Assembly: GCA_963663765.2 (NCBI GenBank)
Contig: CAXXUA010000008.1
Coordinates: forward strand, 52,320-116,319
Direction: 5' to 3'
From: Candidatus Poribacteria bacterium
GTDB taxonomy: Bacteria > Poribacteria > WGA-4E > WGA-3G
DNA length: 64,000 bases
In this document: one piece after another, positions 1 to 64,000 of the stretch
Position numbering within the stretch: the stretch's first letter is position 1
How the letters are laid out: each line of letters opens with the position of its first letter
Notes under the pieces: generated by a model
What the model saw: only the letters and a program-made list of their open reading frames with translations
Told to the model about the DNA's origin: nothing
The model's database searches: none
Program-made: the position numbers and the translations under genes

Positions 1-81
1 TGGATTCGGACTTGTCCGTCCCTTCCCCTGTTCTGCCAATGCTAATGCGCGGTTCATAAACGCTTCATGCGTCTTGTTCAT
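1..81 (-). CDS. ribD: RibD riboflavin deaminase/reductase, 5' end only (runs off window)
   Basis: Manual translation from ATG at 81 gives MNKTHEAFMNRALALAEQGKGRTSPNP, the typical RibD N-terminus (M..AL.LA..G.G.T.PNP). Confidence 0.88.
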   Translation of the reverse strand, partial: MNKTHEAFMNRALALAEQGKGRTSPNP

Positions 82-127
82 CGCAATGTATCACCCACAG
101 TGCTTTATATATAAGTATACCACAAAT

Positions 128-640
128 TCAGATTAAATCAAAATCATTTTTGGGAACATCCATTGCCTCTAAGCACTCAAGTACCTCTGTCTGATCAACC
201 AAATCAAACTGATGCGTCCCTATATACATATACCGAATTGTCCCAAATTTGTCTATGATAAAGGTTGCAGGTCTTGCTATGTTGTAAGCCTCAAAACTGA
301 GCCAGTGATATACACCATAACTCTTGATGACACTTCTATCTTTGTCTACCAAAAGTGGAAAAGTGATACCGTTTCGTTCAGCAAACCCACGCAGTTCTCG
401 AGGCCATTGTCCAGCAATACCAATCGGAGTTCCATGATACTTGGCAAAATCATCAGAGTGAGCTTGCACTGCAGCCAACTGGCGGCGACTATTCGGTCAC
501 CATGTTCCCCTAAAAAAGGTCAAAACTACGTGCTGTTCATCACGAAAATTCTCCAACGACACAACCTGACGTCGATGTGACGGAAGTGAAAATTCCGGTG
601 CTATATCACCTATGTTGAGTATTTTGTTCTGACGTGGCAT
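128..640 (-). CDS. AhpC/TSA (peroxiredoxin-like) protein with in-frame UGA, probable selenocysteine at codon 48; 170 aa
   Basis: The frame of the 128..478 ORF continues upstream through a TGA at 499..497 to ATG 640: MPRQNKILNIGDIAPEFSLPSHRRQVVSLENFRDEQHVVLTFFRGTW(U)PNSRRQLAAVQ...FPLLVD...RPATFIIDKFGTIRY. The TGA sits where the peroxidatic Cys of FxRGxWCPxC falls. Confidence 0.88.
466..496 (-). promoter_or_regulatory. Candidate bacterial SECIS hairpin after the UGA of the peroxiredoxin-like gene
   Basis: mRNA reads UGA CCGAAUAGU CGCCGCC AGUU GGCUGC: a GC stem with one mismatch. The loop starts 17 nt after UGA with G in its second position. Confidence 0.55.
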
Positions 641-692
641 AGCATCATTTTCGCAGATAATTCATCATAAGTCAAGAGGGTAGGAAAAGATG

Positions 693-996
693 GGGTGTGT
701 AAAGTTTTTGCACAAGTCTTATTGTAGGTTGAAAAGATCGCAGTATTATTTAGTTTTCAATATTTTTGATAATATTTTGCTATGTCGTTAATTTTATGTG
801 ATACCATCTTGTATGTGTCTTTAGTCCCGTATAAAGATTATAGTGGATTTTAGAATTATTTTTACACTTTCAGGTGTAGGAGGGAACTCCGATTCACGAC
901 TATCAAGGCGTTCAGTCGCGATTCGGAGATCGCTCCTACAGAAGAAGTGTAAACTTAATTGTATATTTCACTTTAAGAGGAAATGCGTAAGTCCTG
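693..996. mobile_element. Nested MITE fragments with a GTAG-REP hairpin core (841..972 TAGTG-ended element)
   Basis: Ends GGGTGTGTAAAG (693), CAGTATTATTTAGTTTTC (741), TAGTGGATTTTAG...ATTTCACT (841..972) and TGCGTAAGTCCTG (984..996) all recur elsewhere in the window. Confidence 0.75.
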
Positions 997-1038
997 CATT
1001 TGAGAGTAAAACACTCAAAATCTCAAAGTTTTATTGTA

Positions 1039-1200
1039 ATCTTCCTTGTTTTCAGTGATAGCACCCACTACCTAAAGGTAGGGCTTCGGTTTCATAGCAA
1101 CTGCGGTTTTCTCATAAAGTCCACCGTCTGACTGTCGCTCCACCATCAGGCAGCTATCCCTGCCTGAAGTATATTTATAGCAGCGTTTATGTCTCGGTCG
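1039..1200 (-). ncRNA. Putative omega/reRNA of TnpB (approximate bounds); guide would be flanking sequence UGAAAACAAGGAAGAU
   Basis: Known biology: the reRNA overlaps the tnpB 3' end and right end, and the guide is the flank after the terminal tetramer (TCAC at 1058..1055). Confidence 0.6.
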
Positions 1201-2261
1201 TGGTGTGAACCACATTCAGAGCATGTCCACTGCCTATCAGAGAGTGTTAGATTGTTATTGTGGAAACCACAATCCGAACATGGCTTTGTCGTAGCTGTCC
1301 ATTGACTGACTTGAAGGAACTGACGCCTATGTTTTTGACACTTATATTTCAATATCTCAACAAACTGGTAGAAAGCAAGGTCGGAAACCTTGCGCCCCCA
1401 AAGCCGTTTCATACCGTCAAGGTTCAAGGTTTCAAGGACTATCGTATCAAACCTTTCACACAGATAAGTGGCAAGTTTCCAATGCCAATCTTTGCGTTGG
1501 TTAGCCGCTTTGCGATACAACCTTGCGAGTTGTCGGATACCACGGCACCATCTGTTAGAACCTTTAACCTTGCGAGAAAGCGATTTGTTGAGACTACGGA
1601 GTTGGTTCAAGGATTGTTTCAAAGGTTGCGGGTGTTGGATTTTCTCACCCGTGTTAAGTGTCAAAAAAGCATCTTTCATACCGAAGTCTGCCCCAACGTT
1701 CTGACCTGTTGTCGGCATCGGTCTAAAATCTGTGTAGGTTGTTATGATGTAAAGCCAATAATCCCCGCAGGCATCACGTTTGAGTGTGATACGTGCAATA
1801 CGTCCGTGAAACTCACGGTGTTTATGGAACGTATAAGGCACTTTATCAAATTGCCATTTACGCGTCTTGGAATTCCATTTACGAAATGTGATGGTGATAC
1901 GATTGTTTTTCAGATGCCACCCCGCGTGTCCAGGAAAAGTAATAGATTTAAACTTATGTCTCGGTTTGATATGCGGTCTACCGCCAAGTTTCTTGAAAAA
2001 ACGTTGATACGCTGCGTCAATACGTTTCAATTCTTCTTGAATCGCTTGACTCGGCAACGTTTTCCAATGGGGATGCGTGGTTGCCTTGAGTTCTGTAAGG
2101 TGAGCAGACATAGCATTATAGTTCGCATACGGCAAACCTTCTTTATAACGTTGACGCTGCCACTTATGGAAATACGCATGCACTTGCCACATATCGTCAA
2201 GCAGATTGCCAAGACGTATCGTATTAGACTGATTAGATATTTTATATTTATAGGTTTTCAT
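1146..2261 (-). CDS. tnpB: RNA-guided endonuclease TnpB
   Basis: N-terminal KTYKYKI, RuvC-I GADFG, RuvC-II VLETL, zinc finger CSDCG...CSECG, RuvC-III DRDINAA. Confidence 0.95.
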   Translation of the reverse strand: MKTYKYKISNQSNTIRLGNLLDDMWQVHAYFHKWQRQRYKEGLPYANYNAMSAHLTELKATTHPHWKTLPSQAIQEELKRIDAAYQRFFKKLGGRPHIKPRHKFKSITFPGHAGWHLKNNRITITFRKWNSKTRKWQFDKVPYTFHKHREFHGRIARITLKRDACGDYWLYIITTYTDFRPMPTTGQNVGADFGMKDAFLTLNTGEKIQHPQPLKQSLNQLRSLNKSLSRKVKGSNRWCRGIRQLARLYRKAANQRKDWHWKLATYLCERFDTIVLETLNLDGMKRLWGRKVSDLAFYQFVEILKYKCQKHRRQFLQVSQWTATTKPCSDCGFHNNNLTLSDRQWTCSECGSHHDRDINAAINILQAGIAA

Positions 2262-2373
2262 GGTATATCAAGTATCAAGTCTTTAACCCCCGTAAAGTGG
2301 GTAGGCAGACACATTGTCAAGCGACAATGCTTTACATGTCTGCCAACTTGATATTGTTAAGTATACTACAGCG

Positions 2374-2461
2374 TATCTCATAAATGTGATTTTGTCCAAA
2401 TTCACTGGATCGTGTGTTTGACATCTCGGGGTTAGAAACCCCTCCTACCATTTATGAGATA
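2374..2461. mobile_element. 88-bp MITE inserted inside the tnpB element
   Basis: 13-bp terminal inverted repeat TATCTCATAAATG/CATTTATGAGATA with internal REP GGGGTTAGAAACCCCTCCTAC. Confidence 0.7.
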
Positions 2462-2568
2462 GGTTGTATATTTTTCGCAAAATGTCAAATTTGTTTTCAA
2501 CCATAAACCCAACGTCCACCTACATCCCGCAAGCTAAAGCATGGGGTCTTGGCGGGAAGATTGATAAC

Positions 2569-3333
2569 CTAATATATTTCTTGAATCACATCACAAATGT
2601 CCGGTGCATCAGCAAGATAATCTTTTTTTACTTTTTCAATGAATTCAACAGGGATACCGTGTAGTGCTTCTGATATGGCACCAACAATTGCACCAAGTGT
2701 ATCAGAATCTCCACCCAAAGAAATAGCATTTCGTACAGCATCTTCATAACTCACTGATTCCAATGCGCAAGTTATTCCCTGTGGTACAGTTTCTTGACAA
2801 GTTTCCCTAAAATAGTAATGCGTTCGAATTTCGTCCACTGACTGAGATAAATCATAACCATATTCAGAAATAATCACTTCCCGGATAGTGTCACAATTTT
2901 CTCCTTGAAACGCAAGCCAGATAGCATGTGTTGTTGCACGCGCACCTTTCATACCTTCTGGATGATTATGGGTAATGGCAGTTACTTTATCAGAGGCATC
3001 AAGGGCAGCATTCAGGTCGTTACGATTTAAGAGTGCCGCTGGTGAAACACGCATTGCAGAACCGTTACCATAACTGTTATATGGCTCAGGTAGTTCATTA
3101 GAGATCCATTCTCTGAACATACCACCATAACTACAATTCGGATAACGTTGACACCATGCTTGCATTGTTTCTGCGGGTGGCAGATCATGAAGTAAAATAT
3201 CAGCAACCGCTGCTGTGCAAACAGAATCATCTGTGAAAAAACATTTTGACGAGAAAAACTCAAAATGTTTAGTTTTAATACGGTCCCATTCATAGATGGA
3301 ACCAACAATGTCACCTATAATTGCACCAAACAT
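2569..3333 (-). CDS. ADP-ribosylglycohydrolase (DraG/ARH family)
   Basis: Motifs GAIIGDIVGS, FTDDS, GNGSAMR, THNHPEG and GGDSDT. Confidence 0.93.
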   Translation of the reverse strand: MFGAIIGDIVGSIYEWDRIKTKHFEFFSSKCFFTDDSVCTAAVADILLHDLPPAETMQAWCQRYPNCSYGGMFREWISNELPEPYNSYGNGSAMRVSPAALLNRNDLNAALDASDKVTAITHNHPEGMKGARATTHAIWLAFQGENCDTIREVIISEYGYDLSQSVDEIRTHYYFRETCQETVPQGITCALESVSYEDAVRNAISLGGDSDTLGAIVGAISEALHGIPVEFIEKVKKDYLADAPDICDVIQEIY

Positions 3334-3493
3334 TTATCACCCCTTTGTAGTGATAGAATTAATAATCGTATTGTAGAATGGGAAACTGATTGAAGTGATT
3401 CTGTAAAAATCATGGGATTCTTCAGAGAGTATGAAGCATCAACTTCATTGTAAATCTGCATTATACTAAATGTTTATGGATCTGTCAAATTTA

Positions 3494-3746
3494 CAGGGTT
3501 ATTCAGTTTTAACCATTTTTCACATTTTTGTGAGAAAATCGCGACCGGGAGGTCGCTCCTACCGCGGTGTTCTTTTTTGAAAAATCCAAAAATTAGGAAA
3601 ACTGAATAACCCTGGTCAAATTTACAGGGTTATTCAGTTTTAACCATTTTTCACATTTTTGTGAGAAAATCGCGACCGGGAGGTCGCTCCTACCGCGGGG
3701 TTTCTTTTTTGAAAAATCCAAAAATTAGGAAAACTGAATAACCCTG
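3494..3746. mobile_element. Tandem pair of ~121-bp ISAs1-end MITEs (3494..3614 and 3625..3746)
   Basis: Terminal repeats CAGGGTTATTCAGTTTT / AAAACTGAATAACCCTG. The 10-bp target GTCAAATTTA occurs three times (3484, 3615, 3747). Core REP is GCGACCGGGAGGTCGCTCCTAC. Confidence 0.9.
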
Positions 3747-3799
3747 GTCAAATTTATTTCTGATTGATATTTCTATGAAATTCTTGTAAACTGAAACAG

Positions 3800-4912
3800 A
3801 TGTTTCAAAAAATAATTGAGATTCTCACCTTAATCGCTTCAACCATCGTGCAGTGTATCTTCTATAAGAGAGGGTTACCCAAGGAATTCACCCCTAAACG
3901 TATCCTCGTTGTAAAACTTGACCACATTGGAGATGTACTGCTATCAACACCAGTTTTTTCCAATTTACACCACGCATATCCAAACGCTGAACTCCACGCG
4001 CTAACAGGTAGATGGAGCCGTGTTATACTTGAAAACCACCCCAATGTAAATAAGGTATGGGTATACAATTCCCCAGCATTTTCACGTTCTGAAAAACCAA
4101 CAAGTCTAAAGGAAGTCTTACAGTTGTATCGAAACTTAAAAGGTCAAAATTACGACCTATTGATAAATCTACGTGGGGATTGGCGAATTGTCCTGTTTTC
4201 AATCTTTCGCGTCAGTTCAAACCGCATCGACCGTCCATCCTTACAAGTAGCAAATAAAGTTGGAATCACTCAGTTTAGCTGTAGACATGAAACAATCCGT
4301 AATCTTGATGTTCTGAAACAAGTGAGGATACCAACAACCATTCAACATGCAACTTTTTTTGTTACTCCTGAAAATGAGGAATGGGCATCCAAATTCCTGT
4401 TAGATCAGAATATCCAGTTAGATCAACCGATTATCGCATTACATCCCGGTTCTCCGATTACACTGAAGAGATGGATACCAAAGCGTTTTGCTGAATTAGC
4501 TGACTACTTGATTGCAGAAAAAAATGCAATAATTCTGTTTGTCGGCGTGAAAGACGAAATACCGATAATTACTGAAATACAAAACATCATGCATGGAGAA
4601 TCAATCAGTATCGCTGGCAAAACAAATTTAACGCAATTGGCATCAATATTGCTCAGATGTACTATGTTTATAGGTAATGACAGCGGACCGATGCATCTTG
4701 CTGCATCGGTTGGAACAAATACAATCGGATTATTCGGACCAGGAGACCCAGAAAGGTTTGGACCGATCGGGCACAATTGTGCAACTATTCGGAAAAAACT
4801 TGACTGTCCCCCATGCACAGGACAAGTTTGCAGATTCGGTGAACAAGGATGTATGTCAACTATACAGGTAACTGATGTGATCCAGACACTTGAAGCACAT
4901 AAATTTCTATAA
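3800..4912 (+). CDS. Glycosyltransferase family 9 (LPS heptosyltransferase-like)
   Basis: Motifs RILVVKLDHIGDVLL, ALHPGS, KRW, GNDSGPMHLAA and LFGP. Confidence 0.9.
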   Translation: MFQKIIEILTLIASTIVQCIFYKRGLPKEFTPKRILVVKLDHIGDVLLSTPVFSNLHHAYPNAELHALTGRWSRVILENHPNVNKVWVYNSPAFSRSEKPTSLKEVLQLYRNLKGQNYDLLINLRGDWRIVLFSIFRVSSNRIDRPSLQVANKVGITQFSCRHETIRNLDVLKQVRIPTTIQHATFFVTPENEEWASKFLLDQNIQLDQPIIALHPGSPITLKRWIPKRFAELADYLIAEKNAIILFVGVKDEIPIITEIQNIMHGESISIAGKTNLTQLASILLRCTMFIGNDSGPMHLAASVGTNTIGLFGPGDPERFGPIGHNCATIRKKLDCPPCTGQVCRFGEQGCMSTIQVTDVIQTLEAHKFL

Positions 4913-5168
4913 ATAGAATGAATTAATGTTAGGCAGTTATCTCTATTTATCCAAATTTCTTCTTAAATGCTTAATCTGTATTAGAATTTTCATAAGAATT
5001 AACTTGACTTTTTTTGGCACAAAAGATAATATGTTCTTTAAGACATACTTTAGTTTTTTTAGAAGGTTACTTACATATTCCTAACTTTATTTTTTCAGAA
5101 CATTGATTGATATAACATTTTGAATATTTACATCTGTATTTCAAAATAGATTTATGGAGGATTAGAAA

Positions 5169-5846
5169 ATGCAAAGGAAATTAAATTGGCACTTATACGT
5201 TCTGACATTAGTATGCATAATCAGTATAAGTATCATAGGTTGTGGGGATGACGATGATAGTGATTCCATGGTATCTCCTTCGTCTCAGCTAATAGATGTA
5301 GCAACAGCAGAACCTATTGATAATGCGAAAGAAAAAGCGGAAATTAATGCTACATTCAGAGAATTCTATAGAGCTTTCAATGCACGAGATCTAAATGATA
5401 TAAAGAAAATATGGTATAATCCATCTGATAATTCAGATGCATTTGCAGTCGCATGGTTCGTTGGAGGATATGTTGAACAGGTTGATCCGGCATTTGGATG
5501 GGTTCAAATCAGCGCAACGATAGAAGGTTTGTGGGCTCATCTCAGCACAAGAAATGATAAATGGACAGGAAGTAGCAGCTTCAGCGAATTTTATATCAGA
5601 AGAAGGGCAGCCGACCCAAATACATTAGAAGCAAGCGCAAGAAGTTATTCTTCCTACAGAAATCAGGGTGGTGCTGGTTCAACTTTTGTCTACTTAGTAA
5701 AACTAAAGCATGAAGATTGGAAAATTCAGCAAGTTGACAGTCATACACAGAATACTTTAAACAATCGCAAACCATTAAACTCACAACACCCTCCTAATCC
5801 ACGTATTACTAAATACTTTAACGACCCAGATACAAAAGTAAATTAG
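5169..5846 (+). CDS. Lipoprotein of unknown function, possible NTF2/SnoaL-like fold
   Basis: Lipobox IIGC followed by an acidic run, EFYRAFNARDL and a terminal WKI pattern. RBS GGAGG upstream. Confidence 0.6.
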   Translation: MQRKLNWHLYVLTLVCIISISIIGCGDDDDSDSMVSPSSQLIDVATAEPIDNAKEKAEINATFREFYRAFNARDLNDIKKIWYNPSDNSDAFAVAWFVGGYVEQVDPAFGWVQISATIEGLWAHLSTRNDKWTGSSSFSEFYIRRRAADPNTLEASARSYSSYRNQGGAGSTFVYLVKLKHEDWKIQQVDSHTQNTLNNRKPLNSQHPPNPRITKYFNDPDTKVN

Positions 5847-5848
5847 GC

Positions 5849-5961
5849 TGCCCCAATTTGTGCAGCCTAATTTCAATATGCACCTATTTGTGCATGTTTT
5901 GTTCGCTGAGCCTTAATACAAACGCTTGTTTTCAGTTTTATCTAATGGCATATAAATTGCA
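5849..5961 (+). promoter_or_regulatory. Sigma54 (-24/-12) promoter with two upstream activator-like palindromes
   Basis: TGGCAT-ATAAA-TTGCA at 5946..5961. TGCCCCAATTTGTGCA (5849..5864) and TGCACCTATTTGTGCA (5879..5894) lie 30 bp apart. Confidence 0.72.
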
Positions 5962-6019
5962 TAGGTAGATATAACTTTGTTGTCATTAATAAAATTTATT
6001 ATCAAGACTTAATCTAAAC

Positions 6020-6122
6020 AAGGACTCACACACCCAACGGTAGGCGTACTTTGCAAGCGCGCTGGAAAAACAATATTTTCATAACATTGTTTGATAAAAT
6101 CATGAAAATTGCGTAAGTCCTG
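6020..6122. mobile_element. CAGGACTTACGCA-ended MITE with REP
   Basis: Degenerate left end AGGACTCACACA, right end TGCGTAAGTCCTG, REP GTAGGCGTACTTTGCAAGCGCGC. Confidence 0.7.
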
Positions 6123-6155
6123 TTTTAACGAAACATAATTGTGAGGTAAAACCAA

Positions 6156-7634
6156 ATGAGTGCTAAGAGAACTTCTGGTGCCTTAATGACTTCGGTTGTA
6201 GTCCACTTAGTCATTATTCTTCTTGCTGGTGTCTATTTTGTAGCACAATCTGAGAAGTTTAAAGACTTAGTCGGTATCCAATTTTCTAAACCCCCTAATG
6301 CACCGAAGCCTAAGGTACGTAAACCTATCGTCAAACAATTTACTAAACCTATCGTTCCAAACCAGATTACCCACGTGACAGAACAAGTTCAAGTTCAGCC
6401 ACGTCTTACTACAGCTTTTGCCCCTAAGGAAGTAGCACAACAAACACAAGCAGTTCTGGAATTCTCCAATCAGGTCATCAAGGTCGATGCACCGATTAAT
6501 CCAAACGTACCCAAAGTAGTGAAACCCAACACACCTGTCCCCGAAGTGGTTACACATACGGATTTACCTGTTTCCAATTCCCCGACGGCATTAGCATTTG
6601 CTGGTCCCGTCGCAAGCGCACCAGCAGCAGGTCCAGCTAACATCGTACGCGGTATTGCAGGAAGTGTTCAAGTAAACATTTCAGTCGAACGACCAGCAGG
6701 GTTAGCAATGGTACAAAACGTCGGGGTTGCACGTGAAGCTCTCGGACAAGTCACTGATACAATTACACTTGGAAACGTTGAAGTGCCACCTTTACCTAAG
6801 GGAGAACCCGGCGGACGCGTTATAGGAAAAGGACGCGATATCCGTGGTGTTCTACGTTTCACACGCATACGCCATAACCTTTCTGACTGGTGGGCTGATT
6901 CATCTTCTCTCAACGCACTGACGAAATGGTTGAACGAAAGAACTGAAATCAAAACTGACATGAACGTTGAAGGCGGCGCACTAAAACTTACCGACTCCAA
7001 CCTATTTAAAACACCACTCGCATTCATGACTGGACACGATCCCGCTCTTGTCAGATCAAGAAACTTACTTGCAAGAGACCAAGGTGGCGGTAAAATGGAT
7101 AGCAGGCTCTCTCCCAACGAAGCTACCGCACTACGAGAATACCTCGTTGAAAAAGGTGGATTCCTCGTCTTTGATGATTGTGGTGTGAATGCCGCTGCAC
7201 AAGCAATGGTGCGGTTATTCATCGCACAAATGCGTAACGTCATGCCTGAACACCAAATTGAACGAATCTCAAATACACACGATATATATAATAACTTCTA
7301 TGAAATCGGTGGACCCCCAGTCGGTTTTGATATTTTCTGGTGGGGAACAAGACCACCAAAACGAAATTATCTTGAAGGATTCTCTGTCGGTGAAAAATTA
7401 GCTGTTATCGTCGTCAGACGCGACTATATGTGCGCAATGGAATCTGTCAGTTTACCAACACGAAGTGTACACTATTCACCAGGTGTCTATCGCTTTATGA
7501 CAAACGTGGTTGTGTATTCTCTAACACACGGGTCAATTGCCGATTACTCTGGCTATGTGCCTGAAGACACTTTAGCGCAGAAAGAACTACCAACACGTGC
7601 ACCAGAAGCAGCGAAAACCGGAGCAACTGAATAA
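6156..7634 (+). CDS. Membrane-anchored, Pro-rich-linker DUF4159-domain protein
   Basis: N-terminal TM helix SVVVHLVIILL and a Pro/Lys/Val-rich linker. The C-terminal domain has FMTGH, LREYLVEKGGFLVFDDC and TNVVVYSLTH, typical of DUF4159. Confidence 0.75.
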   Translation: MSAKRTSGALMTSVVVHLVIILLAGVYFVAQSEKFKDLVGIQFSKPPNAPKPKVRKPIVKQFTKPIVPNQITHVTEQVQVQPRLTTAFAPKEVAQQTQAVLEFSNQVIKVDAPINPNVPKVVKPNTPVPEVVTHTDLPVSNSPTALAFAGPVASAPAAGPANIVRGIAGSVQVNISVERPAGLAMVQNVGVAREALGQVTDTITLGNVEVPPLPKGEPGGRVIGKGRDIRGVLRFTRIRHNLSDWWADSSSLNALTKWLNERTEIKTDMNVEGGALKLTDSNLFKTPLAFMTGHDPALVRSRNLLARDQGGGKMDSRLSPNEATALREYLVEKGGFLVFDDCGVNAAAQAMVRLFIAQMRNVMPEHQIERISNTHDIYNNFYEIGGPPVGFDIFWWGTRPPKRNYLEGFSVGEKLAVIVVRRDYMCAMESVSLPTRSVHYSPGVYRFMTNVVVYSLTHGSIADYSGYVPEDTLAQKELPTRAPEAAKTGATE

Positions 7635-7679
7635 CACATCTTGCCTACAGTTGTTCGGTATTTATCTATAGACTATTTA

Positions 7680-7723
7680 GTATCTCCCGATAATGATTTT
7701 AGATTATCATTATCGGGAGATAC
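7680..7723. terminator. Perfect 18-bp-stem hairpin downstream of the DUF4159 gene
   Basis: GTATCTCCCGATAATGAT-TTTAGATT-ATCATTATCGGGAGATAC. The U-tract is weak. Confidence 0.5.
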
Positions 7724-7784
7724 TTGTACAAATGAACCATAAACCAAATTTCTACCTTTCTTCCGAAAAAAGATCTAAATATAC

Positions 7785-7985
7785 CAGGACGTACGCAGTT
7801 TTCATGATTTGATGAAGAATTATGACGAAAAGGGTGTAATTTTCAGCATTTTTTCGGTTTCCAGCGCCAAATCAAGAAATCAACGGTATGAATGCCTTTT
7901 GGCATTCCCCGCCTACAAAGCGCCAAATCAACGGTATGAATGCCATTTAGGCATTCCCCGCCTACCGTTGGGTGCGTAAGTCCTA
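7785..7985. mobile_element. CAGGACTTACGCA-ended MITE containing two micro-element insertions
   Basis: Terminal repeats CAGGACGTACGCA / TGCGTAAGTCCTA, 5-bp flanking duplication TATAC. Confidence 0.82.
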
Positions 7986-8060
7986 TATACATTAAACTTA
8001 TTGGAAATCCCAATAACTAAACACAAAATATAATTTGTCCTCACACCCGAATATTGTATA

Positions 8061-8216
8061 ATACCAATTCAAATAAATCTTGTCTCATTAAGGAATTCTA
8101 CTGTTTACTGGCAGGGGGTTACTCTCTTCGGTAGGAGCGACCTCCCGGTCGCGACCGGGAGGTCGCTCCTACCAGATTTCCGCTGATAATGAGACATTAT
8201 CACATGAAAATGGTAT
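8061..8216. mobile_element. ATACCA...TGGTAT-ended MITE with REP doublet
   Basis: Near-identical inverted copies at 58834..59116. Internal GTCTCATTA/TAATGAGAC and GTAGGAGCGACCTCCCGGTCGCGACCGGGAGGTCGCTCCTAC. Confidence 0.8.
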
Positions 8217-8257
8217 AATATAACTATGAAAATTAAAAAATCAACTCTCACATTATG

Positions 8258-8821
8258 CAAGGTTATTCAGTTTTCAATAATTTTGATAGTATTTTGTTAT
8301 ACCGTTAATATTTTGTAATACCCTCTTGTCCATGTCTTTAGTTCCGTAGGAACGATATGTTTATAGAAAATGTTTTCAACCCCAATAGAGTTCCGTAGGA
8401 ACGACATAGAAGAATAGACATATCGTCCCTACGGGACTAAAGACATGGGGAGGGTATTCGTTATCTATACACATATCGTCCCTACCAAATCAACGCCAAA
8501 TGCGCCAAATCAACGGTATGAATGCCATTAAGGCATTCCCCGTATGGCATTTGTCGGGACTAAAGAGCGATATTCAGTTTTCAATAAATTATAGTGAAAT
8601 ATGCAATTAAGTTTACACTTCTTCTGTAGGAGCGATCTCCGAATCGCGACTGAACACCTTGATAGTCGGGAATCGGAGTTCCCTCCTACACCTGAAAGTG
8701 TAAAAATAATTCTATAATTTACTATAAAATTGATGTGTAAAATTCGGTTAGGAAACCGAACCTGGGTATAAACTTTCAGTAAATCTCAATAACAGAAAAC
8801 TCTTAAAACTGAATAACCCCG
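8258..8821. mobile_element. ISAs1-end MITE with nested TAGTG element (8591..8725) and micro-elements
   Basis: Terminal repeats CAAGGTTATTCAGTTTT / AAAACTGAATAACCCCG, flanks CACATTATG/CACATTATA. Inverted homolog at 46992..47472. Confidence 0.82.
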
Positions 8822-9027
8822 CACATTATATTAGAACTATTACATATAGAACAATACCTTCGCCATTTTTGAGTGCTTCAGTTGAATGAGTATATAGTGT
8901 TGATCTACCATTGCTCTGTGATATTGTTAGGATTACATAAATAAAAATAACTTCAGGTTTTCGTTGAAGTATTTTTAATTATCATAGCGTCTAATTTGAC
9001 GATAGAATCTGACAGAATAATTTATAT

Positions 9028-9207
9028 GCACAATCTGGCAGAATGTGCTACAACTGACCGCACAATCTGGCAGAATGTGCTACAACTGACCGCACAATCT
9101 GGCAGAATGTGCTACAACTGACCGCACAATCTGGCAGAATGTGCTACAACTTGACCGCACAATCTGGCAGAATGTGCTACAACTGACCGCACAATCTGGC
9201 AGAATGT
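9028..9207. repeat. Tandem 32-bp REP-like repeat, 5 full copies plus a partial
   Basis: Unit GCACAATCTGGCAGAATGTGCTACAACTGACC. The minus strand reads GTAG plus an imperfect palindrome. No variable spacers. Confidence 0.9.
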
Positions 9208-9287
9208 CTATTATTGGCGAAGATATTGATAGAAATGATATAATATATTCAATAAGATATGATTTAACATAACATTGAGGTGATAAA

Positions 9288-10121
9288 TTGAAACTTGGAG
9301 TATCCACTTATTCCTATTGGCATTTCACTCCTGAACGAGTAGCAATTGAACATGTTATTGAAGAAGCCGCACGGTTGGAACTTGATGGGATTGAAATCTT
9401 ACATCAACAGATGCAATCAGAAGCAACCCCCTATCTACAGAAACTCAAACGTCATGCGTATATCAACGGACTTGACCTTTATGCACTCTCAATTCATCAA
9501 GGGTTCGTGTCACCAGAGGAAAATACACGACAGAAAAACATAAACCATACAATACATTGCATCCGATTGGCACACGAACTCGGTATCCCAGCAATTCGAC
9601 TTAACTCCGGAAGATGGGGGACTATCAAAACATTTAATGAATTAATGAAAACCGAAGGACAAGAACCAACACTGCCTAACCATACGATTGATGAAGCTTT
9701 TGAATGGGTTATTTCTTCAATTGAAGAATGCCTACCAGATGCAGAAAGATATGGAGTCATACTCGGTCTGGAAAATCATTGGGGACTGACCTGCACACCA
9801 GAAGGTGTCAATCGTATTGTCTCCGCCATAGACTCAGATTGGCTAAAGGTGACTATGGATTGTGGTAATTTTCTCTCTGATCCCTATCAAAAACTACAAC
9901 AAATCGCAAATGAAGCTGTTCTTGTCCATGCAAAAACCTATTACGGTGAAGGGGAATGGTACACCCTTGATCTCGATTATGCAAGAATTAGTAAGATTCT
10001 GCAAGAAGCGGGTTTCAACGGATATGTATCTATTGAATTTGAAGGGAAAGAGGACGCACACACTGGCGTGCCAAAAAGTGTTGAGATGTTACGCAATTCC
10101 CTGTTTTATAGTGAAATCTAA
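9288..10121 (+). CDS. Sugar phosphate isomerase/epimerase (xylose-isomerase-like TIM barrel)
   Basis: Motifs DGIEI, GLENH, MDCGN, HAK and YVSIEFEG. TTG start with RBS GAGG. Confidence 0.85.
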   Translation: MKLGVSTYSYWHFTPERVAIEHVIEEAARLELDGIEILHQQMQSEATPYLQKLKRHAYINGLDLYALSIHQGFVSPEENTRQKNINHTIHCIRLAHELGIPAIRLNSGRWGTIKTFNELMKTEGQEPTLPNHTIDEAFEWVISSIEECLPDAERYGVILGLENHWGLTCTPEGVNRIVSAIDSDWLKVTMDCGNFLSDPYQKLQQIANEAVLVHAKTYYGEGEWYTLDLDYARISKILQEAGFNGYVSIEFEGKEDAHTGVPKSVEMLRNSLFYSEI

Positions 10122-10140
10122 AAATATGTACACACTCCCT

Positions 10141-10439
10141 GGTAGGTGTGGTTTCCTAACCGTACCTTAGGCGTCAATTTAAGAAAAAAGTGCTGGTGTT
10201 TCTCTTGTGGGAGGAGTGTTCAACCCCGATATGACAGAAAATGAACATAAAATCGGGGTTGAAAACCCCTCCCACAAGAGGTCAAAATCCTTAAATTGAC
10301 GCTTATGGTGCTGTTTCCTAACCGCACCGAGCATGGTTATGGAATTACCTAATTTATTTTTGATCTTCATTAGGGACGATATGTTTATAACACAAAACCC
10401 AAAATACGTGAAAACAGTTAGTTAACTAGCACAAGTCGT
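10141..10439. mobile_element. Nested MITE cluster including a GCGTCAA...TTGACGC element (10168..10306)
   Basis: Inverted homolog at 50579..50716. Also has ends of other families: CTTCATTAG and GCACAAGTCGT. Confidence 0.7.
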
Positions 10440-11551
10440 TAATTACTCTCCCAAGGGGCTACTTCGGCAACTGCAGCTGGTGCGGGGAAGCGACTTGAAA
10501 CATCTACAGGTTTACCCAAGTCAGATGATTCAATCACACGTTCACATACCTCTAACACATGGCGCGCTTGTGCGCCATTACACCTTGGAAGTCTGTCATT
10601 TCTTATTGCATCAGCAAAGTCTGCAACACCTTTACCCCAATCCAGTCCAGTAAACGCTTTTGAGGGAGAGGGTTCATTTTGCCATCCAGATTGCGGTGTA
10701 AATTTCTTGATTCCGCGCCCATCGTCATGGGCTTGAATTGAAAATGCACCTTTCGTACCGTGAATCTCATAGGGCGGAATTTGGGAGGTTACCGTAAAAC
10801 TATGGTAAATAAGACCTTGTGTTCCATCTGCAAGTGGCACTTCAAACTCAAGCACTGCAAAACCGTGATCTTTTTCTGTGACCTCAAACGAGGTGCCTTG
10901 ACGCGGACCTTGTGTTAGCACACGTTTAGGAACAGCAACCCTCGCAAACCCATGAACCGTTTTCACTGGACCTATCATTGTTGTCATCGCAGTTAATGGA
11001 TACGGAGCAACATCACGAAAAGGTCCCGCATGTTTCAAAAACGCATCCGCATTCGGATGCCAATGTTCCAATGGTCCCCCAAAATTACCTATCGTGGAAA
11101 TCACATCACCAATCTCACCCTCACGTATCCGCTGCCACACATTCTGCTGAACATACCCAAGTATTGCTGATGGCGCACATGCAAGTTTCAATCCCATTGT
11201 ATCTGCTGTCTCTACAAGTTCATTCGCTTCATCTGTCCTAATCGAAATCGGTTTCTCAGAATATACATGCTTCCCCGCTTTCAATGCAGCAAGTGAAACC
11301 GGATAGTGTGAGATATGGATAGTTAGATTTACTATTGCCTCTACATGCGGATCGTTGAATACCGCTTCAAGCGATGAATATACTTTACCACCACCTCTCT
11401 CTGCCAACGCAGAAGCACGTTCTACGTCTTGATCGTAATATCCTATCAACTCAATCTTATCTGGATAGGCTTGACAACGAGGTTGATAACCACCTGATGC
11501 AATCATACCACATCCAACAATCACTGTTCGCAAAGGGCTACTCTTAGACAT
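10439..11551 (-). CDS. Gfo/Idh/MocA family oxidoreductase
   Basis: Motifs IVGCGMIA and GKHVYSEKP. Start moved to ATG 11551, which has RBS GGAGG. Confidence 0.9.
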   Translation of the reverse strand: MSKSSPLRTVIVGCGMIASGGYQPRCQAYPDKIELIGYYDQDVERASALAERGGGKVYSSLEAVFNDPHVEAIVNLTIHISHYPVSLAALKAGKHVYSEKPISIRTDEANELVETADTMGLKLACAPSAILGYVQQNVWQRIREGEIGDVISTIGNFGGPLEHWHPNADAFLKHAGPFRDVAPYPLTAMTTMIGPVKTVHGFARVAVPKRVLTQGPRQGTSFEVTEKDHGFAVLEFEVPLADGTQGLIYHSFTVTSQIPPYEIHGTKGAFSIQAHDDGRGIKKFTPQSGWQNEPSPSKAFTGLDWGKGVADFADAIRNDRLPRCNGAQARHVLEVCERVIESSDLGKPVDVSSRFPAPAAVAEVAPWESN

Positions 11552-11708
11552 TGTAATCCTCCAGTCTTTGATGTCGTTCAATAAATACACATGCATAATA
11601 ACAAAATTACAATCACATGCCAATCAGAAACAACAGCATAACCCTATTTTTGCTTGACATTTCAATCATAATCATTGTAAAATTGATAACACAAGGATAG
11701 GTGACTAC

Positions 11709-12107
11709 ATGAGAAAAATATATACCATACTTACATTGACAGTTCTTACTGTAATGCTCATGTTTATTGGGTGTGCCTCTCACGACACAGCCAAAATACA
11801 AGCATATAATCAGTTTGCTATAAAAACGGCCCAAGTTGGGTTGTGGAATGAAGCAATTTTTCGATGGAAACAGATCATATCTATTGACCCAGATAACGCT
11901 GCAGCACATAACAACCTCGGTGTTGCTTATGAGGCAAAGGGCAATATCCAAGAAGCAGAAGCAGCCTACCAACGGGCAACAGAACTTGAACCTAACAGCA
12001 AATACTTCCGAATCAACTATCGCAGATGCCGACTACACATTCGCAGAAGTGGTACTGAAGGTAAAGAAAATATTCTTGAAACTACTGAACAACAAGTAGA
12101 AGAATAA
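11709..12107 (+). CDS. Tetratricopeptide-repeat lipoprotein
   Basis: Lipobox FIGC and TPR DPDNAAAHNNLGVAYEAKG. Confidence 0.85.
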   Translation: MRKIYTILTLTVLTVMLMFIGCASHDTAKIQAYNQFAIKTAQVGLWNEAIFRWKQIISIDPDNAAAHNNLGVAYEAKGNIQEAEAAYQRATELEPNSKYFRINYRRCRLHIRRSGTEGKENILETTEQQVEE

Positions 12108-12123
12108 ATTAGGAACTAACCTT

Positions 12124-12900
12124 ATGTTGAAAAAACAACACTTCCCGTTTTCACAGACACTTCACAATGTTTCTCAAATAACGATTAAGTTAATACCATC
12201 CTTTATCATCGTGCTGTTTACATTGACTCTATGCTCCTGTGGAAAAAAGTTTGCACGTGTCCCTATAAACATTAAAGTTCAATCCGAAATTGATATAAAT
12301 ACATACTCAAATTTCGCAGTGTTACCTTTTGTTATCGACAAAAACACAAAGAAATTAGATGAACTCCCTACTGATATAGGACCTGAGATCGCGCAAATAC
12401 TCAGAAGTGTTTTAGGCAGACAAAAACATTTTGATGTCGTTAACAAGCAAGAAACAGAACGAATTATGACAGGTGAAAAGATTGAAGATGATTGGCTTAC
12501 AAATACAGAACGGTTGAGTGAGTTAGGAGAATACTTTGAGGTGAAAGGTGTGATCGTCGGAAGTTACCGATTTTATACTGATACGCGGCCAAGACGGTAT
12601 TACGGTGAACGCTATTCACCACAACAACAACGTTATGTTATGGATTATCAGGATTATGTGCAGAAAACTTATCTGCTTGCGTTACGTGTCATGATTATTG
12701 ATGTTGATACCCAGAAAATTATCTGGGACGAATTATATCAACAACGTTCCGCTGAAGCACACAATATCGGTTCTTTCGTCTTTTCGCAGATGGCTCCTCA
12801 GCAAACCACTATGCGTGAACTTAGCAAACGCGCTCTTACCGATTTTGCAAGACAAATCTCACCACACTACGAACAGGAAGACCGATTCCTGATGAGGTAA
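12124..12900 (+). CDS. Lipoprotein, CsgG/TolB-N/LpoB-like fold
   Basis: Lipobox LCSC, FAVLPF, F.VV, VKGVIVG and MIIDVDTQKIIW. Confidence 0.6.
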   Translation: MLKKQHFPFSQTLHNVSQITIKLIPSFIIVLFTLTLCSCGKKFARVPINIKVQSEIDINTYSNFAVLPFVIDKNTKKLDELPTDIGPEIAQILRSVLGRQKHFDVVNKQETERIMTGEKIEDDWLTNTERLSELGEYFEVKGVIVGSYRFYTDTRPRRYYGERYSPQQQRYVMDYQDYVQKTYLLALRVMIIDVDTQKIIWDELYQQRSAEAHNIGSFVFSQMAPQQTTMRELSKRALTDFARQISPHYEQEDRFLMR

Positions 12901-12972
12901 AATACAGAAAATAATTACACGCGAAATACTGAACAATAATTGTAATCATACAGTTCACCCAGAGGAAAACCG

Positions 12973-15885
12973 ATGAAGACTACAATAAAACAATCAAAAA
13001 AAAATATATTCATCCTTAATAGAATCTCGCAATTTTTCCTCTGTATTAGCATAACAGTGCTGATTTCATCAAACGTTTTCGCACAAGGCTTTGGAAAAAA
13101 TAAAATTACAGCTCAACGTTTTGACTGGCACATACATCGCACAGAACACTTTGATATACACTATTATCCAAGTGCAGCCAAACTCGTCCCAATCATGGCA
13201 GCAATCGCTGAAGATGCTTATGATAAACATAGCGATGACTTACAACACGAACTTGAAGGTAGAACACCTTTCATCCTATATAAATCACATAAAGATTTTC
13301 AGGAAACAAATGTGATACTACAAGAACTACATGAAGGTATCGGCGGATTTGCGGAACTCTTTAAACACCGAATCGTTATCCCATTTACCGGTTCACTGGA
13401 AGCGTTTCGAGAGGTTATTTATCATGAACTCATCCACATCTTTCAATATGACATACTCTATCAAAAACCTCATGCAAGTATATATAGTGGCGAATTCCTA
13501 TATTCACCTCCAATCTGGTTTATTGAAGGTATGGCGGATTATTTCGCCGAAGACAATGACGCTATCGGAGAAATGGTACTTAGAGATGCAAGTATAAACA
13601 ACAATTTTCTACCGCTAACAGAACTACAAAACTTCAATAGACTCAGTTCTCCATACATCGGATACAAAATCGGGCAAATAGCTGTCGCGTACCTTGTAGA
13701 GACGTATGGTCGCGAAAAAATCGCTGAAATCTTACAAGGGTTGAGACAAAGCCGTACAAAAAACTTAGACCACGTCTTTAAAAACGTACTCGGAGTCGGT
13801 TTGAAAGAGTTTGATATAGGTTTCAGCCAGATGGTCCGAAAACGATACTGGCCACTGATTGAGGATAAAGAACTACCCTATATCGCAGCAAGGAAACTTA
13901 CTGAACAAGTACGATTCTCTCACAATATCAAACCTGTGTGGTCACCCAGTGGAGATATTGTCGCTTATATCACTGCAAATGAAGGTTTCTTAGAAATCGT
14001 CCTAATGTCTTCTAAAACAGGAAAACAGCTTGACCGAATAACAAAACGCCTCTTCCGAGACAAATATGAAGAAATCAGAACCGATTCCACAGGTTTTGAT
14101 CAAAGCCTAACTTGGGCACCAGACGGCGACCACATAGCATTTATCGGGAAACACCATGATACAAATTATTTTTTTCAAGTAAATATACTAACACACAAAC
14201 TCACGCACTACCTAAAACTTGATTTTGATGCAGTCACTTCTCCTAACTATGATGGTACGGGTAAACGCGTCGTCTTTTCTGCATTAAATGATGGACAAAC
14301 AGACCTATACATTATTGATTTAGAAACACAAAAAATAAACAGATTGACCAGAGACCCTTTTAACGACACACACCCCTCTTGGCATCCTGAAAGAAATGCA
14401 ATCATATACGCATCTGAGAGAGAACGGAAAAATAGACTTGTCCTCATAGATTTAGAAGAACAGACCGAGCGAACAATCACTGGCAATCAATCAAATGCAA
14501 TCAGTCCAAAATGGTTGAAAGATGGTGATACTGTCCTATTCTGTGATGATCGAAACGGTGTGTTTGACGCATACAAACTCAATATAAATGATCTGCAGTT
14601 GACACGTCTAACAAACTTTATCACAGGATGTTTCAACCCAAGTTACTCACCAGACGAAAAACGTCTACTATTTAGCGCCTATGATAATGGGAAGTATGAT
14701 ATCTGTGTAATGGAATCTGATAGTATACTTGACGAGAAAATCGAAATACAGAACATAGAATCAGAACCAGAACCTATTGTCTTAGAGTCTGAGATTATTG
14801 AACCAAAACTTAGAATCGCAAGACGAAAATATAGCACACGCTCCTCGTTTCGTTTAGACTCAATTTTCCCTGAATTTAGTTACGGCTCAGATGGACTTCT
14901 CCGAAGTCAAATACAACTGAGTGCAAGCGATATGCTTGGAAATCACCGTGTCGGAGTAAGTGTAATAAATCAGACAGGTGGGTATCTAATACCAGATTTT
15001 ATCGCTCAATACGGATTTCTAACACATCGCGCAGACATCGGCACTGTCGTCTACAACTATCATCAATATCATCTACTCGGTTCTATACGCAATCAACGTG
15101 GCGTTTTGCAGCGTGTCACTGGACTCGGCGCATACTTGAGTTATCCATTTAATAGATACCTTCGATTAGATCTGCAGTATTCTCTATATTCAACACCATT
15201 AACATATAACTATCAGACAAGTCAACCTTATGATTTTGATGATCGAGGACGGCTTTCTCTCGGTTCAATTGCTTTAGTCGGTGATAACACTATGTGGAGA
15301 GAATGGGCACCGTACAGCGGTTCACGCTATCGCTTGGAAATTGAGCAATCAATACCAGCGCTTGGAAGTCAGTTATCTCTTACAAATACTGTTTTTGATT
15401 ATAGGAACTACATCGGTTTGGGAAGACGCAGTACAATCGCTACACGACTATTACTTGGGGGTAGTTTTGGACGTGATCGCTCACTATTCTATCTCGGAGG
15501 AATAGATACACTCAGAGGATATAATTACGAAGACCTTGTCGGTTCAAGAGTCGGTCTGTTCAACATTGAATTACGCATTCCGTTTATAGATGTCCTGTAT
15601 TTTGGATGGCCAATAAGATGGTCAATAGGTGGAATCGGCGGATTAGTCTTTGCTGATTTCGGCGGAACATGGTCAGATTTAATTTATGGTCCTGACAACC
15701 CATATCAAATGTTTGAACGCGACGGTTTACGATTACGCCTTAACGATCTAAAAGGTTCTATCGGTCTCGGGCTTAGATTACGACTCGGTGTGTTTTCTTT
15801 AGACTTTGCCGCAGCACGACATACAGACCTAAGAAGTATAAAACCCGGCGTCAAATACCATTTCGGATTAGGACAAGCATTTTAA
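12973..15885 (+). CDS. Peptidase MA (gluzincin) + PD40/TolB propeller + Omp85/BamA-type beta-barrel outer-membrane protein
   Basis: HELIH...WFIEGMADY, repeated PxWSPxG, barrel motif LGGIDTLRGY and C-terminal FGLGQAF. Confidence 0.85.
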   Translation: MKTTIKQSKKNIFILNRISQFFLCISITVLISSNVFAQGFGKNKITAQRFDWHIHRTEHFDIHYYPSAAKLVPIMAAIAEDAYDKHSDDLQHELEGRTPFILYKSHKDFQETNVILQELHEGIGGFAELFKHRIVIPFTGSLEAFREVIYHELIHIFQYDILYQKPHASIYSGEFLYSPPIWFIEGMADYFAEDNDAIGEMVLRDASINNNFLPLTELQNFNRLSSPYIGYKIGQIAVAYLVETYGREKIAEILQGLRQSRTKNLDHVFKNVLGVGLKEFDIGFSQMVRKRYWPLIEDKELPYIAARKLTEQVRFSHNIKPVWSPSGDIVAYITANEGFLEIVLMSSKTGKQLDRITKRLFRDKYEEIRTDSTGFDQSLTWAPDGDHIAFIGKHHDTNYFFQVNILTHKLTHYLKLDFDAVTSPNYDGTGKRVVFSALNDGQTDLYIIDLETQKINRLTRDPFNDTHPSWHPERNAIIYASERERKNRLVLIDLEEQTERTITGNQSNAISPKWLKDGDTVLFCDDRNGVFDAYKLNINDLQLTRLTNFITGCFNPSYSPDEKRLLFSAYDNGKYDICVMESDSILDEKIEIQNIESEPEPIVLESEIIEPKLRIARRKYSTRSSFRLDSIFPEFSYGSDGLLRSQIQLSASDMLGNHRVGVSVINQTGGYLIPDFIAQYGFLTHRADIGTVVYNYHQYHLLGSIRNQRGVLQRVTGLGAYLSYPFNRYLRLDLQYSLYSTPLTYNYQTSQPYDFDDRGRLSLGSIALVGDNTMWREWAPYSGSRYRLEIEQSIPALGSQLSLTNTVFDYRNYIGLGRRSTIATRLLLGGSFGRDRSLFYLGGIDTLRGYNYEDLVGSRVGLFNIELRIPFIDVLYFGWPIRWSIGGIGGLVFADFGGTWSDLIYGPDNPYQMFERDGLRLRLNDLKGSIGLGLRLRLGVFSLDFAAARHTDLRSIKPGVKYHFGLGQAF

Positions 15886-16011
15886 TTAAGACATACGCTT
15901 ACAAAACGGTAAGCACGTTTTGTAAGCGCGCCTACCGTGTAGGTATCAGGAATCATAGATTACACAATTAGGAATTTGCAATTCATGCAATGAAAAATAA
16001 CACACCGAACA

Positions 16012-16196
16012 CAGAGATATTCAGTTTTAAGAGTTTTCTGTTATTGAGATGGACTGAAAGTTAATACCCAGATTCGGTTTCCTAACCGAACTTTATACAT
16101 CAATTTTAGATTATTGAAACATGAACAAGATGGTATCACATAAAATTAACGACATAGCAATATATTATCAAAAATATCGAAAACTGAATAACCATC
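16012..16196. mobile_element. Degenerate ISAs1-end MITE
   Basis: CAGAGATATTCAGTTTT...AAAACTGAATAACC with flanks CACCGAACA/CACCGTACA. Confidence 0.72.
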
Positions 16197-16275
16197 CACC
16201 GTACAAAAATATATATCTATTATTTTCAGTTTACTGTATAATGGACATTATGGATTAAAAAAAGAAGGAGTCAAT

Positions 16276-19200
16276 ATGGAAGCAAGGGTTAAACGTTTTA
16301 TTATCACAATAGGAATATTAGCAATAATCGGTGGTACATTCGCCGCTTGGGTCAAAATATATCCAGATTTCCTCTGGTTTGGGATGGTGGAATATCTGAA
16401 CATTTACACCAAAATCCTAACTACAAAAGTCGTTATAGGGTTAGTCGTTGGAGTCGCATATCTTGCAATCCTCTTAGTAAATCTATTCATCATATATAAA
16501 CTTACACCTGCGCAGCTTAGTCCTGCCTTTATGGGAGGCACAGAATTTACGGGTGGAGAAACAAACACACGAAAAATGATTTACGGAGGACTCACAATCC
16601 TCGCAGTTTTATTCAGTATCTTGATGGGGTATTCTGCAACTGACCGTTGGGAAGTCTTTTTACGCTATACACACGCTGAAGACCTCAACTTCCAATCCGC
16701 CACTCCTATTGAAGTTCAAGAGAATTTGAATTCAAACGAGATACCTGTTTCAACATTAGAACTTGAAGCAAAAAAGGTACAGGTTGGAGACGAAGTCAAC
16801 GTACACATTGAAGAGAATGATCCCATTGTAGCTCAAGTTGAAGCAGTGATTACAGAAGAAATAAAACAGGGTGATAAACAGATCACCGTTCCAATTGGAT
16901 TACGATTAAACCAAGATATACAGATAGAAAGCGGACAAAAGGCATATTTTAAATCCCTTGCACGAGACCCAATATTTGAAAAAAACGTTTCTTACTTTGT
17001 CTTCAAAATGCCTATGGAAAGATATATCATAGGTACATTATTCGGCATTTTTCTATTAGTCACATTTTTTGCTGTCGTCATCTACTTTTTCCACGGATTG
17101 ATTACAGGTGAATCAAATCAGTTAAAATTCCGACCACCTTTTGGTGTGAAAGCACATCTTTTTACGCTTGTTGGATTAACACTGTTATTCCGTGCTTTGA
17201 ACTACCGCTTTGCTATGTTTGACCTATTGTATGCCTCAAACGATCTTGTTCGCGGTGGTGGTGGATATGCAGAAATGAACGCAAGACTACCTGTTCTATG
17301 GATCATGTCGGTTATCACTGTTCTTTGCGTAGCCGTGTTTATCACGAATATCTTCATACGAAAGAATGTTTATGCTTTTTCTGGTTTCGCAATTTTTATT
17401 GTCGCGGGTCTAATTGGACAACTTTATCCAAAACTTATTCAAACATATCGAGTTGAACCCAACAAACAGGTTTTAGAACAGCAGTATATCAACTACAACA
17501 TCAAATCAACATTGCATGCTTATGACTTAGAAACCAACACAGTAACTGAACAAGAATATCCGATTAAAGATGAACTCACCTATGATGAAATAACAAGTCC
17601 AGAAAATGAAGCTGTAATTAATAGCATTCGACTCTGGGATTGGCGTCCATTACGTAAAACTTTTCAGCAACTTCAAGAAATTCGCTCACAATACGATTTT
17701 CTTGATGTAGATATTGACAGATACATCGTTAATGACGAACTCCAACAAGTGATGCTTTCAGCACGCGAACTCAACATAAACGAACTTCCTGATGCTAAGA
17801 ATGATTGGTTCCAACAGACGTATGTTTATACACATGGATACGGTGCTGTCGTCAGTCCAGTCACAAAAATTTATGATGGCAGCCCAAGCATGTATATAAA
17901 AGACTTACCACCAGAAATCAAATACGATGACCAATGGACTCATAGATTTGATGATGAGCCAGGACCACGGATCTATTATGGTGAAGGTACAGACCGGTAT
18001 GTAATTGTAGATCCTAAACTTTCTATAGATACCGAAAAGCTTGAATTTGACTATCCCATAGAGGGACAACAGTTCGCTGTCAATGCTTACCAAGGCAAAG
18101 GCGGTGTTGTACTTTCTTCGTTCTGGCGCAAACTTGCATACATGTTCAAGTTTAACAACGAAATCAAATTTATCCTTCCTGGAGAAATTGAATCTACAAG
18201 TAAAGTACTATATGACAGGAATATCATAAAGCGCGTACAAAAAATTGCTCCATTTCTCCGATATGATGGTGACCCTTACGCTGTCATACATGATGGAAGA
18301 CTGGTTTGGATGATTGATGCATATACGACCACTCATCGCTATCCATACTCTCCAATAGAGAAATTCGGTCAACGCGATAGAGGTCCATGGGGAAACTACA
18401 TTCGTAATTCTGTAAAGGTCGTTATTGATGCATACCATGGTAATGTTGATTTCTACCTGATTGAACAGGAACACGACCCTATCGCTGAATGCTATCGCAA
18501 AATTTTCCCTGATCTATTTAAAACGTTCAACGAGATGCCTGCAGATTTACAAGCACATATCCGATATCCAACAACACTGTTCCGCATCCAATCACGGGTT
18601 TATCAAGATTACCACATGAAGGATCCTATTACTTTTTACGCCAGTGAAGACCAGTGGGAAATAGGAACAGAATTGTATGACAATACCAATAAGCAGACCA
18701 CACAGGTGACAGTACCTCAGCAAACAAGTCCTTTTGCACCTCAAAGAGTTGTTGAAAAAAGTCAAAAGCGAAATATACAACAAGTAGATCCATACTATGT
18801 TATTCTCAAACTTCCAGGTGAAGAAAAAGCAGAATTTATGTTGATGTTACCATTTACCCCTCGTAACAAACTGAATCTGATCGCATGGCTCGGAGCTCGA
18901 TGTGATTTACCTCAATATGGACAACTGCTTGTCTACAGATTTCCTAAGCAAGAACAAATTCCTGGACCGATGCACGTTGAGAATTTTATTAGTCAGGACC
19001 CGGATATTTCAAGAGATATCAGTTTATGGAATCAGGAAGGTTCACGGGTACTTCGTGGTAACCTTTTGATTTTACCGATGAATAACTCACTCCTTTATGT
19101 AGAACCAATTTATATTCAATCTGAAGATGCTGATTCGGCAATTCCTGAATTGCGTCGGGTAGTTGTTGGATACAGAGAGACAGATAAAGAAAGCCCTTAT

Positions 19201-19479
19201 ATTGTCTGGGGTGAAACACTTGATGATGCTCTCAGAGAAATGTTTATAACAAGGTTAGGCGGACAAACTGGTCCCACAAATGTAACAGAGGGGACTCCTG
19301 ACACAACCGAAATCCCTGAAACCGCTACATCAACATTTGACGAGTTAATTAAACAAGCGAACACTTACTTTAATAACACGCAAACTGCACGGCGTAACGG
19401 TAATTGGGCGGAATTTGGAAACAACCTAAATCTGTTAGAGAATGTTTTGAAACAAATGGAACAAAATATTCAGGAGTAA
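16276..19479 (+). CDS. UPF0182 family membrane protein
   Basis: Motifs LWF, DPIF, IRLWD, YTHGYG, PRIYYGE, WMIDAYTT, NYIRNSVK and LLYVEPIY. Confidence 0.95.
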   Translation: MEARVKRFIITIGILAIIGGTFAAWVKIYPDFLWFGMVEYLNIYTKILTTKVVIGLVVGVAYLAILLVNLFIIYKLTPAQLSPAFMGGTEFTGGETNTRKMIYGGLTILAVLFSILMGYSATDRWEVFLRYTHAEDLNFQSATPIEVQENLNSNEIPVSTLELEAKKVQVGDEVNVHIEENDPIVAQVEAVITEEIKQGDKQITVPIGLRLNQDIQIESGQKAYFKSLARDPIFEKNVSYFVFKMPMERYIIGTLFGIFLLVTFFAVVIYFFHGLITGESNQLKFRPPFGVKAHLFTLVGLTLLFRALNYRFAMFDLLYASNDLVRGGGGYAEMNARLPVLWIMSVITVLCVAVFITNIFIRKNVYAFSGFAIFIVAGLIGQLYPKLIQTYRVEPNKQVLEQQYINYNIKSTLHAYDLETNTVTEQEYPIKDELTYDEITSPENEAVINSIRLWDWRPLRKTFQQLQEIRSQYDFLDVDIDRYIVNDELQQVMLSARELNINELPDAKNDWFQQTYVYTHGYGAVVSPVTKIYDGSPSMYIKDLPPEIKYDDQWTHRFDDEPGPRIYYGEGTDRYVIVDPKLSIDTEKLEFDYPIEGQQFAVNAYQGKGGVVLSSFWRKLAYMFKFNNEIKFILPGEIESTSKVLYDRNIIKRVQKIAPFLRYDGDPYAVIHDGRLVWMIDAYTTTHRYPYSPIEKFGQRDRGPWGNYIRNSVKVVIDAYHGNVDFYLIEQEHDPIAECYRKIFPDLFKTFNEMPADLQAHIRYPTTLFRIQSRVYQDYHMKDPITFYASEDQWEIGTELYDNTNKQTTQVTVPQQTSPFAPQRVVEKSQKRNIQQVDPYYVILKLPGEEKAEFMLMLPFTPRNKLNLIAWLGARCDLPQYGQLLVYRFPKQEQIPGPMHVENFISQDPDISRDISLWNQEGSRVLRGNLLILPMNNSLLYVEPIYIQSEDADSAIPELRRVVVGYRETDKESPYIVWGETLDDALREMFITRLGGQTGPTNVTEGTPDTTEIPETATSTFDELIKQANTYFNNTQTARRNGNWAEFGNNLNLLENVLKQMEQNIQE

Positions 19480-19520
19480 TTGAATTTATTTCTTATACAA
19501 TAAATAAGGAGGTGAAACAC

Positions 19521-19766
19521 ATGTCTCTCGATTGGAAACCACGACACAGGGATATGATTATTGGTGGTATTCCGTGGCTTGCACGAATCTCTGACAAAGC
19601 CAGCGCGAAACTACAAGGTATCATCGGTGAATACATATATCCGTGACCACAAGACAAAATGTTCCTGGAGGAACATAAAATATCTGCTGACGAATTCGTT
19701 GACATGGTGAAAAACAATCCATCAGATGATGAGATGATTGCTGCCATGAAGGAATTAAATAGCTAA
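19521..19766 (+). CDS. Small DUF5069-like protein with in-frame UGA, probable selenocysteine at codon 42; 81 aa
   Basis: RBS AAGGAGG. MSLDWKPRHRDMIIGGIPWLARISDKASAKLQGIIGEYIYP(U)PQDKMFLEEHKISADEFVDMVKNNPSDDEMIAAMKELNS*. The TGA at 19644..19646 falls at the Cys of the family motif GEY.YPCP.D..FL. Confidence 0.82.
19659..19676 (+). promoter_or_regulatory. Candidate bacterial SECIS hairpin
   Basis: Perfect 7-bp stem ATGTTCC-TGGA-GGAACAT starting 13 nt after the UGA, with G at loop position 2. Confidence 0.68.
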
Positions 19767-19829
19767 ATATTGTTCATAAGACAGGCGTGCTCGGGAAAGC
19801 GCGCCAATTTCACACCGGAGATTGTTTGC

Positions 19830-20894
19830 GTGAACTTGAAAAAACTGCGAGATCAAATTAATAAACTTGATGACCAACTTCTTGAAATCCTTCAAAAACG
19901 AGCTGAGATTTCGGGGAAAGTAGGTTCCTTAAAAGCAGACATGGGGTCTGTTATTCATGATCCACAGAGAGAATACGAGATTCTTAAACGTCTAAAAAAC
20001 CTGAATCACAGTATTTATCCTGAACATTCTATTGAAATAATATGGAATGAGATTTTCTCGGCATCACGTGCTGTACAAACACCAATACGTGTAGCTTTCC
20101 TCGGACCTTTAGGGAGTTTCGGACACACCGCTTGTGAGGCATTTTTCGGTCCATCATCAGACATGATTCCAATCACTCCCCAGGTTGATATCTTTACCGA
20201 AGTAGAAACAAATCGCGCGGATTTTGGTATGGTAGCAATCCAAAACTCAGTATACGGTACTGTCCGAGATGTGTTAGAGCGATTCCAACATACACATTTA
20301 AAAATCTGTGCTGAAATGTATCAACCGATCAAGCACCACCTGATTTCAAAGTCGCAACTTCAAGATATAGAACGCATTTACTCACATAGTCAACCTTTCG
20401 CTCAATGTCGTATGTGGTTGAATAATTTTATGAAACATGTTGAGCAGGTTGAAGTTGTCAGCACATCGGACGCAGCACAACGCGCTGCTGAAGAACCTAA
20501 CACCGCAGCCATCGCAAGCAAACTTGCAAGTAAGATATACGAAGTGCCTGTAATCGCCGATTCAATAATGGATGACCCAAATAACACAACACGTTTTCTT
20601 ATAATTGGAGACCAGATAGTAGGCATGAGTGGCAATGACTGCACTTCCATCTTTTTCTCTGTAAAAAACAAAGTTGGTGCATTATATGAAATCTTGGGAG
20701 TCCTTGAAAAATACCAACTGAACCTTAGTTATTTGGAATCACTCCCTTCACGCAGCAAACAGTGGGAATACATCTTCTTCGCAGATATTGATGGACATGT
20801 TGAGGATGAAAAAGTTCATACTGTACTTGACGACCTTGAGAACCTCTGCAGAGAGGTAAGAATCCTCGGTTCATATCCTCGGGGTGAAAAATAA
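19830..20894 (+). CDS. pheA: Chorismate mutase/prephenate dehydratase
   Basis: CM domain LRDQINKLD, FLGP, SHSQPFAQC, NTTRFL and an ACT domain with ESLPS. GTG start at 19830 with GGAG RBS. Confidence 0.93.
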   Translation: MNLKKLRDQINKLDDQLLEILQKRAEISGKVGSLKADMGSVIHDPQREYEILKRLKNLNHSIYPEHSIEIIWNEIFSASRAVQTPIRVAFLGPLGSFGHTACEAFFGPSSDMIPITPQVDIFTEVETNRADFGMVAIQNSVYGTVRDVLERFQHTHLKICAEMYQPIKHHLISKSQLQDIERIYSHSQPFAQCRMWLNNFMKHVEQVEVVSTSDAAQRAAEEPNTAAIASKLASKIYEVPVIADSIMDDPNNTTRFLIIGDQIVGMSGNDCTSIFFSVKNKVGALYEILGVLEKYQLNLSYLESLPSRSKQWEYIFFADIDGHVEDEKVHTVLDDLENLCREVRILGSYPRGEK

Positions 20895-20961
20895 TTCACT
20901 TTTATGTGGTTCTTAGACGTTTTCTCTATTATTGAATTTCTACTGATGCCTTTAAAGAACA

Positions 20962-22113
20962 ATGGCAATTACATTGACCCAACAGATCCAAGAACGTGCC
21001 CATGAACTCGGATTTGAACTTGTCGGTATAACCCCTGTCCAAGAGAGCCAAACCATCCAACGATACAAACAATGGATTGACAATGGGTATGCCGGTGAAA
21101 TGGGATACCTTGAAAGACACTTACCTCTAAAGGAAGACCCACGAAAACTACTCCAAGAAGCAAAATCCGTTATCTGCCTCGCTATGAACTATTATACGCT
21201 TGACACACCAACGGAAATTGCACAGGATCCCAGCAGAGGACAAATCTCTCGATACGCATGGGGGGATGACTATCACGATGTCATACGTGCACGCTTGTTA
21301 CACTTTGTCGAGTATATAAAAAGCAAAGCAGAAACCGAACTCAAAAGTCGGGTTTTTGTGGATTCCGGTCCTATCATAGAAAGGGAATATGCACAAAAAG
21401 CAAAACTCGGTTGGATAGGAAAAAACACTAATCTAATCAACTGGCGTACAGGTTCATGGTACTTTCTTGCAGAGGTACTTGTTAGTATTGACTTGGAATA
21501 TGATTTACCACCACTGATAGGAAGTTGCGGCAGCTGCACAAAGTGCATTGAGGAATGTCCAACAGACGCAATTATTGAACCAAATCTACTTGATTCAAGG
21601 TTATGCATCTCATATCTGACGATTGAATTGAGGGACAGTATTCCAAAGGAACTCCGACCCAAGATGGGTAATCTGATTTTTGGCTGCGACATCTGCCAAG
21701 AGGTCTGCCCATGGAACAGCAAAGCAACGCCAACAACAGAACTCGCGTTTAGACCCCGAAAGGGCAATCTTGCACCTGAGCTGCTATCACTCATCGGAAT
21801 GACACAAGCCGAGTTCAGCAAGAGGTTCAAGGGAAGTCCAATCAAACGCACAAAACGTAGGGGGTTTCTACGAAATGTCATCGTAGCAATCGGTAACTGG
21901 AAATCACGAACTGCTATTCCCGCACTCAGTAACGCAATGACTGATGATGAACCGCTAATACGAGGGCATGCAGCATGGGCATTAGGACAAATCGGTGGGG
22001 ATGATGCTAAACAGGTATTGAATACCCGTTTGGAGACTGAAAATGATAATGATGTCATTACTGAAATAGAGGATGCACTACAAGTTATAGCAGGTAATGG
22101 GAATTTACTATAG
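20962..22113 (+). CDS. queG: Epoxyqueuosine reductase
   Basis: ISRYAWGDDYH, GWIGKN, CGSCTKCIEECP, CISYLTIE, GCDICQEVCPWN and a HEAT tail. Confidence 0.95.
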   Translation: MAITLTQQIQERAHELGFELVGITPVQESQTIQRYKQWIDNGYAGEMGYLERHLPLKEDPRKLLQEAKSVICLAMNYYTLDTPTEIAQDPSRGQISRYAWGDDYHDVIRARLLHFVEYIKSKAETELKSRVFVDSGPIIEREYAQKAKLGWIGKNTNLINWRTGSWYFLAEVLVSIDLEYDLPPLIGSCGSCTKCIEECPTDAIIEPNLLDSRLCISYLTIELRDSIPKELRPKMGNLIFGCDICQEVCPWNSKATPTTELAFRPRKGNLAPELLSLIGMTQAEFSKRFKGSPIKRTKRRGFLRNVIVAIGNWKSRTAIPALSNAMTDDEPLIRGHAAWALGQIGGDDAKQVLNTRLETENDNDVITEIEDALQVIAGNGNLL

Positions 22114-22130
22114 GTTATACTGTGCTTTTT

Positions 22131-22955
22131 CTACTCCCACCGTGCCCATACATTTGGAGTAATGTAACCTTCATCCTTGTATGGATCATCACCTGAAACA
22201 ACCACAACCCCACGATAGTTCCGTTGTCCTTTCCATCCAAGCCACGATGCTGTTGAACAATAGTGACTCACGAGAACGCGTCGATAGGAATTGCTTCTAT
22301 TCTTTTTTGACCGATGTAATAGGTAACCGTTGAAAAAGAGGACGCTACCCGTTGTCATTTCAATTGGAACTTCTGTGGAATCGTCAAAACCACGTGCCTC
22401 ATAGCAGCTGTCAAACTCATCTTGCTTGTTGTGCGGGTGACGATCATAGATTACGCCAGATCTATGGCTATTGGGCAGCACCCAGATGCATCCATTGTTA
22501 ACTGTCGCGTCATCCAAAGGAATCCAAGCCCCAACAAGTGATCTGTCACGCGTCGGTATCGGATGTTCGTCTTGGTGCCATGGATTTCCGGTATGTCCCG
22601 GTACTTTCCCCAACATCATTGACTGCATACACTTAACACCCCCATTCCAAAATGGTATGTGTGCACCGACGATTTCTCGTAGGATCGCACATATTTTAGG
22701 ATGTTCAACATAACGACGCACAATCGGACTGAATGTATGGGGTTCACCAACACACATTATTCGGTCTAAGACTTCAATTTCAGTTGCATCCTCTGACATC
22801 GCTGGAATTGCGTCACATTCATATTTACCTCGAAAAATTTTTACCATTTCTAATTTCAGTTCATCACATTCCTGAGGCGTAATGACATCTGGAACTAACA
22901 GGTATCCATCGTTGATATATGATTTTGCCCAACGGTTTGAAACCTGATGTGACAT
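22131..22955 (-). CDS. Phytanoyl-CoA dioxygenase (PhyH) family protein
   Basis: Motifs WHQD, AWIPLDDA..NGC, PNSH and LLHRS. Confidence 0.9.
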   Translation of the reverse strand: MSHQVSNRWAKSYINDGYLLVPDVITPQECDELKLEMVKIFRGKYECDAIPAMSEDATEIEVLDRIMCVGEPHTFSPIVRRYVEHPKICAILREIVGAHIPFWNGGVKCMQSMMLGKVPGHTGNPWHQDEHPIPTRDRSLVGAWIPLDDATVNNGCIWVLPNSHRSGVIYDRHPHNKQDEFDSCYEARGFDDSTEVPIEMTTGSVLFFNGYLLHRSKKNRSNSYRRVLVSHYCSTASWLGWKGQRNYRGVVVVSGDDPYKDEGYITPNVWARWE

Positions 22956-23122
22956 ATTAGCGACACTCCTTTTCTAAAATAAGTATGTCCATTCACACTT
23001 AAAATCACAAATTATATGTGGTAGAATATTCTTCTGCTATCTGAGCTGATCTAATTTGTTATTCTGACACATCAGAATAGGTATCAAAGTTTGGGTTTTC
23101 GGCATCTATCGGTTGGATAGTA

Positions 23123-23280
23123 ATACCATGTCTATTTGACAATGCCTCATTAACTGCGGAGATATTGTAGGAGCGACTTCCTGGTCACGACCGGGAGGTC
23201 GCTCCTACCAAAGAGAGGTGCCTCCAACCAGCACTAAAAGTGAAATTCATTAATGAGGCAATATTAATTAGATTTGGTAT
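23123..23280. mobile_element. ATACCA...TGGTAT-type MITE with REP doublet
   Basis: Ends ATACCA/TGGTAT, inner TGCCTCATTAA/TTAATGAGGCA and GTAGGAGCGAC...GTCGCTCCTAC. Confidence 0.7.
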
Positions 23281-23380
23281 GACCATGTTGCGTGCATTGC
23301 AGTCGTCAGTAAATTCATATCAAGAAACTTTTTAGCATAGATACTAATTGTACAATTATGTCTAAATTGCACAACAAATA

Positions 23381-24943
23381 CTATTTTGTTTGTGTTAGAG
23401 AGATGTGTTCTATGATTTGAGAAGTTAGTTGGCGTTCCACTTCTCTCATTTTTGGTAGACCCGCGAGATTGTTTGTTTCATTTGGATCCTCCTGCACATT
23501 AAATAGGAGGTAGGGTTTATTATCTCTGTTTAAAGCGATTTTCCACTCCTGATTTAGCAGCATAGTTTCCTTTGATATTTGCGATATTGCAAAATCACGG
23601 TGATTCGCTTCAGTGTCAACTAAAGTAGGTGATAAGGATTTTCCGAATTGACGATTTTCCATCTTACCGGCTGCCATTTCAACCAGTGTGGGACCAATGT
23701 CTATCCATTCCACTGGACTTTCACAAACACCTTTCGCTTCATCGCTTTTTAGAGTTTCGGGGGTTCGCACAAGTAGCGGAATACGGACTGCACCATTGAG
23801 GAAATTGCTCTTGTAAATCAATCCGTGATCACCATTCATTTCACCGTGGTCGGAACAGAAAATGATGACAGTATTATCAAGTTCTCCGCGTTTATCAATT
23901 GTATCCAAGATTTCGCCAATCTGATCGTCAATCAGGGTGACGTTGCCTGCATAGTCCGCACGCATCTTTTCAATATCACCCTTTTCAAATTTTGGACTCT
24001 TCTTTTTGCTTTTCAGGAGGTTGTCTAAACTACCTTGTGGACGATTTCCTGTATGCTGTCGACGTGCTGCAGGTGGCATATCCTTAGGATTGTACTTACT
24101 TGCATAGGGTTCAGGTGAGTCCCAAGGTTCATGAGGTCCACCGAAACTTACCCAGCAGAACCAAGGTTCTTGCTGTTTATAGTTTTCTATGTATTGCTTT
24201 GCATGTTGTCCGACGTATACATCCGAATCGTTTTCAAGTCCAAGAGGTGTTGGTCTAACAAGGTGGGGTTTCGTTTTAAATCTATCCTTATAGTCATCTT
24301 TGTACGCATTCCAGACACCTTTTTCTTCCCACATCTCTGTCATATAGGACAAGCAATTCATACTTGCTCGTGGGCCACCGATTTCGTTCACATCATCTAA
24401 CCCGTAAGCATGCATCAAGTGTTCACGTTTGCGTAGATCACCATTATTTGTGTGTAGATGTGTTTTTCCAAATAGGCTGGTGCGGTATCCAGCATCCCGT
24501 ATTGCTTGCATCCATGTGGGTGTTTCAGCTGCCAACTTGTGTTTTCCGTTATTCCAAACACCGGTGTTATGTGCATATAACCCAGTAGCTAAACTGAGTC
24601 GTGCTGGCACACAAACTGGAGAAGTGGTAACGCAGTTCGTATATCTGACACCTTCACTCGCGATCTTATCCATGTTTGGTGTCTGGACCCAACCACCACT
24701 GCAACCCATTGCATCCCAACGTTGTTGGTCTGTCATGATGAAAAGGATATTGGGTTTCTTATGTTGATTAACACTAATGTCACTGTTCTGTTGTGTCCAC
24801 GCATTTGAACCAAGAAGTGATATTGTACCAACTCCTGCAACGCTCAATTCTTTGATGAAAGTTCTGCGGTTAATACTGTCTGTATTGGCAATCGGTGTGT
24901 CTTTATCACATTCTGTTTTTTGGGTTTTGTTTTGCTTTTTCAT
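23381..24943 (-). CDS. Sulfatase (Cys-type, formylglycine dependent) with Tat signal
   Basis: NRRTFIK twin-arginine leader, PNILFIMTDQQR, CVPAR, GKTH and SDHG. Confidence 0.92.
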   Translation of the reverse strand: MKKQNKTQKTECDKDTPIANTDSINRRTFIKELSVAGVGTISLLGSNAWTQQNSDISVNQHKKPNILFIMTDQQRWDAMGCSGGWVQTPNMDKIASEGVRYTNCVTTSPVCVPARLSLATGLYAHNTGVWNNGKHKLAAETPTWMQAIRDAGYRTSLFGKTHLHTNNGDLRKREHLMHAYGLDDVNEIGGPRASMNCLSYMTEMWEEKGVWNAYKDDYKDRFKTKPHLVRPTPLGLENDSDVYVGQHAKQYIENYKQQEPWFCWVSFGGPHEPWDSPEPYASKYNPKDMPPAARRQHTGNRPQGSLDNLLKSKKKSPKFEKGDIEKMRADYAGNVTLIDDQIGEILDTIDKRGELDNTVIIFCSDHGEMNGDHGLIYKSNFLNGAVRIPLLVRTPETLKSDEAKGVCESPVEWIDIGPTLVEMAAGKMENRQFGKSLSPTLVDTEANHRDFAISQISKETMLLNQEWKIALNRDNKPYLLFNVQEDPNETNNLAGLPKMREVERQLTSQIIEHISLTQTK

Positions 24944-25151
24944 TTGTGCCTCTGTATTATGGTAAATTTTGGAATTAATTACACACTTTCACAGGTAGGA
25001 GCGACCTCCTGGTCGCAACCGTATGGAGACCATGTATCAAAACAGTCGCGACCGGCAAATCAACGGTATGAATGCCTTGGGCGAATACGCGTTTGGTATT
25101 CGCCATGATTCCCCGGGTCGCTCCTACCAAAGAAAAGAAAAGGATAGGATA

Positions 25152-25764
25152 ACGACTTGTGCCAGTTAACCCATTGTTTTCAAAGTTTTTACATATATTA
25201 GATTTATAATGCACACATATCGTCCCTACGGGACTAAAGCGGATGTACTATGACGTATTTCTATAAACATATCGTCCCTACGGGACTAAATGGTTTTCTT
25301 GCTATACATTTATTGTATGTGTCCATTGATGATCTACTACTTAAACAGATGACTACTGGGTTCTTCAGCATTGAACTTTTATTTTATGCTAAAATTAATT
25401 GCCGAAAGAACCACTAAAGAGGATGTACTATGACGTATTTCTATAAACATATCGTCCCTACGGGACTAAAGCGGATGTACTATGACGTATTTCTATAAAC
25501 ATATCGTCCCTACGGGACTAAAGCGGATGTACTATGACGTATTTCTATAAACATATCGTTCCTACGGGACTAAAGCGGATGTACTATGACGTATTTCTAT
25601 AAACATATCGTCCCTACGGGACTGAAGAGGATGTACTATGACGTATTTCTATAAACATATCGTCCCTACGGGACTGAAGATCGTTTCAAACTATGAAGGA
25701 CACCTGCAAAACGCCATGCTTTTGTGAAACAATGATTAACATATAGTTATTTAACACAACTCGT
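25152..25764. mobile_element. ACGAC...CTCGT-ended MITE with internal ~52-bp tandem repeats and a nested 123-bp MITE (25291..25413)
   Basis: 7-bp duplication TAGGATA. Repeat unit GCGGATGTACTATGACGTATTTCTATAAACATATCGTCCCTACGGGACTAAA. The nested element TGGTT...AACCA is flanked by a CTAAA duplication. Inverted homolog at 61844..62136. Confidence 0.85.
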
Positions 25765-25895
25765 TAGGATACTTACATTACAACCAATATGGTAAATTAT
25801 AGAAAAGATTAGGATACTTACATTACAACCAATATGGTAAATTGTAGAACTGTAAACTTATTTTCAAATTTCATCATAGTAAGGACATTCACTGT

Positions 25896-27272
25896 TTACT
25901 TTTTCGTTTGGGTATGGAACAGATGTTCTAAAACTTGCAATCTTAATGCGGTTTCTAACTCTTTCATTTCCGGTAAACCCGCAAGATTGTTTGTTTCGTC
26001 TGGGTCATTTTTCACATCAAACAGGAGATAGGGTACTCCGTCTTTATTCAATGCGATTTTCCATTCTTGATTAAGCAGCATTATCTCACCAGAGATCTCT
26101 GAGATTGCATATTCCCGATGTGTTCCTTCTGTATCATCAAGGACTGGACATAATGATTTACCGTATTGTCGGTGTTTGATCTCTCCACCTGCCAATTCCA
26201 CAAGTGTTGGACCAATATCAATCCACTCAACAGGACTTTCACAAACCTGATTCTCTGAAGCGTTTTTCAATGATTCAGGGGTTCGGAGAAGTAAGGGGAT
26301 TCGCACTGACCCGTTAAGGAAATTACCTTTATAGATTAGACCGTAATCAGCATTCATTTCACCGTGGTCAGAGGAGTGGATAATGACGGTATTTTCTAAT
26401 TCACCGCGCTTCTGTATTGCATCAAGGATTTCGCCAATCTGTGCATCAATCAGATTGACATTACCTGCATAGTTTGCACGCATTCTCCCAACTTCACCTG
26501 CTTCAAACTTTGGATTCATGCGATTCATCATATTATCCAAATTACCACGTGGACGATCCCCAGCAGGTGGTCGAGGAATGGGGGGTGGCATGTCATTTGG
26601 GTCATACATGCTTGCATAGGGTTCTGGTGTATCCCAAGGTTCGTGCGGACCACCGAAACTTACCCAACAACACCATGGTTCTTCACGATTATAGTTTTGG
26701 AGGTACTGCTTTGCTTGTTGTCCTACATAGACATCTGCATAATCTTCAAGATCAAGTGGTGAGGGACGAACCATATAGGGTTTTTTCTTGAATCTTTCAC
26801 CATAATCAGCTTTGTATTTTTGCCAAACACCTTTTTCCTCCCACATCTCTGTCATGTGAGAGAGTACACGACTACTTGCCCTTGGACCACCAATCTCGTT
26901 CACATCGTCTAAACCGTAAGCGTTCATTAGGTCTTCGCGGTCTCGGAGGTCACCATTGTGAGGGTGGAGGTGTGTTTTTCCAAAAAGACTGGTACGGTAG
27001 CCAGCATTGCGAACAGACTGCATCCAGGTAGGTGTTTCTGCTGACATGGTGTGTGTCATATTGTTCCAAACACCGGTGTTGTGCGGATACAAACCAGTTG
27101 CTAAACTCAGTCGTGTTGGAATACAAACGGGTGAAGTAGTAACACAGTTGGTAAATCGGACACCTTCACTTGCGATTCGGTCTAAGTTCGGGGTTTGTAC
27201 CCAGTCGCCGCTGCAGCTCATTGCATCCCATCGCTGTTGGTCTGTCATGAGAAGTAGTATGTTTGGTTTCAT
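25896..27272 (-). CDS. Sulfatase (Cys-type), no signal peptide
   Basis: PNILLLMTDQQR, CIPTR, GKTH and SDHG. Close paralog of 23381..24943. Confidence 0.92.
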   Translation of the reverse strand: MKPNILLLMTDQQRWDAMSCSGDWVQTPNLDRIASEGVRFTNCVTTSPVCIPTRLSLATGLYPHNTGVWNNMTHTMSAETPTWMQSVRNAGYRTSLFGKTHLHPHNGDLRDREDLMNAYGLDDVNEIGGPRASSRVLSHMTEMWEEKGVWQKYKADYGERFKKKPYMVRPSPLDLEDYADVYVGQQAKQYLQNYNREEPWCCWVSFGGPHEPWDTPEPYASMYDPNDMPPPIPRPPAGDRPRGNLDNMMNRMNPKFEAGEVGRMRANYAGNVNLIDAQIGEILDAIQKRGELENTVIIHSSDHGEMNADYGLIYKGNFLNGSVRIPLLLRTPESLKNASENQVCESPVEWIDIGPTLVELAGGEIKHRQYGKSLCPVLDDTEGTHREYAISEISGEIMLLNQEWKIALNKDGVPYLLFDVKNDPDETNNLAGLPEMKELETALRLQVLEHLFHTQTKK

Positions 27273-27303
27273 ATTATATCCTTCTTATAGGTTTCATTAT
27301 GCG

Positions 27304-28146
27304 TCAGTTCCGTTCAATGCCAGCATCAATAAATGCTTTTGACAACGTTTGGTATGTTAACGTCGCAGCAGCGAGTGGGTCATAGTCCTTGCGTGCCTGC
27401 ACCATAAAACTTACTTCGGCAGTAATGAATCCATCGTACCCATGTTCCTGCATGAGTTTCAAATAACCAACATAATCAAAAGTTCCCTCTCCAGGAATTA
27501 GGAACTCAAAATCTGGCGCATTACCGCGTTGGTCTTTGACGTGCGTATGAATTGAGACAGCAGCTAAAGCCGAGACCGTCTCCTCGGTAGACATACCGAC
27601 TATATCAAAATGGCTGATGTCAAAGTTGACTTTCAGGTAGGGAGAATTGATGATTTCAAGGAGTTCAAGTACTTTTGCAGGCGTATCAATGATTGCACCG
27701 ATGTGGGGTTCCATTGCAATGGTCACACCACGCGAAGTAGCATAGTCGACCAACTTACCAACACGTTCAACGAGAAAATCTTTCTTGGTATCCCACTCAT
27801 CAGGTTTTCCACCGGTAGTGGTATTTACTGCAGGTAGTTCGTCACCTTGTGCAAGTTCAACTGCTAAATCCACACCACCTTTCAAACGCCACATATTTTT
27901 TTCGTGCGATTCTGCATGGACATCCATTAGATTCGAATGTGCTGCGATCGCGGGTAACGCTAAATTATACTGTTTCAACATGGTTGCAATGCGTTTTCGT
28001 TCTGCTGCATCCAGCGTACTGAGTTCGGTTGTAAAACGTTGTATGATGGTTAGTTCAATTCCATCAAAACCAAGATCCGCAATGTGTGAAATAGCCGTAT
28101 CTATAGGAACAGTCGGCATGCCCCATGTGCTATATCCAAGTTTCAT
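27304..28146 (-). CDS. Sugar phosphate isomerase/epimerase (TIM barrel)
   Basis: Motifs GFDGIEL, AMEPH, NFDISH, HVKD, PGEG and ITAE. Confidence 0.85.
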   Translation of the reverse strand: MKLGYSTWGMPTVPIDTAISHIADLGFDGIELTIIQRFTTELSTLDAAERKRIATMLKQYNLALPAIAAHSNLMDVHAESHEKNMWRLKGGVDLAVELAQGDELPAVNTTTGGKPDEWDTKKDFLVERVGKLVDYATSRGVTIAMEPHIGAIIDTPAKVLELLEIINSPYLKVNFDISHFDIVGMSTEETVSALAAVSIHTHVKDQRGNAPDFEFLIPGEGTFDYVGYLKLMQEHGYDGFITAEVSFMVQARKDYDPLAAATLTYQTLSKAFIDAGIERN

Positions 28147-28188
28147 GTGGGTTTCTCCTTATAGTTTGAGATAAGTCACTCGTCTTTG

Positions 28189-28893
28189 TCAGAAAAGTGC
28201 ACCAAATGAACCGAGCCACTCGTTTATGAGGAAACCGACACGGTGAATCATGAGCGCAACACGTCCCATAACGGTGTTACCGAACGCCGCACCAAATCCT
28301 ATCATAAGGAAAGCGATACCGACCTTTGAAAGCCAATTGATGGGACCGCGATGTTCCACAGAGAAGAAGAAATAGGTGAGCGTACACATTACACCGACGA
28401 CCATGAGGACTGCTCCGAAAGTATCCCAAGTGGAAAGCGTTCCTGCATTAATGTCAGCAAAAGGTGCAATTGTCCCGTGTGTCTGCTTAAAAATGTTCGC
28501 CTGCAACATATTTGGGATTGCGGCACCTGCACCAAACCCGATAAGGATGGCAATGGGAATACGAATCAACCATGTATGCCGTGGGGACAAACGAGCAAAA
28601 AACAGCAAACCGATAGCAATTGGAATTATTTTGAATAGTCCCCAAAGTGCTTGCCTTGTTTCTGGAGTTGTTTCCCCTATTATCTCGGTCCAGAGTGCGC
28701 TCATTGCTTTAGATAATGGTTCCCAAGTTAACGGTATGACTCCTTGGTGGATCCCTATAACAATGAGGTATCCAACTGATATTCCTACAAAGAGATGTTC
28801 TGCAAACCGATAGAACGGGTTATCTCGGTAAAGAAAACTATAGATGCAGAGCGTTAAAAATGCTGCAACCCAGATTCCAAAAACTTCCATCAA
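28189..28893 (-). CDS. Uncharacterised polytopic membrane protein (gene 4 of DUF6754 cluster)
   Basis: About 6 hydrophobic segments. Motifs YSFLYRDNPFYRFAEHLFVG and FLMIGFGAAFGNTVMGR. Confidence 0.8.
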   Translation of the reverse strand: MMEVFGIWVAAFLTLCIYSFLYRDNPFYRFAEHLFVGISVGYLIVIGIHQGVIPLTWEPLSKAMSALWTEIIGETTPETRQALWGLFKIIPIAIGLLFFARLSPRHTWLIRIPIAILIGFGAGAAIPNMLQANIFKQTHGTIAPFADINAGTLSTWDTFGAVLMVVGVMCTLTYFFFSVEHRGPINWLSKVGIAFLMIGFGAAFGNTVMGRVALMIHRVGFLINEWLGSFGALF

Positions 28894-28894
28894 T

Positions 28895-29710
28895 TTACGC
28901 CTCCCTTCTTTGATGAATAAAAAAAGCGATATTGCCTAAAATAACCAACCCGATAATCAGAAGATGTGCAAAGGATGCCGTGTTTAATCCTACAGTCCCA
29001 TCTCCGGGGGCATTCAAAAGTTTCTCATATTCGGCGGCTCCCAAATAACCGGGCATCATGCCTACCAACTGCCCTGATTGCAGATAAGGGTACATCTGGG
29101 CGATAATGACAGCAGTAACACCTGCAGCAATTTTCAAACCGTATCTCGTATTTGCATAAATGATCCAAGTTTCAGTTGTACTACCAGAAGCAAGATCAAG
29201 CAACAGATCAATCTGATCATAGTTCGTGATATTCTCCATCATCGGAATTTCGGCGATAGCTGTTTTTTCATAATCGGTTTCAAAGACACTACTGATGTCA
29301 GTTCCCATACCAAGGATAACTTGTAATGCTCCGGGACGGTAACCTAAAAATACATAATCTTCACCATAGACTGCATTGTTTTCTGCTGCAATTCTTTGCA
29401 TGAGTTTATCAGCTAAGGTAGGTGTATTAGGATAAAGCGTCATGCCGATGACTTTCACGCCTTTACTGAAACAGTGCTGCATCACTGCCTTTGCCATCGG
29501 TTCCGGTTCTGCGAGTGAGGACGGACCATAGTCAAAAGCCATTATAATAGTTGATCCTGATGGAAGTGCTTCAATATAATCGTAAAGTTTTTGTGTCGGT
29601 TCTGACACCGTAATTGGTAACCTGACAGGGATCAGAGTTGGAATGATAACAACTAAGGCAACTAACATAAAAATTATCCGTCTATCCATATTCATGAATT
29701 TTTCAAGCAT
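28895..29710 (-). CDS. Uncharacterised membrane-anchored alpha/beta protein (gene 3 of DUF6754 cluster)
   Basis: N- and C-terminal TM helices around a soluble domain with DYGPS, YGEDYVFLGY, PYLQSGQ and GAAEYE. Confidence 0.8.
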   Translation of the reverse strand: MLEKFMNMDRRIIFMLVALVVIIPTLIPVRLPITVSEPTQKLYDYIEALPSGSTIIMAFDYGPSSLAEPEPMAKAVMQHCFSKGVKVIGMTLYPNTPTLADKLMQRIAAENNAVYGEDYVFLGYRPGALQVILGMGTDISSVFETDYEKTAIAEIPMMENITNYDQIDLLLDLASGSTTETWIIYANTRYGLKIAAGVTAVIIAQMYPYLQSGQLVGMMPGYLGAAEYEKLLNAPGDGTVGLNTASFAHLLIIGLVILGNIAFFIHQRREA

Positions 29711-29713
29711 TGA

Positions 29714-30397
29714 CTAATCTCCTCCACCAAGATACGAACGTTCAATTCCCAATATAATTCGGATAGATTGTGAGATGACTCCTAAACTTACCCCAAGAAT
29801 AATACCGCGTCGCGCTGCGAGGTTCGGGACATCTAAAATCCATTGGCGAATTCCTGATGCACCGTTAGCAGTACTATTTACCCAGCTTTCCGGACTGTCC
29901 GACCCTGGGATCCAAGAAATCAGTTTATTCCAAACCAGATCGCCGACTGGTACATTTCCCATCATGACAAGCATGGCGGCGATAAGAAGCAGCGTTGCTT
30001 CAAATGATCGTGCACGGAATGCACGAAAAGCCGCTGAAGCAATAAAGAAGGCGAGTAAAGAAAACATTGTTGCATCCATTGGTACTTGGACGTTATCATA
30101 TAACCACACAAATACTGAATTTTGCGGTCCATCAGGAACACCAATTAAGACCATCACTATCATGCCCACGAATACAATTAAACTGTATTGCCAATGCTCT
30201 GTACGGAGGCGGATGCGCGTCGCGTGGGTTTGGATGAGTGTCACCACTGCCAAGACCAAAGCGAAAGGCGATATGATGAGTCCCCAATTAATCACCTCTT
30301 TGTAAACTGCTTGTGAATATGAATGTGGGCTAAATTGGGTGAAGATCATTGCTATGCCAAAAAGGAAGCAGAGAGCTAAAGGTATTTGTCGCTTCAT
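29714..30397 (-). CDS. Uncharacterised polytopic membrane protein (gene 2 of DUF6754 cluster)
   Basis: Multiple TM segments. Motifs TMFSLLAFFIASAAFRAFRAR, PNLAARRGI and LGIERSYLG. Confidence 0.8.
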   Translation of the reverse strand: MKRQIPLALCFLFGIAMIFTQFSPHSYSQAVYKEVINWGLIISPFALVLAVVTLIQTHATRIRLRTEHWQYSLIVFVGMIVMVLIGVPDGPQNSVFVWLYDNVQVPMDATMFSLLAFFIASAAFRAFRARSFEATLLLIAAMLVMMGNVPVGDLVWNKLISWIPGSDSPESWVNSTANGASGIRQWILDVPNLAARRGIILGVSLGVISQSIRIILGIERSYLGGGD

Positions 30398-30404
30398 AAA
30401 TCTC

Positions 30405-31553
30405 CTATCTCACATTTTGTAAAAGTGTAGTGATCCAGTTGATACCGAACAACTCAAGAGCGACACCAAGTATAATCGTCACAAAAATGACAACTTTACC
30501 CCAGTCTTGTCCTCTGAGACTTCCAAGAAGCATCGGTTCTCTGGAAAGATACGCACTTGCCGCATAGAGTTCTTCACCAATCAAGGTATAGTCACACGCT
30601 GCGATGAAAAAGGGGAGTTGGTGCTCTGAATCCGTTCCGGCAATTTGTATTGCCCCGATGGAATTACCGGTTTCAGCCATAAGAAGTGATTCTGCAAAAA
30701 ATGTGCCTTGTAGGAAAACTGCTGCCGGTTTTTCGCGAATCATCATACCATCAACACCGGCAGCATAAGCGAATTGATCACCGGTAAGGTAGAAGATGTT
30801 TTCCTCCTGGTAGGCATCTGGACGACCTTCGTCAAGATAAGACGTTTTCACCATCTCACGTACAACGTTCAACACAATTGGGTCATTGCATGGCACGCGT
30901 AGTGGTGTTTCATAGTCAGCAGTTCGTCGTGCAACTTGGCCCAGAATCGTCATACTGGCAATAGTTGCAACGTTGTCTACACTGCCTAATCCTAACACGT
31001 AGAGAATTGAACGTCCCATCTCTGTAGCCCTGCCGATTGCTTCATCAACTGCTTCCAAGCCTGGGATACGTCGGACAAACACCTCTTTTCCACTCCGCGC
31101 ATAATAGACACTGCCTAAAATTGCAGCTGAAAAAAGGAGCATGGCAAGAAATAGAGCAATTTTGCCTGTATGAAACCATTGGTCTGTTGCTTGGACAGCA
31201 GCAGTTTGCGCGGAATCAATGGTTGTTTCGTTTTCATAAATGGCACGAACAATGTACGCATGTTTCGTGTCCTTAATTGCCTTAGTATCCTTATACATTG
31301 TTGCATCTGCGTTTAACTGCGGACTTAATACACTAAATTCACCTTCATTAGTGTTTCGTAGGATGATGTATCCTATAATATCGCTATCTTCAGGTGTCTT
31401 TCCCCATGTGATGGTGATGCTGGTAGCGTCGCTCGGTGTATCCTTTGCATTTACATTTGACAGAGGACTAGGTTCTTGGCTAAACGCGAAGGTGCCACAT
31501 AAAAATGAAACCAAACAAGTGAGCACCCATAAAATTGTTTTATTATGTTTCAT
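30405..31553 (-). CDS. Fibronectin-III + DUF6754 domain membrane protein (gene 1 of cluster)
   Basis: Signal peptide, FN3 (ITITW..GY.I.R..Y.VRA) and a TM helix, then RRIPGLEAVDEAIGRATEMG...QIAGT...CDYTLIGEELYAASAYLS. Confidence 0.8.
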   Translation of the reverse strand: MKHNKTILWVLTCLVSFLCGTFAFSQEPSPLSNVNAKDTPSDATSITITWGKTPEDSDIIGYIILRNTNEGEFSVLSPQLNADATMYKDTKAIKDTKHAYIVRAIYENETTIDSAQTAAVQATDQWFHTGKIALFLAMLLFSAAILGSVYYARSGKEVFVRRIPGLEAVDEAIGRATEMGRSILYVLGLGSVDNVATIASMTILGQVARRTADYETPLRVPCNDPIVLNVVREMVKTSYLDEGRPDAYQEENIFYLTGDQFAYAAGVDGMMIREKPAAVFLQGTFFAESLLMAETGNSIGAIQIAGTDSEHQLPFFIAACDYTLIGEELYAASAYLSREPMLLGSLRGQDWGKVVIFVTIILGVALELFGINWITTLLQNVR

Positions 31554-31585
31554 ATATTTCCTCTAAAAAGAGTGATCATTTCAGA

Positions 31586-32674
31586 TTAATAACACTGTGA
31601 AATTGCAAGTTTAATATCTTTTTCTGTTACATCGTCTCGGATAACGACTTCACCAATCCGTGTTGGCAATATCAGTCGAAGTTTACCATCGAGAGCTTTT
31701 TTATCAAGTGACATTGCAGCATATATTTCTTGAGGTGTGATGTCTGATGGAAAAGTGAGCGGTAGATGTGCTTGATTTAATAGAGTTCTTTGACGTTCAA
31801 AGTCTGTTTCAGAGAACATTCCTAAATTGACTGCTAATTGTGCTGCGCAGTTCATGCCAATTGATACCGCTTCCCCGTGTCTGTATTTTTTGTAATGTGT
31901 TAGTGCTTCAAGCGCGTGACCAAATGTGTGTCCATAGTTTAGCACCATCCTCAAACCGCTCTCTTTTTCATCTTTTGCTACGATATCTGCTTTATTAGCA
32001 CATGCACGCGCAATCATCTCAATTAATGTGGATGTATGCAAATTTATGATTGACTCTAATTCCTCTTCTACCATTTCAAACAAAGTTTTATCACGGATAA
32101 CACCCATCTTTATGACTTCTATGAGACCTGCTTGAATGTCCCGTCTTGGTAAAGTCTTTAGGGTATCCACATCAATCAAAACCAATTTCGGTTGATGGAA
32201 TGCGCCGATAAGGTTTTTACCTTTCGGATGATTGATTGCTGTTTTCCCACCTACACTTGCGTCAACCTGTGCTTGCAAGGTCGTAGGAATTTGTACGTAA
32301 GAGATTCCCCTCATATATACGGCTGCAGCAAAACCCCCTAAATCACCAACTACACCACCACCGATTGCGATTAACGTTGAACTTCTGTCAAGTTGATGCG
32401 TAATAAGACTATCCAAAATCCTTCCTAACTGTTCTAACGATTTGCTCTTTTCACCGACTGGTACTTCAATGAGATCAACATCAAACCCAACATTTATTAG
32501 ACACTCTGTCACATAAGAAGCATATTGATCTTTTACGTAAGCATCAGTAATGATCAATACTTTTCTTGATTTAATGTGTGACTTAAGAATGTCACCGATT
32601 TGCTTGAGAATTCCTACTCCGACGAGGAGTGGATAACTGTTCTCTTTGAGTTCGACGTGTAGAGTTTTTATCAT
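31586..32674 (-). CDS. aroB: 3-dehydroquinate synthase
   Basis: Motifs GGGVVGD, PTTL.AQVDASVGGK, LNYGHTFGHA and HGEAV. Confidence 0.97.
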   Translation of the reverse strand: MIKTLHVELKENSYPLLVGVGILKQIGDILKSHIKSRKVLIITDAYVKDQYASYVTECLINVGFDVDLIEVPVGEKSKSLEQLGRILDSLITHQLDRSSTLIAIGGGVVGDLGGFAAAVYMRGISYVQIPTTLQAQVDASVGGKTAINHPKGKNLIGAFHQPKLVLIDVDTLKTLPRRDIQAGLIEVIKMGVIRDKTLFEMVEEELESIINLHTSTLIEMIARACANKADIVAKDEKESGLRMVLNYGHTFGHALEALTHYKKYRHGEAVSIGMNCAAQLAVNLGMFSETDFERQRTLLNQAHLPLTFPSDITPQEIYAAMSLDKKALDGKLRLILPTRIGEVVIRDDVTEKDIKLAISQCY

Positions 32675-33248
32675 AACGATTTGTCTTATATCTTGGTTTT
32701 GTGGAATATCTTGTCCTGAGAAAGATCCTTCTTATATCAGCGATAACTTCATCAAAGGTTCTTTCGGTAGTTTCAATGATATGGTCTGCATGTGCATAAT
32801 AAGGAGCGCGTTCCGCTAACATTGTTCGTATTGTTTCCAATGCATCAGGGGTTTGGAGCAAGGGACGGTGTGTTTGATGACCAACACGTTTGTATATTTC
32901 TTCAGGTGACGCAGTTAGACAGAAGACAATGCTATTCTCTTTTAACTTTGATACGTTCGATTCTTTCAAGACTACGCCACCACCGGTAGAAATAACAAAG
33001 TTATATAGTTGTGAAACTTTTTCAACTGCTTCACTTTCAAGTTTTCGAAAACCTGCTTCTCCATCCTCTGCGAAAATATCACTGATACGACGCCGACTGT
33101 CCCGTTCAATGACATTATCGGTATCAATGTAACGCATACGCATTTGTGCAGCAAGTCTTTTGCCAATTGAAGTCTTACCAGTACCCATAAAACCTACGAG
33201 CACGATATTAGGGTTTCTATTGGGTGTTTGGCTAAATTGTCTTCGCAT
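32592..33248 (-). CDS. aroK: Shikimate kinase (with long basic C-tail overlapping aroB)
   Basis: Motifs GFMGTGKT, GEAGFR, STGGG and RPLL. Confidence 0.93.
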   Translation of the reverse strand: MRRQFSQTPNRNPNIVLVGFMGTGKTSIGKRLAAQMRMRYIDTDNVIERDSRRRISDIFAEDGEAGFRKLESEAVEKVSQLYNFVISTGGGVVLKESNVSKLKENSIVFCLTASPEEIYKRVGHQTHRPLLQTPDALETIRTMLAERAPYYAHADHIIETTERTFDEVIADIRRIFLRTRYSTKPRYKTNRYDKNSTRRTQREQLSTPRRSRNSQANR

Positions 33249-33362
33249 TAGAACGAGTTTCTTTTATTCTGGGGTATCAGTATTATGAATATAAATTTCA
33301 ATTATAACATTTTTGTAGAATAATGTAAAGAAAAGAAATTCCCAGTATCCCAGTTTTAAAGC

Positions 33363-34354
33363 GGGTGTGTAAAAGTTTTGCACAAACTACTCATTCTTCA
33401 TTGTAGGGCGGGGCTCTGTGCCCGCCCCAACTGATTATATGAGAGATTGCGGGGCACAGAGCCCTAATGAGTTTTGACGTTCAAGTTGTGTATTCGTAGG
33501 GACGTGGTTTCCACACATGATCTACGCAAACTCAAAAACCAAACGGGTTGGGGAACCCAACCCCTACGAATTCAACTGCCGATTTTGATTGTCAAACTTC
33601 ATTAGGTGTCAATATAAAGAAATATTGTTAATATTAACTATATTCTTCAGTCCCGTAGGGGGGATATGTTTATAGAAATACATATCCCCATGTCTTTTTA
33701 GTCCCGTAGGGACGATATGTTTATTCTTCTATGTCGTTCCTACGGAACTAAAGAGAGGGGATGTGATAACGTCTTTCTATAAACATTGCGTCCCTACGGG
33801 ACTAAAGAGAACAAAAGTTTGTACCTCTGTGCAAAATCTTTACACACCCAATTCCCAGATCTGGATTGGGTGTGTAAAATATTTGCACAAACTACTCATT
33901 CTTCATTGTAGGACGGGGCTCTGTGCCCGCCCCAACTGATTATATGAGAGATTGCGGGGCACAGAGCCCTAATGAGTTTTGACGTTCAAGTTGTGTATTC
34001 GTAGGGACGTGGTTTCCACTCATGATCTACGCAAACTCAAAAACCAAACGGGTTGGGGAACCCAACCCCTACGAATTCAACTGCCGATTTTGATTGTCAA
34101 ACTTCATTAGGTGTCAATATAAAGAAATATTGTTAATATTAACCATATTCTTCAGTCCCGTAGGGACGATATGTTTATAGAAATACATATCCCCATGTCT
34201 TTTTAGTCCCGTAGGGACGATATGTTTATTCTTCTATGTCGTTCCTACGGAACTAAAGAGAGGGGATGTGATAACGTCTTTCTATAAACATTGCGTCCCT
34301 ACGGGACTAAAGAGAACAAAAGTTTGTACCTCTGTGCAAAATCTTTACACACCC
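33363..34354. mobile_element. Tandem ~487-bp GGGTGTGTAAA-ended composite MITEs (33363..33849 and 33868..34354)
   Basis: Terminal repeats GGGTGTGTAAA/TTTACACACCC. The two copies are near-identical, each with REP hairpins and a nested CTAATGA...TCATTAG element. Confidence 0.88.
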
Positions 34355-34412
34355 TTTTAAATCTGGATTTGTAACACTTGACACCATTATTGTCTTATGT
34401 TAAAATGTATAT

Positions 34413-34943
34413 ATGATGAAATTAAAAGTTTGTTTAATCTTATGCTTTCTGTTCATATATGGAACAAGTAATGGAAATGACGATCCTCCGAAAGTTGGTG
34501 ATGACGCACCCCTTTGGACACTGCAAGATGCTAAGGAAAAAGAGCATAGTCTAAAGAAGTTGAACGGAAAAATGGTCTTTCTTATAATGGGTAATCGGAA
34601 AATTCGTAAAGAAGATGACAAATGGGCAGAAGCGTTTCAAAAAGATTATAAGAACAACAAACTTGTTACGGCTTATATAATAGGCGATTTGCGGAGTGTA
34701 CCAGGATTCATTCCAAAACGTTTCGTGAGATTCCAACTCAATAGAAATCCCCCACCAGTCAAATTCCTGCTTGATTGGAAGGGGGAGGTACATAAAAAGT
34801 ATCACACAGAGAAAAAGAAACCAAATCTATTTTTAATTTCATCCAAAGGAAAAATTGTCTACCATCGTAAGATTGATTTTAAACCAGAATTTTATACAGA
34901 TCTCAAAAAACAAATTGAAACTCAATTAAAGAATATGCCTTAA
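34413..34943 (+). CDS. Exported redoxin-fold protein lacking CxxC
   Basis: Signal peptide, KVGDDAPLWTLQD, LLDWKG and PNLFLISSKGKI. No Cys in the mature part. Confidence 0.7.
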   Translation: MMKLKVCLILCFLFIYGTSNGNDDPPKVGDDAPLWTLQDAKEKEHSLKKLNGKMVFLIMGNRKIRKEDDKWAEAFQKDYKNNKLVTAYIIGDLRSVPGFIPKRFVRFQLNRNPPPVKFLLDWKGEVHKKYHTEKKKPNLFLISSKGKIVYHRKIDFKPEFYTDLKKQIETQLKNMP

Positions 34944-34997
34944 GCAAAAGATGTGTAAATGTTGATTTTTGTTTAGAAGATGTAGAGGAGAAAAAAA

Positions 34998-35852
34998 ATG
35001 AATTTCAATGCGGAGGTACAAAGATATTTTACTTTTCCAATGAGACTCATTGGAATTGGATCGTTGGTTGGTGTATTTGGTTGTTTAGGATTAGCACAGA
35101 CAGCAGAAAGTATACTTTTATTCATTTTTTCAATGTCTCTATCATTTTTAGGGACAATTGTGACTTTGTGTGGTCTTATGGTTTTAGAAGAAAACCCACC
35201 CAGTCAGAAAAAATTTCGTAAATTGAAATCTGAGACTATCAAGACTATAAAGATCCAATATCCAAATTACATTATGAAGTTAGAAACATTGAAACAAGAT
35301 TATCAGAAACTATACGGAAAACTCAGTGATACTCGTGAGTATTATGATATTTCTCGTAAGGAATTAAGAAATCTGCGGTTAGAGTTAAAGAAAATACAGA
35401 AAGAACTTCATGACAAGTCAAATATCACATCACAAATAATTGACAACGTCGCTCCCAATGGGATTGCTGAAAAGATTATCTGGTCTGAAAAGCAAGTTAA
35501 ACTCACTGAATTTAGTGAACAGTTAGACGCACTTTCACAGGTATTTACATTTTCACATTTAGAACAGTATCGGAATAAACTATCACAGTTTGACAGCAGC
35601 CTAAAGCGATTAGATCATGGAATTAGATACTACCGTGAATTGTTGATACATTGTAATGATAATGATGATTCAAAATATGACACTGTTTTCGATATAAAAC
35701 AGAAGGTTGATACTTATGAAAAATTGATGATTCGTGAAGAAAAGCAAATGGAAGAACTTTTGGTATCTATGGAAAATAAAAGAGATGAAGCGAAGAATGA
35801 ACTAACATTTTTTATGTCACAACTTGACCGATTTAATGAAGGATATTATTAA
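34998..35852 (+). CDS. Hypothetical membrane-anchored coiled-coil protein
   Basis: Two N-terminal TM helices followed by a heptad-rich charged region. RBS GAGGAG. Confidence 0.7.
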   Translation: MNFNAEVQRYFTFPMRLIGIGSLVGVFGCLGLAQTAESILLFIFSMSLSFLGTIVTLCGLMVLEENPPSQKKFRKLKSETIKTIKIQYPNYIMKLETLKQDYQKLYGKLSDTREYYDISRKELRNLRLELKKIQKELHDKSNITSQIIDNVAPNGIAEKIIWSEKQVKLTEFSEQLDALSQVFTFSHLEQYRNKLSQFDSSLKRLDHGIRYYRELLIHCNDNDDSKYDTVFDIKQKVDTYEKLMIREEKQMEELLVSMENKRDEAKNELTFFMSQLDRFNEGYY

Positions 35853-35873
35853 TATTTTCAAAGTTATTGGTTA

Positions 35874-36134
35874 CAGGACTTACGCAGTTTTCATGATTTG
35901 ATGAAAATTATGACGAAAATGGTGTAATTTTCAGCATTTTTTCGGTTTCCAGCGCCAAATCAAGAAATCAACGGTATGAATGCCTTTTGGCATTCGCTGG
36001 GTATGAATGCCTTTTGGCATTCCCCGCCTACAAAGCGCCAAATCAAGTAATCAACGGTATGAATACCTTATGGTATTCCCGGGGTATGAATGCCTTTTGG
36101 CATTCCCCGCCTTCCGTTGGGTGCGTAAGTCCTG
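35874..36134. mobile_element. CAGGACTTACGCA-ended MITE with four micro-element hairpins
   Basis: Perfect terminal repeats CAGGACTTACGCA/TGCGTAAGTCCTG and 5-bp duplication GGTTA. Confidence 0.88.
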
Positions 36135-36192
36135 GGTTATTGTCCACCAATAAGTCTTCATGAGGTTACCTATAAGATATAAAAGGAATTGT

Positions 36193-37164
36193 ATGAAGTA
36201 TCTTGTCACAGGTTGTGCTGGATTTATTGGATGGAAAGTCAGCGAATTTCTGTTGATGGACGGACATACTGTGATCGGTGTTGATAACCTCAACGATGCT
36301 TATGATGTTACAATCAAGAAATGGCGGCTTTCTCATCTTCAGACAATACCAGATTTTCATTTTCACTGTATAGATATTTGTAATTACTCAGATTTGGAAG
36401 CAGTTTTTGATATAACCTATGATGCAGTGATTAACCTTGCTGCGCGTGCGGGTGTACGCCAATCGGTTAAAACACCGTGGGTTTACATTGATACAAACAT
36501 CACAGGAACTCTAAATCTACTTGAACTTTGTCGAGTATCTGAAATAAACAAGTTTGTTTTAGCGTCTACGTCAAGCCTTTACGGTTCAAAGAATCCCCTT
36601 CCATTTAGCGAAGAAGCTGATACAAATCATCCTTTGTCCCCTTATGCAGCATCCAAAAAAGGTGCAGAAGCCATTTGCCATAGTTTTCACCATCTGTATG
36701 ATATTGATATGACTATATGTCGTTTCTTTACAGTCTATGGACCGGCAGGACGTCCGGATATGAGTGCGTTCCGTTTTGTCCAATGGATAAGTGAAGGGAA
36801 GCCTGTTATCGTATATGGTGATGGAAGACAATCCTCACGCGATTATACTTATGTTGACGATATTGCCAAAGGTGTTATAGCAGGATTGAGACCCCTCGGT
36901 TATGAGGTGATCAATCTCGGATCTGACAGTCCAATTGTCCTAATTGAAACGATTCGAACTATAGAAGAACTGGTAGGTAAGAAAGCTAAACTCACTCATC
37001 AACCTGTACATCCAGCAGATGTAAATGCTACTTGGGCAAACATTCAAAAAGCTAAGCAACTGTTAGAATGGAGTCCTGAAACTACATATCGCCAAGGAAT
37101 TACCAACCTTGTAAAATGGTACCAAAGGCATCGTGATTGGTTAAAGGATATTTCAACAGGTTAA
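36193..37164 (+). CDS. NAD-dependent epimerase/dehydratase (UDP-glucuronate 4-epimerase-like)
   Basis: Motifs TGCAGFIG, LAARAGVR, YAASK and RFFTVYGPAGRPDM. Start at ATG 36193. Confidence 0.9.
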   Translation: MKYLVTGCAGFIGWKVSEFLLMDGHTVIGVDNLNDAYDVTIKKWRLSHLQTIPDFHFHCIDICNYSDLEAVFDITYDAVINLAARAGVRQSVKTPWVYIDTNITGTLNLLELCRVSEINKFVLASTSSLYGSKNPLPFSEEADTNHPLSPYAASKKGAEAICHSFHHLYDIDMTICRFFTVYGPAGRPDMSAFRFVQWISEGKPVIVYGDGRQSSRDYTYVDDIAKGVIAGLRPLGYEVINLGSDSPIVLIETIRTIEELVGKKAKLTHQPVHPADVNATWANIQKAKQLLEWSPETTYRQGITNLVKWYQRHRDWLKDISTG

Positions 37165-37703
37165 GCAGCAGACAAAATATTCACAGCTTTTTCTAATGCT
37201 TTTTCATCCACTTTCATTTTTGCATTAGCAACTTCACGTTTAACATAGGTTAACGTGTGGGTTGGAGTCATTGGAGTTGCTATGTCCTGAATTATCTTGT
37301 GAAGACGTTTTACATCCGTTTTCTTAATCCCAGTCTGCTCTTCAACACGAGTATGCAAATCAGTTGTTGATTCAGGTTCCTTGACCTTCTGAGCAGGTTT
37401 TGTTTTTGTTGTCCTTACAGTAGTTGTGCGTCTTCTTGTTTTCGTTTTCTGAATTTTACCAGCATCCAAGGCTTTTATCCCACACTGTTTACACAACTTT
37501 GCTGTTACATCAACCAATGTCATCTTTACAATCATTTCACTAATCGCGCCACAGAGTTCACATTCTGTAAGGTCCTCAATACTAGCAAGAATATCTGCTT
37601 GGAGTCCCATCATTTTTTGCTTATCAGTCTTTGTTGGTTTCTCTTTTTGACAAAGTGCGATTAACTTCTCAGCACTTTTTTCAATCTGATCTAATTGTCC
37701 CAT
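37161..37703 (-). CDS. Hypothetical basic protein with CxxC...CxxC zinc-binding motif
   Basis: CELC-x17-CKQC and a Lys/Thr-rich linker. Start at ATG 37703 with RBS GGAGG. Confidence 0.7.
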   Translation of the reverse strand: MGQLDQIEKSAEKLIALCQKEKPTKTDKQKMMGLQADILASIEDLTECELCGAISEMIVKMTLVDVTAKLCKQCGIKALDAGKIQKTKTRRRTTTVRTTKTKPAQKVKEPESTTDLHTRVEEQTGIKKTDVKRLHKIIQDIATPMTPTHTLTYVKREVANAKMKVDEKALEKAVNILSAA

Positions 37704-37858
37704 CTTAACACCTCCAATATATGTTATAATTAGTATAACATATATGAAATACTGCGTCAAGAATTAATTATGCAAAATTGGATTTTAATTTTTTTCAGAT
37801 TGTGCGTATAAGCGGCAGGAATTGAAGTTTCAAAAAGCGAAGAATTAACTGGTTAGAT

Positions 37859-39430
37859 TTATTTGATGTAGTCCTTGTCTTTATACAGTTTGTATTCAAA
37901 ACTATCTATGAGGGCATCGCAGCTTGCAGATATAATATTTTCAGAGACACCGACTGTTCTCCAACTTATCTGTCCATCTCCTGCTTCAATAAGTACTCTG
38001 ACTTTAGAACCGGTGCCTGCTTTCGTGTCTAACACCCGAACTTTGTAATCCATCAATCTGACTTTCTGTAGTTCAGGATAGTAAAGTTCAAGTGCTTTTC
38101 TGAGTGCGGTATCTAAAGCGTTGACAGGACCATCACCATCTGCAGCGGTATGTATAGCTTCTCCATTTGGTGTTGTTACTTTCACAGTTGCTTCAGACCG
38201 CATCGTGTGGTCTGAAAACTTCTCAATAATGACACGAAAACCGAGATGTTCAAAAAAGGAGTCATACCCATTGAAAACTTTGTGAGTCAATAATTCAAAA
38301 GAAGCTTCTGCAGCTTCATACTGATATCCCAAATTTTCTAACTCCTTTAGTCTGTTGAAAAGTTCTAAAACTTGAGGAGAATTCTTATCGTAATTGGGGT
38401 ATTCTTTCTCGATTTTTTTCATGATAGTGCTGCGGCCCGCCTGATCAGAAACGAGGATGCGCTGGGTGTTTCCAACCTTTTCAGGCACAATGTGTTCATA
38501 GGTGAGTCGGTTCTTACGTATTGCGTCCGTGTGTAGACCTCCTTTATGTGCAAAAGCGGATTGTCCAACGTAGGGTTGACGTTCGTCGTGCGGTAGGTTT
38601 GCCAGTTCACTGATGAGACGAGATACACTTGTCAATGCTTGCAATTGGTTTTCACTTAGACATTCAATACCTAATTTAAGTTGAACGGTTGGGATAATCG
38701 ACGCAAGATTAGCATTTCCACACCTCTCACCGTATCCGTTGAAGGTACCCTGAATGTGATTCGCTCCAGCTTGAACTGCTAAAACAGAATTCGCTGCACC
38801 CATTCCAGCATCATTGTGTGCATGAATACCGATTGGTAATGAAAGCGCAGAAATTGAGGCTTTTACACCCTCCTGAATCTCTAAAGGCAATCTTCCGCCA
38901 TTGGTATCACATAAAACTATACAATTTGCACCACCTGATGCAGCGGCATGTAGTGTCTCTATAGCATAAACAGGGTCATCCTTATACCCATCAAAGAAGT
39001 GTTCCGCATCGTAAATGACTTCACGTCCATTTTCCACAAGATACCGTACGGAACTCTCAATTAGTTCTAAGTTTTCTTCAGCTGAAACGCGCAATACTTC
39101 AGTTGCATGAAGCTGCCAGCTTTTACCGAAAATAGTAACGATTCTTGTGCCTGTATCAAGTAGTGCAGCAAGGTTGGGATCGTTCTCTGCTGTATATGTA
39201 GGATAACGAGTACTACCGAATGGAACAACTATTGCTGTTTTTAATGTTAGGTCTTTTGCGCGTTTAAAAAACTCAATATCTTTAGGATTTGAACCAGGGT
39301 AACCACCCTCAATGTAATGAATTCCCAATTTATCAAGTGCATCAATAATGATGAGTTTATCTTCAACAGAGAATGAAACACCCTCGGCTTGACTTCCATC
39401 CCTGAGCGTTGTATCGTAAAATTCAACCAT
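37859..39430 (-). CDS. cimA: Citramalate synthase (alpha-isopropylmalate synthase family)
   Basis: DTTLRDGSQAEG, IEGGYPGSNPKD, DAEHFFDG, AFAHKGGLH and a regulatory tail GDGPVNALD. Confidence 0.9.
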   Translation of the reverse strand: MVEFYDTTLRDGSQAEGVSFSVEDKLIIIDALDKLGIHYIEGGYPGSNPKDIEFFKRAKDLTLKTAIVVPFGSTRYPTYTAENDPNLAALLDTGTRIVTIFGKSWQLHATEVLRVSAEENLELIESSVRYLVENGREVIYDAEHFFDGYKDDPVYAIETLHAAASGGANCIVLCDTNGGRLPLEIQEGVKASISALSLPIGIHAHNDAGMGAANSVLAVQAGANHIQGTFNGYGERCGNANLASIIPTVQLKLGIECLSENQLQALTSVSRLISELANLPHDERQPYVGQSAFAHKGGLHTDAIRKNRLTYEHIVPEKVGNTQRILVSDQAGRSTIMKKIEKEYPNYDKNSPQVLELFNRLKELENLGYQYEAAEASFELLTHKVFNGYDSFFEHLGFRVIIEKFSDHTMRSEATVKVTTPNGEAIHTAADGDGPVNALDTALRKALELYYPELQKVRLMDYKVRVLDTKAGTGSKVRVLIEAGDGQISWRTVGVSENIISASCDALIDSFEYKLYKDKDYIK

Positions 39431-39625
39431 GTTTTGTCTCTTAAAGCAAATTTTGTCTATACCTTCTATATGTTGAAATCTTCTTAATAGCGAAGCCCCA
39501 TTAGACTAACAGAAATTCTATCATATAACAGGTCAAAAGTCAAAAATATTATCTATGTAGGTCTATAAAGTTTTTTTCGGACAGAAACGTGAATTTCGTG
39601 GATTAGTGATTCAGACCGGTTCTGA

Positions 39626-40366
39626 TTATCTATTGATTAAGGCAGCGCTATAACCTGCACCGAAACCGTTGTCAATGTTAACGACTGTTACACCAGAGGC
39701 ACAACTGTTCAACATACCAAGCAATGCTGCAAGACCACCGAAACTTGCACCATAGCCAACACTCGTTGGGACAGCGATGACAGGACAATCTACCAATCCC
39801 CCAACAACACTTGGCAATGCCCCTTCCATACCCGCCACAACAATAATAACACGCGCATTTAGAAGTTTTTCGTGATTACCAATGAGTCGGTGTAATCCCG
39901 CAACGCCAACATCATATAAACGTTCCGGGGAACTGCCCAACATATAAGCGGTTTCGACTGCTTCTTCAGCAACGGGTAGGTCAGAAGTGCCTGCGGATAC
40001 AACCAAAACACCCGGCTTCTGTTGTATATCAGATTGCACAACAGAAATCGTTCGTCCAAGTTCATTGTATCGTGCTTCTGGTTCAACGGATTTTACTGCT
40101 TCATACATTGATGGGGTCGCACGGGTAGCAAGGAGAGGATGACCGGCACTCAAAATACGTTCACTGATTTTGGCTACTTGGGTATCTGTCTTGCCTTCGC
40201 AGAAGATAACTTCAGGAAATCCTGTGCGTAGTTGCCGATGATGGTCAATTTTAGAGAAACCGAGGTCTTCAAAAGGGAGGATGCGGAGAGATTGAAGTGC
40301 GTCAACCACCTCAATCTCACCACGTTTGACCTGTTCAAGGAGAGTTCTTAGCTTTTCAACTTCCAT
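39626..40366 (-). CDS. larB: Nickel-pincer cofactor biosynthesis protein LarB (PurE-like)
   Basis: DHHRQLRTGFPEV, AGTSDLPVAEE, DVGVAGLHR, AGMEGAL, PTSVGYG and VNIDNGFGA. Confidence 0.93.
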   Translation of the reverse strand: MEVEKLRTLLEQVKRGEIEVVDALQSLRILPFEDLGFSKIDHHRQLRTGFPEVIFCEGKTDTQVAKISERILSAGHPLLATRATPSMYEAVKSVEPEARYNELGRTISVVQSDIQQKPGVLVVSAGTSDLPVAEEAVETAYMLGSSPERLYDVGVAGLHRLIGNHEKLLNARVIIVVAGMEGALPSVVGGLVDCPVIAVPTSVGYGASFGGLAALLGMLNSCASGVTVVNIDNGFGAGYSAALINR

Positions 40367-40397
40367 ACATGTTGAAATTACACTTTAAGGTATTGTC

Positions 40398-40853
40398 ATA
40401 CCATTTCTATTATAGTGAAATATACAATTAAGTTTACACGTTTTCTGTAGGAGCGATCTCCGAATCGCGACTGAATGCCTTGATAGTCGGGAATCGGAGT
40501 TCCCTCCTACACCATCGCGACTGAACGCCTTGATAGTCGGGAATCGGAGTTCCCTCCTACACCATCGCGACTGAACGTCTTGATAGTCGGGAATCGGAGT
40601 TCCCTCCTACACCTGAAAGTGTAAAAATAATTCTAAAATCTACTATAATACATGTCTCATTAAGTAGTTGCACTGATTTTGCGGGTTGTAGGCCGACTTT
40701 ACGGTAGGAGCGACCTCCCGGTCACGACCCGGTGAATGCCAAAAGGCATTCATACCGTTGATTCGGAGGTCTCTCCTACCATATCTCCTCTGCTAATGAG
40801 ACATTGATTTTTGTAATGATTTTCAATTGATTAGCAAGTGACAAATACGGTAT
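40398..40853. mobile_element. ATACCA-type MITE hosting a TAGTG element (40411..40647) with a triplicated REP arm and a micro-element
   Basis: Three copies of TCGCGACTGAAxGxCTTGATAGTCGGGAATCGGAGTTCCCTCCTACACC. Inner GTCTCATTA/TAATGAGAC. Confidence 0.78.
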
Positions 40854-40874
40854 TCACTACATTGAATCTATATT

Positions 40875-41285
40875 CTAAGCATCTTCAGTCTTCTTCTTAC
40901 CAGATTTCTTGTCACCTGAGAGCCCAGGTATCGTCTCAGTGATTTTGTCACGTACATCTGAAGAGACCTTTTTACCAGTTTCAACAGCCGATTTTACTTG
41001 TTTTGATGCGTCCTTGACATGTCCCTTACTGACTTCCACGATACCTTGAACACTTTGCTTTCCTTGGTCCACGATATTCTGTACATTTTCTTTAGCAGAC
41101 TCGCTTGCTTGTTGTGCAAATTCCAATGTCCTATCTTTTGCTTGAAGCGAGGTTTCCTTGATTTTCTCACGGGTTTCTTTACCGGGTGCTGGCGCATACA
41201 GCAGACTCAACACTGCACCTGCCAAGAAGCCAGTGAAAAAGGCAAAAATCATTGTCAAGCCATTGTTGTTTTCGTTATTACTCAT
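40875..41285 (-). CDS. YtxH-domain protein
   Basis: Motif FFTGFLAGAVLSLLYAPAPGKETREKI. Confidence 0.88.
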   Translation of the reverse strand: MSNNENNNGLTMIFAFFTGFLAGAVLSLLYAPAPGKETREKIKETSLQAKDRTLEFAQQASESAKENVQNIVDQGKQSVQGIVEVSKGHVKDASKQVKSAVETGKKVSSDVRDKITETIPGLSGDKKSGKKKTEDA

Positions 41286-41527
41286 GGGTCTATCCTTCCT
41301 ATATTTAAGTTTGAAGTTGACACAAATCCAGTTTTACTTCTATTTAGATGAATGTTCATCTCTTTAGTATATACGTTAATTTTGGATATTTCTTTTCAAT
41401 TCTGTGAATTTTCCTATTTTATTCTCTGTCAATCAGTAATTTTTGTATACCACATTTCAACCAGTCTATTAACCTATGGATTCATTTGCTTTTTAAACAC
41501 TTGGTTTCATATCTAATCTGTTGATGA

Positions 41528-42154
41528 TTAACTGACTTCGTCCAGTTCTTCTGAGTGAGAGTCCTCTGTATCATCAGATGAGTTTTGTCCATGCTGCTCA
41601 GTGGTAGATACATTTACCTCACTGGAATTTGATGCTTTGTTGTATAGTCTCTCCCATCCAGCTTTCACACCATGCCACAATCCAATTATATCTGCAAGGG
41701 ATACAGCAACTTGATTCCTAAAATATTCTGCCTGTTCAATTGTCTGACCCGAAAAAGAGGATACTTTATGCACGACTGACTCAAATTCATGGATACTATG
41801 ATTCAATGCTTCTGTCAATTCTTGTACGTTATGTAAAGTTGTTTGTATCTCATTTTCGCTTATCTGTTGTAATGATGCAGTTATACCATTGATGTTTTGG
41901 AGTAGTTGGGGTAACTCCTTATTGATCTCTTTCACAGTTTGTGTTACGTCATTGATAAGTATGCCGACTTCTTGATTCACCAGACTTTCGGTAGAATTCA
42001 ATGTGTTTTGAATACTATTTAGAGATTTCCTGATACTTGAAAGAGCGGCACATAGATAAATAAATAAAACAGTTAAGGCAATTAAAGCTAAGCTCAGACT
42101 ACATTTCCATACAATTGATACAATGACATTTGATACAATGACATTTGGATCCAT
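41528..42154 (-). CDS. DUF948/YoxC-like membrane coiled-coil protein
   Basis: N-terminal TM helix followed by a coiled coil. Sits next to YtxH, as in the common gene pair. Confidence 0.65.
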   Translation of the reverse strand: MDPNVIVSNVIVSIVWKCSLSLALIALTVLFIYLCAALSSIRKSLNSIQNTLNSTESLVNQEVGILINDVTQTVKEINKELPQLLQNINGITASLQQISENEIQTTLHNVQELTEALNHSIHEFESVVHKVSSFSGQTIEQAEYFRNQVAVSLADIIGLWHGVKAGWERLYNKASNSSEVNVSTTEQHGQNSSDDTEDSHSEELDEVS

Positions 42155-42216
42155 TAATTTCCTCCTCCGATATGCTACTATTATTAAAATACATTATTTT
42201 GCTAAAAAACAATTTT

Positions 42217-44871
42217 CTATAGTTGGGTTCCTATGATTTCCATAGTTGCTTCAATAGCAGCGTTGACTTTTTCAAGATTACGTGAACCGCCTTGTGCAAG
42301 TTCAGGACGACCCCCACCACGTCCATCCGCAATTTTGGTAATTGCTTGGATGAGTTTTCCAGCATTTAAACCACGATTCTTAACGAGATCGGGTGTAACA
42401 CCCACAATAAATGCTGCATCATCCCCCGATACAGAAGCAAGTGTGACAACCCCAGACTCAATTCGGTTTTTCAACACATCCACCATTTGCCGTAAACTAT
42501 CTCTATCTGTTTTATCAATCCGTGATGCTACAACCTTCACACCATCAACAGATTTTGCCCCTTCAATCAAGTCATCAATATTTGATAATGCGTTTTTACT
42601 TTTTAGTTGTTGAACTTGCTGTTCTAATTCCCTATATTCTTGAAGTAGTTGCGCAATTCTTTCCGGTAAATCTGTCTTCGGTGCTTTTAGCAAACTGGAT
42701 ACATTAGAAAGGAGTTGCTCATCATCTTGTATCGTTGAGAGAGCAACATCTCCAGTAAATGCTTCTACACGACGCACACCAGCCGAGATACTACTTTCAC
42801 TCATCAGTTTTACAAAACCGATATCACCCGTTGCATAAACATGTGTTCCTCCACAGAGTTCAACACTGTATTCACCTGACTGTACCACGCGTACGATGTC
42901 ACCATATTTGTCGCCAAAAAATGCCAATGCGCCTTTTTCTTTTGCTTGTTGCAACGACATTTCGTTTATTTGTATTACATCATTGTGACGTATCTTCTTG
43001 TTAATGTAAGTCTCAATTTCACGCAGCTGCTCTGTTGAAACAGCCTCATAATGATTAAAGTCAAAACGTAATCTGCCTGCTTGCACAAGAGATCCCGCTT
43101 GAGCAACATGGGTCCCAAGGATATTCCGCAAACCACTATGAAGTAGATGGGTCGCAGTGTGACTCACTGCTATAGAACTACGCCGTTTGCTGTCAATCTT
43201 TGCTTTTATTTTGGTAAATGGTGTGATTTCACCTTCAATCACCTTACACTTATGTACAATGAGGTCCGGAGAAGGTTTTATCGTGTCAACAACCGCAAGT
43301 TTCGCATCAGAACATACAAGTGTACCCACATCGCCAACCTGTCCACCCGATTCTCCGTAAAACGGAGTCCGATTGAGCAGCACGGATACCTCTTGATCTT
43401 GGGTTACTCTTGCTATCGATTCTGACCCGGCAATAAGCGCAACAATCTCTGCATCTGTCTCATGTTCAGAATATCCAACAAATTCCGTGCTTCCAGTTTC
43501 TTTTAGTATTTCTGCATAGAGTGCGATTTCATCGTCATTTGCACCGCTACCGGCAGCTTGCCAGTCAGCACGTCCTCGTGCACGCTGTGCTTCCATGCTA
43601 TCTTCAAAACCGGTTTCATCTACTGTATACCCGCGCTCACGCGTCAGCAGTTGCGTCAGGTCAAGTGGAAACCCAAAAGTATCATATAACTCAAATGCAC
43701 GTTTTCCGTCAAGCTGTGTATTTCCTTCCTTATTGAGCGTATCAATAGACTGCTCAAGCATATCCAAACCACGTGCCAAAGTCTGATGAAATCGGTTCTC
43801 CTCTGCATGAATGGTGCGTTGAATAAACTCCTTCCGTGGTAAGACATCGGGAAAAACGTCTCCAAGCATAGCAACAACCTTGTCTACGAGTTGATAGATG
43901 AAGGGTTCATCCATCCCCAGTTTTTTCCCATATAACACCGCGCGTCGCAATATTCTGCGGATGACATAACCTCTCCCATCGTTAGACGGCATAACACCAT
44001 CACCAATCGCAAAGGTTAGGCATCGTATATGGTCAGCAATGACGCGGTGAGGAAGTCCATTGATGTCTTCTGAGTATATAGTATCTGTCATATCAGAGAC
44101 AGTTTGCAGAAGCGGTGTAAATAGGTCTGTTTTGTAGTTAGAATCAACACCTTGCAAAACAGATGTAATTCTTTCAAAACCCATGCCTGTGTCAACATGA
44201 GTAGCGGGCAGTGGTTCAAGGTTCCCAACTTGGTCACGATTATATTGAATAAATACAAGATTCCAAAATTCGCGGAAACGTTCACTTGTATTCGGACCTG
44301 CATCAGGATCGTTGGCAGTTTCAGGGAATGCTTCAACCCCTAAGTCAACAAAGAGTTCACTACACGGACCGCAAGGTCCCGTCTCTCCCATTTCCCAAAA
44401 ATTATCCTTATCACACCTGCGTATCCGAGCAAGCGGAAGATCGGTCTCCTGCAGCCAAAGTTTTTCTGACTCATCGTCATCAACATATACCGTTGCCCAG
44501 AGCAGTTCCGATGGTATCTTCCACAATTCAGTTACTAATTCCCAAGCAAAAGCAATGGCTTCTTGTTTGTAGTAATCTCCGAATGACCAGTTACCGAGCA
44601 TCTCAAAGAATGTGTGGTGACTTGGTGAATGTCCGACCTCTTCAAGGTCATTATGCTTTCCACTCACTCGCAGACACTTTTGCGTGTCAACTGCTCGAGT
44701 GTATTCACGCTGCCCAATTCCAAGAAATACATCCTTGAATTGATTCATCCCCGCATTAGTAAATAACAGTGTTGGATCATCTGCTGGGATGAGTGATGCA
44801 CTGGGAACAACGGCGTGTCCCTTTTGGCGGAAATATTCTAAGAAGCTTGCTCTGATTTCGTCTGATGTCAT
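42217..44871 (-). CDS. alaS: Alanyl-tRNA synthetase
   Basis: DPTLLFTNAGM, HTFFEMLGN, DTGMGFER, HTATHLLH, ELCGGTH and GRGGG. Confidence 0.98.
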   Translation of the reverse strand: MTSDEIRASFLEYFRQKGHAVVPSASLIPADDPTLLFTNAGMNQFKDVFLGIGQREYTRAVDTQKCLRVSGKHNDLEEVGHSPSHHTFFEMLGNWSFGDYYKQEAIAFAWELVTELWKIPSELLWATVYVDDDESEKLWLQETDLPLARIRRCDKDNFWEMGETGPCGPCSELFVDLGVEAFPETANDPDAGPNTSERFREFWNLVFIQYNRDQVGNLEPLPATHVDTGMGFERITSVLQGVDSNYKTDLFTPLLQTVSDMTDTIYSEDINGLPHRVIADHIRCLTFAIGDGVMPSNDGRGYVIRRILRRAVLYGKKLGMDEPFIYQLVDKVVAMLGDVFPDVLPRKEFIQRTIHAEENRFHQTLARGLDMLEQSIDTLNKEGNTQLDGKRAFELYDTFGFPLDLTQLLTRERGYTVDETGFEDSMEAQRARGRADWQAAGSGANDDEIALYAEILKETGSTEFVGYSEHETDAEIVALIAGSESIARVTQDQEVSVLLNRTPFYGESGGQVGDVGTLVCSDAKLAVVDTIKPSPDLIVHKCKVIEGEITPFTKIKAKIDSKRRSSIAVSHTATHLLHSGLRNILGTHVAQAGSLVQAGRLRFDFNHYEAVSTEQLREIETYINKKIRHNDVIQINEMSLQQAKEKGALAFFGDKYGDIVRVVQSGEYSVELCGGTHVYATGDIGFVKLMSESSISAGVRRVEAFTGDVALSTIQDDEQLLSNVSSLLKAPKTDLPERIAQLLQEYRELEQQVQQLKSKNALSNIDDLIEGAKSVDGVKVVASRIDKTDRDSLRQMVDVLKNRIESGVVTLASVSGDDAAFIVGVTPDLVKNRGLNAGKLIQAITKIADGRGGGRPELAQGGSRNLEKVNAAIEATMEIIGTQL

Positions 44872-45130
44872 ATTTTAGACCTTCCCTCGTGTCTCTAATT
44901 ATAGAGTATTTTGACTGAAGGAGTCAAGTTAAAAGCAGGGTCAATGAATCTGCCTGATGTTCAGATTTTTCAAAATGAAACCCCATCATAGTAGATACCC
45001 GGGGAATGCACATAAACGTCAATATAAGAATTTTGCCTTTTTGTTGGAGGGGTTTTAAACCCGATAGAAGCTAAACGCACTTCTGGGTTGATTTGGTGAT
45101 CCTGTGTTCACAACTATTACCAATAACGCA

Positions 45131-45754
45131 TCATAAAACCTGATCAATCACCCGTATGATAGTCTCCAATTCAAATCCACGTCGCGCTAAATACCCGTGA
45201 AGTCGACGTCTTGCAACATCTCTCGTAAATCGTTTATATTGTTTCACACGTTTTTCTGCAATTGAAAATGCTAATTTTGCCTCGTCTTCAAACTTTACCT
45301 TTGCCACAACCTGTTCTACTGTTTCTCTGTCAACCCCTTTTTCTATCAATTCCTGTTTTAACAGGATCCGTCCTCTCGGGTTTGATTTTAGTCTCCGTTG
45401 AACCCATTTCTCAGCATACAGTCTATCCCGTATATGTCCTGAATTAATGAGTTCAGTGATGATTATTTCTACTGTTTTTTCTCTAAAACCTTCTCGTGTA
45501 AGTTGATATGTCATTTGCTTCTTGCTGTAGATGTTTTCCTGTAGTAAATCAAGTGCGTATTTTTTTGCGCGCATTGTTTCATCGGCAGCAACAAGTTTGT
45601 CGATTACATCTGCTTCAATTTCTAACCCAACTCGCAACCCAAGTTTCTCTACAAGTATGGAAGGAATTTCCGCAGAAGGAGAATCGTCCAGATATATTCT
45701 GCAATTAGAGTCATTGTCTTGTTTCGTTTTTATATCTGTGATTTTCTGTTTCAT
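45131..45754 (-). CDS. recX: Regulatory protein RecX
   Basis: Motifs D..YAE.WV, RG..LLKQEL.EKGV and YLARRGF. Start is uncertain (45754 or 45769). Confidence 0.85.
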   Translation of the reverse strand: MKQKITDIKTKQDNDSNCRIYLDDSPSAEIPSILVEKLGLRVGLEIEADVIDKLVAADETMRAKKYALDLLQENIYSKKQMTYQLTREGFREKTVEIIITELINSGHIRDRLYAEKWVQRRLKSNPRGRILLKQELIEKGVDRETVEQVVAKVKFEDEAKLAFSIAEKRVKQYKRFTRDVARRRLHGYLARRGFELETIIRVIDQVL

Positions 45755-45878
45755 TGTTCTTGATTCCAAAGGAAATGGGCAGATTGAGAAATCCGCCCAT
45801 AATTATTTCTGAAACCTGGAATCTTGTTATGTATAAATTGCAGCAAGCATCTAAGTGCAACCTAACGAAAATGTTTGG

Positions 45879-46511
45879 TTATTCACTACCGTTGGTACCT
45901 GCCCATAACGCACCACGTTGCAGAAGTGTTCCAAACATCTCGTGTTGACATGCTGCTGGATCGTGGCCAAGTGCAAGATAAAAAACCTTACCTTTGCCCC
46001 AATTCTTCGTCCATGCAACTGGCATCACATCACCTTTCCACAATGCCGAAGCAAGCACATGATTACGAGGGTCATAATCCAAAATATACTGCTCATCTTT
46101 TACCATGAATTCATTGAGACCATGCGTGATTTCGTGCTCACTGTCTACAATACTCACCTGATAATCACGATAACGTGGATGTGTTGTGAAGTAACCACCG
46201 ACCATTGAACGGTATTCTGGACATCCTCGGAACGAATCCGCCGCCGAATGTATACCGACATAACCTTTTCCTGATGCAACATAGTTGAGCAAACCATTCT
46301 TTTGCGCATCAGATATTTCACCAACCGTATAATAGAATACAATCAGGTCGTAAGGGTCTAACTTAGGTGATACAAGTGCGTCAAGATCGTCCTCAACTGT
46401 AGTTATTTCAAACTCGTCTCGTTGTGAAAGTGCTTTAACAATTTCTTCGCTGCAACCTTTCCAGTTATGGATTGCACCGCCAGCGAAAACAAGTGTATTT
46501 ATCTTTGCCAT
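45879..46511 (-). CDS. ThuA-like (class I glutamine-amidotransferase fold) protein
   Basis: GKGYVGIHSA, HPR, DEQY and PVAWTKNWGKGKVFYLALGH. Start at ATG 46511 with RBS GGAGG. Confidence 0.85.
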   Translation of the reverse strand: MAKINTLVFAGGAIHNWKGCSEEIVKALSQRDEFEITTVEDDLDALVSPKLDPYDLIVFYYTVGEISDAQKNGLLNYVASGKGYVGIHSAADSFRGCPEYRSMVGGYFTTHPRYRDYQVSIVDSEHEITHGLNEFMVKDEQYILDYDPRNHVLASALWKGDVMPVAWTKNWGKGKVFYLALGHDPAACQHEMFGTLLQRGALWAGTNGSE

Positions 46512-46586
46512 TTTATCCTCCTTTAGATTGATAAGCAAATTATATCATACATATATACAAAAATCAAATATCGAAATAGGATAACC

Positions 46587-47486
46587 AGAGACATTCAATT
46601 GTCACTTGCGTTTCTTATGGGAGGGGTTTGTAACCCCGATTTCTTCGGTAGGAGCGACCATGAGAATGCCTAAATGGCATTCATACCGTTGATTTACTGG
46701 TCGTAAAAATCTCCAAATAATTAAGAAAATTTTGACAAGTGAATGTCTCTATAGGATTGTAATGCTATTAATAGTGAATTTTGAAAACAGTGTATAATTG
46801 TTTTCATAATTCACTTCAGTCCCGTAGGGACGAATGTTTATAGAACAGGACTTACACAGTTTCTCTTAAAGTCCACCTGATAAGGGAAGGGTTCCCATAG
46901 CAATAGCGTATGGGAGGGTGTGGGTTAATAACTAAAATAACGACATTTATACCCCCTTAAGCCTCCCTTATCAAGGAGGAATGCCGTAAGTCAGGGTTAT
47001 TCAGTTTTAAGAGTTTTCTGTTCTTGAGATTTACTGAAAGTTAATACCCAGGTTCGGTTTCCTAACCGAATTTTACGCATCACTTTTAATTTATTGAAAA
47101 CTGAATATTGCTCTTTAGGCCCGTAGGGACGATATGTGTATTCTTCTATGTCGTTCCTACGGAACTCTATTGGGGTTGAAAACATTTTCTATAAACATAT
47201 CGTTCCTACGGAACTCTATTGGGGTTGAAAACATTTTCTATAAACATATCGTTCCTACGGAACTAAAGACATGGACAAGATGGTATTACAAAATATTAAC
47301 GGTATAACAAATAGGACTTACGCAGTTTTCATGATCCAATCAAGAATTAAGACGAAAACGATGTAATTTTCAGCATTTTTTAGGTTTCCGGCGCGCTTAC
47401 AAAGCACGCCTACCGTTGGGTGCGTAAGTCCTGACAAAATACTATCATAAATATTGAAAACTGAATAACCTTTGCCGTAAGTCTTG
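46587..47486. mobile_element. Multi-layer MITE nest (46587..46750; from 46846; 46992..47472; 47312..47433)
   Basis: An AGAGACATTCA-ended element. An ISAs1-end MITE with 10-bp duplication TGCCGTAAGT sits in the right end of a CAGGACTTAC element. A further CAGGAC-type MITE with ACAAA duplication lies inside it. Confidence 0.82.
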
Positions 47487-47545
47487 TAAGTAGATTTGAA
47501 AATCTTTGTAAAGACAACTGTAATAAACTCAAAATTCTAAAATTA

Positions 47546-49444
47546 TCATTTCCGATGAAATCGACGTTCCAACTCATCGCGTCCCATTTCAATTATAATA
47601 GGTCTTGAATGCGGACAATTGAAAGGTAATTTCGCTTCAGATAACTCACGAACAAGGTTGATCATCTCTTTAGAGTCTAACGTATCCCCAGCTTTCACAG
47701 CAGAACGGCAAGCAAGCGTTATCAATGCATTATCAATCGCTTCGGGGATTTCCACCTCAGTGTGCGGTTGTTCGGGGAGTTTGTCAAGAAGGTCTGTGAC
47801 AGTCTGCGCTGCTATGCGAGTAGGGAGTGTCGCGGGTATAGCACGAATCAGAATCGTATTGCTACCAAATTCCTCCAATTCAAATCCAATCTTGTTAAAC
47901 AGCGCACCGTGAACCTTGAGAACACTAAGCTGCTGCGGTGTTATTTCAAGCGTCACGGGTAAGAGTAACCCTTGTACAGGAATACCATCAGCTTTCAATT
48001 GATGCACAAATCTCTCATACAACACACGTTCTGCAGCAACATGCTGGTCAATAAAAAACACCTTATCTTGCCCTTCAGCGACAATATAAGTCTTGAAGAG
48101 ATTTGTTTTCAACTCAACATTCTCAAAATCAAGTAACTTGAGCATTGCACCTTCAGGAATTTCTTGTTGTGGTGGCTGTACAACAGTCTTGGTTACTTCT
48201 GTTCTTGGTTTACTCTCATTATCAGTCGTCGGTTGTATGTCCTTTTGAGTCGTCTGAGGTTCATCATTTGATACATCTGCACTCTGCTGCTGTGTTTCAA
48301 TTGGTTCTTCTCTTCTGCTGGTAGAAAAAGGCGTTTGTGGACGAGGCCGTGGAATAGAAGTTGTTTTTGATGAGCCTATATCTGTTGTCTCTAACTCAAC
48401 TGTTTTAGTCGGCGTCTGTTCATTCTCTACGGATGTTTCAATCTTTGGGATGAATTTCTCTTTGTTGATGACTGCGCGTATCATCCGAACAATACCACTA
48501 AATATAGACCTTTCATTACGGAAACGCACCTCTATTTTCGCGGGATGCACATTGACATCTACCATCCCAGGTTCAAGCGTAAGAAATAGCAGTGCTACCG
48601 CATGTCTATCCTTCTGAACAGTCGCGCTGAGTGCTTCTTTCAATGCAGCACCAATCATTTGACTACGAATCGGACGTTGATTCATGAAAAAGAGTTGATA
48701 TTCGCGATTTGGTTTGGTAAAGTCGGGTTTCCCAAGCATGCCAGTAAGTTTAAAATCTGGTAGTTCCTCTGCAAATTCAATTAAGTTGTCTGCAAATTCC
48801 TTTCCATAGACTAAACGCGCGCGTTCCAAGTGGGTATCACAAGCACGGACATCCAACATGGATCTACCATTGTGTGAAAGAGAAAAATGTATCTTCTGGT
48901 TGGCAAGTGCAGCCCACATCACCTGTTTATGAATATGATTGATCTCAGTCGTATCAGTCTTCAAGAATTTCAAACGCGCAGGAACATTACCAAAGAGATT
49001 ATTGATGGATATATGCGTGCCAGGGGAACAACCACTCTCTTCAACAGAACGGAATACACCACCATCAACCGAGATCTTTGTGCCTTGAATTGCATCTACA
49101 GTGCGTGTTAGTAATTCAAATTGAGAGACAGACGCAATACTCGCTAATGCTTCACCCCGAAACCCAAATGTGTGGATTGACTCAAGATCTTCAATGCGAC
49201 TCACTTTACTTGTTGCATGCCGTTCTAATGCGAGGAGTGCATCCTCACGCTCCATCCCAACACCGTTATCGGATACGCGAATAAGCCGTTTACCCCCCGC
49301 ACGAATTTCAACACGGATACTTGTACTTTCCGCGTCTATAGCATTTTCTATCAGCTCTTTGACAACCGATGCAGGACGTTCAACGACTTCTCCTGCGGCA
49401 ATCTTATTGGCTACATCTGCAGGAAGAATCTTGATTTGTGGCAT
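47546..49444 (-). CDS. mutL: DNA mismatch repair protein MutL
   Basis: IAAGEVVERP, GFRGEAL, VDVNVHP, DQHVAAER, ACR and CPHSRP. Confidence 0.98.
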   Translation of the reverse strand: MPQIKILPADVANKIAAGEVVERPASVVKELIENAIDAESTSIRVEIRAGGKRLIRVSDNGVGMEREDALLALERHATSKVSRIEDLESIHTFGFRGEALASIASVSQFELLTRTVDAIQGTKISVDGGVFRSVEESGCSPGTHISINNLFGNVPARLKFLKTDTTEINHIHKQVMWAALANQKIHFSLSHNGRSMLDVRACDTHLERARLVYGKEFADNLIEFAEELPDFKLTGMLGKPDFTKPNREYQLFFMNQRPIRSQMIGAALKEALSATVQKDRHAVALLFLTLEPGMVDVNVHPAKIEVRFRNERSIFSGIVRMIRAVINKEKFIPKIETSVENEQTPTKTVELETTDIGSSKTTSIPRPRPQTPFSTSRREEPIETQQQSADVSNDEPQTTQKDIQPTTDNESKPRTEVTKTVVQPPQQEIPEGAMLKLLDFENVELKTNLFKTYIVAEGQDKVFFIDQHVAAERVLYERFVHQLKADGIPVQGLLLPVTLEITPQQLSVLKVHGALFNKIGFELEEFGSNTILIRAIPATLPTRIAAQTVTDLLDKLPEQPHTEVEIPEAIDNALITLACRSAVKAGDTLDSKEMINLVRELSEAKLPFNCPHSRPIIIEMGRDELERRFHRK

Positions 49445-49548
49445 CTATCATTACCTCTATAGTCTTAAGAAAGAAACTTAATTTGGTGAAAAATGATGTA
49501 TTTAATTTAGCATATACAACGCAGATTGTCAAGTGTGATGTTTTAAAG

Positions 49549-50768
49549 GGGTGTGTAAAGTTTTTGTAGAAACCCTGACATTATAGTGGATTTTAGAATT
49601 ATTTTTACACTTTCAGGGGTAGGAGGGAACTCCGATTCTCGACTATCAAGGCGTCCAGTCGCGATTCGGAGATCGAAATCAACGGTATGAATGCCTATTG
49701 GCATTCCCCGCCTACAGAACAAGTGTAAACTTAATTGTATATTTCACTATAGTTCCGTAGGAACGATATGTTTATAGATAAATGTTTTCAACCCCAATAG
49801 AGTTCCGTAGGAACGACATAGAAGAATAAACATATCGTCCCTATGGGACTAAAGAACTGAGAGGGTATTCGTTTTCTATAAACATATCGTCCCTAATGAA
49901 GATTAATTTATTAATTCGGTAATAAAATATTTCTCCAACGGTTGGCGTGCTTTGTAAGCGCGCCCCCGATAGTAGGCGTGCTTTGTAAGCGCGCCATCCC
50001 CGCACTCACCTGCTGGCGTACCTCACTGCAGGCGTGCTTTGTAAGCGCGCCATCCCCGCACTCACCTGCTGGCATACCCCCACTGCAGGCGTGCTTTGTA
50101 AGCGCGCTCCATACTCCCTAAAAACTGCAGGCGTGCTTTGTAAGCGCGCTCCATACTCCCAAAACTGCAGGCGTGCTTTGTAAGCGCGCTCCATACTTCC
50201 AAATACTGCAGGCGTGCTTTGTAAGCGCGCCATCCCCGCACTCACCTGCAGACACCCCCCACTGCAGGCGTGCTTTGTAAGCGCGCTCCATACTCCCTAA
50301 AAACTTCAGGCGTGCTTTGTAAGCGCGCTCCATACTCCCTAAAAACTTCAGGCGTGCTTTGTAAGCGCGCCATCCCCGCACTCACCTGCTGGCATACCCC
50401 ACTGCAGGCGTGCTTTGTAAGCGCGCCATCCCCGCACTCACCTGCTGGCGTACCCCACTGCAGACGTGCTTTGTAAGCGCACCCCCGATAGTAGGCGTGC
50501 TTTGTAAGCGCACCCCCGATGGTAGACATGCTTTGTAAGCGAACCCCCGATGGTAGACGTGCTTTGTAAGCGCACCCCATAAGCGTCAACTTAAGGATTT
50601 TCACCTCTTGTGGGAGTTTTTTTCAACCCCGATTTTATGTTCATCTTCTGTCATATCGAGGTTGAAAAAAACTCCCACAAGAGAAACACCAACACTTTTT
50701 CATAAATTGACGTCTATGGGGCGGGGAGACCCCGCCCCTACGCACAGCAACAAAAACTTTACACACCC
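49549..50768. mobile_element. 1.2-kb composite GGGTGTGTAAA-ended non-coding element
   Basis: Terminal repeats with exact 9-bp duplication GTTTTAAAG (49540..49548, 50769..50777). Contains TAGTG (49582..49751) and GCGTCAA (50579..50716) elements and a REP array. Confidence 0.88.
49940..50580. repeat. Array of 15 copies of palindromic GGCGTGCTTTGTAAGCGCGC separated by three recurring linker types
   Basis: Copies counted by eye. Linkers CCCGATAGT-type, CATCCCCGCACTCACCTGCTGGC-type and TCCATACTCCCTAAAAACT-type recur. Confidence 0.9.
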
Positions 50769-51497
50769 GTTTTAAAGTCAGGTTTATTCAGTTTTCCTAA
50801 TTTTGGATTTATCTAAAAAGAAACCCCGTGGTAGGAGCGACTTAGACGGAGAACTCGGATAAAATACCAGCATTGAATCCTAAACCTTCAATGAAGATTA
50901 TCCTAAGCAATACGACATCAACCCCGTGTCTTATCCGCGTATTCCGCGGCATCCGTGATTTTGATAAACTCAAAAAAGTTCATTTTTGCTTGACAAACGT
51001 TAATTTAATTTGTTAATATATATTTTACATAATAATTACAACATTAGAGATATTTCAGCAAGCAAAACATAAACATAAAAAAATAACATATATGGATGTC
51101 AATAAACAATGAAGTTTCTCAAAAAATACAAAATGTTACACTTCTCAGAAAAAACTTTTTTTGTTTTTTGGAAAAAATGCCTATAAACCCTTGATGTAAC
51201 TGGTGTATAGCTAATTTTAAAATGTTTTCAAAAAAACGAAAAATGTTTCCATTTGAAAACATTTAAGCTTGAAAAAATCACGTATCATGAGTTAAAAACT
51301 ATAGTTCTTCAAGAGGAATTTTGATAATTAATATCGACTTGAAAGATCATCTCATAAGAGGAACAATCCTATAAATCTACTAATCCAATAAATTCTGGTT
51401 CAGACAAGAAACAGATACATTGCACACGCGTCCCTTTATTTTACTATCATAATATCAACAATCATGCTAAAATAGTTACAAAACGAGGGTAGAAATC

Positions 51498-52289
51498 ATG
51501 AAAAATCACCTGCTAATTGGCATCCTACTACTATTAGGTATACTCAGTGTGCTTTTTCAATACCACTATAGAGTCGAAGCAGATTCACGAGACCTACAAA
51601 ACAATACCACCGCTTTCTCACACGACATATTCAATCAGGTATTGAAAAAACACGTTGAAAAAGGTAAAATTGACTACGCTAAACTGAAAGAAAAACCTGA
51701 AGAATTTGAGAAGTATTTGGATTTATTGGCTGCTGCAAAACCTTCTGAAATGTCTTACAACGCTCAGATGGCATTTTGGGTCAACGCATACAACGCACTT
51801 GTCATAAAAGGCGTTATAGACCACTACCCAACAAAAAGTGTACGTAAAATAAAGGCGTTTGGTGGTTTTTTCTCACGACTAAAGTTTCATGTGGCAGGTG
51901 AAAAATACACGTTGGATCACATTGAACACGACATCCTCCGAAAAGAATTTGTTGACCCGCGCGTCCATTTTGCTTTGGTATGTGCCTCTATTGGTTGTCC
52001 ACCAATTGAAAACAAAGTTTTTCTACCTGAAACAATTGATGAACAATTGGATGCCGTAACGACCAAATTTGTTACCAATCCTCAAAAAGTTAGACTAGAT
52101 AAAACAAAGCAGAGAGTTTATCTATCAAAAATATTCAAATGGTATAAAAAAGATTTTACTGAAGGATACACGGGTGTCGCAGATTTCCTCGCGGATTTCC
52201 TACCATCTGAAGACGCAGATTTTGTACTGGAAAAAGATGTGAAGTTTCATTACTTAGACTACGATTGGTCATTGAACGATAAAAAATGA
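51498..52289 (+). CDS. DUF547 domain exported protein
   Basis: Motifs AFWVNAYNA, LDHIEH.ILR, DPRVHFALVCASIGCP, LSKIFKWY and YDWSLN. Confidence 0.92.
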   Translation: MKNHLLIGILLLLGILSVLFQYHYRVEADSRDLQNNTTAFSHDIFNQVLKKHVEKGKIDYAKLKEKPEEFEKYLDLLAAAKPSEMSYNAQMAFWVNAYNALVIKGVIDHYPTKSVRKIKAFGGFFSRLKFHVAGEKYTLDHIEHDILRKEFVDPRVHFALVCASIGCPPIENKVFLPETIDEQLDAVTTKFVTNPQKVRLDKTKQRVYLSKIFKWYKKDFTEGYTGVADFLADFLPSEDADFVLEKDVKFHYLDYDWSLNDKK

Positions 52290-52332
52290 AAGGAATAATT
52301 GGTTATTACAAAAACCGATATATAGACTATAT

Positions 52333-53367
52333 ATGAAAAATGCAGCTGTTATTGGTTACGGTTATGCTGGACGGGCATTCCACTCATATCTGATAGGTTT
52401 TGCTGATGGGTTAAACCTATACGGTATAGCAACACGGAATGAAGAACGTCGTGCCGCCGCACGCAAAGCATATCCTAACGCACAAATATATCAGACAATT
52501 GATGAGGTCGTTGCAGACGATAAAGTTGATCTCGTGGTCTTAGCAACGCCACACGATACGCACGCTGAACTCGCAATTACGGCAATGGATGCCGGCAAGA
52601 ATGTTGTCACGGATAAGATTATCGCAATGAATACTGCCGAAGCAGATGCAATGATCGCCGCAGGTAAACGCAATAACGTTCTATTTAGTGTGTTTCATAA
52701 TCGCCGTTGGGACTGGGATTATATCACTGTCAAAAAGGTTATCGCTGACGGACTGCTCGGAACACCCTACCTTTTTCAAGTCGCAATCATGCGTTATGGT
52801 GCACCGGGTGGATGGAGAGGCGTCAAAAGCCAAAGTGGAGGAATCCTGTTCGATTGGCCCGCACACTTCGTTGATCAAGCACTGCAATTCGTACAAGCAC
52901 CCGTAGCTTCTGTTTATTGTGATATACACTACAACACAAAATGGGACACTGATATTGGAAACTACGCAAACTGCATCATAAAGTTTGAAAACGATGTACG
53001 CTATCAAATTGAGATTGGCAACCTGTCTAAAGCAGAAAAACCGCGTTGGTACGTGGTCGGTGATGAAGGCGGTTTGATCAAATACGGGTTAGACCCTCAA
53101 GAAGGACCGATGCGAGAAGGCAATATTGATGCTGCCGAACAAGACCCAAAAAACTATGCAAAAGTCTGGACAGAGGCAAACGGAGAAAAACGAGAACTCG
53201 TTATAGAAAGTGTCCGTAGCACTTGGAAATCCTACTACCAAAACATATCTGATGTCCTAAATAAAGGTGCAGAACTCGTTGTCAAACCAGAAGAAATGAG
53301 AAAAGTTATGCAAGTCTATGATGCAGCAATGCTATCTGCGGAGACGGGTGAAACAGTAAAATTCTAA
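52333..53367 (+). CDS. Gfo/Idh/MocA oxidoreductase (IolW/YdgJ-like)
   Basis: Motifs IGYGYAGRAFH, VFHNRRWD and GGILFDW. Confidence 0.88.
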   Translation: MKNAAVIGYGYAGRAFHSYLIGFADGLNLYGIATRNEERRAAARKAYPNAQIYQTIDEVVADDKVDLVVLATPHDTHAELAITAMDAGKNVVTDKIIAMNTAEADAMIAAGKRNNVLFSVFHNRRWDWDYITVKKVIADGLLGTPYLFQVAIMRYGAPGGWRGVKSQSGGILFDWPAHFVDQALQFVQAPVASVYCDIHYNTKWDTDIGNYANCIIKFENDVRYQIEIGNLSKAEKPRWYVVGDEGGLIKYGLDPQEGPMREGNIDAAEQDPKNYAKVWTEANGEKRELVIESVRSTWKSYYQNISDVLNKGAELVVKPEEMRKVMQVYDAAMLSAETGETVKF

Positions 53368-53373
53368 TTCAAG

Positions 53374-56121
53374 ATGGAATATAATATGAAATCCGTAATT
53401 TTTCAATTCCTAATCTTATTCTTCTTATTCCCTGTTTTTATTGCAGATGTCAACGCGCAACACTCTACACAAGAACACCTACCTGATGGCGCAATCGCAC
53501 GAATCGGTAATGGAAATATAAATGATATTGAGTATTCTCCTGATGGTAAAACCCTTGCAATTGCTACCGATATCGGTATTTGGATATACAACAATAAGAC
53601 TCAACAAAAACAGAAACTACTCCTCCCACATACACACTATATTCGCAGCATTGCATTCAGTCCAGATGGAAAAACGTTAGCTGCGAGTCATGAGAATCAG
53701 ATCATACTGTTTGATGGTATGACATTTTCGCAGAAAAGTGTATTGTCTGGCGAATATACAGGAAGTGTTTATAGAATTGCTTACAGTCCAGACGGCAGTA
53801 CGCTCGCGAGTAGCATTTCAAGTATTGGGATTATTTTATGGGATACCGCTTCGGGTACACCAAGAACTACAATCAAAAACGAATCATGGGGTATGAAATT
53901 TGCATTTGCACCTGATGGAAAAACACTTGCAAGTACTGGAGTTGATGTAGGTAAAATGTATCTATGGAATGCAATTACCGGAAAGAATCTCTCTACTCAT
54001 TCTGCACATAAAGAAACGATCAATGATATCGCATTCAGTTCTGATGGCAAAACTATAGTGACAATCAGAAACAGTAATTCTGAAACTATCCGTTTGTATT
54101 TTTGGAAATTAGAAGCCACCAGACTCAATAAGAAAGAAGTTAAAACTCCCGTTATGAATCGTGTTGAGTTTAGTCCTAATGGGAAAATCCTCGCGGTAGG
54201 TGGGTATAATCGATTATATATACACGATGTTACCACTAGAGAACAAATTGCTTCACATTTTTTGCATAAAGGACATGTCATGTCATTTGCATTTAGTCCC
54301 GACGGTACCGCACTCGCAAGTGCTACTGAACATGAAATATTTTTGTGGGATATCGCAGGGGCAAAACCTATTTCTACAATTAACACACCAGACCAGAAAG
54401 CTTCACGTAGAATAGCAATAAGTAATGATGGAAGCACGATTGCCAGTGGTGGATATGGAAATACAGTAATGTTGTGGAATGCTGTCACACATGAACTTAT
54501 GAATACATTCAAAAGTGACACAGGTTATGTTACATCGCTTTCGTACGCCTCAGATGGTGAATATCTTGCGTGCGGAACTTTGAATGCTATACATTTATGG
54601 CACGTCAACAGCGGAGAAATGAAAACACTTTTCGCTAGTGATTTGACAATTGTAAATAGTGTTGCTTATAGTCCTGATGGAAAGTCTCTCGCTGCAGGTG
54701 GTAAGATAAATACGGTGTTTCTATATGATATTAACACTGGAAAAAGATTGCTAAGACTAAATTCTCATAAGAATAGTGTAAACAGTGTTGTGTTCAGTCC
54801 TGATGGAAAAACAATTGCAACTGGAAGTGATGACAAAACAGTTCGTCTATGGGATGTTAAGGAAGGCACTTTAAAAAAGACTATTTACCATAAAACTGAG
54901 AATATTACAAGTGTTATATTTAGTTCCGATGGTAATACGTTTTCTTTTGGTGATATAAATGGAAATATTGTTATTCGGAAATTGACTACAAAAGAAGAAA
55001 CGTTTATTCAAACGGATCATATATTCCTTGAAGACCTTGCTTTTAGTCCAGATTCAAACACAATTGCATCTGCAAGTTGGGATGGATTGCATACATGGGA
55101 TGTGTCTAATGGAAAAATGATCTCGTCTTTCATTGGACATTCTGCCAGAGTCACAAACGTAGCATATAGTCTTCACGGTGGTAATATAATAAGTGGGAGT
55201 CTTGATGGTACGGTTCGAGTCTGGAACAGTCGTGGGGGCAAAGTTAGAAAAATAACTTCGGGGTTTATTGGAAATGTCTCAAGTATTGCATTCAGTCCAG
55301 ATGGAAAAACTATTGCATCTTGTGGTGGACAGAAAAATGTGCGAATATGGGATGCACAGACAGGACAACAGATAATTGCCTTCGGAGATGACCTGATGGG
55401 ACTAAGTATCGCATTTAGTCCGGATGGCAACATCATAGCAACAGGGAATTTGCATCCAATAATACGACTATGGAGTTCAGAAACCGGACAAGAAATCGCA
55501 AAATTAGTAGGACACTCCGATGGTGTTGAGTGTGTTACCTTTAGTCCTGATGGAAAAATCCTTGCATCAGCAAGCAGAGATAAGACAGTTTTCTTATGGG
55601 ATATTGATACAATGAGTCAAACTGACAAACTCACAGGACATGACAAATGGGTGGATAGCGTTGTTTTCAGTCCAAATGCTGAGAAACTCGCTACTGCCAG
55701 TAGCGATAACATATTCTTATGGGATGCTTCAACACAACAGAAGACAACACTCATAGGTCATAAATTTGGAGCGAATTGTCTTGCGTTTAATCCAGACAGT
55801 ACTATCCTCGCTGCTGGGGGTTTAAAGGAAGTCCTATTGTATGATGCTGCTTCTGGAGAACTTATGAAAAAACTCATTGGACATACTGGATCGGTCTTGA
55901 GTGTAGCATTCAGTCGTGATGGAAAATCACTCGCAAGCGGAGGAACTGGGTCTGAAAACATAGTTTTCTTGTGGGATGTTGATTCTGGTAAGCAAATAAA
56001 GAAATTTAATGGACATAATAAACAGGTCAAAAGTATTGCTTTCAATCCTGATGGAAAAACACTCGCAAGCGGTAGTTGGGACGGTACGATTCTTCTTTGG
56101 GATATTTCTAACTTGCAATAA
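53374..56121 (+). CDS. Secreted WD40-repeat protein (about 21 repeats)
   Basis: Signal peptide and repeated (GH)...S.AFSPDG..LAS....LWD units. Confidence 0.93.
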   Translation: MEYNMKSVIFQFLILFFLFPVFIADVNAQHSTQEHLPDGAIARIGNGNINDIEYSPDGKTLAIATDIGIWIYNNKTQQKQKLLLPHTHYIRSIAFSPDGKTLAASHENQIILFDGMTFSQKSVLSGEYTGSVYRIAYSPDGSTLASSISSIGIILWDTASGTPRTTIKNESWGMKFAFAPDGKTLASTGVDVGKMYLWNAITGKNLSTHSAHKETINDIAFSSDGKTIVTIRNSNSETIRLYFWKLEATRLNKKEVKTPVMNRVEFSPNGKILAVGGYNRLYIHDVTTREQIASHFLHKGHVMSFAFSPDGTALASATEHEIFLWDIAGAKPISTINTPDQKASRRIAISNDGSTIASGGYGNTVMLWNAVTHELMNTFKSDTGYVTSLSYASDGEYLACGTLNAIHLWHVNSGEMKTLFASDLTIVNSVAYSPDGKSLAAGGKINTVFLYDINTGKRLLRLNSHKNSVNSVVFSPDGKTIATGSDDKTVRLWDVKEGTLKKTIYHKTENITSVIFSSDGNTFSFGDINGNIVIRKLTTKEETFIQTDHIFLEDLAFSPDSNTIASASWDGLHTWDVSNGKMISSFIGHSARVTNVAYSLHGGNIISGSLDGTVRVWNSRGGKVRKITSGFIGNVSSIAFSPDGKTIASCGGQKNVRIWDAQTGQQIIAFGDDLMGLSIAFSPDGNIIATGNLHPIIRLWSSETGQEIAKLVGHSDGVECVTFSPDGKILASASRDKTVFLWDIDTMSQTDKLTGHDKWVDSVVFSPNAEKLATASSDNIFLWDASTQQKTTLIGHKFGANCLAFNPDSTILAAGGLKEVLLYDAASGELMKKLIGHTGSVLSVAFSRDGKSLASGGTGSENIVFLWDVDSGKQIKKFNGHNKQVKSIAFNPDGKTLASGSWDGTILLWDISNLQ

Positions 56122-56146
56122 ATGCACAAATCTTTATCCTAAATAT

Positions 56147-57461
56147 CAGGGTTATTTAGTTTTAGGAGTTTTGGTTGTTTTTTATCACAATCGTTAATAT
56201 TTTTGGATATGCAGATATAGCGTGATTTATCGCGCTATATCTGCTATACTTCACCTAAAAAATCTTACCTTTGAGGTGAAAAATGCCAGAGAAAAACTCT
56301 CGACACTTGTTAGATAGATTAGCAGAAATCCAAGACCCGCGCAACAATAAAGGAAAACGACACCCATTGAAATCAATCATCGGACTTAACATTATTGGTT
56401 TTATGACTGGACATAAAGGATATACATCCATCGCAACTTGGGCCCGAACCCAACCAGACCTCGCAAGAACACTCGGTTTTACACATAAGAAAACACCTTG
56501 TCCCGCAACAATACATAATGTTCTAAAAGATTTAGATGCTGATGCTGTTGAAAAGACATTTACAGACTGGGTAGAAGACGTTTGTCAAAGTCGACCTGAT
56601 TTAGAAGGTTGTCTTGACGCAGTCGCTATAGACGGTAAAACGATGCGTGCCAGTAAGAAAAGTGGTGCGACAATAAGCCATTTACTCTCTGTTGTGTCTC
56701 ATGAGTTAGGCGTCACACTTACACAAAAAGGTGTCAGTGATAAAACCAACGAAATACCGATCTCAACAGAGATCCTCAAAAACTTTGATGTGAGTGGTAA
56801 AGTCATCACAACAGACGCACTTTTGACACAGCGACCATTCTGCCACGCCATCATAGAGGGTAATGGAGACTATGTGCTCCCTGTCAAAAAGAACCAACCG
56901 GACCTTTACGATGAGATCCAAAAACTCTTTCAAGACGTTCCAGACACGCTTTCTGATAACACACCACATCCTAAATTGGGAGCCCCTATTTACACTCACG
57001 AGACTTCTGAAAAATCACATGGTAGAATAGAGACAAGGTGTTTGAAAGCAAGCACAAGTCTCAACGCATATCTGGATTGGCCAGGTATAGCACAAGTGTT
57101 CCAATATCGTTATACTTACAAAAATACGAAAACAGGAGAAGAAAAAACCAAAATCCATTATGGTATTACAAGTCTGACACCCGAAGAAACTTCTGCCCAA
57201 CGTTTACTTGAGCTACGCCGTGGGCATTGGTCAATAGAGAACAAGTCGCATTGGATGCGTGATACACAACTTGGAGAAGACGCATCGTCTGTCCGATGCG
57301 GTGCTATTCCACAAATCATGGCTGCTTTGCGAAATACAGCATTAGCAGTGTTGCGATTTGCTGGGATAACGCGTATAGCAGATGAGATAAAATACTTAGC
57401 TTCAAAACCTAAACTCGCAGTTAACTTGATAACTGAGAGTTTTTAAAACTAAATAACCCTG
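56147..57461 (+). mobile_element. Complete ISAs1-family insertion sequence
   Basis: 18-bp terminal repeats CAGGGTTATTTAGTTTTA / TAAAACTAAATAACCCTG and a 9-bp duplication CCTAAATAT. Confidence 0.93.
56283..57446 (+). CDS. ISAs1 family DDE transposase
   Basis: DPR...RHPL, AIDGKT, KTNEI, TDAL, VKKNQ, HGRIETR, RGHWSIEN..HW.RD and ED. Confidence 0.95.
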   Translation: MPEKNSRHLLDRLAEIQDPRNNKGKRHPLKSIIGLNIIGFMTGHKGYTSIATWARTQPDLARTLGFTHKKTPCPATIHNVLKDLDADAVEKTFTDWVEDVCQSRPDLEGCLDAVAIDGKTMRASKKSGATISHLLSVVSHELGVTLTQKGVSDKTNEIPISTEILKNFDVSGKVITTDALLTQRPFCHAIIEGNGDYVLPVKKNQPDLYDEIQKLFQDVPDTLSDNTPHPKLGAPIYTHETSEKSHGRIETRCLKASTSLNAYLDWPGIAQVFQYRYTYKNTKTGEEKTKIHYGITSLTPEETSAQRLLELRRGHWSIENKSHWMRDTQLGEDASSVRCGAIPQIMAALRNTALAVLRFAGITRIADEIKYLASKPKLAVNLITESF

Positions 57462-57488
57462 CCTAAATATAATGATTAATCAATTTAC

Positions 57489-57601
57489 TGTTCAAATTGT
57501 GAACACCACTGATTAAATTGTGACAGTTCAAGGAAATACTAAGATATAAACCCAAACATAGTCTACAGATGCAAACTGATTGCATTGGCATTATATTTGC
57601 T
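57489..57601 (+). promoter_or_regulatory. Sigma54 promoter with upstream palindrome
   Basis: TGGCAT-TATAT-TTGCT at 57586..57601, and TGTTCA-AATTG-TGAACA at 57489..57505. Confidence 0.7.
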
Positions 57602-57621
57602 GAGTATATTCTAACAATAAC

Positions 57622-58755
57622 ATGAGGAGAAACAGAATGTATCTAAAAAAACTTACTGCGATGATGTTGATGGTGCTATGCATCAGTCTCTCCGCACAAA
57701 GCGATTCCCATAAAAATCATAAAAAAGAGACAACACAGTATGATGATCTAAACAAACGCGTTATTACAAGCATTGACAAAGGTTTAGAATGGTTGGAAAC
57801 ACAACAAGGCGAAGATGGTTTATTTGCTGATCACCCTGGAATGACTGCACTTGTAATCACAGCATTTTTACGACATCCACAAAAAAAATATTCCGAAGAA
57901 AAACACCCGTTTATTCAGAAGACAATTGACCAACTTATTGCAATGCAACAAGAAAACGGTGCAATCTACGATATAAAGAAACAACCCGCACTACCAAACT
58001 ATACCACTGCTACTACTGTAATGGCACTCGCTTCAACAAGTAATCCGAAAAAGTATGAAAAAGTCATCAAAAAAGCACAAGGATTCCTAAAAAGTCTGCA
58101 AATACAAGATGAGGAAAGTGTATATTATGGTGGCATCGGTTACGGAAGTCGTGAGACCGTAAATGATCTCTCTAACTTAAACTTTGCTTTACAAGCATTG
58201 AAAGAAAGCGGTTCTGATGATGATGAAGTCTGGAAAAAAGCCATTAAGTTCTTGGAACGCACACAGAACAGAAGCGAAAGTAATGACCAAAAATGGGCTG
58301 GTAACGATGGCGGATTCATATACGCACCAGATGGTGAAAGCAAAGCAGGCAATGACGAAAATGGTTCACCCCGTTCCTATGCCAGCATGACTTATGCAGG
58401 TCTATTGAGTTTCATTTACGCTAATGTTGACAAAGATGATGAACGCGTAAAATCTGCAGTGCAGTGGATAGAAAAACATTTCACCGTTGAAGAAAACTAT
58501 GGTATGGGCGCACAAGGCCTCTATTACAACTATCACACTATGGCAAAAGCATTGCGGTTATACGGTAAAGATACAATTACAGATGCAAAAGGTGTCACAC
58601 ACGACTGGTACAAAGAACTTGCTGAAAAACTGATTGAAGAGCAGAAACCAGATGGATATTGGGTTAATGATGGAAGCAAGCGTTGGATGGAATCACTCCC
58701 AGTGTTAGCAACAAGTTATGCAATCCTCTCACTTGATACTGCCTATCCCAAGTAA
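57622..58755 (+). CDS. Exported prenyltransferase/squalene-oxidase repeat protein
   Basis: Signal peptide and QW-like repeats (WLETQQGEDG, QQENG, GGIGY, DGGFIY, QKPDGYW). Confidence 0.85.
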   Translation: MRRNRMYLKKLTAMMLMVLCISLSAQSDSHKNHKKETTQYDDLNKRVITSIDKGLEWLETQQGEDGLFADHPGMTALVITAFLRHPQKKYSEEKHPFIQKTIDQLIAMQQENGAIYDIKKQPALPNYTTATTVMALASTSNPKKYEKVIKKAQGFLKSLQIQDEESVYYGGIGYGSRETVNDLSNLNFALQALKESGSDDDEVWKKAIKFLERTQNRSESNDQKWAGNDGGFIYAPDGESKAGNDENGSPRSYASMTYAGLLSFIYANVDKDDERVKSAVQWIEKHFTVEENYGMGAQGLYYNYHTMAKALRLYGKDTITDAKGVTHDWYKELAEKLIEEQKPDGYWVNDGSKRWMESLPVLATSYAILSLDTAYPK

Positions 58756-58779
58756 GAATAAGTAAAGTTTTCCTCCTAT

Positions 58780-58812
58780 AAGGCGGAATCCCACATCCGC
58801 CTTTATTTTTTT
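58780..58812 (+). terminator. Rho-independent terminator
   Basis: AAGGCGGA-ATCCCACA-TCCGCCTT followed by TATTTTTTT. Confidence 0.75.
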
Positions 58813-58833
58813 CAAATTTACTTGATTATAGTA

Positions 58834-59116
58834 ATACCATTTTCATGTGATAATGTCTCATTAGCAGCGGAAATCTGGTAGGAGCGACCTCCCGGTCGCT
58901 CCTACCGAAGAGAGTAACCCCCTGCCAGTAACCAGTAGAATTCCTTAATGAGACAAGATTTATTTGAATTGGTATGATAATGTCTCATAAGCAGCGGAAA
59001 TCTGGTAGGAGCGACCTCCCGGTCGCGACCGTGAGGTCGCTCCTACCGAAGAGAGTAACCCCCTGCCAGTAACCAGTAGAATTTCTTAATGAGACAAGAT
59101 TTATTTGAATTGGTAT
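58834..59116. mobile_element. Tandem ATACCA...TGGTAT MITE copies
   Basis: Two ~140-bp units, both inverted homologs of 8061..8216. Confidence 0.82.
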
Positions 59117-59208
59117 AATGGCATAAATATCTTCCACTAAACGAAACCTCCTTTAAGACGTTTAACACGTGTTTTTTGTGCAATGTCGCAAAAACGTCAG
59201 GAGGTTTT

Positions 59209-60510
59209 ATGAGTCTAATCGATGGGCTATCAATCGGTATAGCCTCAATACGTGCAAACAAAATGCGTTCTATGTTAACAATGTTGGGAATTATAATCGG
59301 TATCGCAGCTGTACTCGCAATGATAGCAATCGGAGATGGTGCAAAAGAGGTAGTACTTCAAGACGCAGAAAAACTTGGTGGGGCAAACCAATTCACTTTA
59401 TATCGTAGATCATCTACCAGAATTGGAAGGCATAAAGTACCAATTCGCACTAAGGAATATCTCAACTATGATGATGTCATCGCAATAGAAACTGAATGTC
59501 CATCTGTCAACTATGTAACGCCAAGGATACGGGATTGGAAAGGCTTGTTATTCCAAGGTCCAGGTGGCACGCAAACCCGTGCAGGATATAACGGCGTTGA
59601 TAAAACCTTTAAAGACGCAATGGATTGGAAGTTACAAGACGGTAGATTCATCACAGATGAGGATGTAAAAAATGCAGCACAAATCTGTATACTTGGGGAT
59701 GAAGTCGCAACAGACCTATTCGGAAACATCTCTCCACTGGGACAAGAGGTAAAAATCGCAAGACGGGTAAAATACTACGACCATCGTGGAAAAAGACGTA
59801 ACAAGCTTTTAACAGATCGATTTACGGTTGTTGGAAAAATGACACCAAGAGGAAGAAGTCTACGTTTCGGTTGGAGTTTTGATAGTATGGTCTTCTTCCC
59901 TATCACCACCACGCAGGAACGTTTTACCGGTGACGACAAGATTCAGGAAATCGTCGTATATGCACATTCCATTCACGACGTACCTACTGCGGTTTCTGAA
60001 GTAAGACAGGTTATCAGACAACGTCACAAAGGGGAAGATAAATTCGTTAAAATATATGAGATGCGAAAAGGTATCAGGCATCTGGAAAGAATAAGCAAAA
60101 TGATAAAAATCGCTCTTGGCAGCATTGCAGGTTTTTCGCTTCTTGTTGGTGGAATCGGCATCATGAATATGATGTTAGTCGCTGTAACGGAACGCACACG
60201 TGAGATCGGTCTACGAAAAGCCATGGGAGCAAAACCACTGGACATCATGCTACAATTCCTCATTGAGTCAATAACCATGTGTGCAATAGGAGGAATTATC
60301 GGAATCTGTTTAGGTGTATTTGCAAGTGAAGGAATGTCATTTCTTGCAGTCAAAATCGCAAAAATCGTTCCTGAATGGCCAGCAGTTGTTTCAGCACAAT
60401 GGGTACTGATTTCCTGTCTGTTTTCCGCAGTGATCGGCATTTCATTCGGATTATATCCAGCCATAAAAGCATCTATGTTATCCCCAATAGAAGCTCTTCG
60501 CAAAGAATAA
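59209..60510 (+). CDS. MacB/FtsX-type ABC transporter permease
   Basis: RSMLTMLGIIIGI, VGGIGIMNMMLVAVTERTREIGLRKAMGA and PIEALR. Start at ATG 59209 with RBS AGGAGG. Confidence 0.92.
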   Translation: MSLIDGLSIGIASIRANKMRSMLTMLGIIIGIAAVLAMIAIGDGAKEVVLQDAEKLGGANQFTLYRRSSTRIGRHKVPIRTKEYLNYDDVIAIETECPSVNYVTPRIRDWKGLLFQGPGGTQTRAGYNGVDKTFKDAMDWKLQDGRFITDEDVKNAAQICILGDEVATDLFGNISPLGQEVKIARRVKYYDHRGKRRNKLLTDRFTVVGKMTPRGRSLRFGWSFDSMVFFPITTTQERFTGDDKIQEIVVYAHSIHDVPTAVSEVRQVIRQRHKGEDKFVKIYEMRKGIRHLERISKMIKIALGSIAGFSLLVGGIGIMNMMLVAVTERTREIGLRKAMGAKPLDIMLQFLIESITMCAIGGIIGICLGVFASEGMSFLAVKIAKIVPEWPAVVSAQWVLISCLFSAVIGISFGLYPAIKASMLSPIEALRKE

Positions 60511-60515
60511 ATTCC

Positions 60516-61256
60516 TTACCCTGGCATTTCGTTATATGTTACTCCATCTAGTTCTCTACCATTTTTAGATTTGCGTACTCCACCCCACTGTTTAAAGAAA
60601 AAGTCTACACCGTTTTTCTTACATTGGTCTTTGATGTCAATAACCCATTCTTTTTTCATCACACGTGAACCGGGACCAGATTCACCTCCAACAATTACCC
60701 AATCTATTCCATCCAAATTTAAGTCTGAAAGCTGTCCAATTAGTGGTTCAAGTGACAGAAATTTTATTTTTGCTTCTGTCTGATGTAGGTCATCAATCCT
60801 ATCTATCACTCGGTCGTCCTCAACACTTACACCCATCCATACATTTGGTGGCCACGGTAATTTTGTGCTGTATTTCAATAGTTGTGTTGCACGCTTTGTT
60901 AAGATTTGGAATTTATGCCAATACGCCTTTTCCATTACAGAGAAAACTGCTTGAATAAAATCAAATTCTATTTTTTCGTGAAACAGATCACTCATGGAAT
61001 TAACGAAAATACGGCGCGGTTTTTTCCATTTTAATGGCTCGTTAAGGAGTGTCCATACTGGACGTACCTCGCGCGTCCATTGTGGACCGTTTTTGGTGTT
61101 TTCCGCAAAACCTTCGAATGCCATCCCTTCCCCAGAGAACCTTGCTGCAATACGTTCAGCATAGCAGAATCGGCATCCATCTGAAACGCGGGTACATCCG
61201 CGTACAGGATTCCATGTAGATTCAGTCCACTCAATTTTTGATGAAATGGTTGCCAT
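60516..61256 (-). CDS. DUF5131 / phage Gp37-Gp68 family three-Cys-motif protein
   Basis: IEWTESTWNP, GCTRVSDGCRFCYA, FVNSMSDLFH, ILTKR, SLEPL, WVIVGGESG and FFFKQWGG. Confidence 0.93.
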   Translation of the reverse strand: MATISSKIEWTESTWNPVRGCTRVSDGCRFCYAERIAARFSGEGMAFEGFAENTKNGPQWTREVRPVWTLLNEPLKWKKPRRIFVNSMSDLFHEKIEFDFIQAVFSVMEKAYWHKFQILTKRATQLLKYSTKLPWPPNVWMGVSVEDDRVIDRIDDLHQTEAKIKFLSLEPLIGQLSDLNLDGIDWVIVGGESGPGSRVMKKEWVIDIKDQCKKNGVDFFFKQWGGVRKSKNGRELDGVTYNEMPG

Positions 61257-61287
61257 GATTATAGTTCCTTTAAAGGGTTAAATTCAT

Positions 61288-61476
61288 TTAATATTTACTT
61301 CTTTGACTAAACTGTTTCAAAATTATACCCTGTGCAATTTTAACCGCAATCGGAGCACCTTTGGGATTACCAGCTGCAAAACACAGAAGGTACAATGGAA
61401 CATTTTTTGAATTTCGTAATGGAAGAGGATTTGTCGCCACTTGACTAAAGATATCTTGTAATCGTTTAATAAAGTA
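61288..61476 (-). pseudogene. C-terminal remnant of three-Cys-motif partner protein (TcmP-like), cut by IS
   Basis: Manual translation YFIKRLQDIFSQVATNPLPLRNSKNVPLYLLCFAAGNPKGAPIAVKIAQGIILKQFSQRSKY*. It begins at the IS end and lies directly upstream of the DUF5131 gene. Confidence 0.72.
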
Positions 61477-61550
61477 TTAGACATTATATAAATTTAAATT
61501 ACAGTTGATTTCTGGCATAATAAAGAAAATTATGCTTTGGAGATTAACTC

Positions 61551-62802
61551 ATGAACAAATATGATGAAATCAATGATGATCCGGGTAAGTTCCAAAAACT
61601 AACGGGTTTTACGACTGAAGAAATTTTGGCACTTCTTCCGATTTTTACGACACATTTTTTAGCGTTTGTCTCTACAAAAACACTTGATGGTCAAGAACGA
61701 AAAAAAACGGCTTTATACCACTTACAAAAATAGTCGTTTGTCAAATATGGAAGATAAACTTCTGTTTATTTTGATTTATCTACGACACGCATGGACCCAA
61801 GATGCTCATGGTATGTTCTTTGATATGTCTCAACCTGAGACAAACGAGTTGTGCTAAATAACTATATGTTAATCATTGTTTCACATAAGCATGACGTTTT
61901 GCAGGTGTCCTTCATAGTTTGAAACGATCTTCAGTCCCGACAAATGCCATACGCGCATTTGGCGTTGATTTGGTAGGGACGATATGTTTATAGAAAAACG
62001 TCATAGTACATCCTCTTTAGTCCCGACAAATGCCATACGCGCATTTGGCGTTGATTTGGTAGGGACGATATGTGCACATTATAAACCTAATATATGTAAA
62101 AACTTTGAAAACAATTGGTTAACTGGCACAAGTCGTGAGACAAATAAATGGATACACCTACTTTCACCGATATTAGACCAGGCATTAGATGAACTCGGTG
62201 AGTTGCCATCTCGTGAGACAACTCCTGATACTTTTGAAAAAGAGACAGCTGTTGAAAGTGACACACCGGCACCCGAACATTTTTTCCAAGATTGCACAGA
62301 GCGTCCGATACAGCGTCCGAAAGACCAAGAAGCACAGAAGGACTATTATAGTGGCAAAAAGAAACAACATACTGTAAAGAATAATCTGCTTATTAATGCT
62401 GCGTGCAGGGTATTGGTATTGTCTCCTACTTACAAAGGCAGCAGGCATGATAAACGTATTGCCGATGAAACAATATCTTTTTTGCCAAGTGGTAGTTATT
62501 TATACCAAGATTCCGGTTTTTTAGGTTTTAATCCTGCTGGTATTACTGTTGTCCAACAGAAAAAGAAACCCAAAGGTGGTGAACTGACAGCAGCTGAAAA
62601 AGCAAGAAACCGGGAAATATCGTCTATCCGTATCCGTGTAGAACATGTGATTAGTAGTGTCAAAAGATACCGCATAGTCAAAGACAAGTTGCGCAATTGG
62701 AGGAAACAAGGGTTCAGCGATTTAGTCATGAAAATCTGTTGTGGATTACATAACTTTCGTCTAAACTTCAGACCTTGGTGTTATGACAAACATTTCGATT
62801 AA
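61551..62802 (+). pseudogene. Transposase pseudogene (frameshift in A8 run near 61700, MITE insertion 61844..62136)
   Basis: Fragments FQKLTG, EDKLLFILIYL..SQPETN and KWIHLL..DCTERPIQRP..YSGKKKQHTVK..HD..DSGF..RIRVEH. Confidence 0.85.
61844..62136. mobile_element. ACGAG...GTCGT MITE inserted in the transposase
   Basis: 7-bp duplication GAGACAA. Removing it restores SQPETNKWIH. Inverted homolog of 25152..25764. Confidence 0.9.
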
Positions 62803-62815
62803 ACTTATATAATGT

Positions 62816-63340
62816 CTAATGTCTAATATACACATCTTCAATGAAATCAACAGGGATGTCGCTCATTGCGTGTTGTGCTTTTGGAATGGCGATTGGATCG
62901 TGTGCACGGATATTTGCACCTTCAGCAACGAGTTGACGGATAATATCAAGTGATGGTGCTTCTCGAATGTCGCCTGTATTCGGCTTAAAGGTGAGGCCGA
63001 GGATACCGATAGTTTTCCCACTAAGCGTTTTCAAAACATCGCGTAACTTTTGAACGATTCTTATGCGCTGTTGAAAGTTAACCGTTCGTGCAGCCTCTGT
63101 AATCGGCATCTCGTATCCAGCTTGTGCTGCAACACCTAATAGAGCTGCGGTATCTTTCGGGTAGCAGCTACCACCCCAACCCAGACCAGCACGGAGGAAT
63201 CGATGTCCAATCCGTGAGTCAAGCCCAATACTGCGTGCCACCTCTGTGACATCTGCACCGACATCCTCACAAAGAAAGGCATCATTGCTGTTTGCTCCGA
63301 CTACGATCCGAGCTGGATAGAATTCCCCATGTAATGCCAA
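62816..63340 (-). pseudogene. UDP-glucose/GDP-mannose dehydrogenase fragment
   Basis: Has GADV..IGLDSRIG..GLGWGGSCYPKD, LGLTFKPNTGDIREAP and HDP. Lacks the N-terminal NAD domain, appears deleted between RIVVG and LCE, and ends at the IS. Confidence 0.82.
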
Positions 63341-63412
63341 ACGTACCTGTTCAAAGTTTATGATTTTCTTTCGTCACGCTTTTTCTCTTCAGGTTTGGAA
63401 GGCTCATCTGTA

Positions 63413-63847
63413 TCAGTTACCATCTAAAAACTTCATGAGAGCTTCGCTCTTTTCGCTCTTTTCGCTCTTTTCGCGGCTTTCTGAAGTAATTACCTTTCTA
63501 GCTTTCATCGTCTTTATAAGTCTCGCCCCAAACTTCTCCCGGAAAACGACCAAACGTTTGTGCCTCTCTGTACGTTTTTCCTCCGTAGTTGCAGAATCGG
63601 GCAGTTTTGACCTCATGATTTCGGGCAATTCTGCTATTATCTCCCTACCGAGTTGAAGCGCTACCTCCTTTTCTTTTGGATCGTCAATGCATTCTATGAG
63701 GGTCGGATCTTCTTCACATTCTTTAAGAAGACGTTGTAATTTATCTAACTCTTGTTGATGTAATGCCTCGTGTGCTTCCGCTTCCGCTGTCTTTTCAGAA
63801 TCATCAGAAGTGGGTTCAGGGTTCACAAGCAATTTCTTAGTTCCCAT
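63413..63847 (-). CDS. Hypothetical charged protein
   Basis: Open frame with RBS AGGAG before ATG 63847. No recognisable motif. Confidence 0.55.
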   Translation of the reverse strand: MGTKKLLVNPEPTSDDSEKTAEAEAHEALHQQELDKLQRLLKECEEDPTLIECIDDPKEKEVALQLGREIIAELPEIMRSKLPDSATTEEKRTERHKRLVVFREKFGARLIKTMKARKVITSESREKSEKSEKSEALMKFLDGN

Positions 63848-63871
63848 TTTGATTCTCCTTTCACCGCACAT

Positions 63872-64000
63872 TCATGATAAATGTCGGTTGAATTCTTTCC
63901 AGTAAAGCTGTTGTACCCAACCGGAAATAGTTACCTGAGTAAGATTGAGTCTTTTGCTGATTTTACCACAATTGTCCTTGAAACGTCGAAAACACAAGCA
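63872..64000 (-). CDS. 3' end of an ORF entering from beyond the window, possible HTH
   Basis: Open 43 codons ending ...GKISKRLNLTQVTISGWVQQLYWKEFNRHLS*. Confidence 0.3.
   Translation of the reverse strand, partial: CLCFRRFKDNCGKISKRLNLTQVTISGWVQQLYWKEFNRHLS

Follow-up and report, generated by a model that had tools for sequence, protein, structure and literature searches.

Very little work has been done on mobile DNA shorter than about 50 nt, and to our knowledge the small dispersed repeats of Nostoc are the one described case under that size, for which we know of no mechanism put forward since 2008. These families (SDR4, SDR5 and SDR6), reportedly found by Elhai and co-workers in 2008 in Nostoc punctiforme and its relatives, are said to have hairpin potential, to carry a conserved non-palindromic flank common to unrelated cores, and to be nested in other repeats. 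The IS200/IS605 elements and their derivatives without ORFs (PATEs) are moved on single-stranded DNA by the Y1 HUH transposase TnpA, which recognises hairpins, and the Y2 HUH elements (IS91, ISCR and Helitron) move by rolling circle, are kilobases long and encode their own enzyme. Among the papers that touch on the Nostoc repeats (PMC4390886, PMC2884548, PMC3116915), one places the insertion point of SDR5 between the third and the fourth base of HIP1, GCG|ATCGC (PMC4390886; the bar marks the junction). Further background is given by REP and REPIN elements with their RAYT transposases (PMC3116915) and by GTAG-tagged REPs (PMC3733652).

Here we describe units of 34-36 nt, each formed by a fixed head and a variable hairpin, of which hundreds are found in the 6.35-Mb genome of a Candidatus Poribacteria bacterium, a sponge symbiont. 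The analysis started from a stretch of 64,000 nt of this genome, hereafter the window. Nine heads with at most one mismatch were detected in the window, in comparison with a mean of 1.41 in shuffled sequences, in such a way that none of 100 shuffles got to 9, and the X hairpin pattern gave three matches where none was expected. Genome-wide, a search that had been set beforehand as a test found 428 exact copies of the head CCAAATCAACG, against 7 of the reversed control, and 549 X hairpins. The copies listed in a first-pass annotation of the window were all located at most 2 nt away from the positions given there, including an X lodged within a Y (Table 1). The variant at 25055-25113 lies inside a GTAG-tagged REP and is followed by CGGGTCGC.

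Table 1. Units and empty sites in the window (window positions; bars mark junctions)
Feature	Position	Strand	Sequence and context
X' element, 43 nt	7867-7909	+	long head CCAAATCAAGAAATCAACG, hairpin GAATGCC-TTTT-GGCATTC; flanks ..TTCCAGCG / CGCCTACA..
X, 36 nt	7923-7958	+	in hostC repeat, ACAAAGCG/insert/CGCCTACC; hostC empty at 47406|47407
Y with nested X	8485-8554	+	MITE1 site GTCCCTA|CGGGAC; Y of 34 nt minus X
X, 36 nt, nested	8505-8540	+	within Y hairpin loop, at GCG|CGTATGG
X-type variant, 59 nt	25055-25113	+	extended hairpin, different top GCGAATAC-GCGTTTG-GTATTCGC
Empty MITE1 target	25222-25234	+	GTCCCTACGGGAC, GTCCCTA|CGGGAC
Composite, 70 nt	35955-36024	+	X' then headless X hairpin unit
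Composite, 70 nt	36038-36107	+	X' variant plus headless X; then CGCCTTCC
X, 35 nt	40732-40766	-	head CCGAATCAACG; in palindromic REP GGTAGGAG.GACCT..; then CGGGTCG
Degenerate X, 36 nt	46662-46697	-	head GTAAATCAACG; REP remnant; CG after X decayed to ATGG
Empty hostC site	47391-47420	+	GCGCGCTTACAAAGCA|CGCCTACCGTTGGG; junction 47406|47407, ..ACAAAGCA|CGCCTACC..
X, 35 nt	49674-49708	+	head CGAAATCAACG; ..TCGGAGAT before, CGCCTACA after
Y, 34 nt	61940-61973	-	MITE1 site GTCCCTA|CGGGACTG
Y, 34 nt	62026-62059	-	second unit of the MITE1 copy that also holds Y at 61940-61973

Judged by analogy, the Nostoc small dispersed repeats are the closest known parallel to these units, although in another phylum. 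Both are tens of bases long, apparently mobile and precisely inserted, and SDR5 at GCG|ATCGC can be set against X, which enters hairpin loops at GCG|CG. The poribacterial units target CG(GG/CC). That they could be repeats of a heterocyst-forming cyanobacterium was considered and rejected, the relatives of this genome being Poribacteria MAGs and HIP1 sites numbering 29 in its 6.35 Mb, and the parallel first proposed holds as an analogue.

The head has a core AAATCAACG, is mostly CCAAATCAACG (11 nt) and is sometimes extended by AAATCAAG repeats, its first two bases differing from context to context. A hairpin of 7-8 bp starts directly after it, often with GCGTATG or GCGTTTG as the loop. At least six hairpin types were seen (X, X with the GCGTATG loop, Y, Y2, W and long-stem forms), so that the initial division into two families was an undercount. 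Among the 549 X hairpins of the genome 103 are headless, and there are long palindromic forms that carry a copy of the head on the opposite arm as well. The role of pairing was studied in 31 Y-class elements taken from Poribacteria MAG loci and from the window. Compensatory double changes were found in 7 of the 8 stem pairs, and 93.3% of the cells pair, in comparison with 25-42% after the partner columns have been slid out of register; the observed covariation score was reached by 0 of 500 shuffles. The stem sequence is thus free to vary provided that pairing is kept, which implies selection acting on the unit itself. As single-stranded DNA, X folds with -6.9 kcal/mol (z -3.6).

Insertion was analyzed by comparing filled and empty sites. 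An exact empty junction (12+12) was found elsewhere in the genome for 389 of 780 head hits, confirming that both states coexist. The excised lengths at such pairs are 36, 34, 35, 43 and 70 nt, and the comparison bears out the absence of target duplication. At the junction atatcgtcccta|cgggactaaaga, 69 occurrences hold a unit and 344 are empty, whereas the Y loop is filled by X in 49 cases and empty in 54 (12+12 context, genome-wide). In hairpin loops, 51 insertions at GCG|CGT share one position and one orientation, and the 117 heads inserted in MITE1 also have a single orientation, with 0 reverse insertions. The stem is followed within 4 nt by CG in 132 of 175 unique contexts (7+7), among which CGGG appears 71 times and CGCC 25 times, in comparison with 4.4% and 3.7%, respectively, of all CGNN in the genome. 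The target preference is CGGG, then CGCC, then CGTA, with the unit almost always just 5' of the CG.

The hosts are diverse. At least 10 unrelated host repeats were detected, as well as hairpin loops of other units and mixed tandem arrays; at least six host classes hold the X stem and at least eight the Y stem, with several hairpin types in each class. One array of nine units mixes loop variants and also 35- and 36-nt units. The first-pass annotation had placed every copy inside another repeat, but at least one copy lies within an apparently unique hairpin loop. It had also named two observations that would speak against mobility: constant flanks, when in fact each hairpin type was found in at least six host classes and each host with several types, and deletion from one ancestral form, when the same 36-mer in fact sits in unrelated hosts. 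Since the anatomy, the placement at CG sites and the spread over hosts agree, independent insertion, both into numerous unrelated repeats and into other copies of the units, is well supported as far as sequences can tell. The proposal of a modular mobile unit stands in its shared head, interchangeable hairpins and unrelated hosts, with the correction that the first two bases of the head vary.

The copies could also descend from a few old insertions or rearrangements and have been multiplied by host-repeat amplification, gene conversion and unequal recombination in MITE1, hostC and REPs, which would also have produced the filled and empty patterns, the units being now immobile. The 5' contexts of the 428 exact heads are dominated by CGTCCCTA (118), ACAAAGCA (113) and CAAATGCG (51), together 282 of 428, so much of the copy number may indeed be due to hitch-hiking on host repeats. 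On a contig-wide scale the host repeats are unevenly divided between the two strands, regardless of gene orientation, and the elements have the same bias as their empty hosts, which agrees with passive multiplication and makes this bias uninformative on the elements themselves. The failure of the mover searches described below (Y1, RAYT, IS630-like, inverted heads) and the reduction of a 1.5-kb repeat block of the window to about 25 bp in genome G016 point the same way. As the only process, however, we regard this as unlikely, in view of the 34-36-nt units in at least 10 unrelated hosts, the single host sites that take several hairpin types, the heterogeneous tandem arrays, the copy in an apparently unique loop and the selection on the unit implied by covariation. 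At the MITE1 site, moreover, the dominant stem is species-specific, CCAGAAGC in one MAG vs CCAAATGC in the genome of the window. We favour, with some reserve, the reading that the units are mobile DNA elements of very small size, non-autonomous and peculiar to a single family of Candidatus Poribacteria; as judged from sequence, few apparently mobile DNAs on record would be smaller.

The rule of insertion 5' of a CG, proposed at the start, holds for most contexts and fails in one host. Empty copies of MITE-G read CAGGAT (172/172), with no CG at the site, whereas all 15 filled copies in which the end could be located read CGGGAT and are without the CC of the head. The insert in its exact extent is AATCAA..CCCCG at TCA|GGAT, with boundaries displaced by 3 nt. 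This does not fit a strictly precise cut-and-join. Templated copying, in which a nascent strand switches during replication or repair to a donor at microhomologies of 2-4 nt, copies the unit and switches back, hairpins promoting the stalling, would need no dedicated transposase and would account for a MITE-G insert that brings the donor CG and loses CC(A) of the head. It is also in line with the variable first two bases of the head, the headless units, the long palindromic forms with the head on both arms, and the lack of any correlated enzyme, including a reverse transcriptase in genome G000. We nevertheless consider it improbable: orientation and position are strictly single in MITE1 and in hairpin loops (GCG|CGT, n=51), shared microhomology was looked for at the left junctions and none was seen, and the non-palindromic head of 9-11 nt has been kept in dozens of species whose stems have drifted, which points to recognition of a specific sequence.

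For mobile elements of this kind, a mechanism can be proposed in which a protein acting in trans would recognise the head and the hairpin on single-stranded DNA and join the unit next to a CG. Placement in a fixed orientation, directly 5' of the CG and with no target duplication, leaves the target intact, which explains the mixed tandem arrays and the fact that units are nested time and again in REPs, in MITEs and in loops of copies already present. The action may resemble that of an HUH nuclease-ligase, either by the 'peel and paste' of IS200/IS605 or RAYT, or by the rolling circle of IS91 and Helitron. The complementary strand reads 5'-CCCG^hairpin..CGTTGATTTGG^, so that a conserved flank lies 5' of one precise end and the far end is less precise.

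Like IS200/IS605, the units have no terminal inverted repeats, cause no target duplication and have a short conserved flank at one end; the hairpin and the chromosome-scale strand bias of the surrounding repeats extend the likeness by analogy. IS200/IS605 elements, however, have a hairpin at each end and the units a single one, and, unlike the IS608 type, the conserved flank abuts the foot of the hairpin, leaving no space for a guide tetranucleotide. With IS91, ISCR and Helitron the units share the lack of inverted repeats and of duplication, a fixed short host sequence adjoining the insertion, a hairpin near one end, and one precise and one imprecise end. As in REP/REPIN systems, they are short hairpin repeats between genes in hundreds of copies, and REPs with the GTAG tag occur in this genome, where REP arrays also border a RAYT. 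The units differ from these REPs in lacking the tag and in not bordering the RAYT, and they use REPs as hosts for insertion.

None of the resident enzymes could be linked to the units. The earlier hint at IS200/IS605 found no support: the copy in this genome has ends unlike the head, and no heads were seen in the 1.5-kb flanks of four tnpA loci (L001-L004). No autonomous TnpA-Y1/RAYT, IS110 or reverse transcriptase element with the head at its ends was found, nor any element bounded by inverted heads in this genome. TnpA of IS200/IS605 is present in 18/39 g1 and 39/65 g13 genomes, with no Y1_Tnp match in G001 (97% complete, 106 X copies). RAYT is present in 24/39 and 50/65, respectively, and the REPs flanking the RAYT at C4:621.6 kb are of the GTAGGAGGGAACTCCGATTCCCGAC type, not X or Y. 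The IS630-like transposase was found in 17/39 g1 genomes. Across 112 genomes of the family, the presence of none of these three enzymes follows that of the units. The genome with most copies (G000, 97.8% complete) gave no match to the IS110 DEDD transposase (PF01548; control positive in 6/14 genomes) or to Y2_Tnp (PF04986), for which the control genomes gave none either.

The IS630 family deserves separate mention, since a DDE transposase could use the head as its terminal repeat. An element with DDE_3 and HTH domains at C3:72859-74021 ends in CCAAATTAACG, which equals the head with one change (10/11 bases alike), as does an 84-nt MITE with a TA duplication, a few copies of which carry CCAAATCAACG itself. 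We nonetheless hold this origin highly unlikely: unlike IS630-family MITEs, the units have neither a second terminal repeat nor a TA duplication, the head is missing from the ends of other DDE_3 elements of the genome, and the transposase has 19 copies in G003 (1 X, 2-3 Y-class) and was not found in G016 (about 106 X). Still harder to credit is a LINE-like insertion by target-primed reverse transcription of a small hairpin RNA, which would produce the precise 3' end at CG, the variable 5' end and the 103 of 549 X units truncated at 5'; no RVT_1 match was detected in G000 (control positive in 3/14 genomes), and no Rfam model matched the window at its gathering score. The inserting enzyme may be of a novel kind. 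A more specific version, possible though doubtful, is that the mover would be a DNA-joining enzyme new as a transposase, or a co-opted host replication or repair enzyme, that binds a single-stranded head of 9-11 nt plus any hairpin and pastes about 35 nt 5' of a CG. If so, no sequence-defined mobile DNA of modular 'address plus hairpin' design would be smaller than these units, which would also be a tractable second system toward explaining the cyanobacterial small dispersed repeats, and the insertion of a 35-nt sequence next to a dinucleotide would be relevant to mobile-element evolution and to genome-writing tools.

The units are confined to one poribacterial family. The X 22-mer was found in 18/18 genomes of the same genus, in 1 to 154 copies (248 in the genome of the window), and in 0/12 genomes from three other families; the head-plus-loop pattern was present in 52/99 genomes of the family (control 0) and in 0/51 from eight other poribacterial families. 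Copy number differs about 100-fold between species, as do the dominant stems, revealing species-specific bursts. The system is abundant and modular, with species-specific variants in about 100 sequenced species of one family; this spread and the range of copy number provide material for phylogenetic profiling of the mover, and the minimal substrate (head, hairpin and CG) can be designed for biochemical tests. In this uncultured symbiont intergenic DNA, REPs and MITEs are all remodelled by the units, at which short-read assemblies break. Intergenic repeat blocks were also seen to turn over as wholes, as in the block of the window shortened in G016.

The micro-elements of the window consist of a head followed by a variable hairpin. 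The head CCAAATCAACG was found there in 5 exact copies, and in 9 when up to one mismatch was allowed; in shuffled windows the latter search gave a mean of 1.41 matches, in such a way that none of 100 shuffles reached 9. All the copies listed in the first-pass annotation were found in place, both by direct reading of the sequence and by a scripted check of coordinates. The units lie outside all reading frames of at least 110 aa, with the sole exception of 62027-62059, where the overlap is merely with a stop-to-stop frame, and no Rfam family was matched across the window.

Micro-elements and empty sites in the window (^, insertion point)
Feature	Position	Strand	Remark
X-type unit	7867-7909		
X-type unit	7923-7958		
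X-type unit	8505-8540		within loop of Y 8485-8554
X-type unit	25055-25113		
X-type unit	35955-36024		
X-type unit	36038-36107		
X-type unit	40732-40766	-	
X-type unit	46662-46697	-	
X-type unit	49674-49708		
Y unit	8485-8554		loop carries X at 8505
Y unit	61940-61973	-	
Y unit	62026-62059	-	
Empty site GTCCCTACGGGAC	25222-25234		
Empty site ACAAAGCA^CGCCTACC	47406^47407		

The intergenic block at 7731-9253 (1.5 kb) is composed nearly entirely of REPs, MITEs and micro-elements. Between the two flanking genes there are around 25 bp in the relative G016, and 300-600 bp in others, a contrast which indicates that repeats accumulate in particular gaps.

The source genome (G000; 6.35 Mb, 15 contigs, around 41% G+C) contains 428 exact heads, against 7 for a reversed control, and around 128 occurrences of a long-head variant, CCAAATCAAGAAATCAACG. 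The exact head is followed by GTATGAATGC in 207 cases (class X), by CCAAATGCGC in 121 (class Y), by GTATGAATCA in 27 (X with a longer stem), and by TCAGAAGCGC (class W) and CCGAATGCGC (class Y2) in 12 each. X hairpins number 549, of which 412 are preceded by ..ATCAACGG and 103 are headless, with the arrangement ..GGCATTCCC-CGGG-TATGAATGCC.. behind a previous X. Folded as single-stranded DNA, X reaches -6.9 kcal/mol (z -3.6), Y -5.4 kcal/mol (z -0.9), and Y with its nested X -12.6 kcal/mol (z -2.9).

The hairpin was analyzed in an alignment of 31 distinct Y-class elements, 30 from MAG loci and one from the window, selected by a parser that accepted stems from 6 bp upward with no more than one mismatch and that excluded the chance matches from other phyla, one more chance match being removed by hand. 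Head positions 3 to 11 are invariant in this alignment, and the 8-bp stem is paired in 93.3% of cells, compared with 25-42% when the partner columns were slid. Compensatory double changes were detected in seven of the eight stem pairs, with a score reached by none of 500 shuffles. To judge from this comparison, the conserved feature is the structure of the hairpin, not its sequence, and the stem covariation supports the earlier idea that the hairpin is interchangeable.

Long perfect palindromes that mirror head and stem in full (CCAAATCAACGGTATGAAT...ATTCATACCGTTGATTTGG) are rare; in the source genome they are present at C4:107365-107413, C4:1165444-1165512 and C5:581180-581228, one of the three being flanked by GTAGGT and ACCTAC. 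Such palindromes may have arisen from X by hairpin-templated extension.

For the identification of empty sites, the 12 bases before the head were joined to 12 bases downstream, and the exact 24-mer was sought elsewhere in the genome for 780 head matches (up to one mismatch, or long head). An exact empty junction was found for 389 of them, the excised pieces most often measuring 36 nt (X), 34 nt (Y, W and Y2), 35 or 43 nt (X variants) and 70 nt (Y with X inside); a 20-nt class was an artefact of nested heads. Filled and empty copies coexist at atatcgtcccta^cgggactaaaga (69 filled, 344 empty), in the Y loop gcg^cgtatgg (49 X-filled, 54 empty) and at gcttacaaagca^cgcctaccgttg (27 filled, 68 empty), and in the hosts of these examples the target bases are neither duplicated nor lost.

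Copies could also have arisen by hitch-hiking on host repeats alone. Most units are located inside other repeats, and only 42 of 360 parsed copies have single-copy flanking 24-mers, nearly all 42 being recognisable degenerate host repeats. The earlier claim that every copy lies within another repeat thus holds for most but not for all, since at least one, on C5 (..ACAGGCACCG^X^CGCCTGT..), is inside the loop of an apparently unique hairpin. At least six host classes harbour the X stem and at least eight the Y stem, several hairpin types occupy single host sites, and the site in the host repeat MITE1 carries in one MAG a unit with the CCAGAAGC stem where the source genome has Y. This combinatorial spread is decisive against simple inheritance, and the constant association with the same flanks, which had been named as the finding that would speak for such inheritance, does not exist. 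A 9-unit tandem array, moreover, mixes ATTGA, TTTT and ATTTA loops in units of 35 or 36 nt, as expected from repeated hits on an intact CG target and not from one-unit slippage. From this comparative evidence, head-plus-hairpin units have very probably been inserted independently next to CG.

A sponge metagenome is among the public runs that contain the window. In Logan contigs of public runs, 36 nt are skipped at 7922-7959 and at 8504-8541, the shorter side being only 21-28 nt long, and pieces of this length could derive from paralogous empty copies. The nearest relatives, G043 and G016, are 82-90% identical to the source genome across syntenic matches, and the intergenic repeat blocks are non-orthologous at the repeat level: one shared MITE type is in opposite orientation, and other repeat blocks are missing.

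Target preference was measured in 175 unique 7+7 contexts, not to be counted as independent events. No consensus is seen in the left flank, and on the right a CG follows within 4 nt of the stem end in 132 of the 175 contexts, in 121 of these at 0-1 nt. The sequence after the unit is CGGG in 71 contexts, CGCC in 25 and CGTA in 13, the genome shares of these among CGNN being 4.4%, 3.7% and 6.6%, respectively. For the remaining 43, the lack of a CG is mostly accounted for by CpG decay (to CA or TG), by a further unit whose head follows, or by head matches due to chance. MITE1 is occupied at one position and in one orientation only, with 117 heads after ATCGTCCCTA and none found at the MITE1 CG read on the opposite strand, and the entry of X into hairpin loops is always at GCG^CGT (n=51).

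A different boundary was found in MITE-G (TCTGAACCAGGAT..), another host repeat. All 172 empty copies read ..TCAGGAT.., and all 15 filled copies with the end found read ..CGGGAT.. behind the unit; filled copies begin with TC- or AC-AAATCAA instead of CCAAATCAA. The exact insert is AATCAA..CCCCG at TCA^GGAT, in such a way that the unit is shifted by 3 nt and brings its own CG. The claim of insertion 5' of CG is sustained by the 132 contexts, and that of no target duplication by the examined empty sites; in MITE-G the CG is lacking from the empty copies. Together with the first two head bases, which vary between contexts, and with the headless units, this shift shows that the unit is delimited less precisely at its head than at the CG. 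The MITE-G boundaries do not fit a strictly precise cut-and-join reaction; they fit one precise and one sloppy end, or a copying from a donor templated at microhomologies, a rival explanation in whose favour the variable head start and the headless units also count.

A scan for the core head plus hairpin loop, with one genome per species, gave at least 98 loci, and among the 80 matches listed 67 are Candidatus Poribacteria MAGs, many of whose loci share the host repeat of the source genome; matches in other phyla, in which the 3' stem is absent, seem to be due to chance. The X 22-mer (up to one mismatch) was present in all 18 same-genus genomes, in 1 to 154 copies, with 248 in the source genome, and in none of 12 genomes from three other families of the order (control, 0). 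The head-plus-loop pattern was detected in 36 of 39 genomes of the genus, in the single g12 genome and in 4 of 65 of genus g13, and in none of six from genera g9-g11. With a shorter core head plus loop in a phylum-wide draw, 52 of 99 family genomes and none of 51 from eight other families were positive. X and Y numbers vary independently (106 X and no Y-class in G001; 1 X and 2-3 Y-class in G003), and the dominant stems differ between species (CCAGAAGC in G043, CAGCATGC in G040, CAGAATGC in G042), which gives the distribution the look of lineage-specific bursts. Viral contigs had no X matches, and their five matches to the Y-class pattern, all without the CC head and 3' stem, are due to chance.

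On contig C5 the units are biased to one strand (+41/-133), the same as in empty host repeats, so that this bias is uninformative for the units themselves; X in REP hosts there (+2/-4) gives too few cases. The hosts themselves show MITE1 (GTCCCTACGGGAC units) at +41/-148 on C5, hostC (GCGCGCTTACAAAGCACGCCT.., more than 1000 copies) at +26/-255 and the GTAGGAGCGACC REP at +79/-15. Every 200-kb bin of C5 is minus-biased irrespective of gene orientation, and on C4 the bias flips near 1 Mb; the window hosts concerned are at 8330-8480, 25190-25260 and 47391-47430. This chromosome-scale asymmetry suggests that the repeat population as a whole spreads in dependence on replication direction, by way of single strands.

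The search for a mover gave six Y1_Tnp matches in the source genome. Four belong to copies of a 1753-bp IS200/IS605 element whose ends are unlike the unit head, and one to a RAYT-like gene amid arrays of GTAG-tagged REPs of other sequence. This last (42 bits; C4:621598-622074, locus L005) has long arrays of GTAGGAGGGAACTCCGATTCCCGAC and relatives on both sides and is a classic REPIN-RAYT arrangement. Among 112 family genomes, its RAYT-like relatives are present in 78 (24 of 39 in genus g1, 50 of 65 in g13); IS200/IS605 TnpA was found in 18 of 39 and 39 of 65, respectively. The family-level search gave no Y1 match in G001, which is 97% complete in 4 contigs and has 106 X. Neither RAYT, nor IS200/IS605 TnpA, nor an IS630-like transposase is associated with the units across the family, and the earlier hint at IS200/IS605 is not borne out. 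The suggestion that the head might be found at the ends of an autonomous element had no better outcome in the source genome: no element bounded by inverted heads and no heads adjoining Y1 or DDE_3 genes were found, nor was any IS110 transposase. A Y2_Tnp search was silent there, as were its controls. A retro-type process is countered by the lack of any RVT_1 match in this genome.

An IS630-like transposase has a striking likeness on its side, as an IS630-like element (DDE_3 plus HTH) and an 84-nt TA-flanked MITE terminate in CCAAATTAACG, which is the head with one change, and a few copies of the MITE carry CCAAATCAACG itself. However, 19 copies of this transposase accompany 1 X in G003, none was found in G016, with around 106 X, and the units have neither a second terminal repeat nor a TA duplication. 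On the sequence likeness, the IS630-like repeat and the head may have an origin or a binding factor in common. The element (1163 bp) is at C3:72859-74021 with four further copies in the genome, and the MITE, which carries a GTAG REP core, is found for example at C4:48833 and C13:431318; neither is within the window. A three-head cluster on C4 resembling a promoter and small-RNA array turned out to be copies of this MITE.

As for the mechanism, a trans-acting protein would read head and hairpin on single-stranded DNA, acting like HUH enzymes. This reading is favoured by the absence of inverted repeats and duplication, by a hairpin conserved in structure alone, by a short flank that is conserved only on one side, by one precise end, and by targets that are hairpin-forming repeats within a population with replichore-scale strand asymmetry. 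We hold it only tentatively, given that the known Y1 genes show no association with the units and that the geometry is unlike that of IS608, and we keep open an enzyme of a kind not yet described as a mover.

The nearest described phenomenon is that of the small dispersed repeats (SDR) of Nostoc (Elhai et al. 2008). According to PMC4390886, the insertion of SDR5 is precise, between bases 3 and 4 of HIP1, and PMC3116915 and PMC2884548 also mention the Nostoc repeats. HIP1 (GCGATCGC), the target of SDR5, has only 29 sites in the source genome, which is thus no cyanobacterial one, and the Nostoc repeats, offered earlier as the known case, are an analogue in another phylum and not the same family as these poribacterial units. 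A full-text search with most subscription journals outside its coverage found no literature on MITEs, REPs or such units in Poribacteria. We regard the units as micro-elements of the SDR type from a phylum other than that of Nostoc, clearly modular in design and with a target that is defined.

Two larger elements were also observed. One, starting (T)ATGAAGATTAAT.., is inserted in X hairpin loops and in the GTCCCTA^ loop of MITE1 (10 copies), with sites for example at C2 (-) 212033, C5 1056025 and the window region 49890-49930 (..GTCCCTA^ATGAAGATTAAT..), which indicates that hairpin loops serve several element types alike as landing sites. The other, an insertion sequence of 1316 bp at 56147-57462 of the window, has terminal repeats CAGGGTTATTTAGTTTTA, a 387-aa transposase-like ORF and around 14 copies in the genome, one of which splits an IS200/IS605 tnpA elsewhere (locus L004).

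Follow-up and report, generated by a model that had tools for sequence, protein, structure and literature searches.

Most characterised prokaryotic selenoproteins have a thioredoxin-like fold, as stated in a recent survey (PMC13188914, 2026), and the selenoprotein families listed to date mostly carry UxxC or CxxU motifs. The gene described here, which lies in a stretch of 64,000 nucleotides from a metagenome-assembled genome of sponge-symbiont Candidatus Poribacteria (hereafter the window), departs from this pattern, in that its predicted product carries the motif YP-U-P with no partner cysteine and has a helical fold for which no thioredoxin-like match was seen. The protein is a short form of DUF5069 (PF16798), and the selenocysteine (Sec) that it is predicted to contain takes the place of the Cys that is present in PDB 3OMD and in most DUF5069 members. 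In other respects the gene resembles the SelD and peroxiredoxin-like genes of the SelB/SECIS system in its own genome, which likewise have an in-frame UGA opposite Cys and a hairpin within the coding region with a small G-containing loop about 19–21 nt away.

Among described selenoproteins, Hypothetical protein GOS_A (Zhang and Gladyshev, 2008; PMC2398784) is of particular relevance; that paper describes it as marine, lacking a recognised domain and represented by two sequences with Sec and 155 homologues with Cys. Compared by description only, this profile would fit DUF5069, and the second Sec lineage considered below is also marine in apparent origin; GOS_A does not appear among the 119 families of the 2026 table. 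OS_HP1 and OS_HP2 from the Olavius study were considered too and set aside as unlikely to be DUF5069 proteins, having only 0–2 Cys homologues. The supposition that this family is missing from the standard selenoprotein lists has held up, as PF16798 does not occur in Table 1 of the 2026 survey (119 prokaryotic families, compared with the protein through their Pfam, TIGRFAM or NCBIfam identifiers), and the accessible parts of the deep-Sep and BSepDB papers name no DUF5069 family. We found no mention of DUF5069 or PF16798 in the openly searchable literature, in which the combination of Poribacteria with selenoprotein or selenocysteine yielded only a 2026 paper on a [NiFeSe] hydrogenase and two incidental mentions. 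The genes described here are thus probably the first recognised Sec-containing members of DUF5069, and probably a Sec family that has not been listed, which would add to the catalogue of prokaryotic selenoproteins a helical family without a thioredoxin-like match.

Gene layout, DUF5069 membership and conservation of the UGA

A preliminary description of the locus had reported a ribosome-binding site, an ATG, an in-frame TGA and a continuation of 39 codons to a TAA, and each of these was recovered at its reported position by direct examination of the sequence (ATG 19521–19523, TAA 19764–19766; other features are collected in Table 1). Translated with TGA as U, the gene encodes 81 residues, of which U is the 42nd, and 39 sense codons follow the TGA; the protein has no Cys, and U42, within YPUPQD, is its sole Cys or Sec residue. 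Taking together the evidence set out below, we consider it very probable that 19521–19766 is a single selenoprotein gene that encodes an 81-residue short-form DUF5069 protein and in which the UGA is decoded as Sec.

Table 1. Positions of the predicted selenoprotein gene, its RNA elements and its neighbours in the window
Feature	Position	Strand	Basis
Upstream neighbour, UPF0182 family membrane protein	16276..19479	+	Pfam PF03699, E 5.4e-239
Shine-Dalgarno-like AAGGAGG	19506..19512	+	8 nt 5' of ATG; seen directly in sequence
Predicted DUF5069 short-form selenoprotein gene, 81 codons plus TAA, Sec as residue 42	19521..19766	+	Translation; Pfam PF16798
UGA, predicted Sec42, motif YIYP-U-PQD	19644..19646	+	TGA conservation; homologues with Cys or Cys codons
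Tentative lower stem, 5' half	19649..19651	+	Pairs with 19685–19687; 80% of cells
Putative SECIS hairpin, stem ATGTTCC/GGAACAT, apical loop UGGA	19659..19676	+	Synonymous constraint; pairing; bSECIS criteria
Tentative lower stem, 3' half	19685..19687	+	Pairs with 19649–19651; weak
Downstream neighbour, pheA (chorismate mutase / prephenate dehydratase / ACT)	19830..20894	+	Pfam matches

The sole Pfam family matched by the read-through protein is DUF5069 (E 6.7e-14; 52.6 bits against a cut-off of 27), and the match, to positions 4–75 of the 133 in the profile (i.e. a short form), runs from residue 7 across the stop to residue 78, so that the homology sought 3' of the UGA is present. No NCBIfam model was matched at E up to 1. 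A single related structure has been solved, PDB 3OMD, which is an uncharacterised protein from Leptospirillum rubarum; it aligns with residues 12–75 (E 1.1e-10), and its residue opposite the UGA is Cys. The window protein shares the motifs WLxRxxDKxR and GEYxYPCPxD with DUF5069 and 3OMD, and P7, R8, R22, D25, K26, D45 and D69 are nearly invariant. A natural Cys homologue (P0013), when used as the query in a cluster search, returned DUF5069 clusters only, with every score below 0.9.

In an alignment of 179 DUF5069 domains drawn from 165 stored family proteins, the site is occupied by C in 119 (one of these being the placeholder in the query), S in 21 and W in 11, with 13 domains ending exactly at residue 41, 5 without coverage and 10 others. 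Cys is therefore the commonest residue at the Sec site across the wider family (118 other domains), and this alignment and that with 3OMD bear out both the family motif and the pairing of Cys with UGA that had been proposed. The further proposal that this is the single conserved Cys of the family stands in that the UGA pairs with Cys in orthologues, but Cys is not universal, as a Ser-type subfamily exists, and the Sec/Cys site thus need not be redox-active across the whole family. Two paralogues in the same genome belong to this Ser-type subfamily, with the motif YGxxSGxD and no Cys: a protein of 429 residues with three tandem domains (C5:490647-491936, + strand) and a single-domain protein of 145 residues (C5:615821-616258, - strand).

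The UGA is strongly conserved in related genomes, as had been anticipated. TGA is present at this codon in all 80 related genome loci (79 parsed by script and one, L009, inspected by eye) and in all 81 distinct gene sequences; these loci are close kin and do not count as independent cases. When 176 Poribacteria genomes were scanned, 169 gave matches, and exactly one TGA was present in 150 of 150 among the matches listed (E up to 2.7e-36), with 152 more matches in existence. Ten lower-scoring Poribacteria genomes were also inspected, and TGA was present in three (families f4 and f7), with TGC or TGT at the Sec position in the other seven, all of family f8; the f8 orthologues are of the YPCPADKAFL type and are single ORFs, providing the Cys/UGA pairing that the preliminary description had proposed to test. 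The pheA gene lies directly downstream at nine of these ten distant loci, including all seven with Cys forms, and the tenth locus is cut. SelA was found in all five f8 genomes tested, and the Cys form in this family does not therefore derive from loss of the Sec trait.

The database gene calls examined for this gene are either cut at the UGA or show W in its place, much as had been predicted of gene callers in general. The translations with Trp at the Sec codon (P0002–P0011 and P0020) are ENA calls on contigs of 530–1237 bases and were apparently made under a code with TGA as W; protein databases consequently hold 'YPWP' versions of a selenoprotein, and both types of call would mislead alignments of the DUF5069 family. 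Contigs from RNA libraries (four runs from two studies) span the gene across the UGA, covering 19506–19777, 19510–19839, 19551–19875 and 19602–19811, with no differing letters at the UGA codon, such contigs alone being no proof of transcription. No RNA-library contig covered the UPF0182 and pheA flanks, which says nothing about operon structure.

The hairpin 3' of the UGA

As published (PMC13188914), the bSECIS model has limits of 3–9 nt for the loop, 4–16 bp for the stem, 16–37 nt for the spacing between UGA and loop and at most -7.5 kcal/mol for the minimum free energy (MFE), and requires a G in the apical loop. The perfect hairpin ATGTTCC-TGGA-GGAACAT that had been reported to start 13 nt after the UGA is indeed present, its parts lying at 19659–19665, 19666–19669 and 19670–19676 respectively, with 12 bases between the TGA and the first base of the stem and a conserved core, GTTCC/GGAAC, in which 19661–19665 pairs with 19670–19674. 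The loop is 4 nt long with G at position 2, the stem is 5–7 bp and the loop lies 19 nt from the UGA; the MFE comes to -8.3 kcal/mol when a weak lower stem is included and to -6.9 kcal/mol for the upper hairpin alone, so that loop, stem, spacing and, in the former case, MFE all fall within the published limits. Folding energy of the single sequence was dropped as a line of evidence because it is not significant (60 nt, -10 kcal/mol, z -1.16; 29 of 200 shuffled sequences fold as well).

The bases of the stem also encode the conserved residues F-L-E-E, so part of their conservation is at the protein level and the case for an RNA element is drawn from synonymous sites only. Codons 48–51 are nearly fixed in the 81 sequences (TTC in 81, CTG in 80, GAG in 81 and GAA in 80), and codon use for the same amino acids is free elsewhere in the gene: Phe59 is TTC in 34 sequences and TTT in 47, Leu31 uses all six codons, and Glu37 is GAA in 46 and GAG in 32. 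Diversity at the third position is 0.082 for codons 47–52 and 0.409 for the other codons downstream of the UGA in the same 81 sequences, and the two codon exceptions, C to T in L020 and A to G in L038, both keep G-U pairs. In 30 diverse sequences pairing was retained in 92.9% of cells; the five core pairs are never broken, being either invariant or G-U, and the two outer pairs are broken in 3 and 12 of the 30 sequences. Change on both sides is confined to two of the seven pairs, both of them outer and poorly conserved, and the near-invariance of the stem leaves little true covariation.

The hairpin also follows the identity of the codon. Of the sites in the window and in the genome and metagenome loci, 128 could be classified, three loci being without the motif used by the script, and an in-register stem of at least 5 bp is present at 102 of the 104 TGA sites as against 1 of the 24 Cys sites. 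One of the two exceptional TGA sites is cut by a contig end, and in the other (L131) a 7-bp stem of different sequence carries the loop UGGAU in the same position; among the Cys forms, L129 has a 7-bp in-register stem and L126 a 7-bp stem with a 5-nt loop. As the loci are close kin, effectively of three lineages, these counts do not represent independent events. As judged from these comparative patterns, the hairpin is a SECIS-like element under selection.

The register of the tentative lower stem differs in the second lineage, which is represented by marine metagenomes. The synonymous site of Ala56 (19686–19688) is frozen, with GCT in 80 of 81 sequences and other Ala codons varying freely, and this site varies in the second lineage; the lower stem may relate to the frozen GCT of Ala56.

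Selenocysteine machinery and the reading of the UGA

The genes that would be needed for Sec insertion, which the preliminary description had named as a check, are all four present in the genome from which the window comes: selA, the SelB wing domain with an adjoining tRNA-Sec (anticodon tca) and selD, which itself has an in-frame TGA in the motif CAGU. Counting SelD, the genome has 11 other TGA-containing matches to known selenoprotein families (SelD, SelW-like and nine of AhpC-TSA type), in most of which a hairpin of 6–7 bp, its 3-nt loop containing G, follows the UGA at about 21 nt, and this Poribacteria genome looks rich in selenoproteins. Poribacteria in turn appear to be selenoprotein-rich, which bears on selenium and redox biology within sponges. 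The SelD match (C2:220603-221529, - strand) and the SelW-like (Rdx) match (C5:1158529-1158747, - strand) have one in-frame TGA each, as do 9 of the 24 AhpC-TSA matches in the genome. The window holds a second selenoprotein gene at about 128–640 (- strand), similar to AhpC-TSA proteins and peroxiredoxins and of about 170 residues, with its Sec codon near 497–499 in FFRGTW-U-PNSR.

The decoding mechanism that we propose is the ordinary bacterial one, in which SelB and tRNA-Sec from the same genome would insert selenocysteine at the UGA (19644–19646), directed there by a coding-region SECIS hairpin (19659–19676, loop UGGA) that also encodes (M)FLEEH. The product would be a small helical domain of the 3OMD type whose single Sec closes the loop that leads into helix 2; the surrounding motif is YP-U-P-x-D, no second Cys is present, and Sec42 would work with an external partner instead of an internal resolving Cys. 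The insertion of selenium itself is inferred.

Three other readings of the UGA need to be weighed. That it is a true stop, giving a peptide of 41 residues followed by either a decaying remnant or a separate 35-residue ORF starting at ATG 19659, is very improbable. Gene callers do give exactly such fragments (P0014–P0017 end in YIYP and P0018 starts with MFLEE) and the ATG is present in the window, but codon 47 is ATG in only 62 of the 81 sequences and there is thus no conserved internal start. Diversity at codon positions 1, 2 and 3 in the 81 distinct sequences is 0.099, 0.053 and 0.357 downstream of the UGA and 0.092, 0.037 and 0.380 upstream of it, so that the same pattern of purifying selection is seen on either side, and the other two frames downstream contain stops in all 81; by these comparisons the codons 3' of the UGA evolve like coding sequence and are translated. 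Also contrary to a true stop, the Pfam and 3OMD alignments continue uninterrupted across it, the Cys orthologues are single ORFs, and AlphaFold predicts the read-through protein with high confidence (pLDDT 91), as a structure that fits onto 3OMD with an rmsd of 1.3 Å over 79 residues. A sequencing or assembly error, or a reassigned code in which TGA specifies Trp or Gly, is less probable still and is already effectively refuted. W appears at the site in ten ENA gene calls, as calling under table 4 would give, but these stem from the short contigs mentioned above, and of the 3063 long frames in the genome 603 end in TGA (6 of 34 in the window), which indicates a standard code and agrees with the earlier observation that TGA is a normal stop elsewhere; as to error, well over 100 independent assemblies, closed chromosomes among them, share the TGA, as do the RNA-library contigs.

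Hairpins 3' of stop codons can stimulate read-through in other systems, and by analogy the UGA could be read through without Sec, either by a near-cognate tRNA that inserts Trp or Cys or by programmed read-through that the hairpin stimulates. The comparative data report on downstream translation and not on the inserted residue; we regard this reading as very unlikely, though slightly less so than the other two. It is opposed by the residue that aligns with the UGA in orthologues and in the family, which is Cys, the standard counterpart of Sec; by the full Sec machinery and the many UGA genes of known selenoprotein families with the same hairpin geometry; by the G in the loop, which the bSECIS model requires; and by the codon itself, which is always TGA and never TAG or TAA at the 104 non-Cys sites.

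Structure, related lineages and gene neighbourhood

The AlphaFold model of the read-through protein, made with an alignment of 77 sequences, has four helices (20–32, 43–51, 56–65 and 69–80) and a short hairpin, and helix 2 being 43–51, it places Sec42 immediately before that helix. The model matches 3OMD with a TM score of 0.84 and an rmsd of 1.1 Å in Foldseek and with a Z score of 12.8 in VIA-align. Beyond 3OMD, the fold searches gave nothing past a Foldseek E of 2.7 or a VIA Z of 3.4; no chain with a thioredoxin fold exceeded Z 3.4 and a DsbA row had E 2.7, an absent match of this kind not excluding a thioredoxin fold. The literature matches listed for 3OMD use the term as an unrelated abbreviation.

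Reactive Cys residues at the N-termini of helices are common in thiol enzymes. The position of Sec42 at such a site and the very use of Sec are suggestive of a centre that is nucleophilic or redox-active, and an external partner would be needed as there is no second Cys, the 81-residue protein having no CxxC, UxxC or CxxU motif. That Sec42 acts as a redox-active or nucleophilic centre is plausible, albeit a little short of probable. The use of Sec would single out the sole conserved Cys of DUF5069 as critical to function and offer a first experimental handle on a family for which a structure (3OMD) has been solved. Domain fusions were considered as a guide to function and rejected, since the 23 longer DUF5069 members have no consistent partner (methyltransferase, DUF2249, cupin in three proteins, AI-2E transporter, DLH and a fragment of an amino-acid kinase).

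A second Sec lineage was reached from database proteins that are cut at the same place and have a different N-terminus, one of which (P0020) was used as a query and gave 40 metagenome loci. About 15 of the 40 form one group with the motif YP-U-G/P-ADKKFLEELG and the identical GTTCC-TGGA-GGAAC hairpin, and this lineage apparently comes from marine samples; in L113, its sole Cys member, the 3' arm of the hairpin has been lost. In a tree of 63 rows, for which the Sec/Cys site was masked and every fifth of the 80 genome loci was kept, the Poribacteria Sec forms, the f8 Cys forms and the second lineage form a clade with 100/99 support. At least three Sec/Cys changes are needed on this tree, the root and hence the direction of change not being fixed. 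L131, the lone Sec form of a third lineage, stands among the Cys forms L125–L129 and L134 and beside L128 (98/87 support); its stem sequence differs and its UGGAU loop is at the same distance from the UGA, which suggests a separate Sec/Cys switch.

A broader proposal, which we put forward tentatively and consider rather less likely than a catalytic role for Sec42, is that the short DUF5069 forms are an unpublished selenoprotein family with a helical, non-thioredoxin fold, in which the single Sec or Cys would be the nucleophile of an undescribed reaction and the Sec form, with its frozen SECIS, would be ancestral. This same proposal has the site at the N-terminus of helix 2, with Ser in the sister subfamily, and the SECIS as GUUCC-UGGA-GGAAC; the Sec form would be ancestral to most sponge-associated Poribacteria and the planktonic marine lineage and would have been kept throughout the radiation.

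The order of genes in Poribacteria is UPF0182, the selenoprotein gene, pheA and queG. The reported location between UPF0182 and pheA agrees with the Pfam matches of both neighbours and with the related loci, in which UPF0182 is upstream in 80 of 80 and pheA downstream in 77 of 80. This conserved place directly upstream of pheA across the class could reflect a functional link with the synthesis of aromatic amino acids. The gene of the second lineage neighbours an operon for an ABC peptide transporter and an HDOD-domain response regulator instead of pheA, and function was not assigned from gene neighbourhood, as no theme is common to Poribacteria and this lineage. The gene for the response regulator with the HDOD domain is one ORF of 418–427 residues in L111 and L103, and is split in L105 into two ORFs at 4059–4439 and 4620–5165 (- strand). 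In the window, queG (epoxyqueuosine reductase with a C-terminal HEAT repeat; 20962–22113, + strand), which follows pheA in 72 of the 80 related loci, is convergent with a gene for a PhyH-family dioxygenase at 22131–22955 (- strand).
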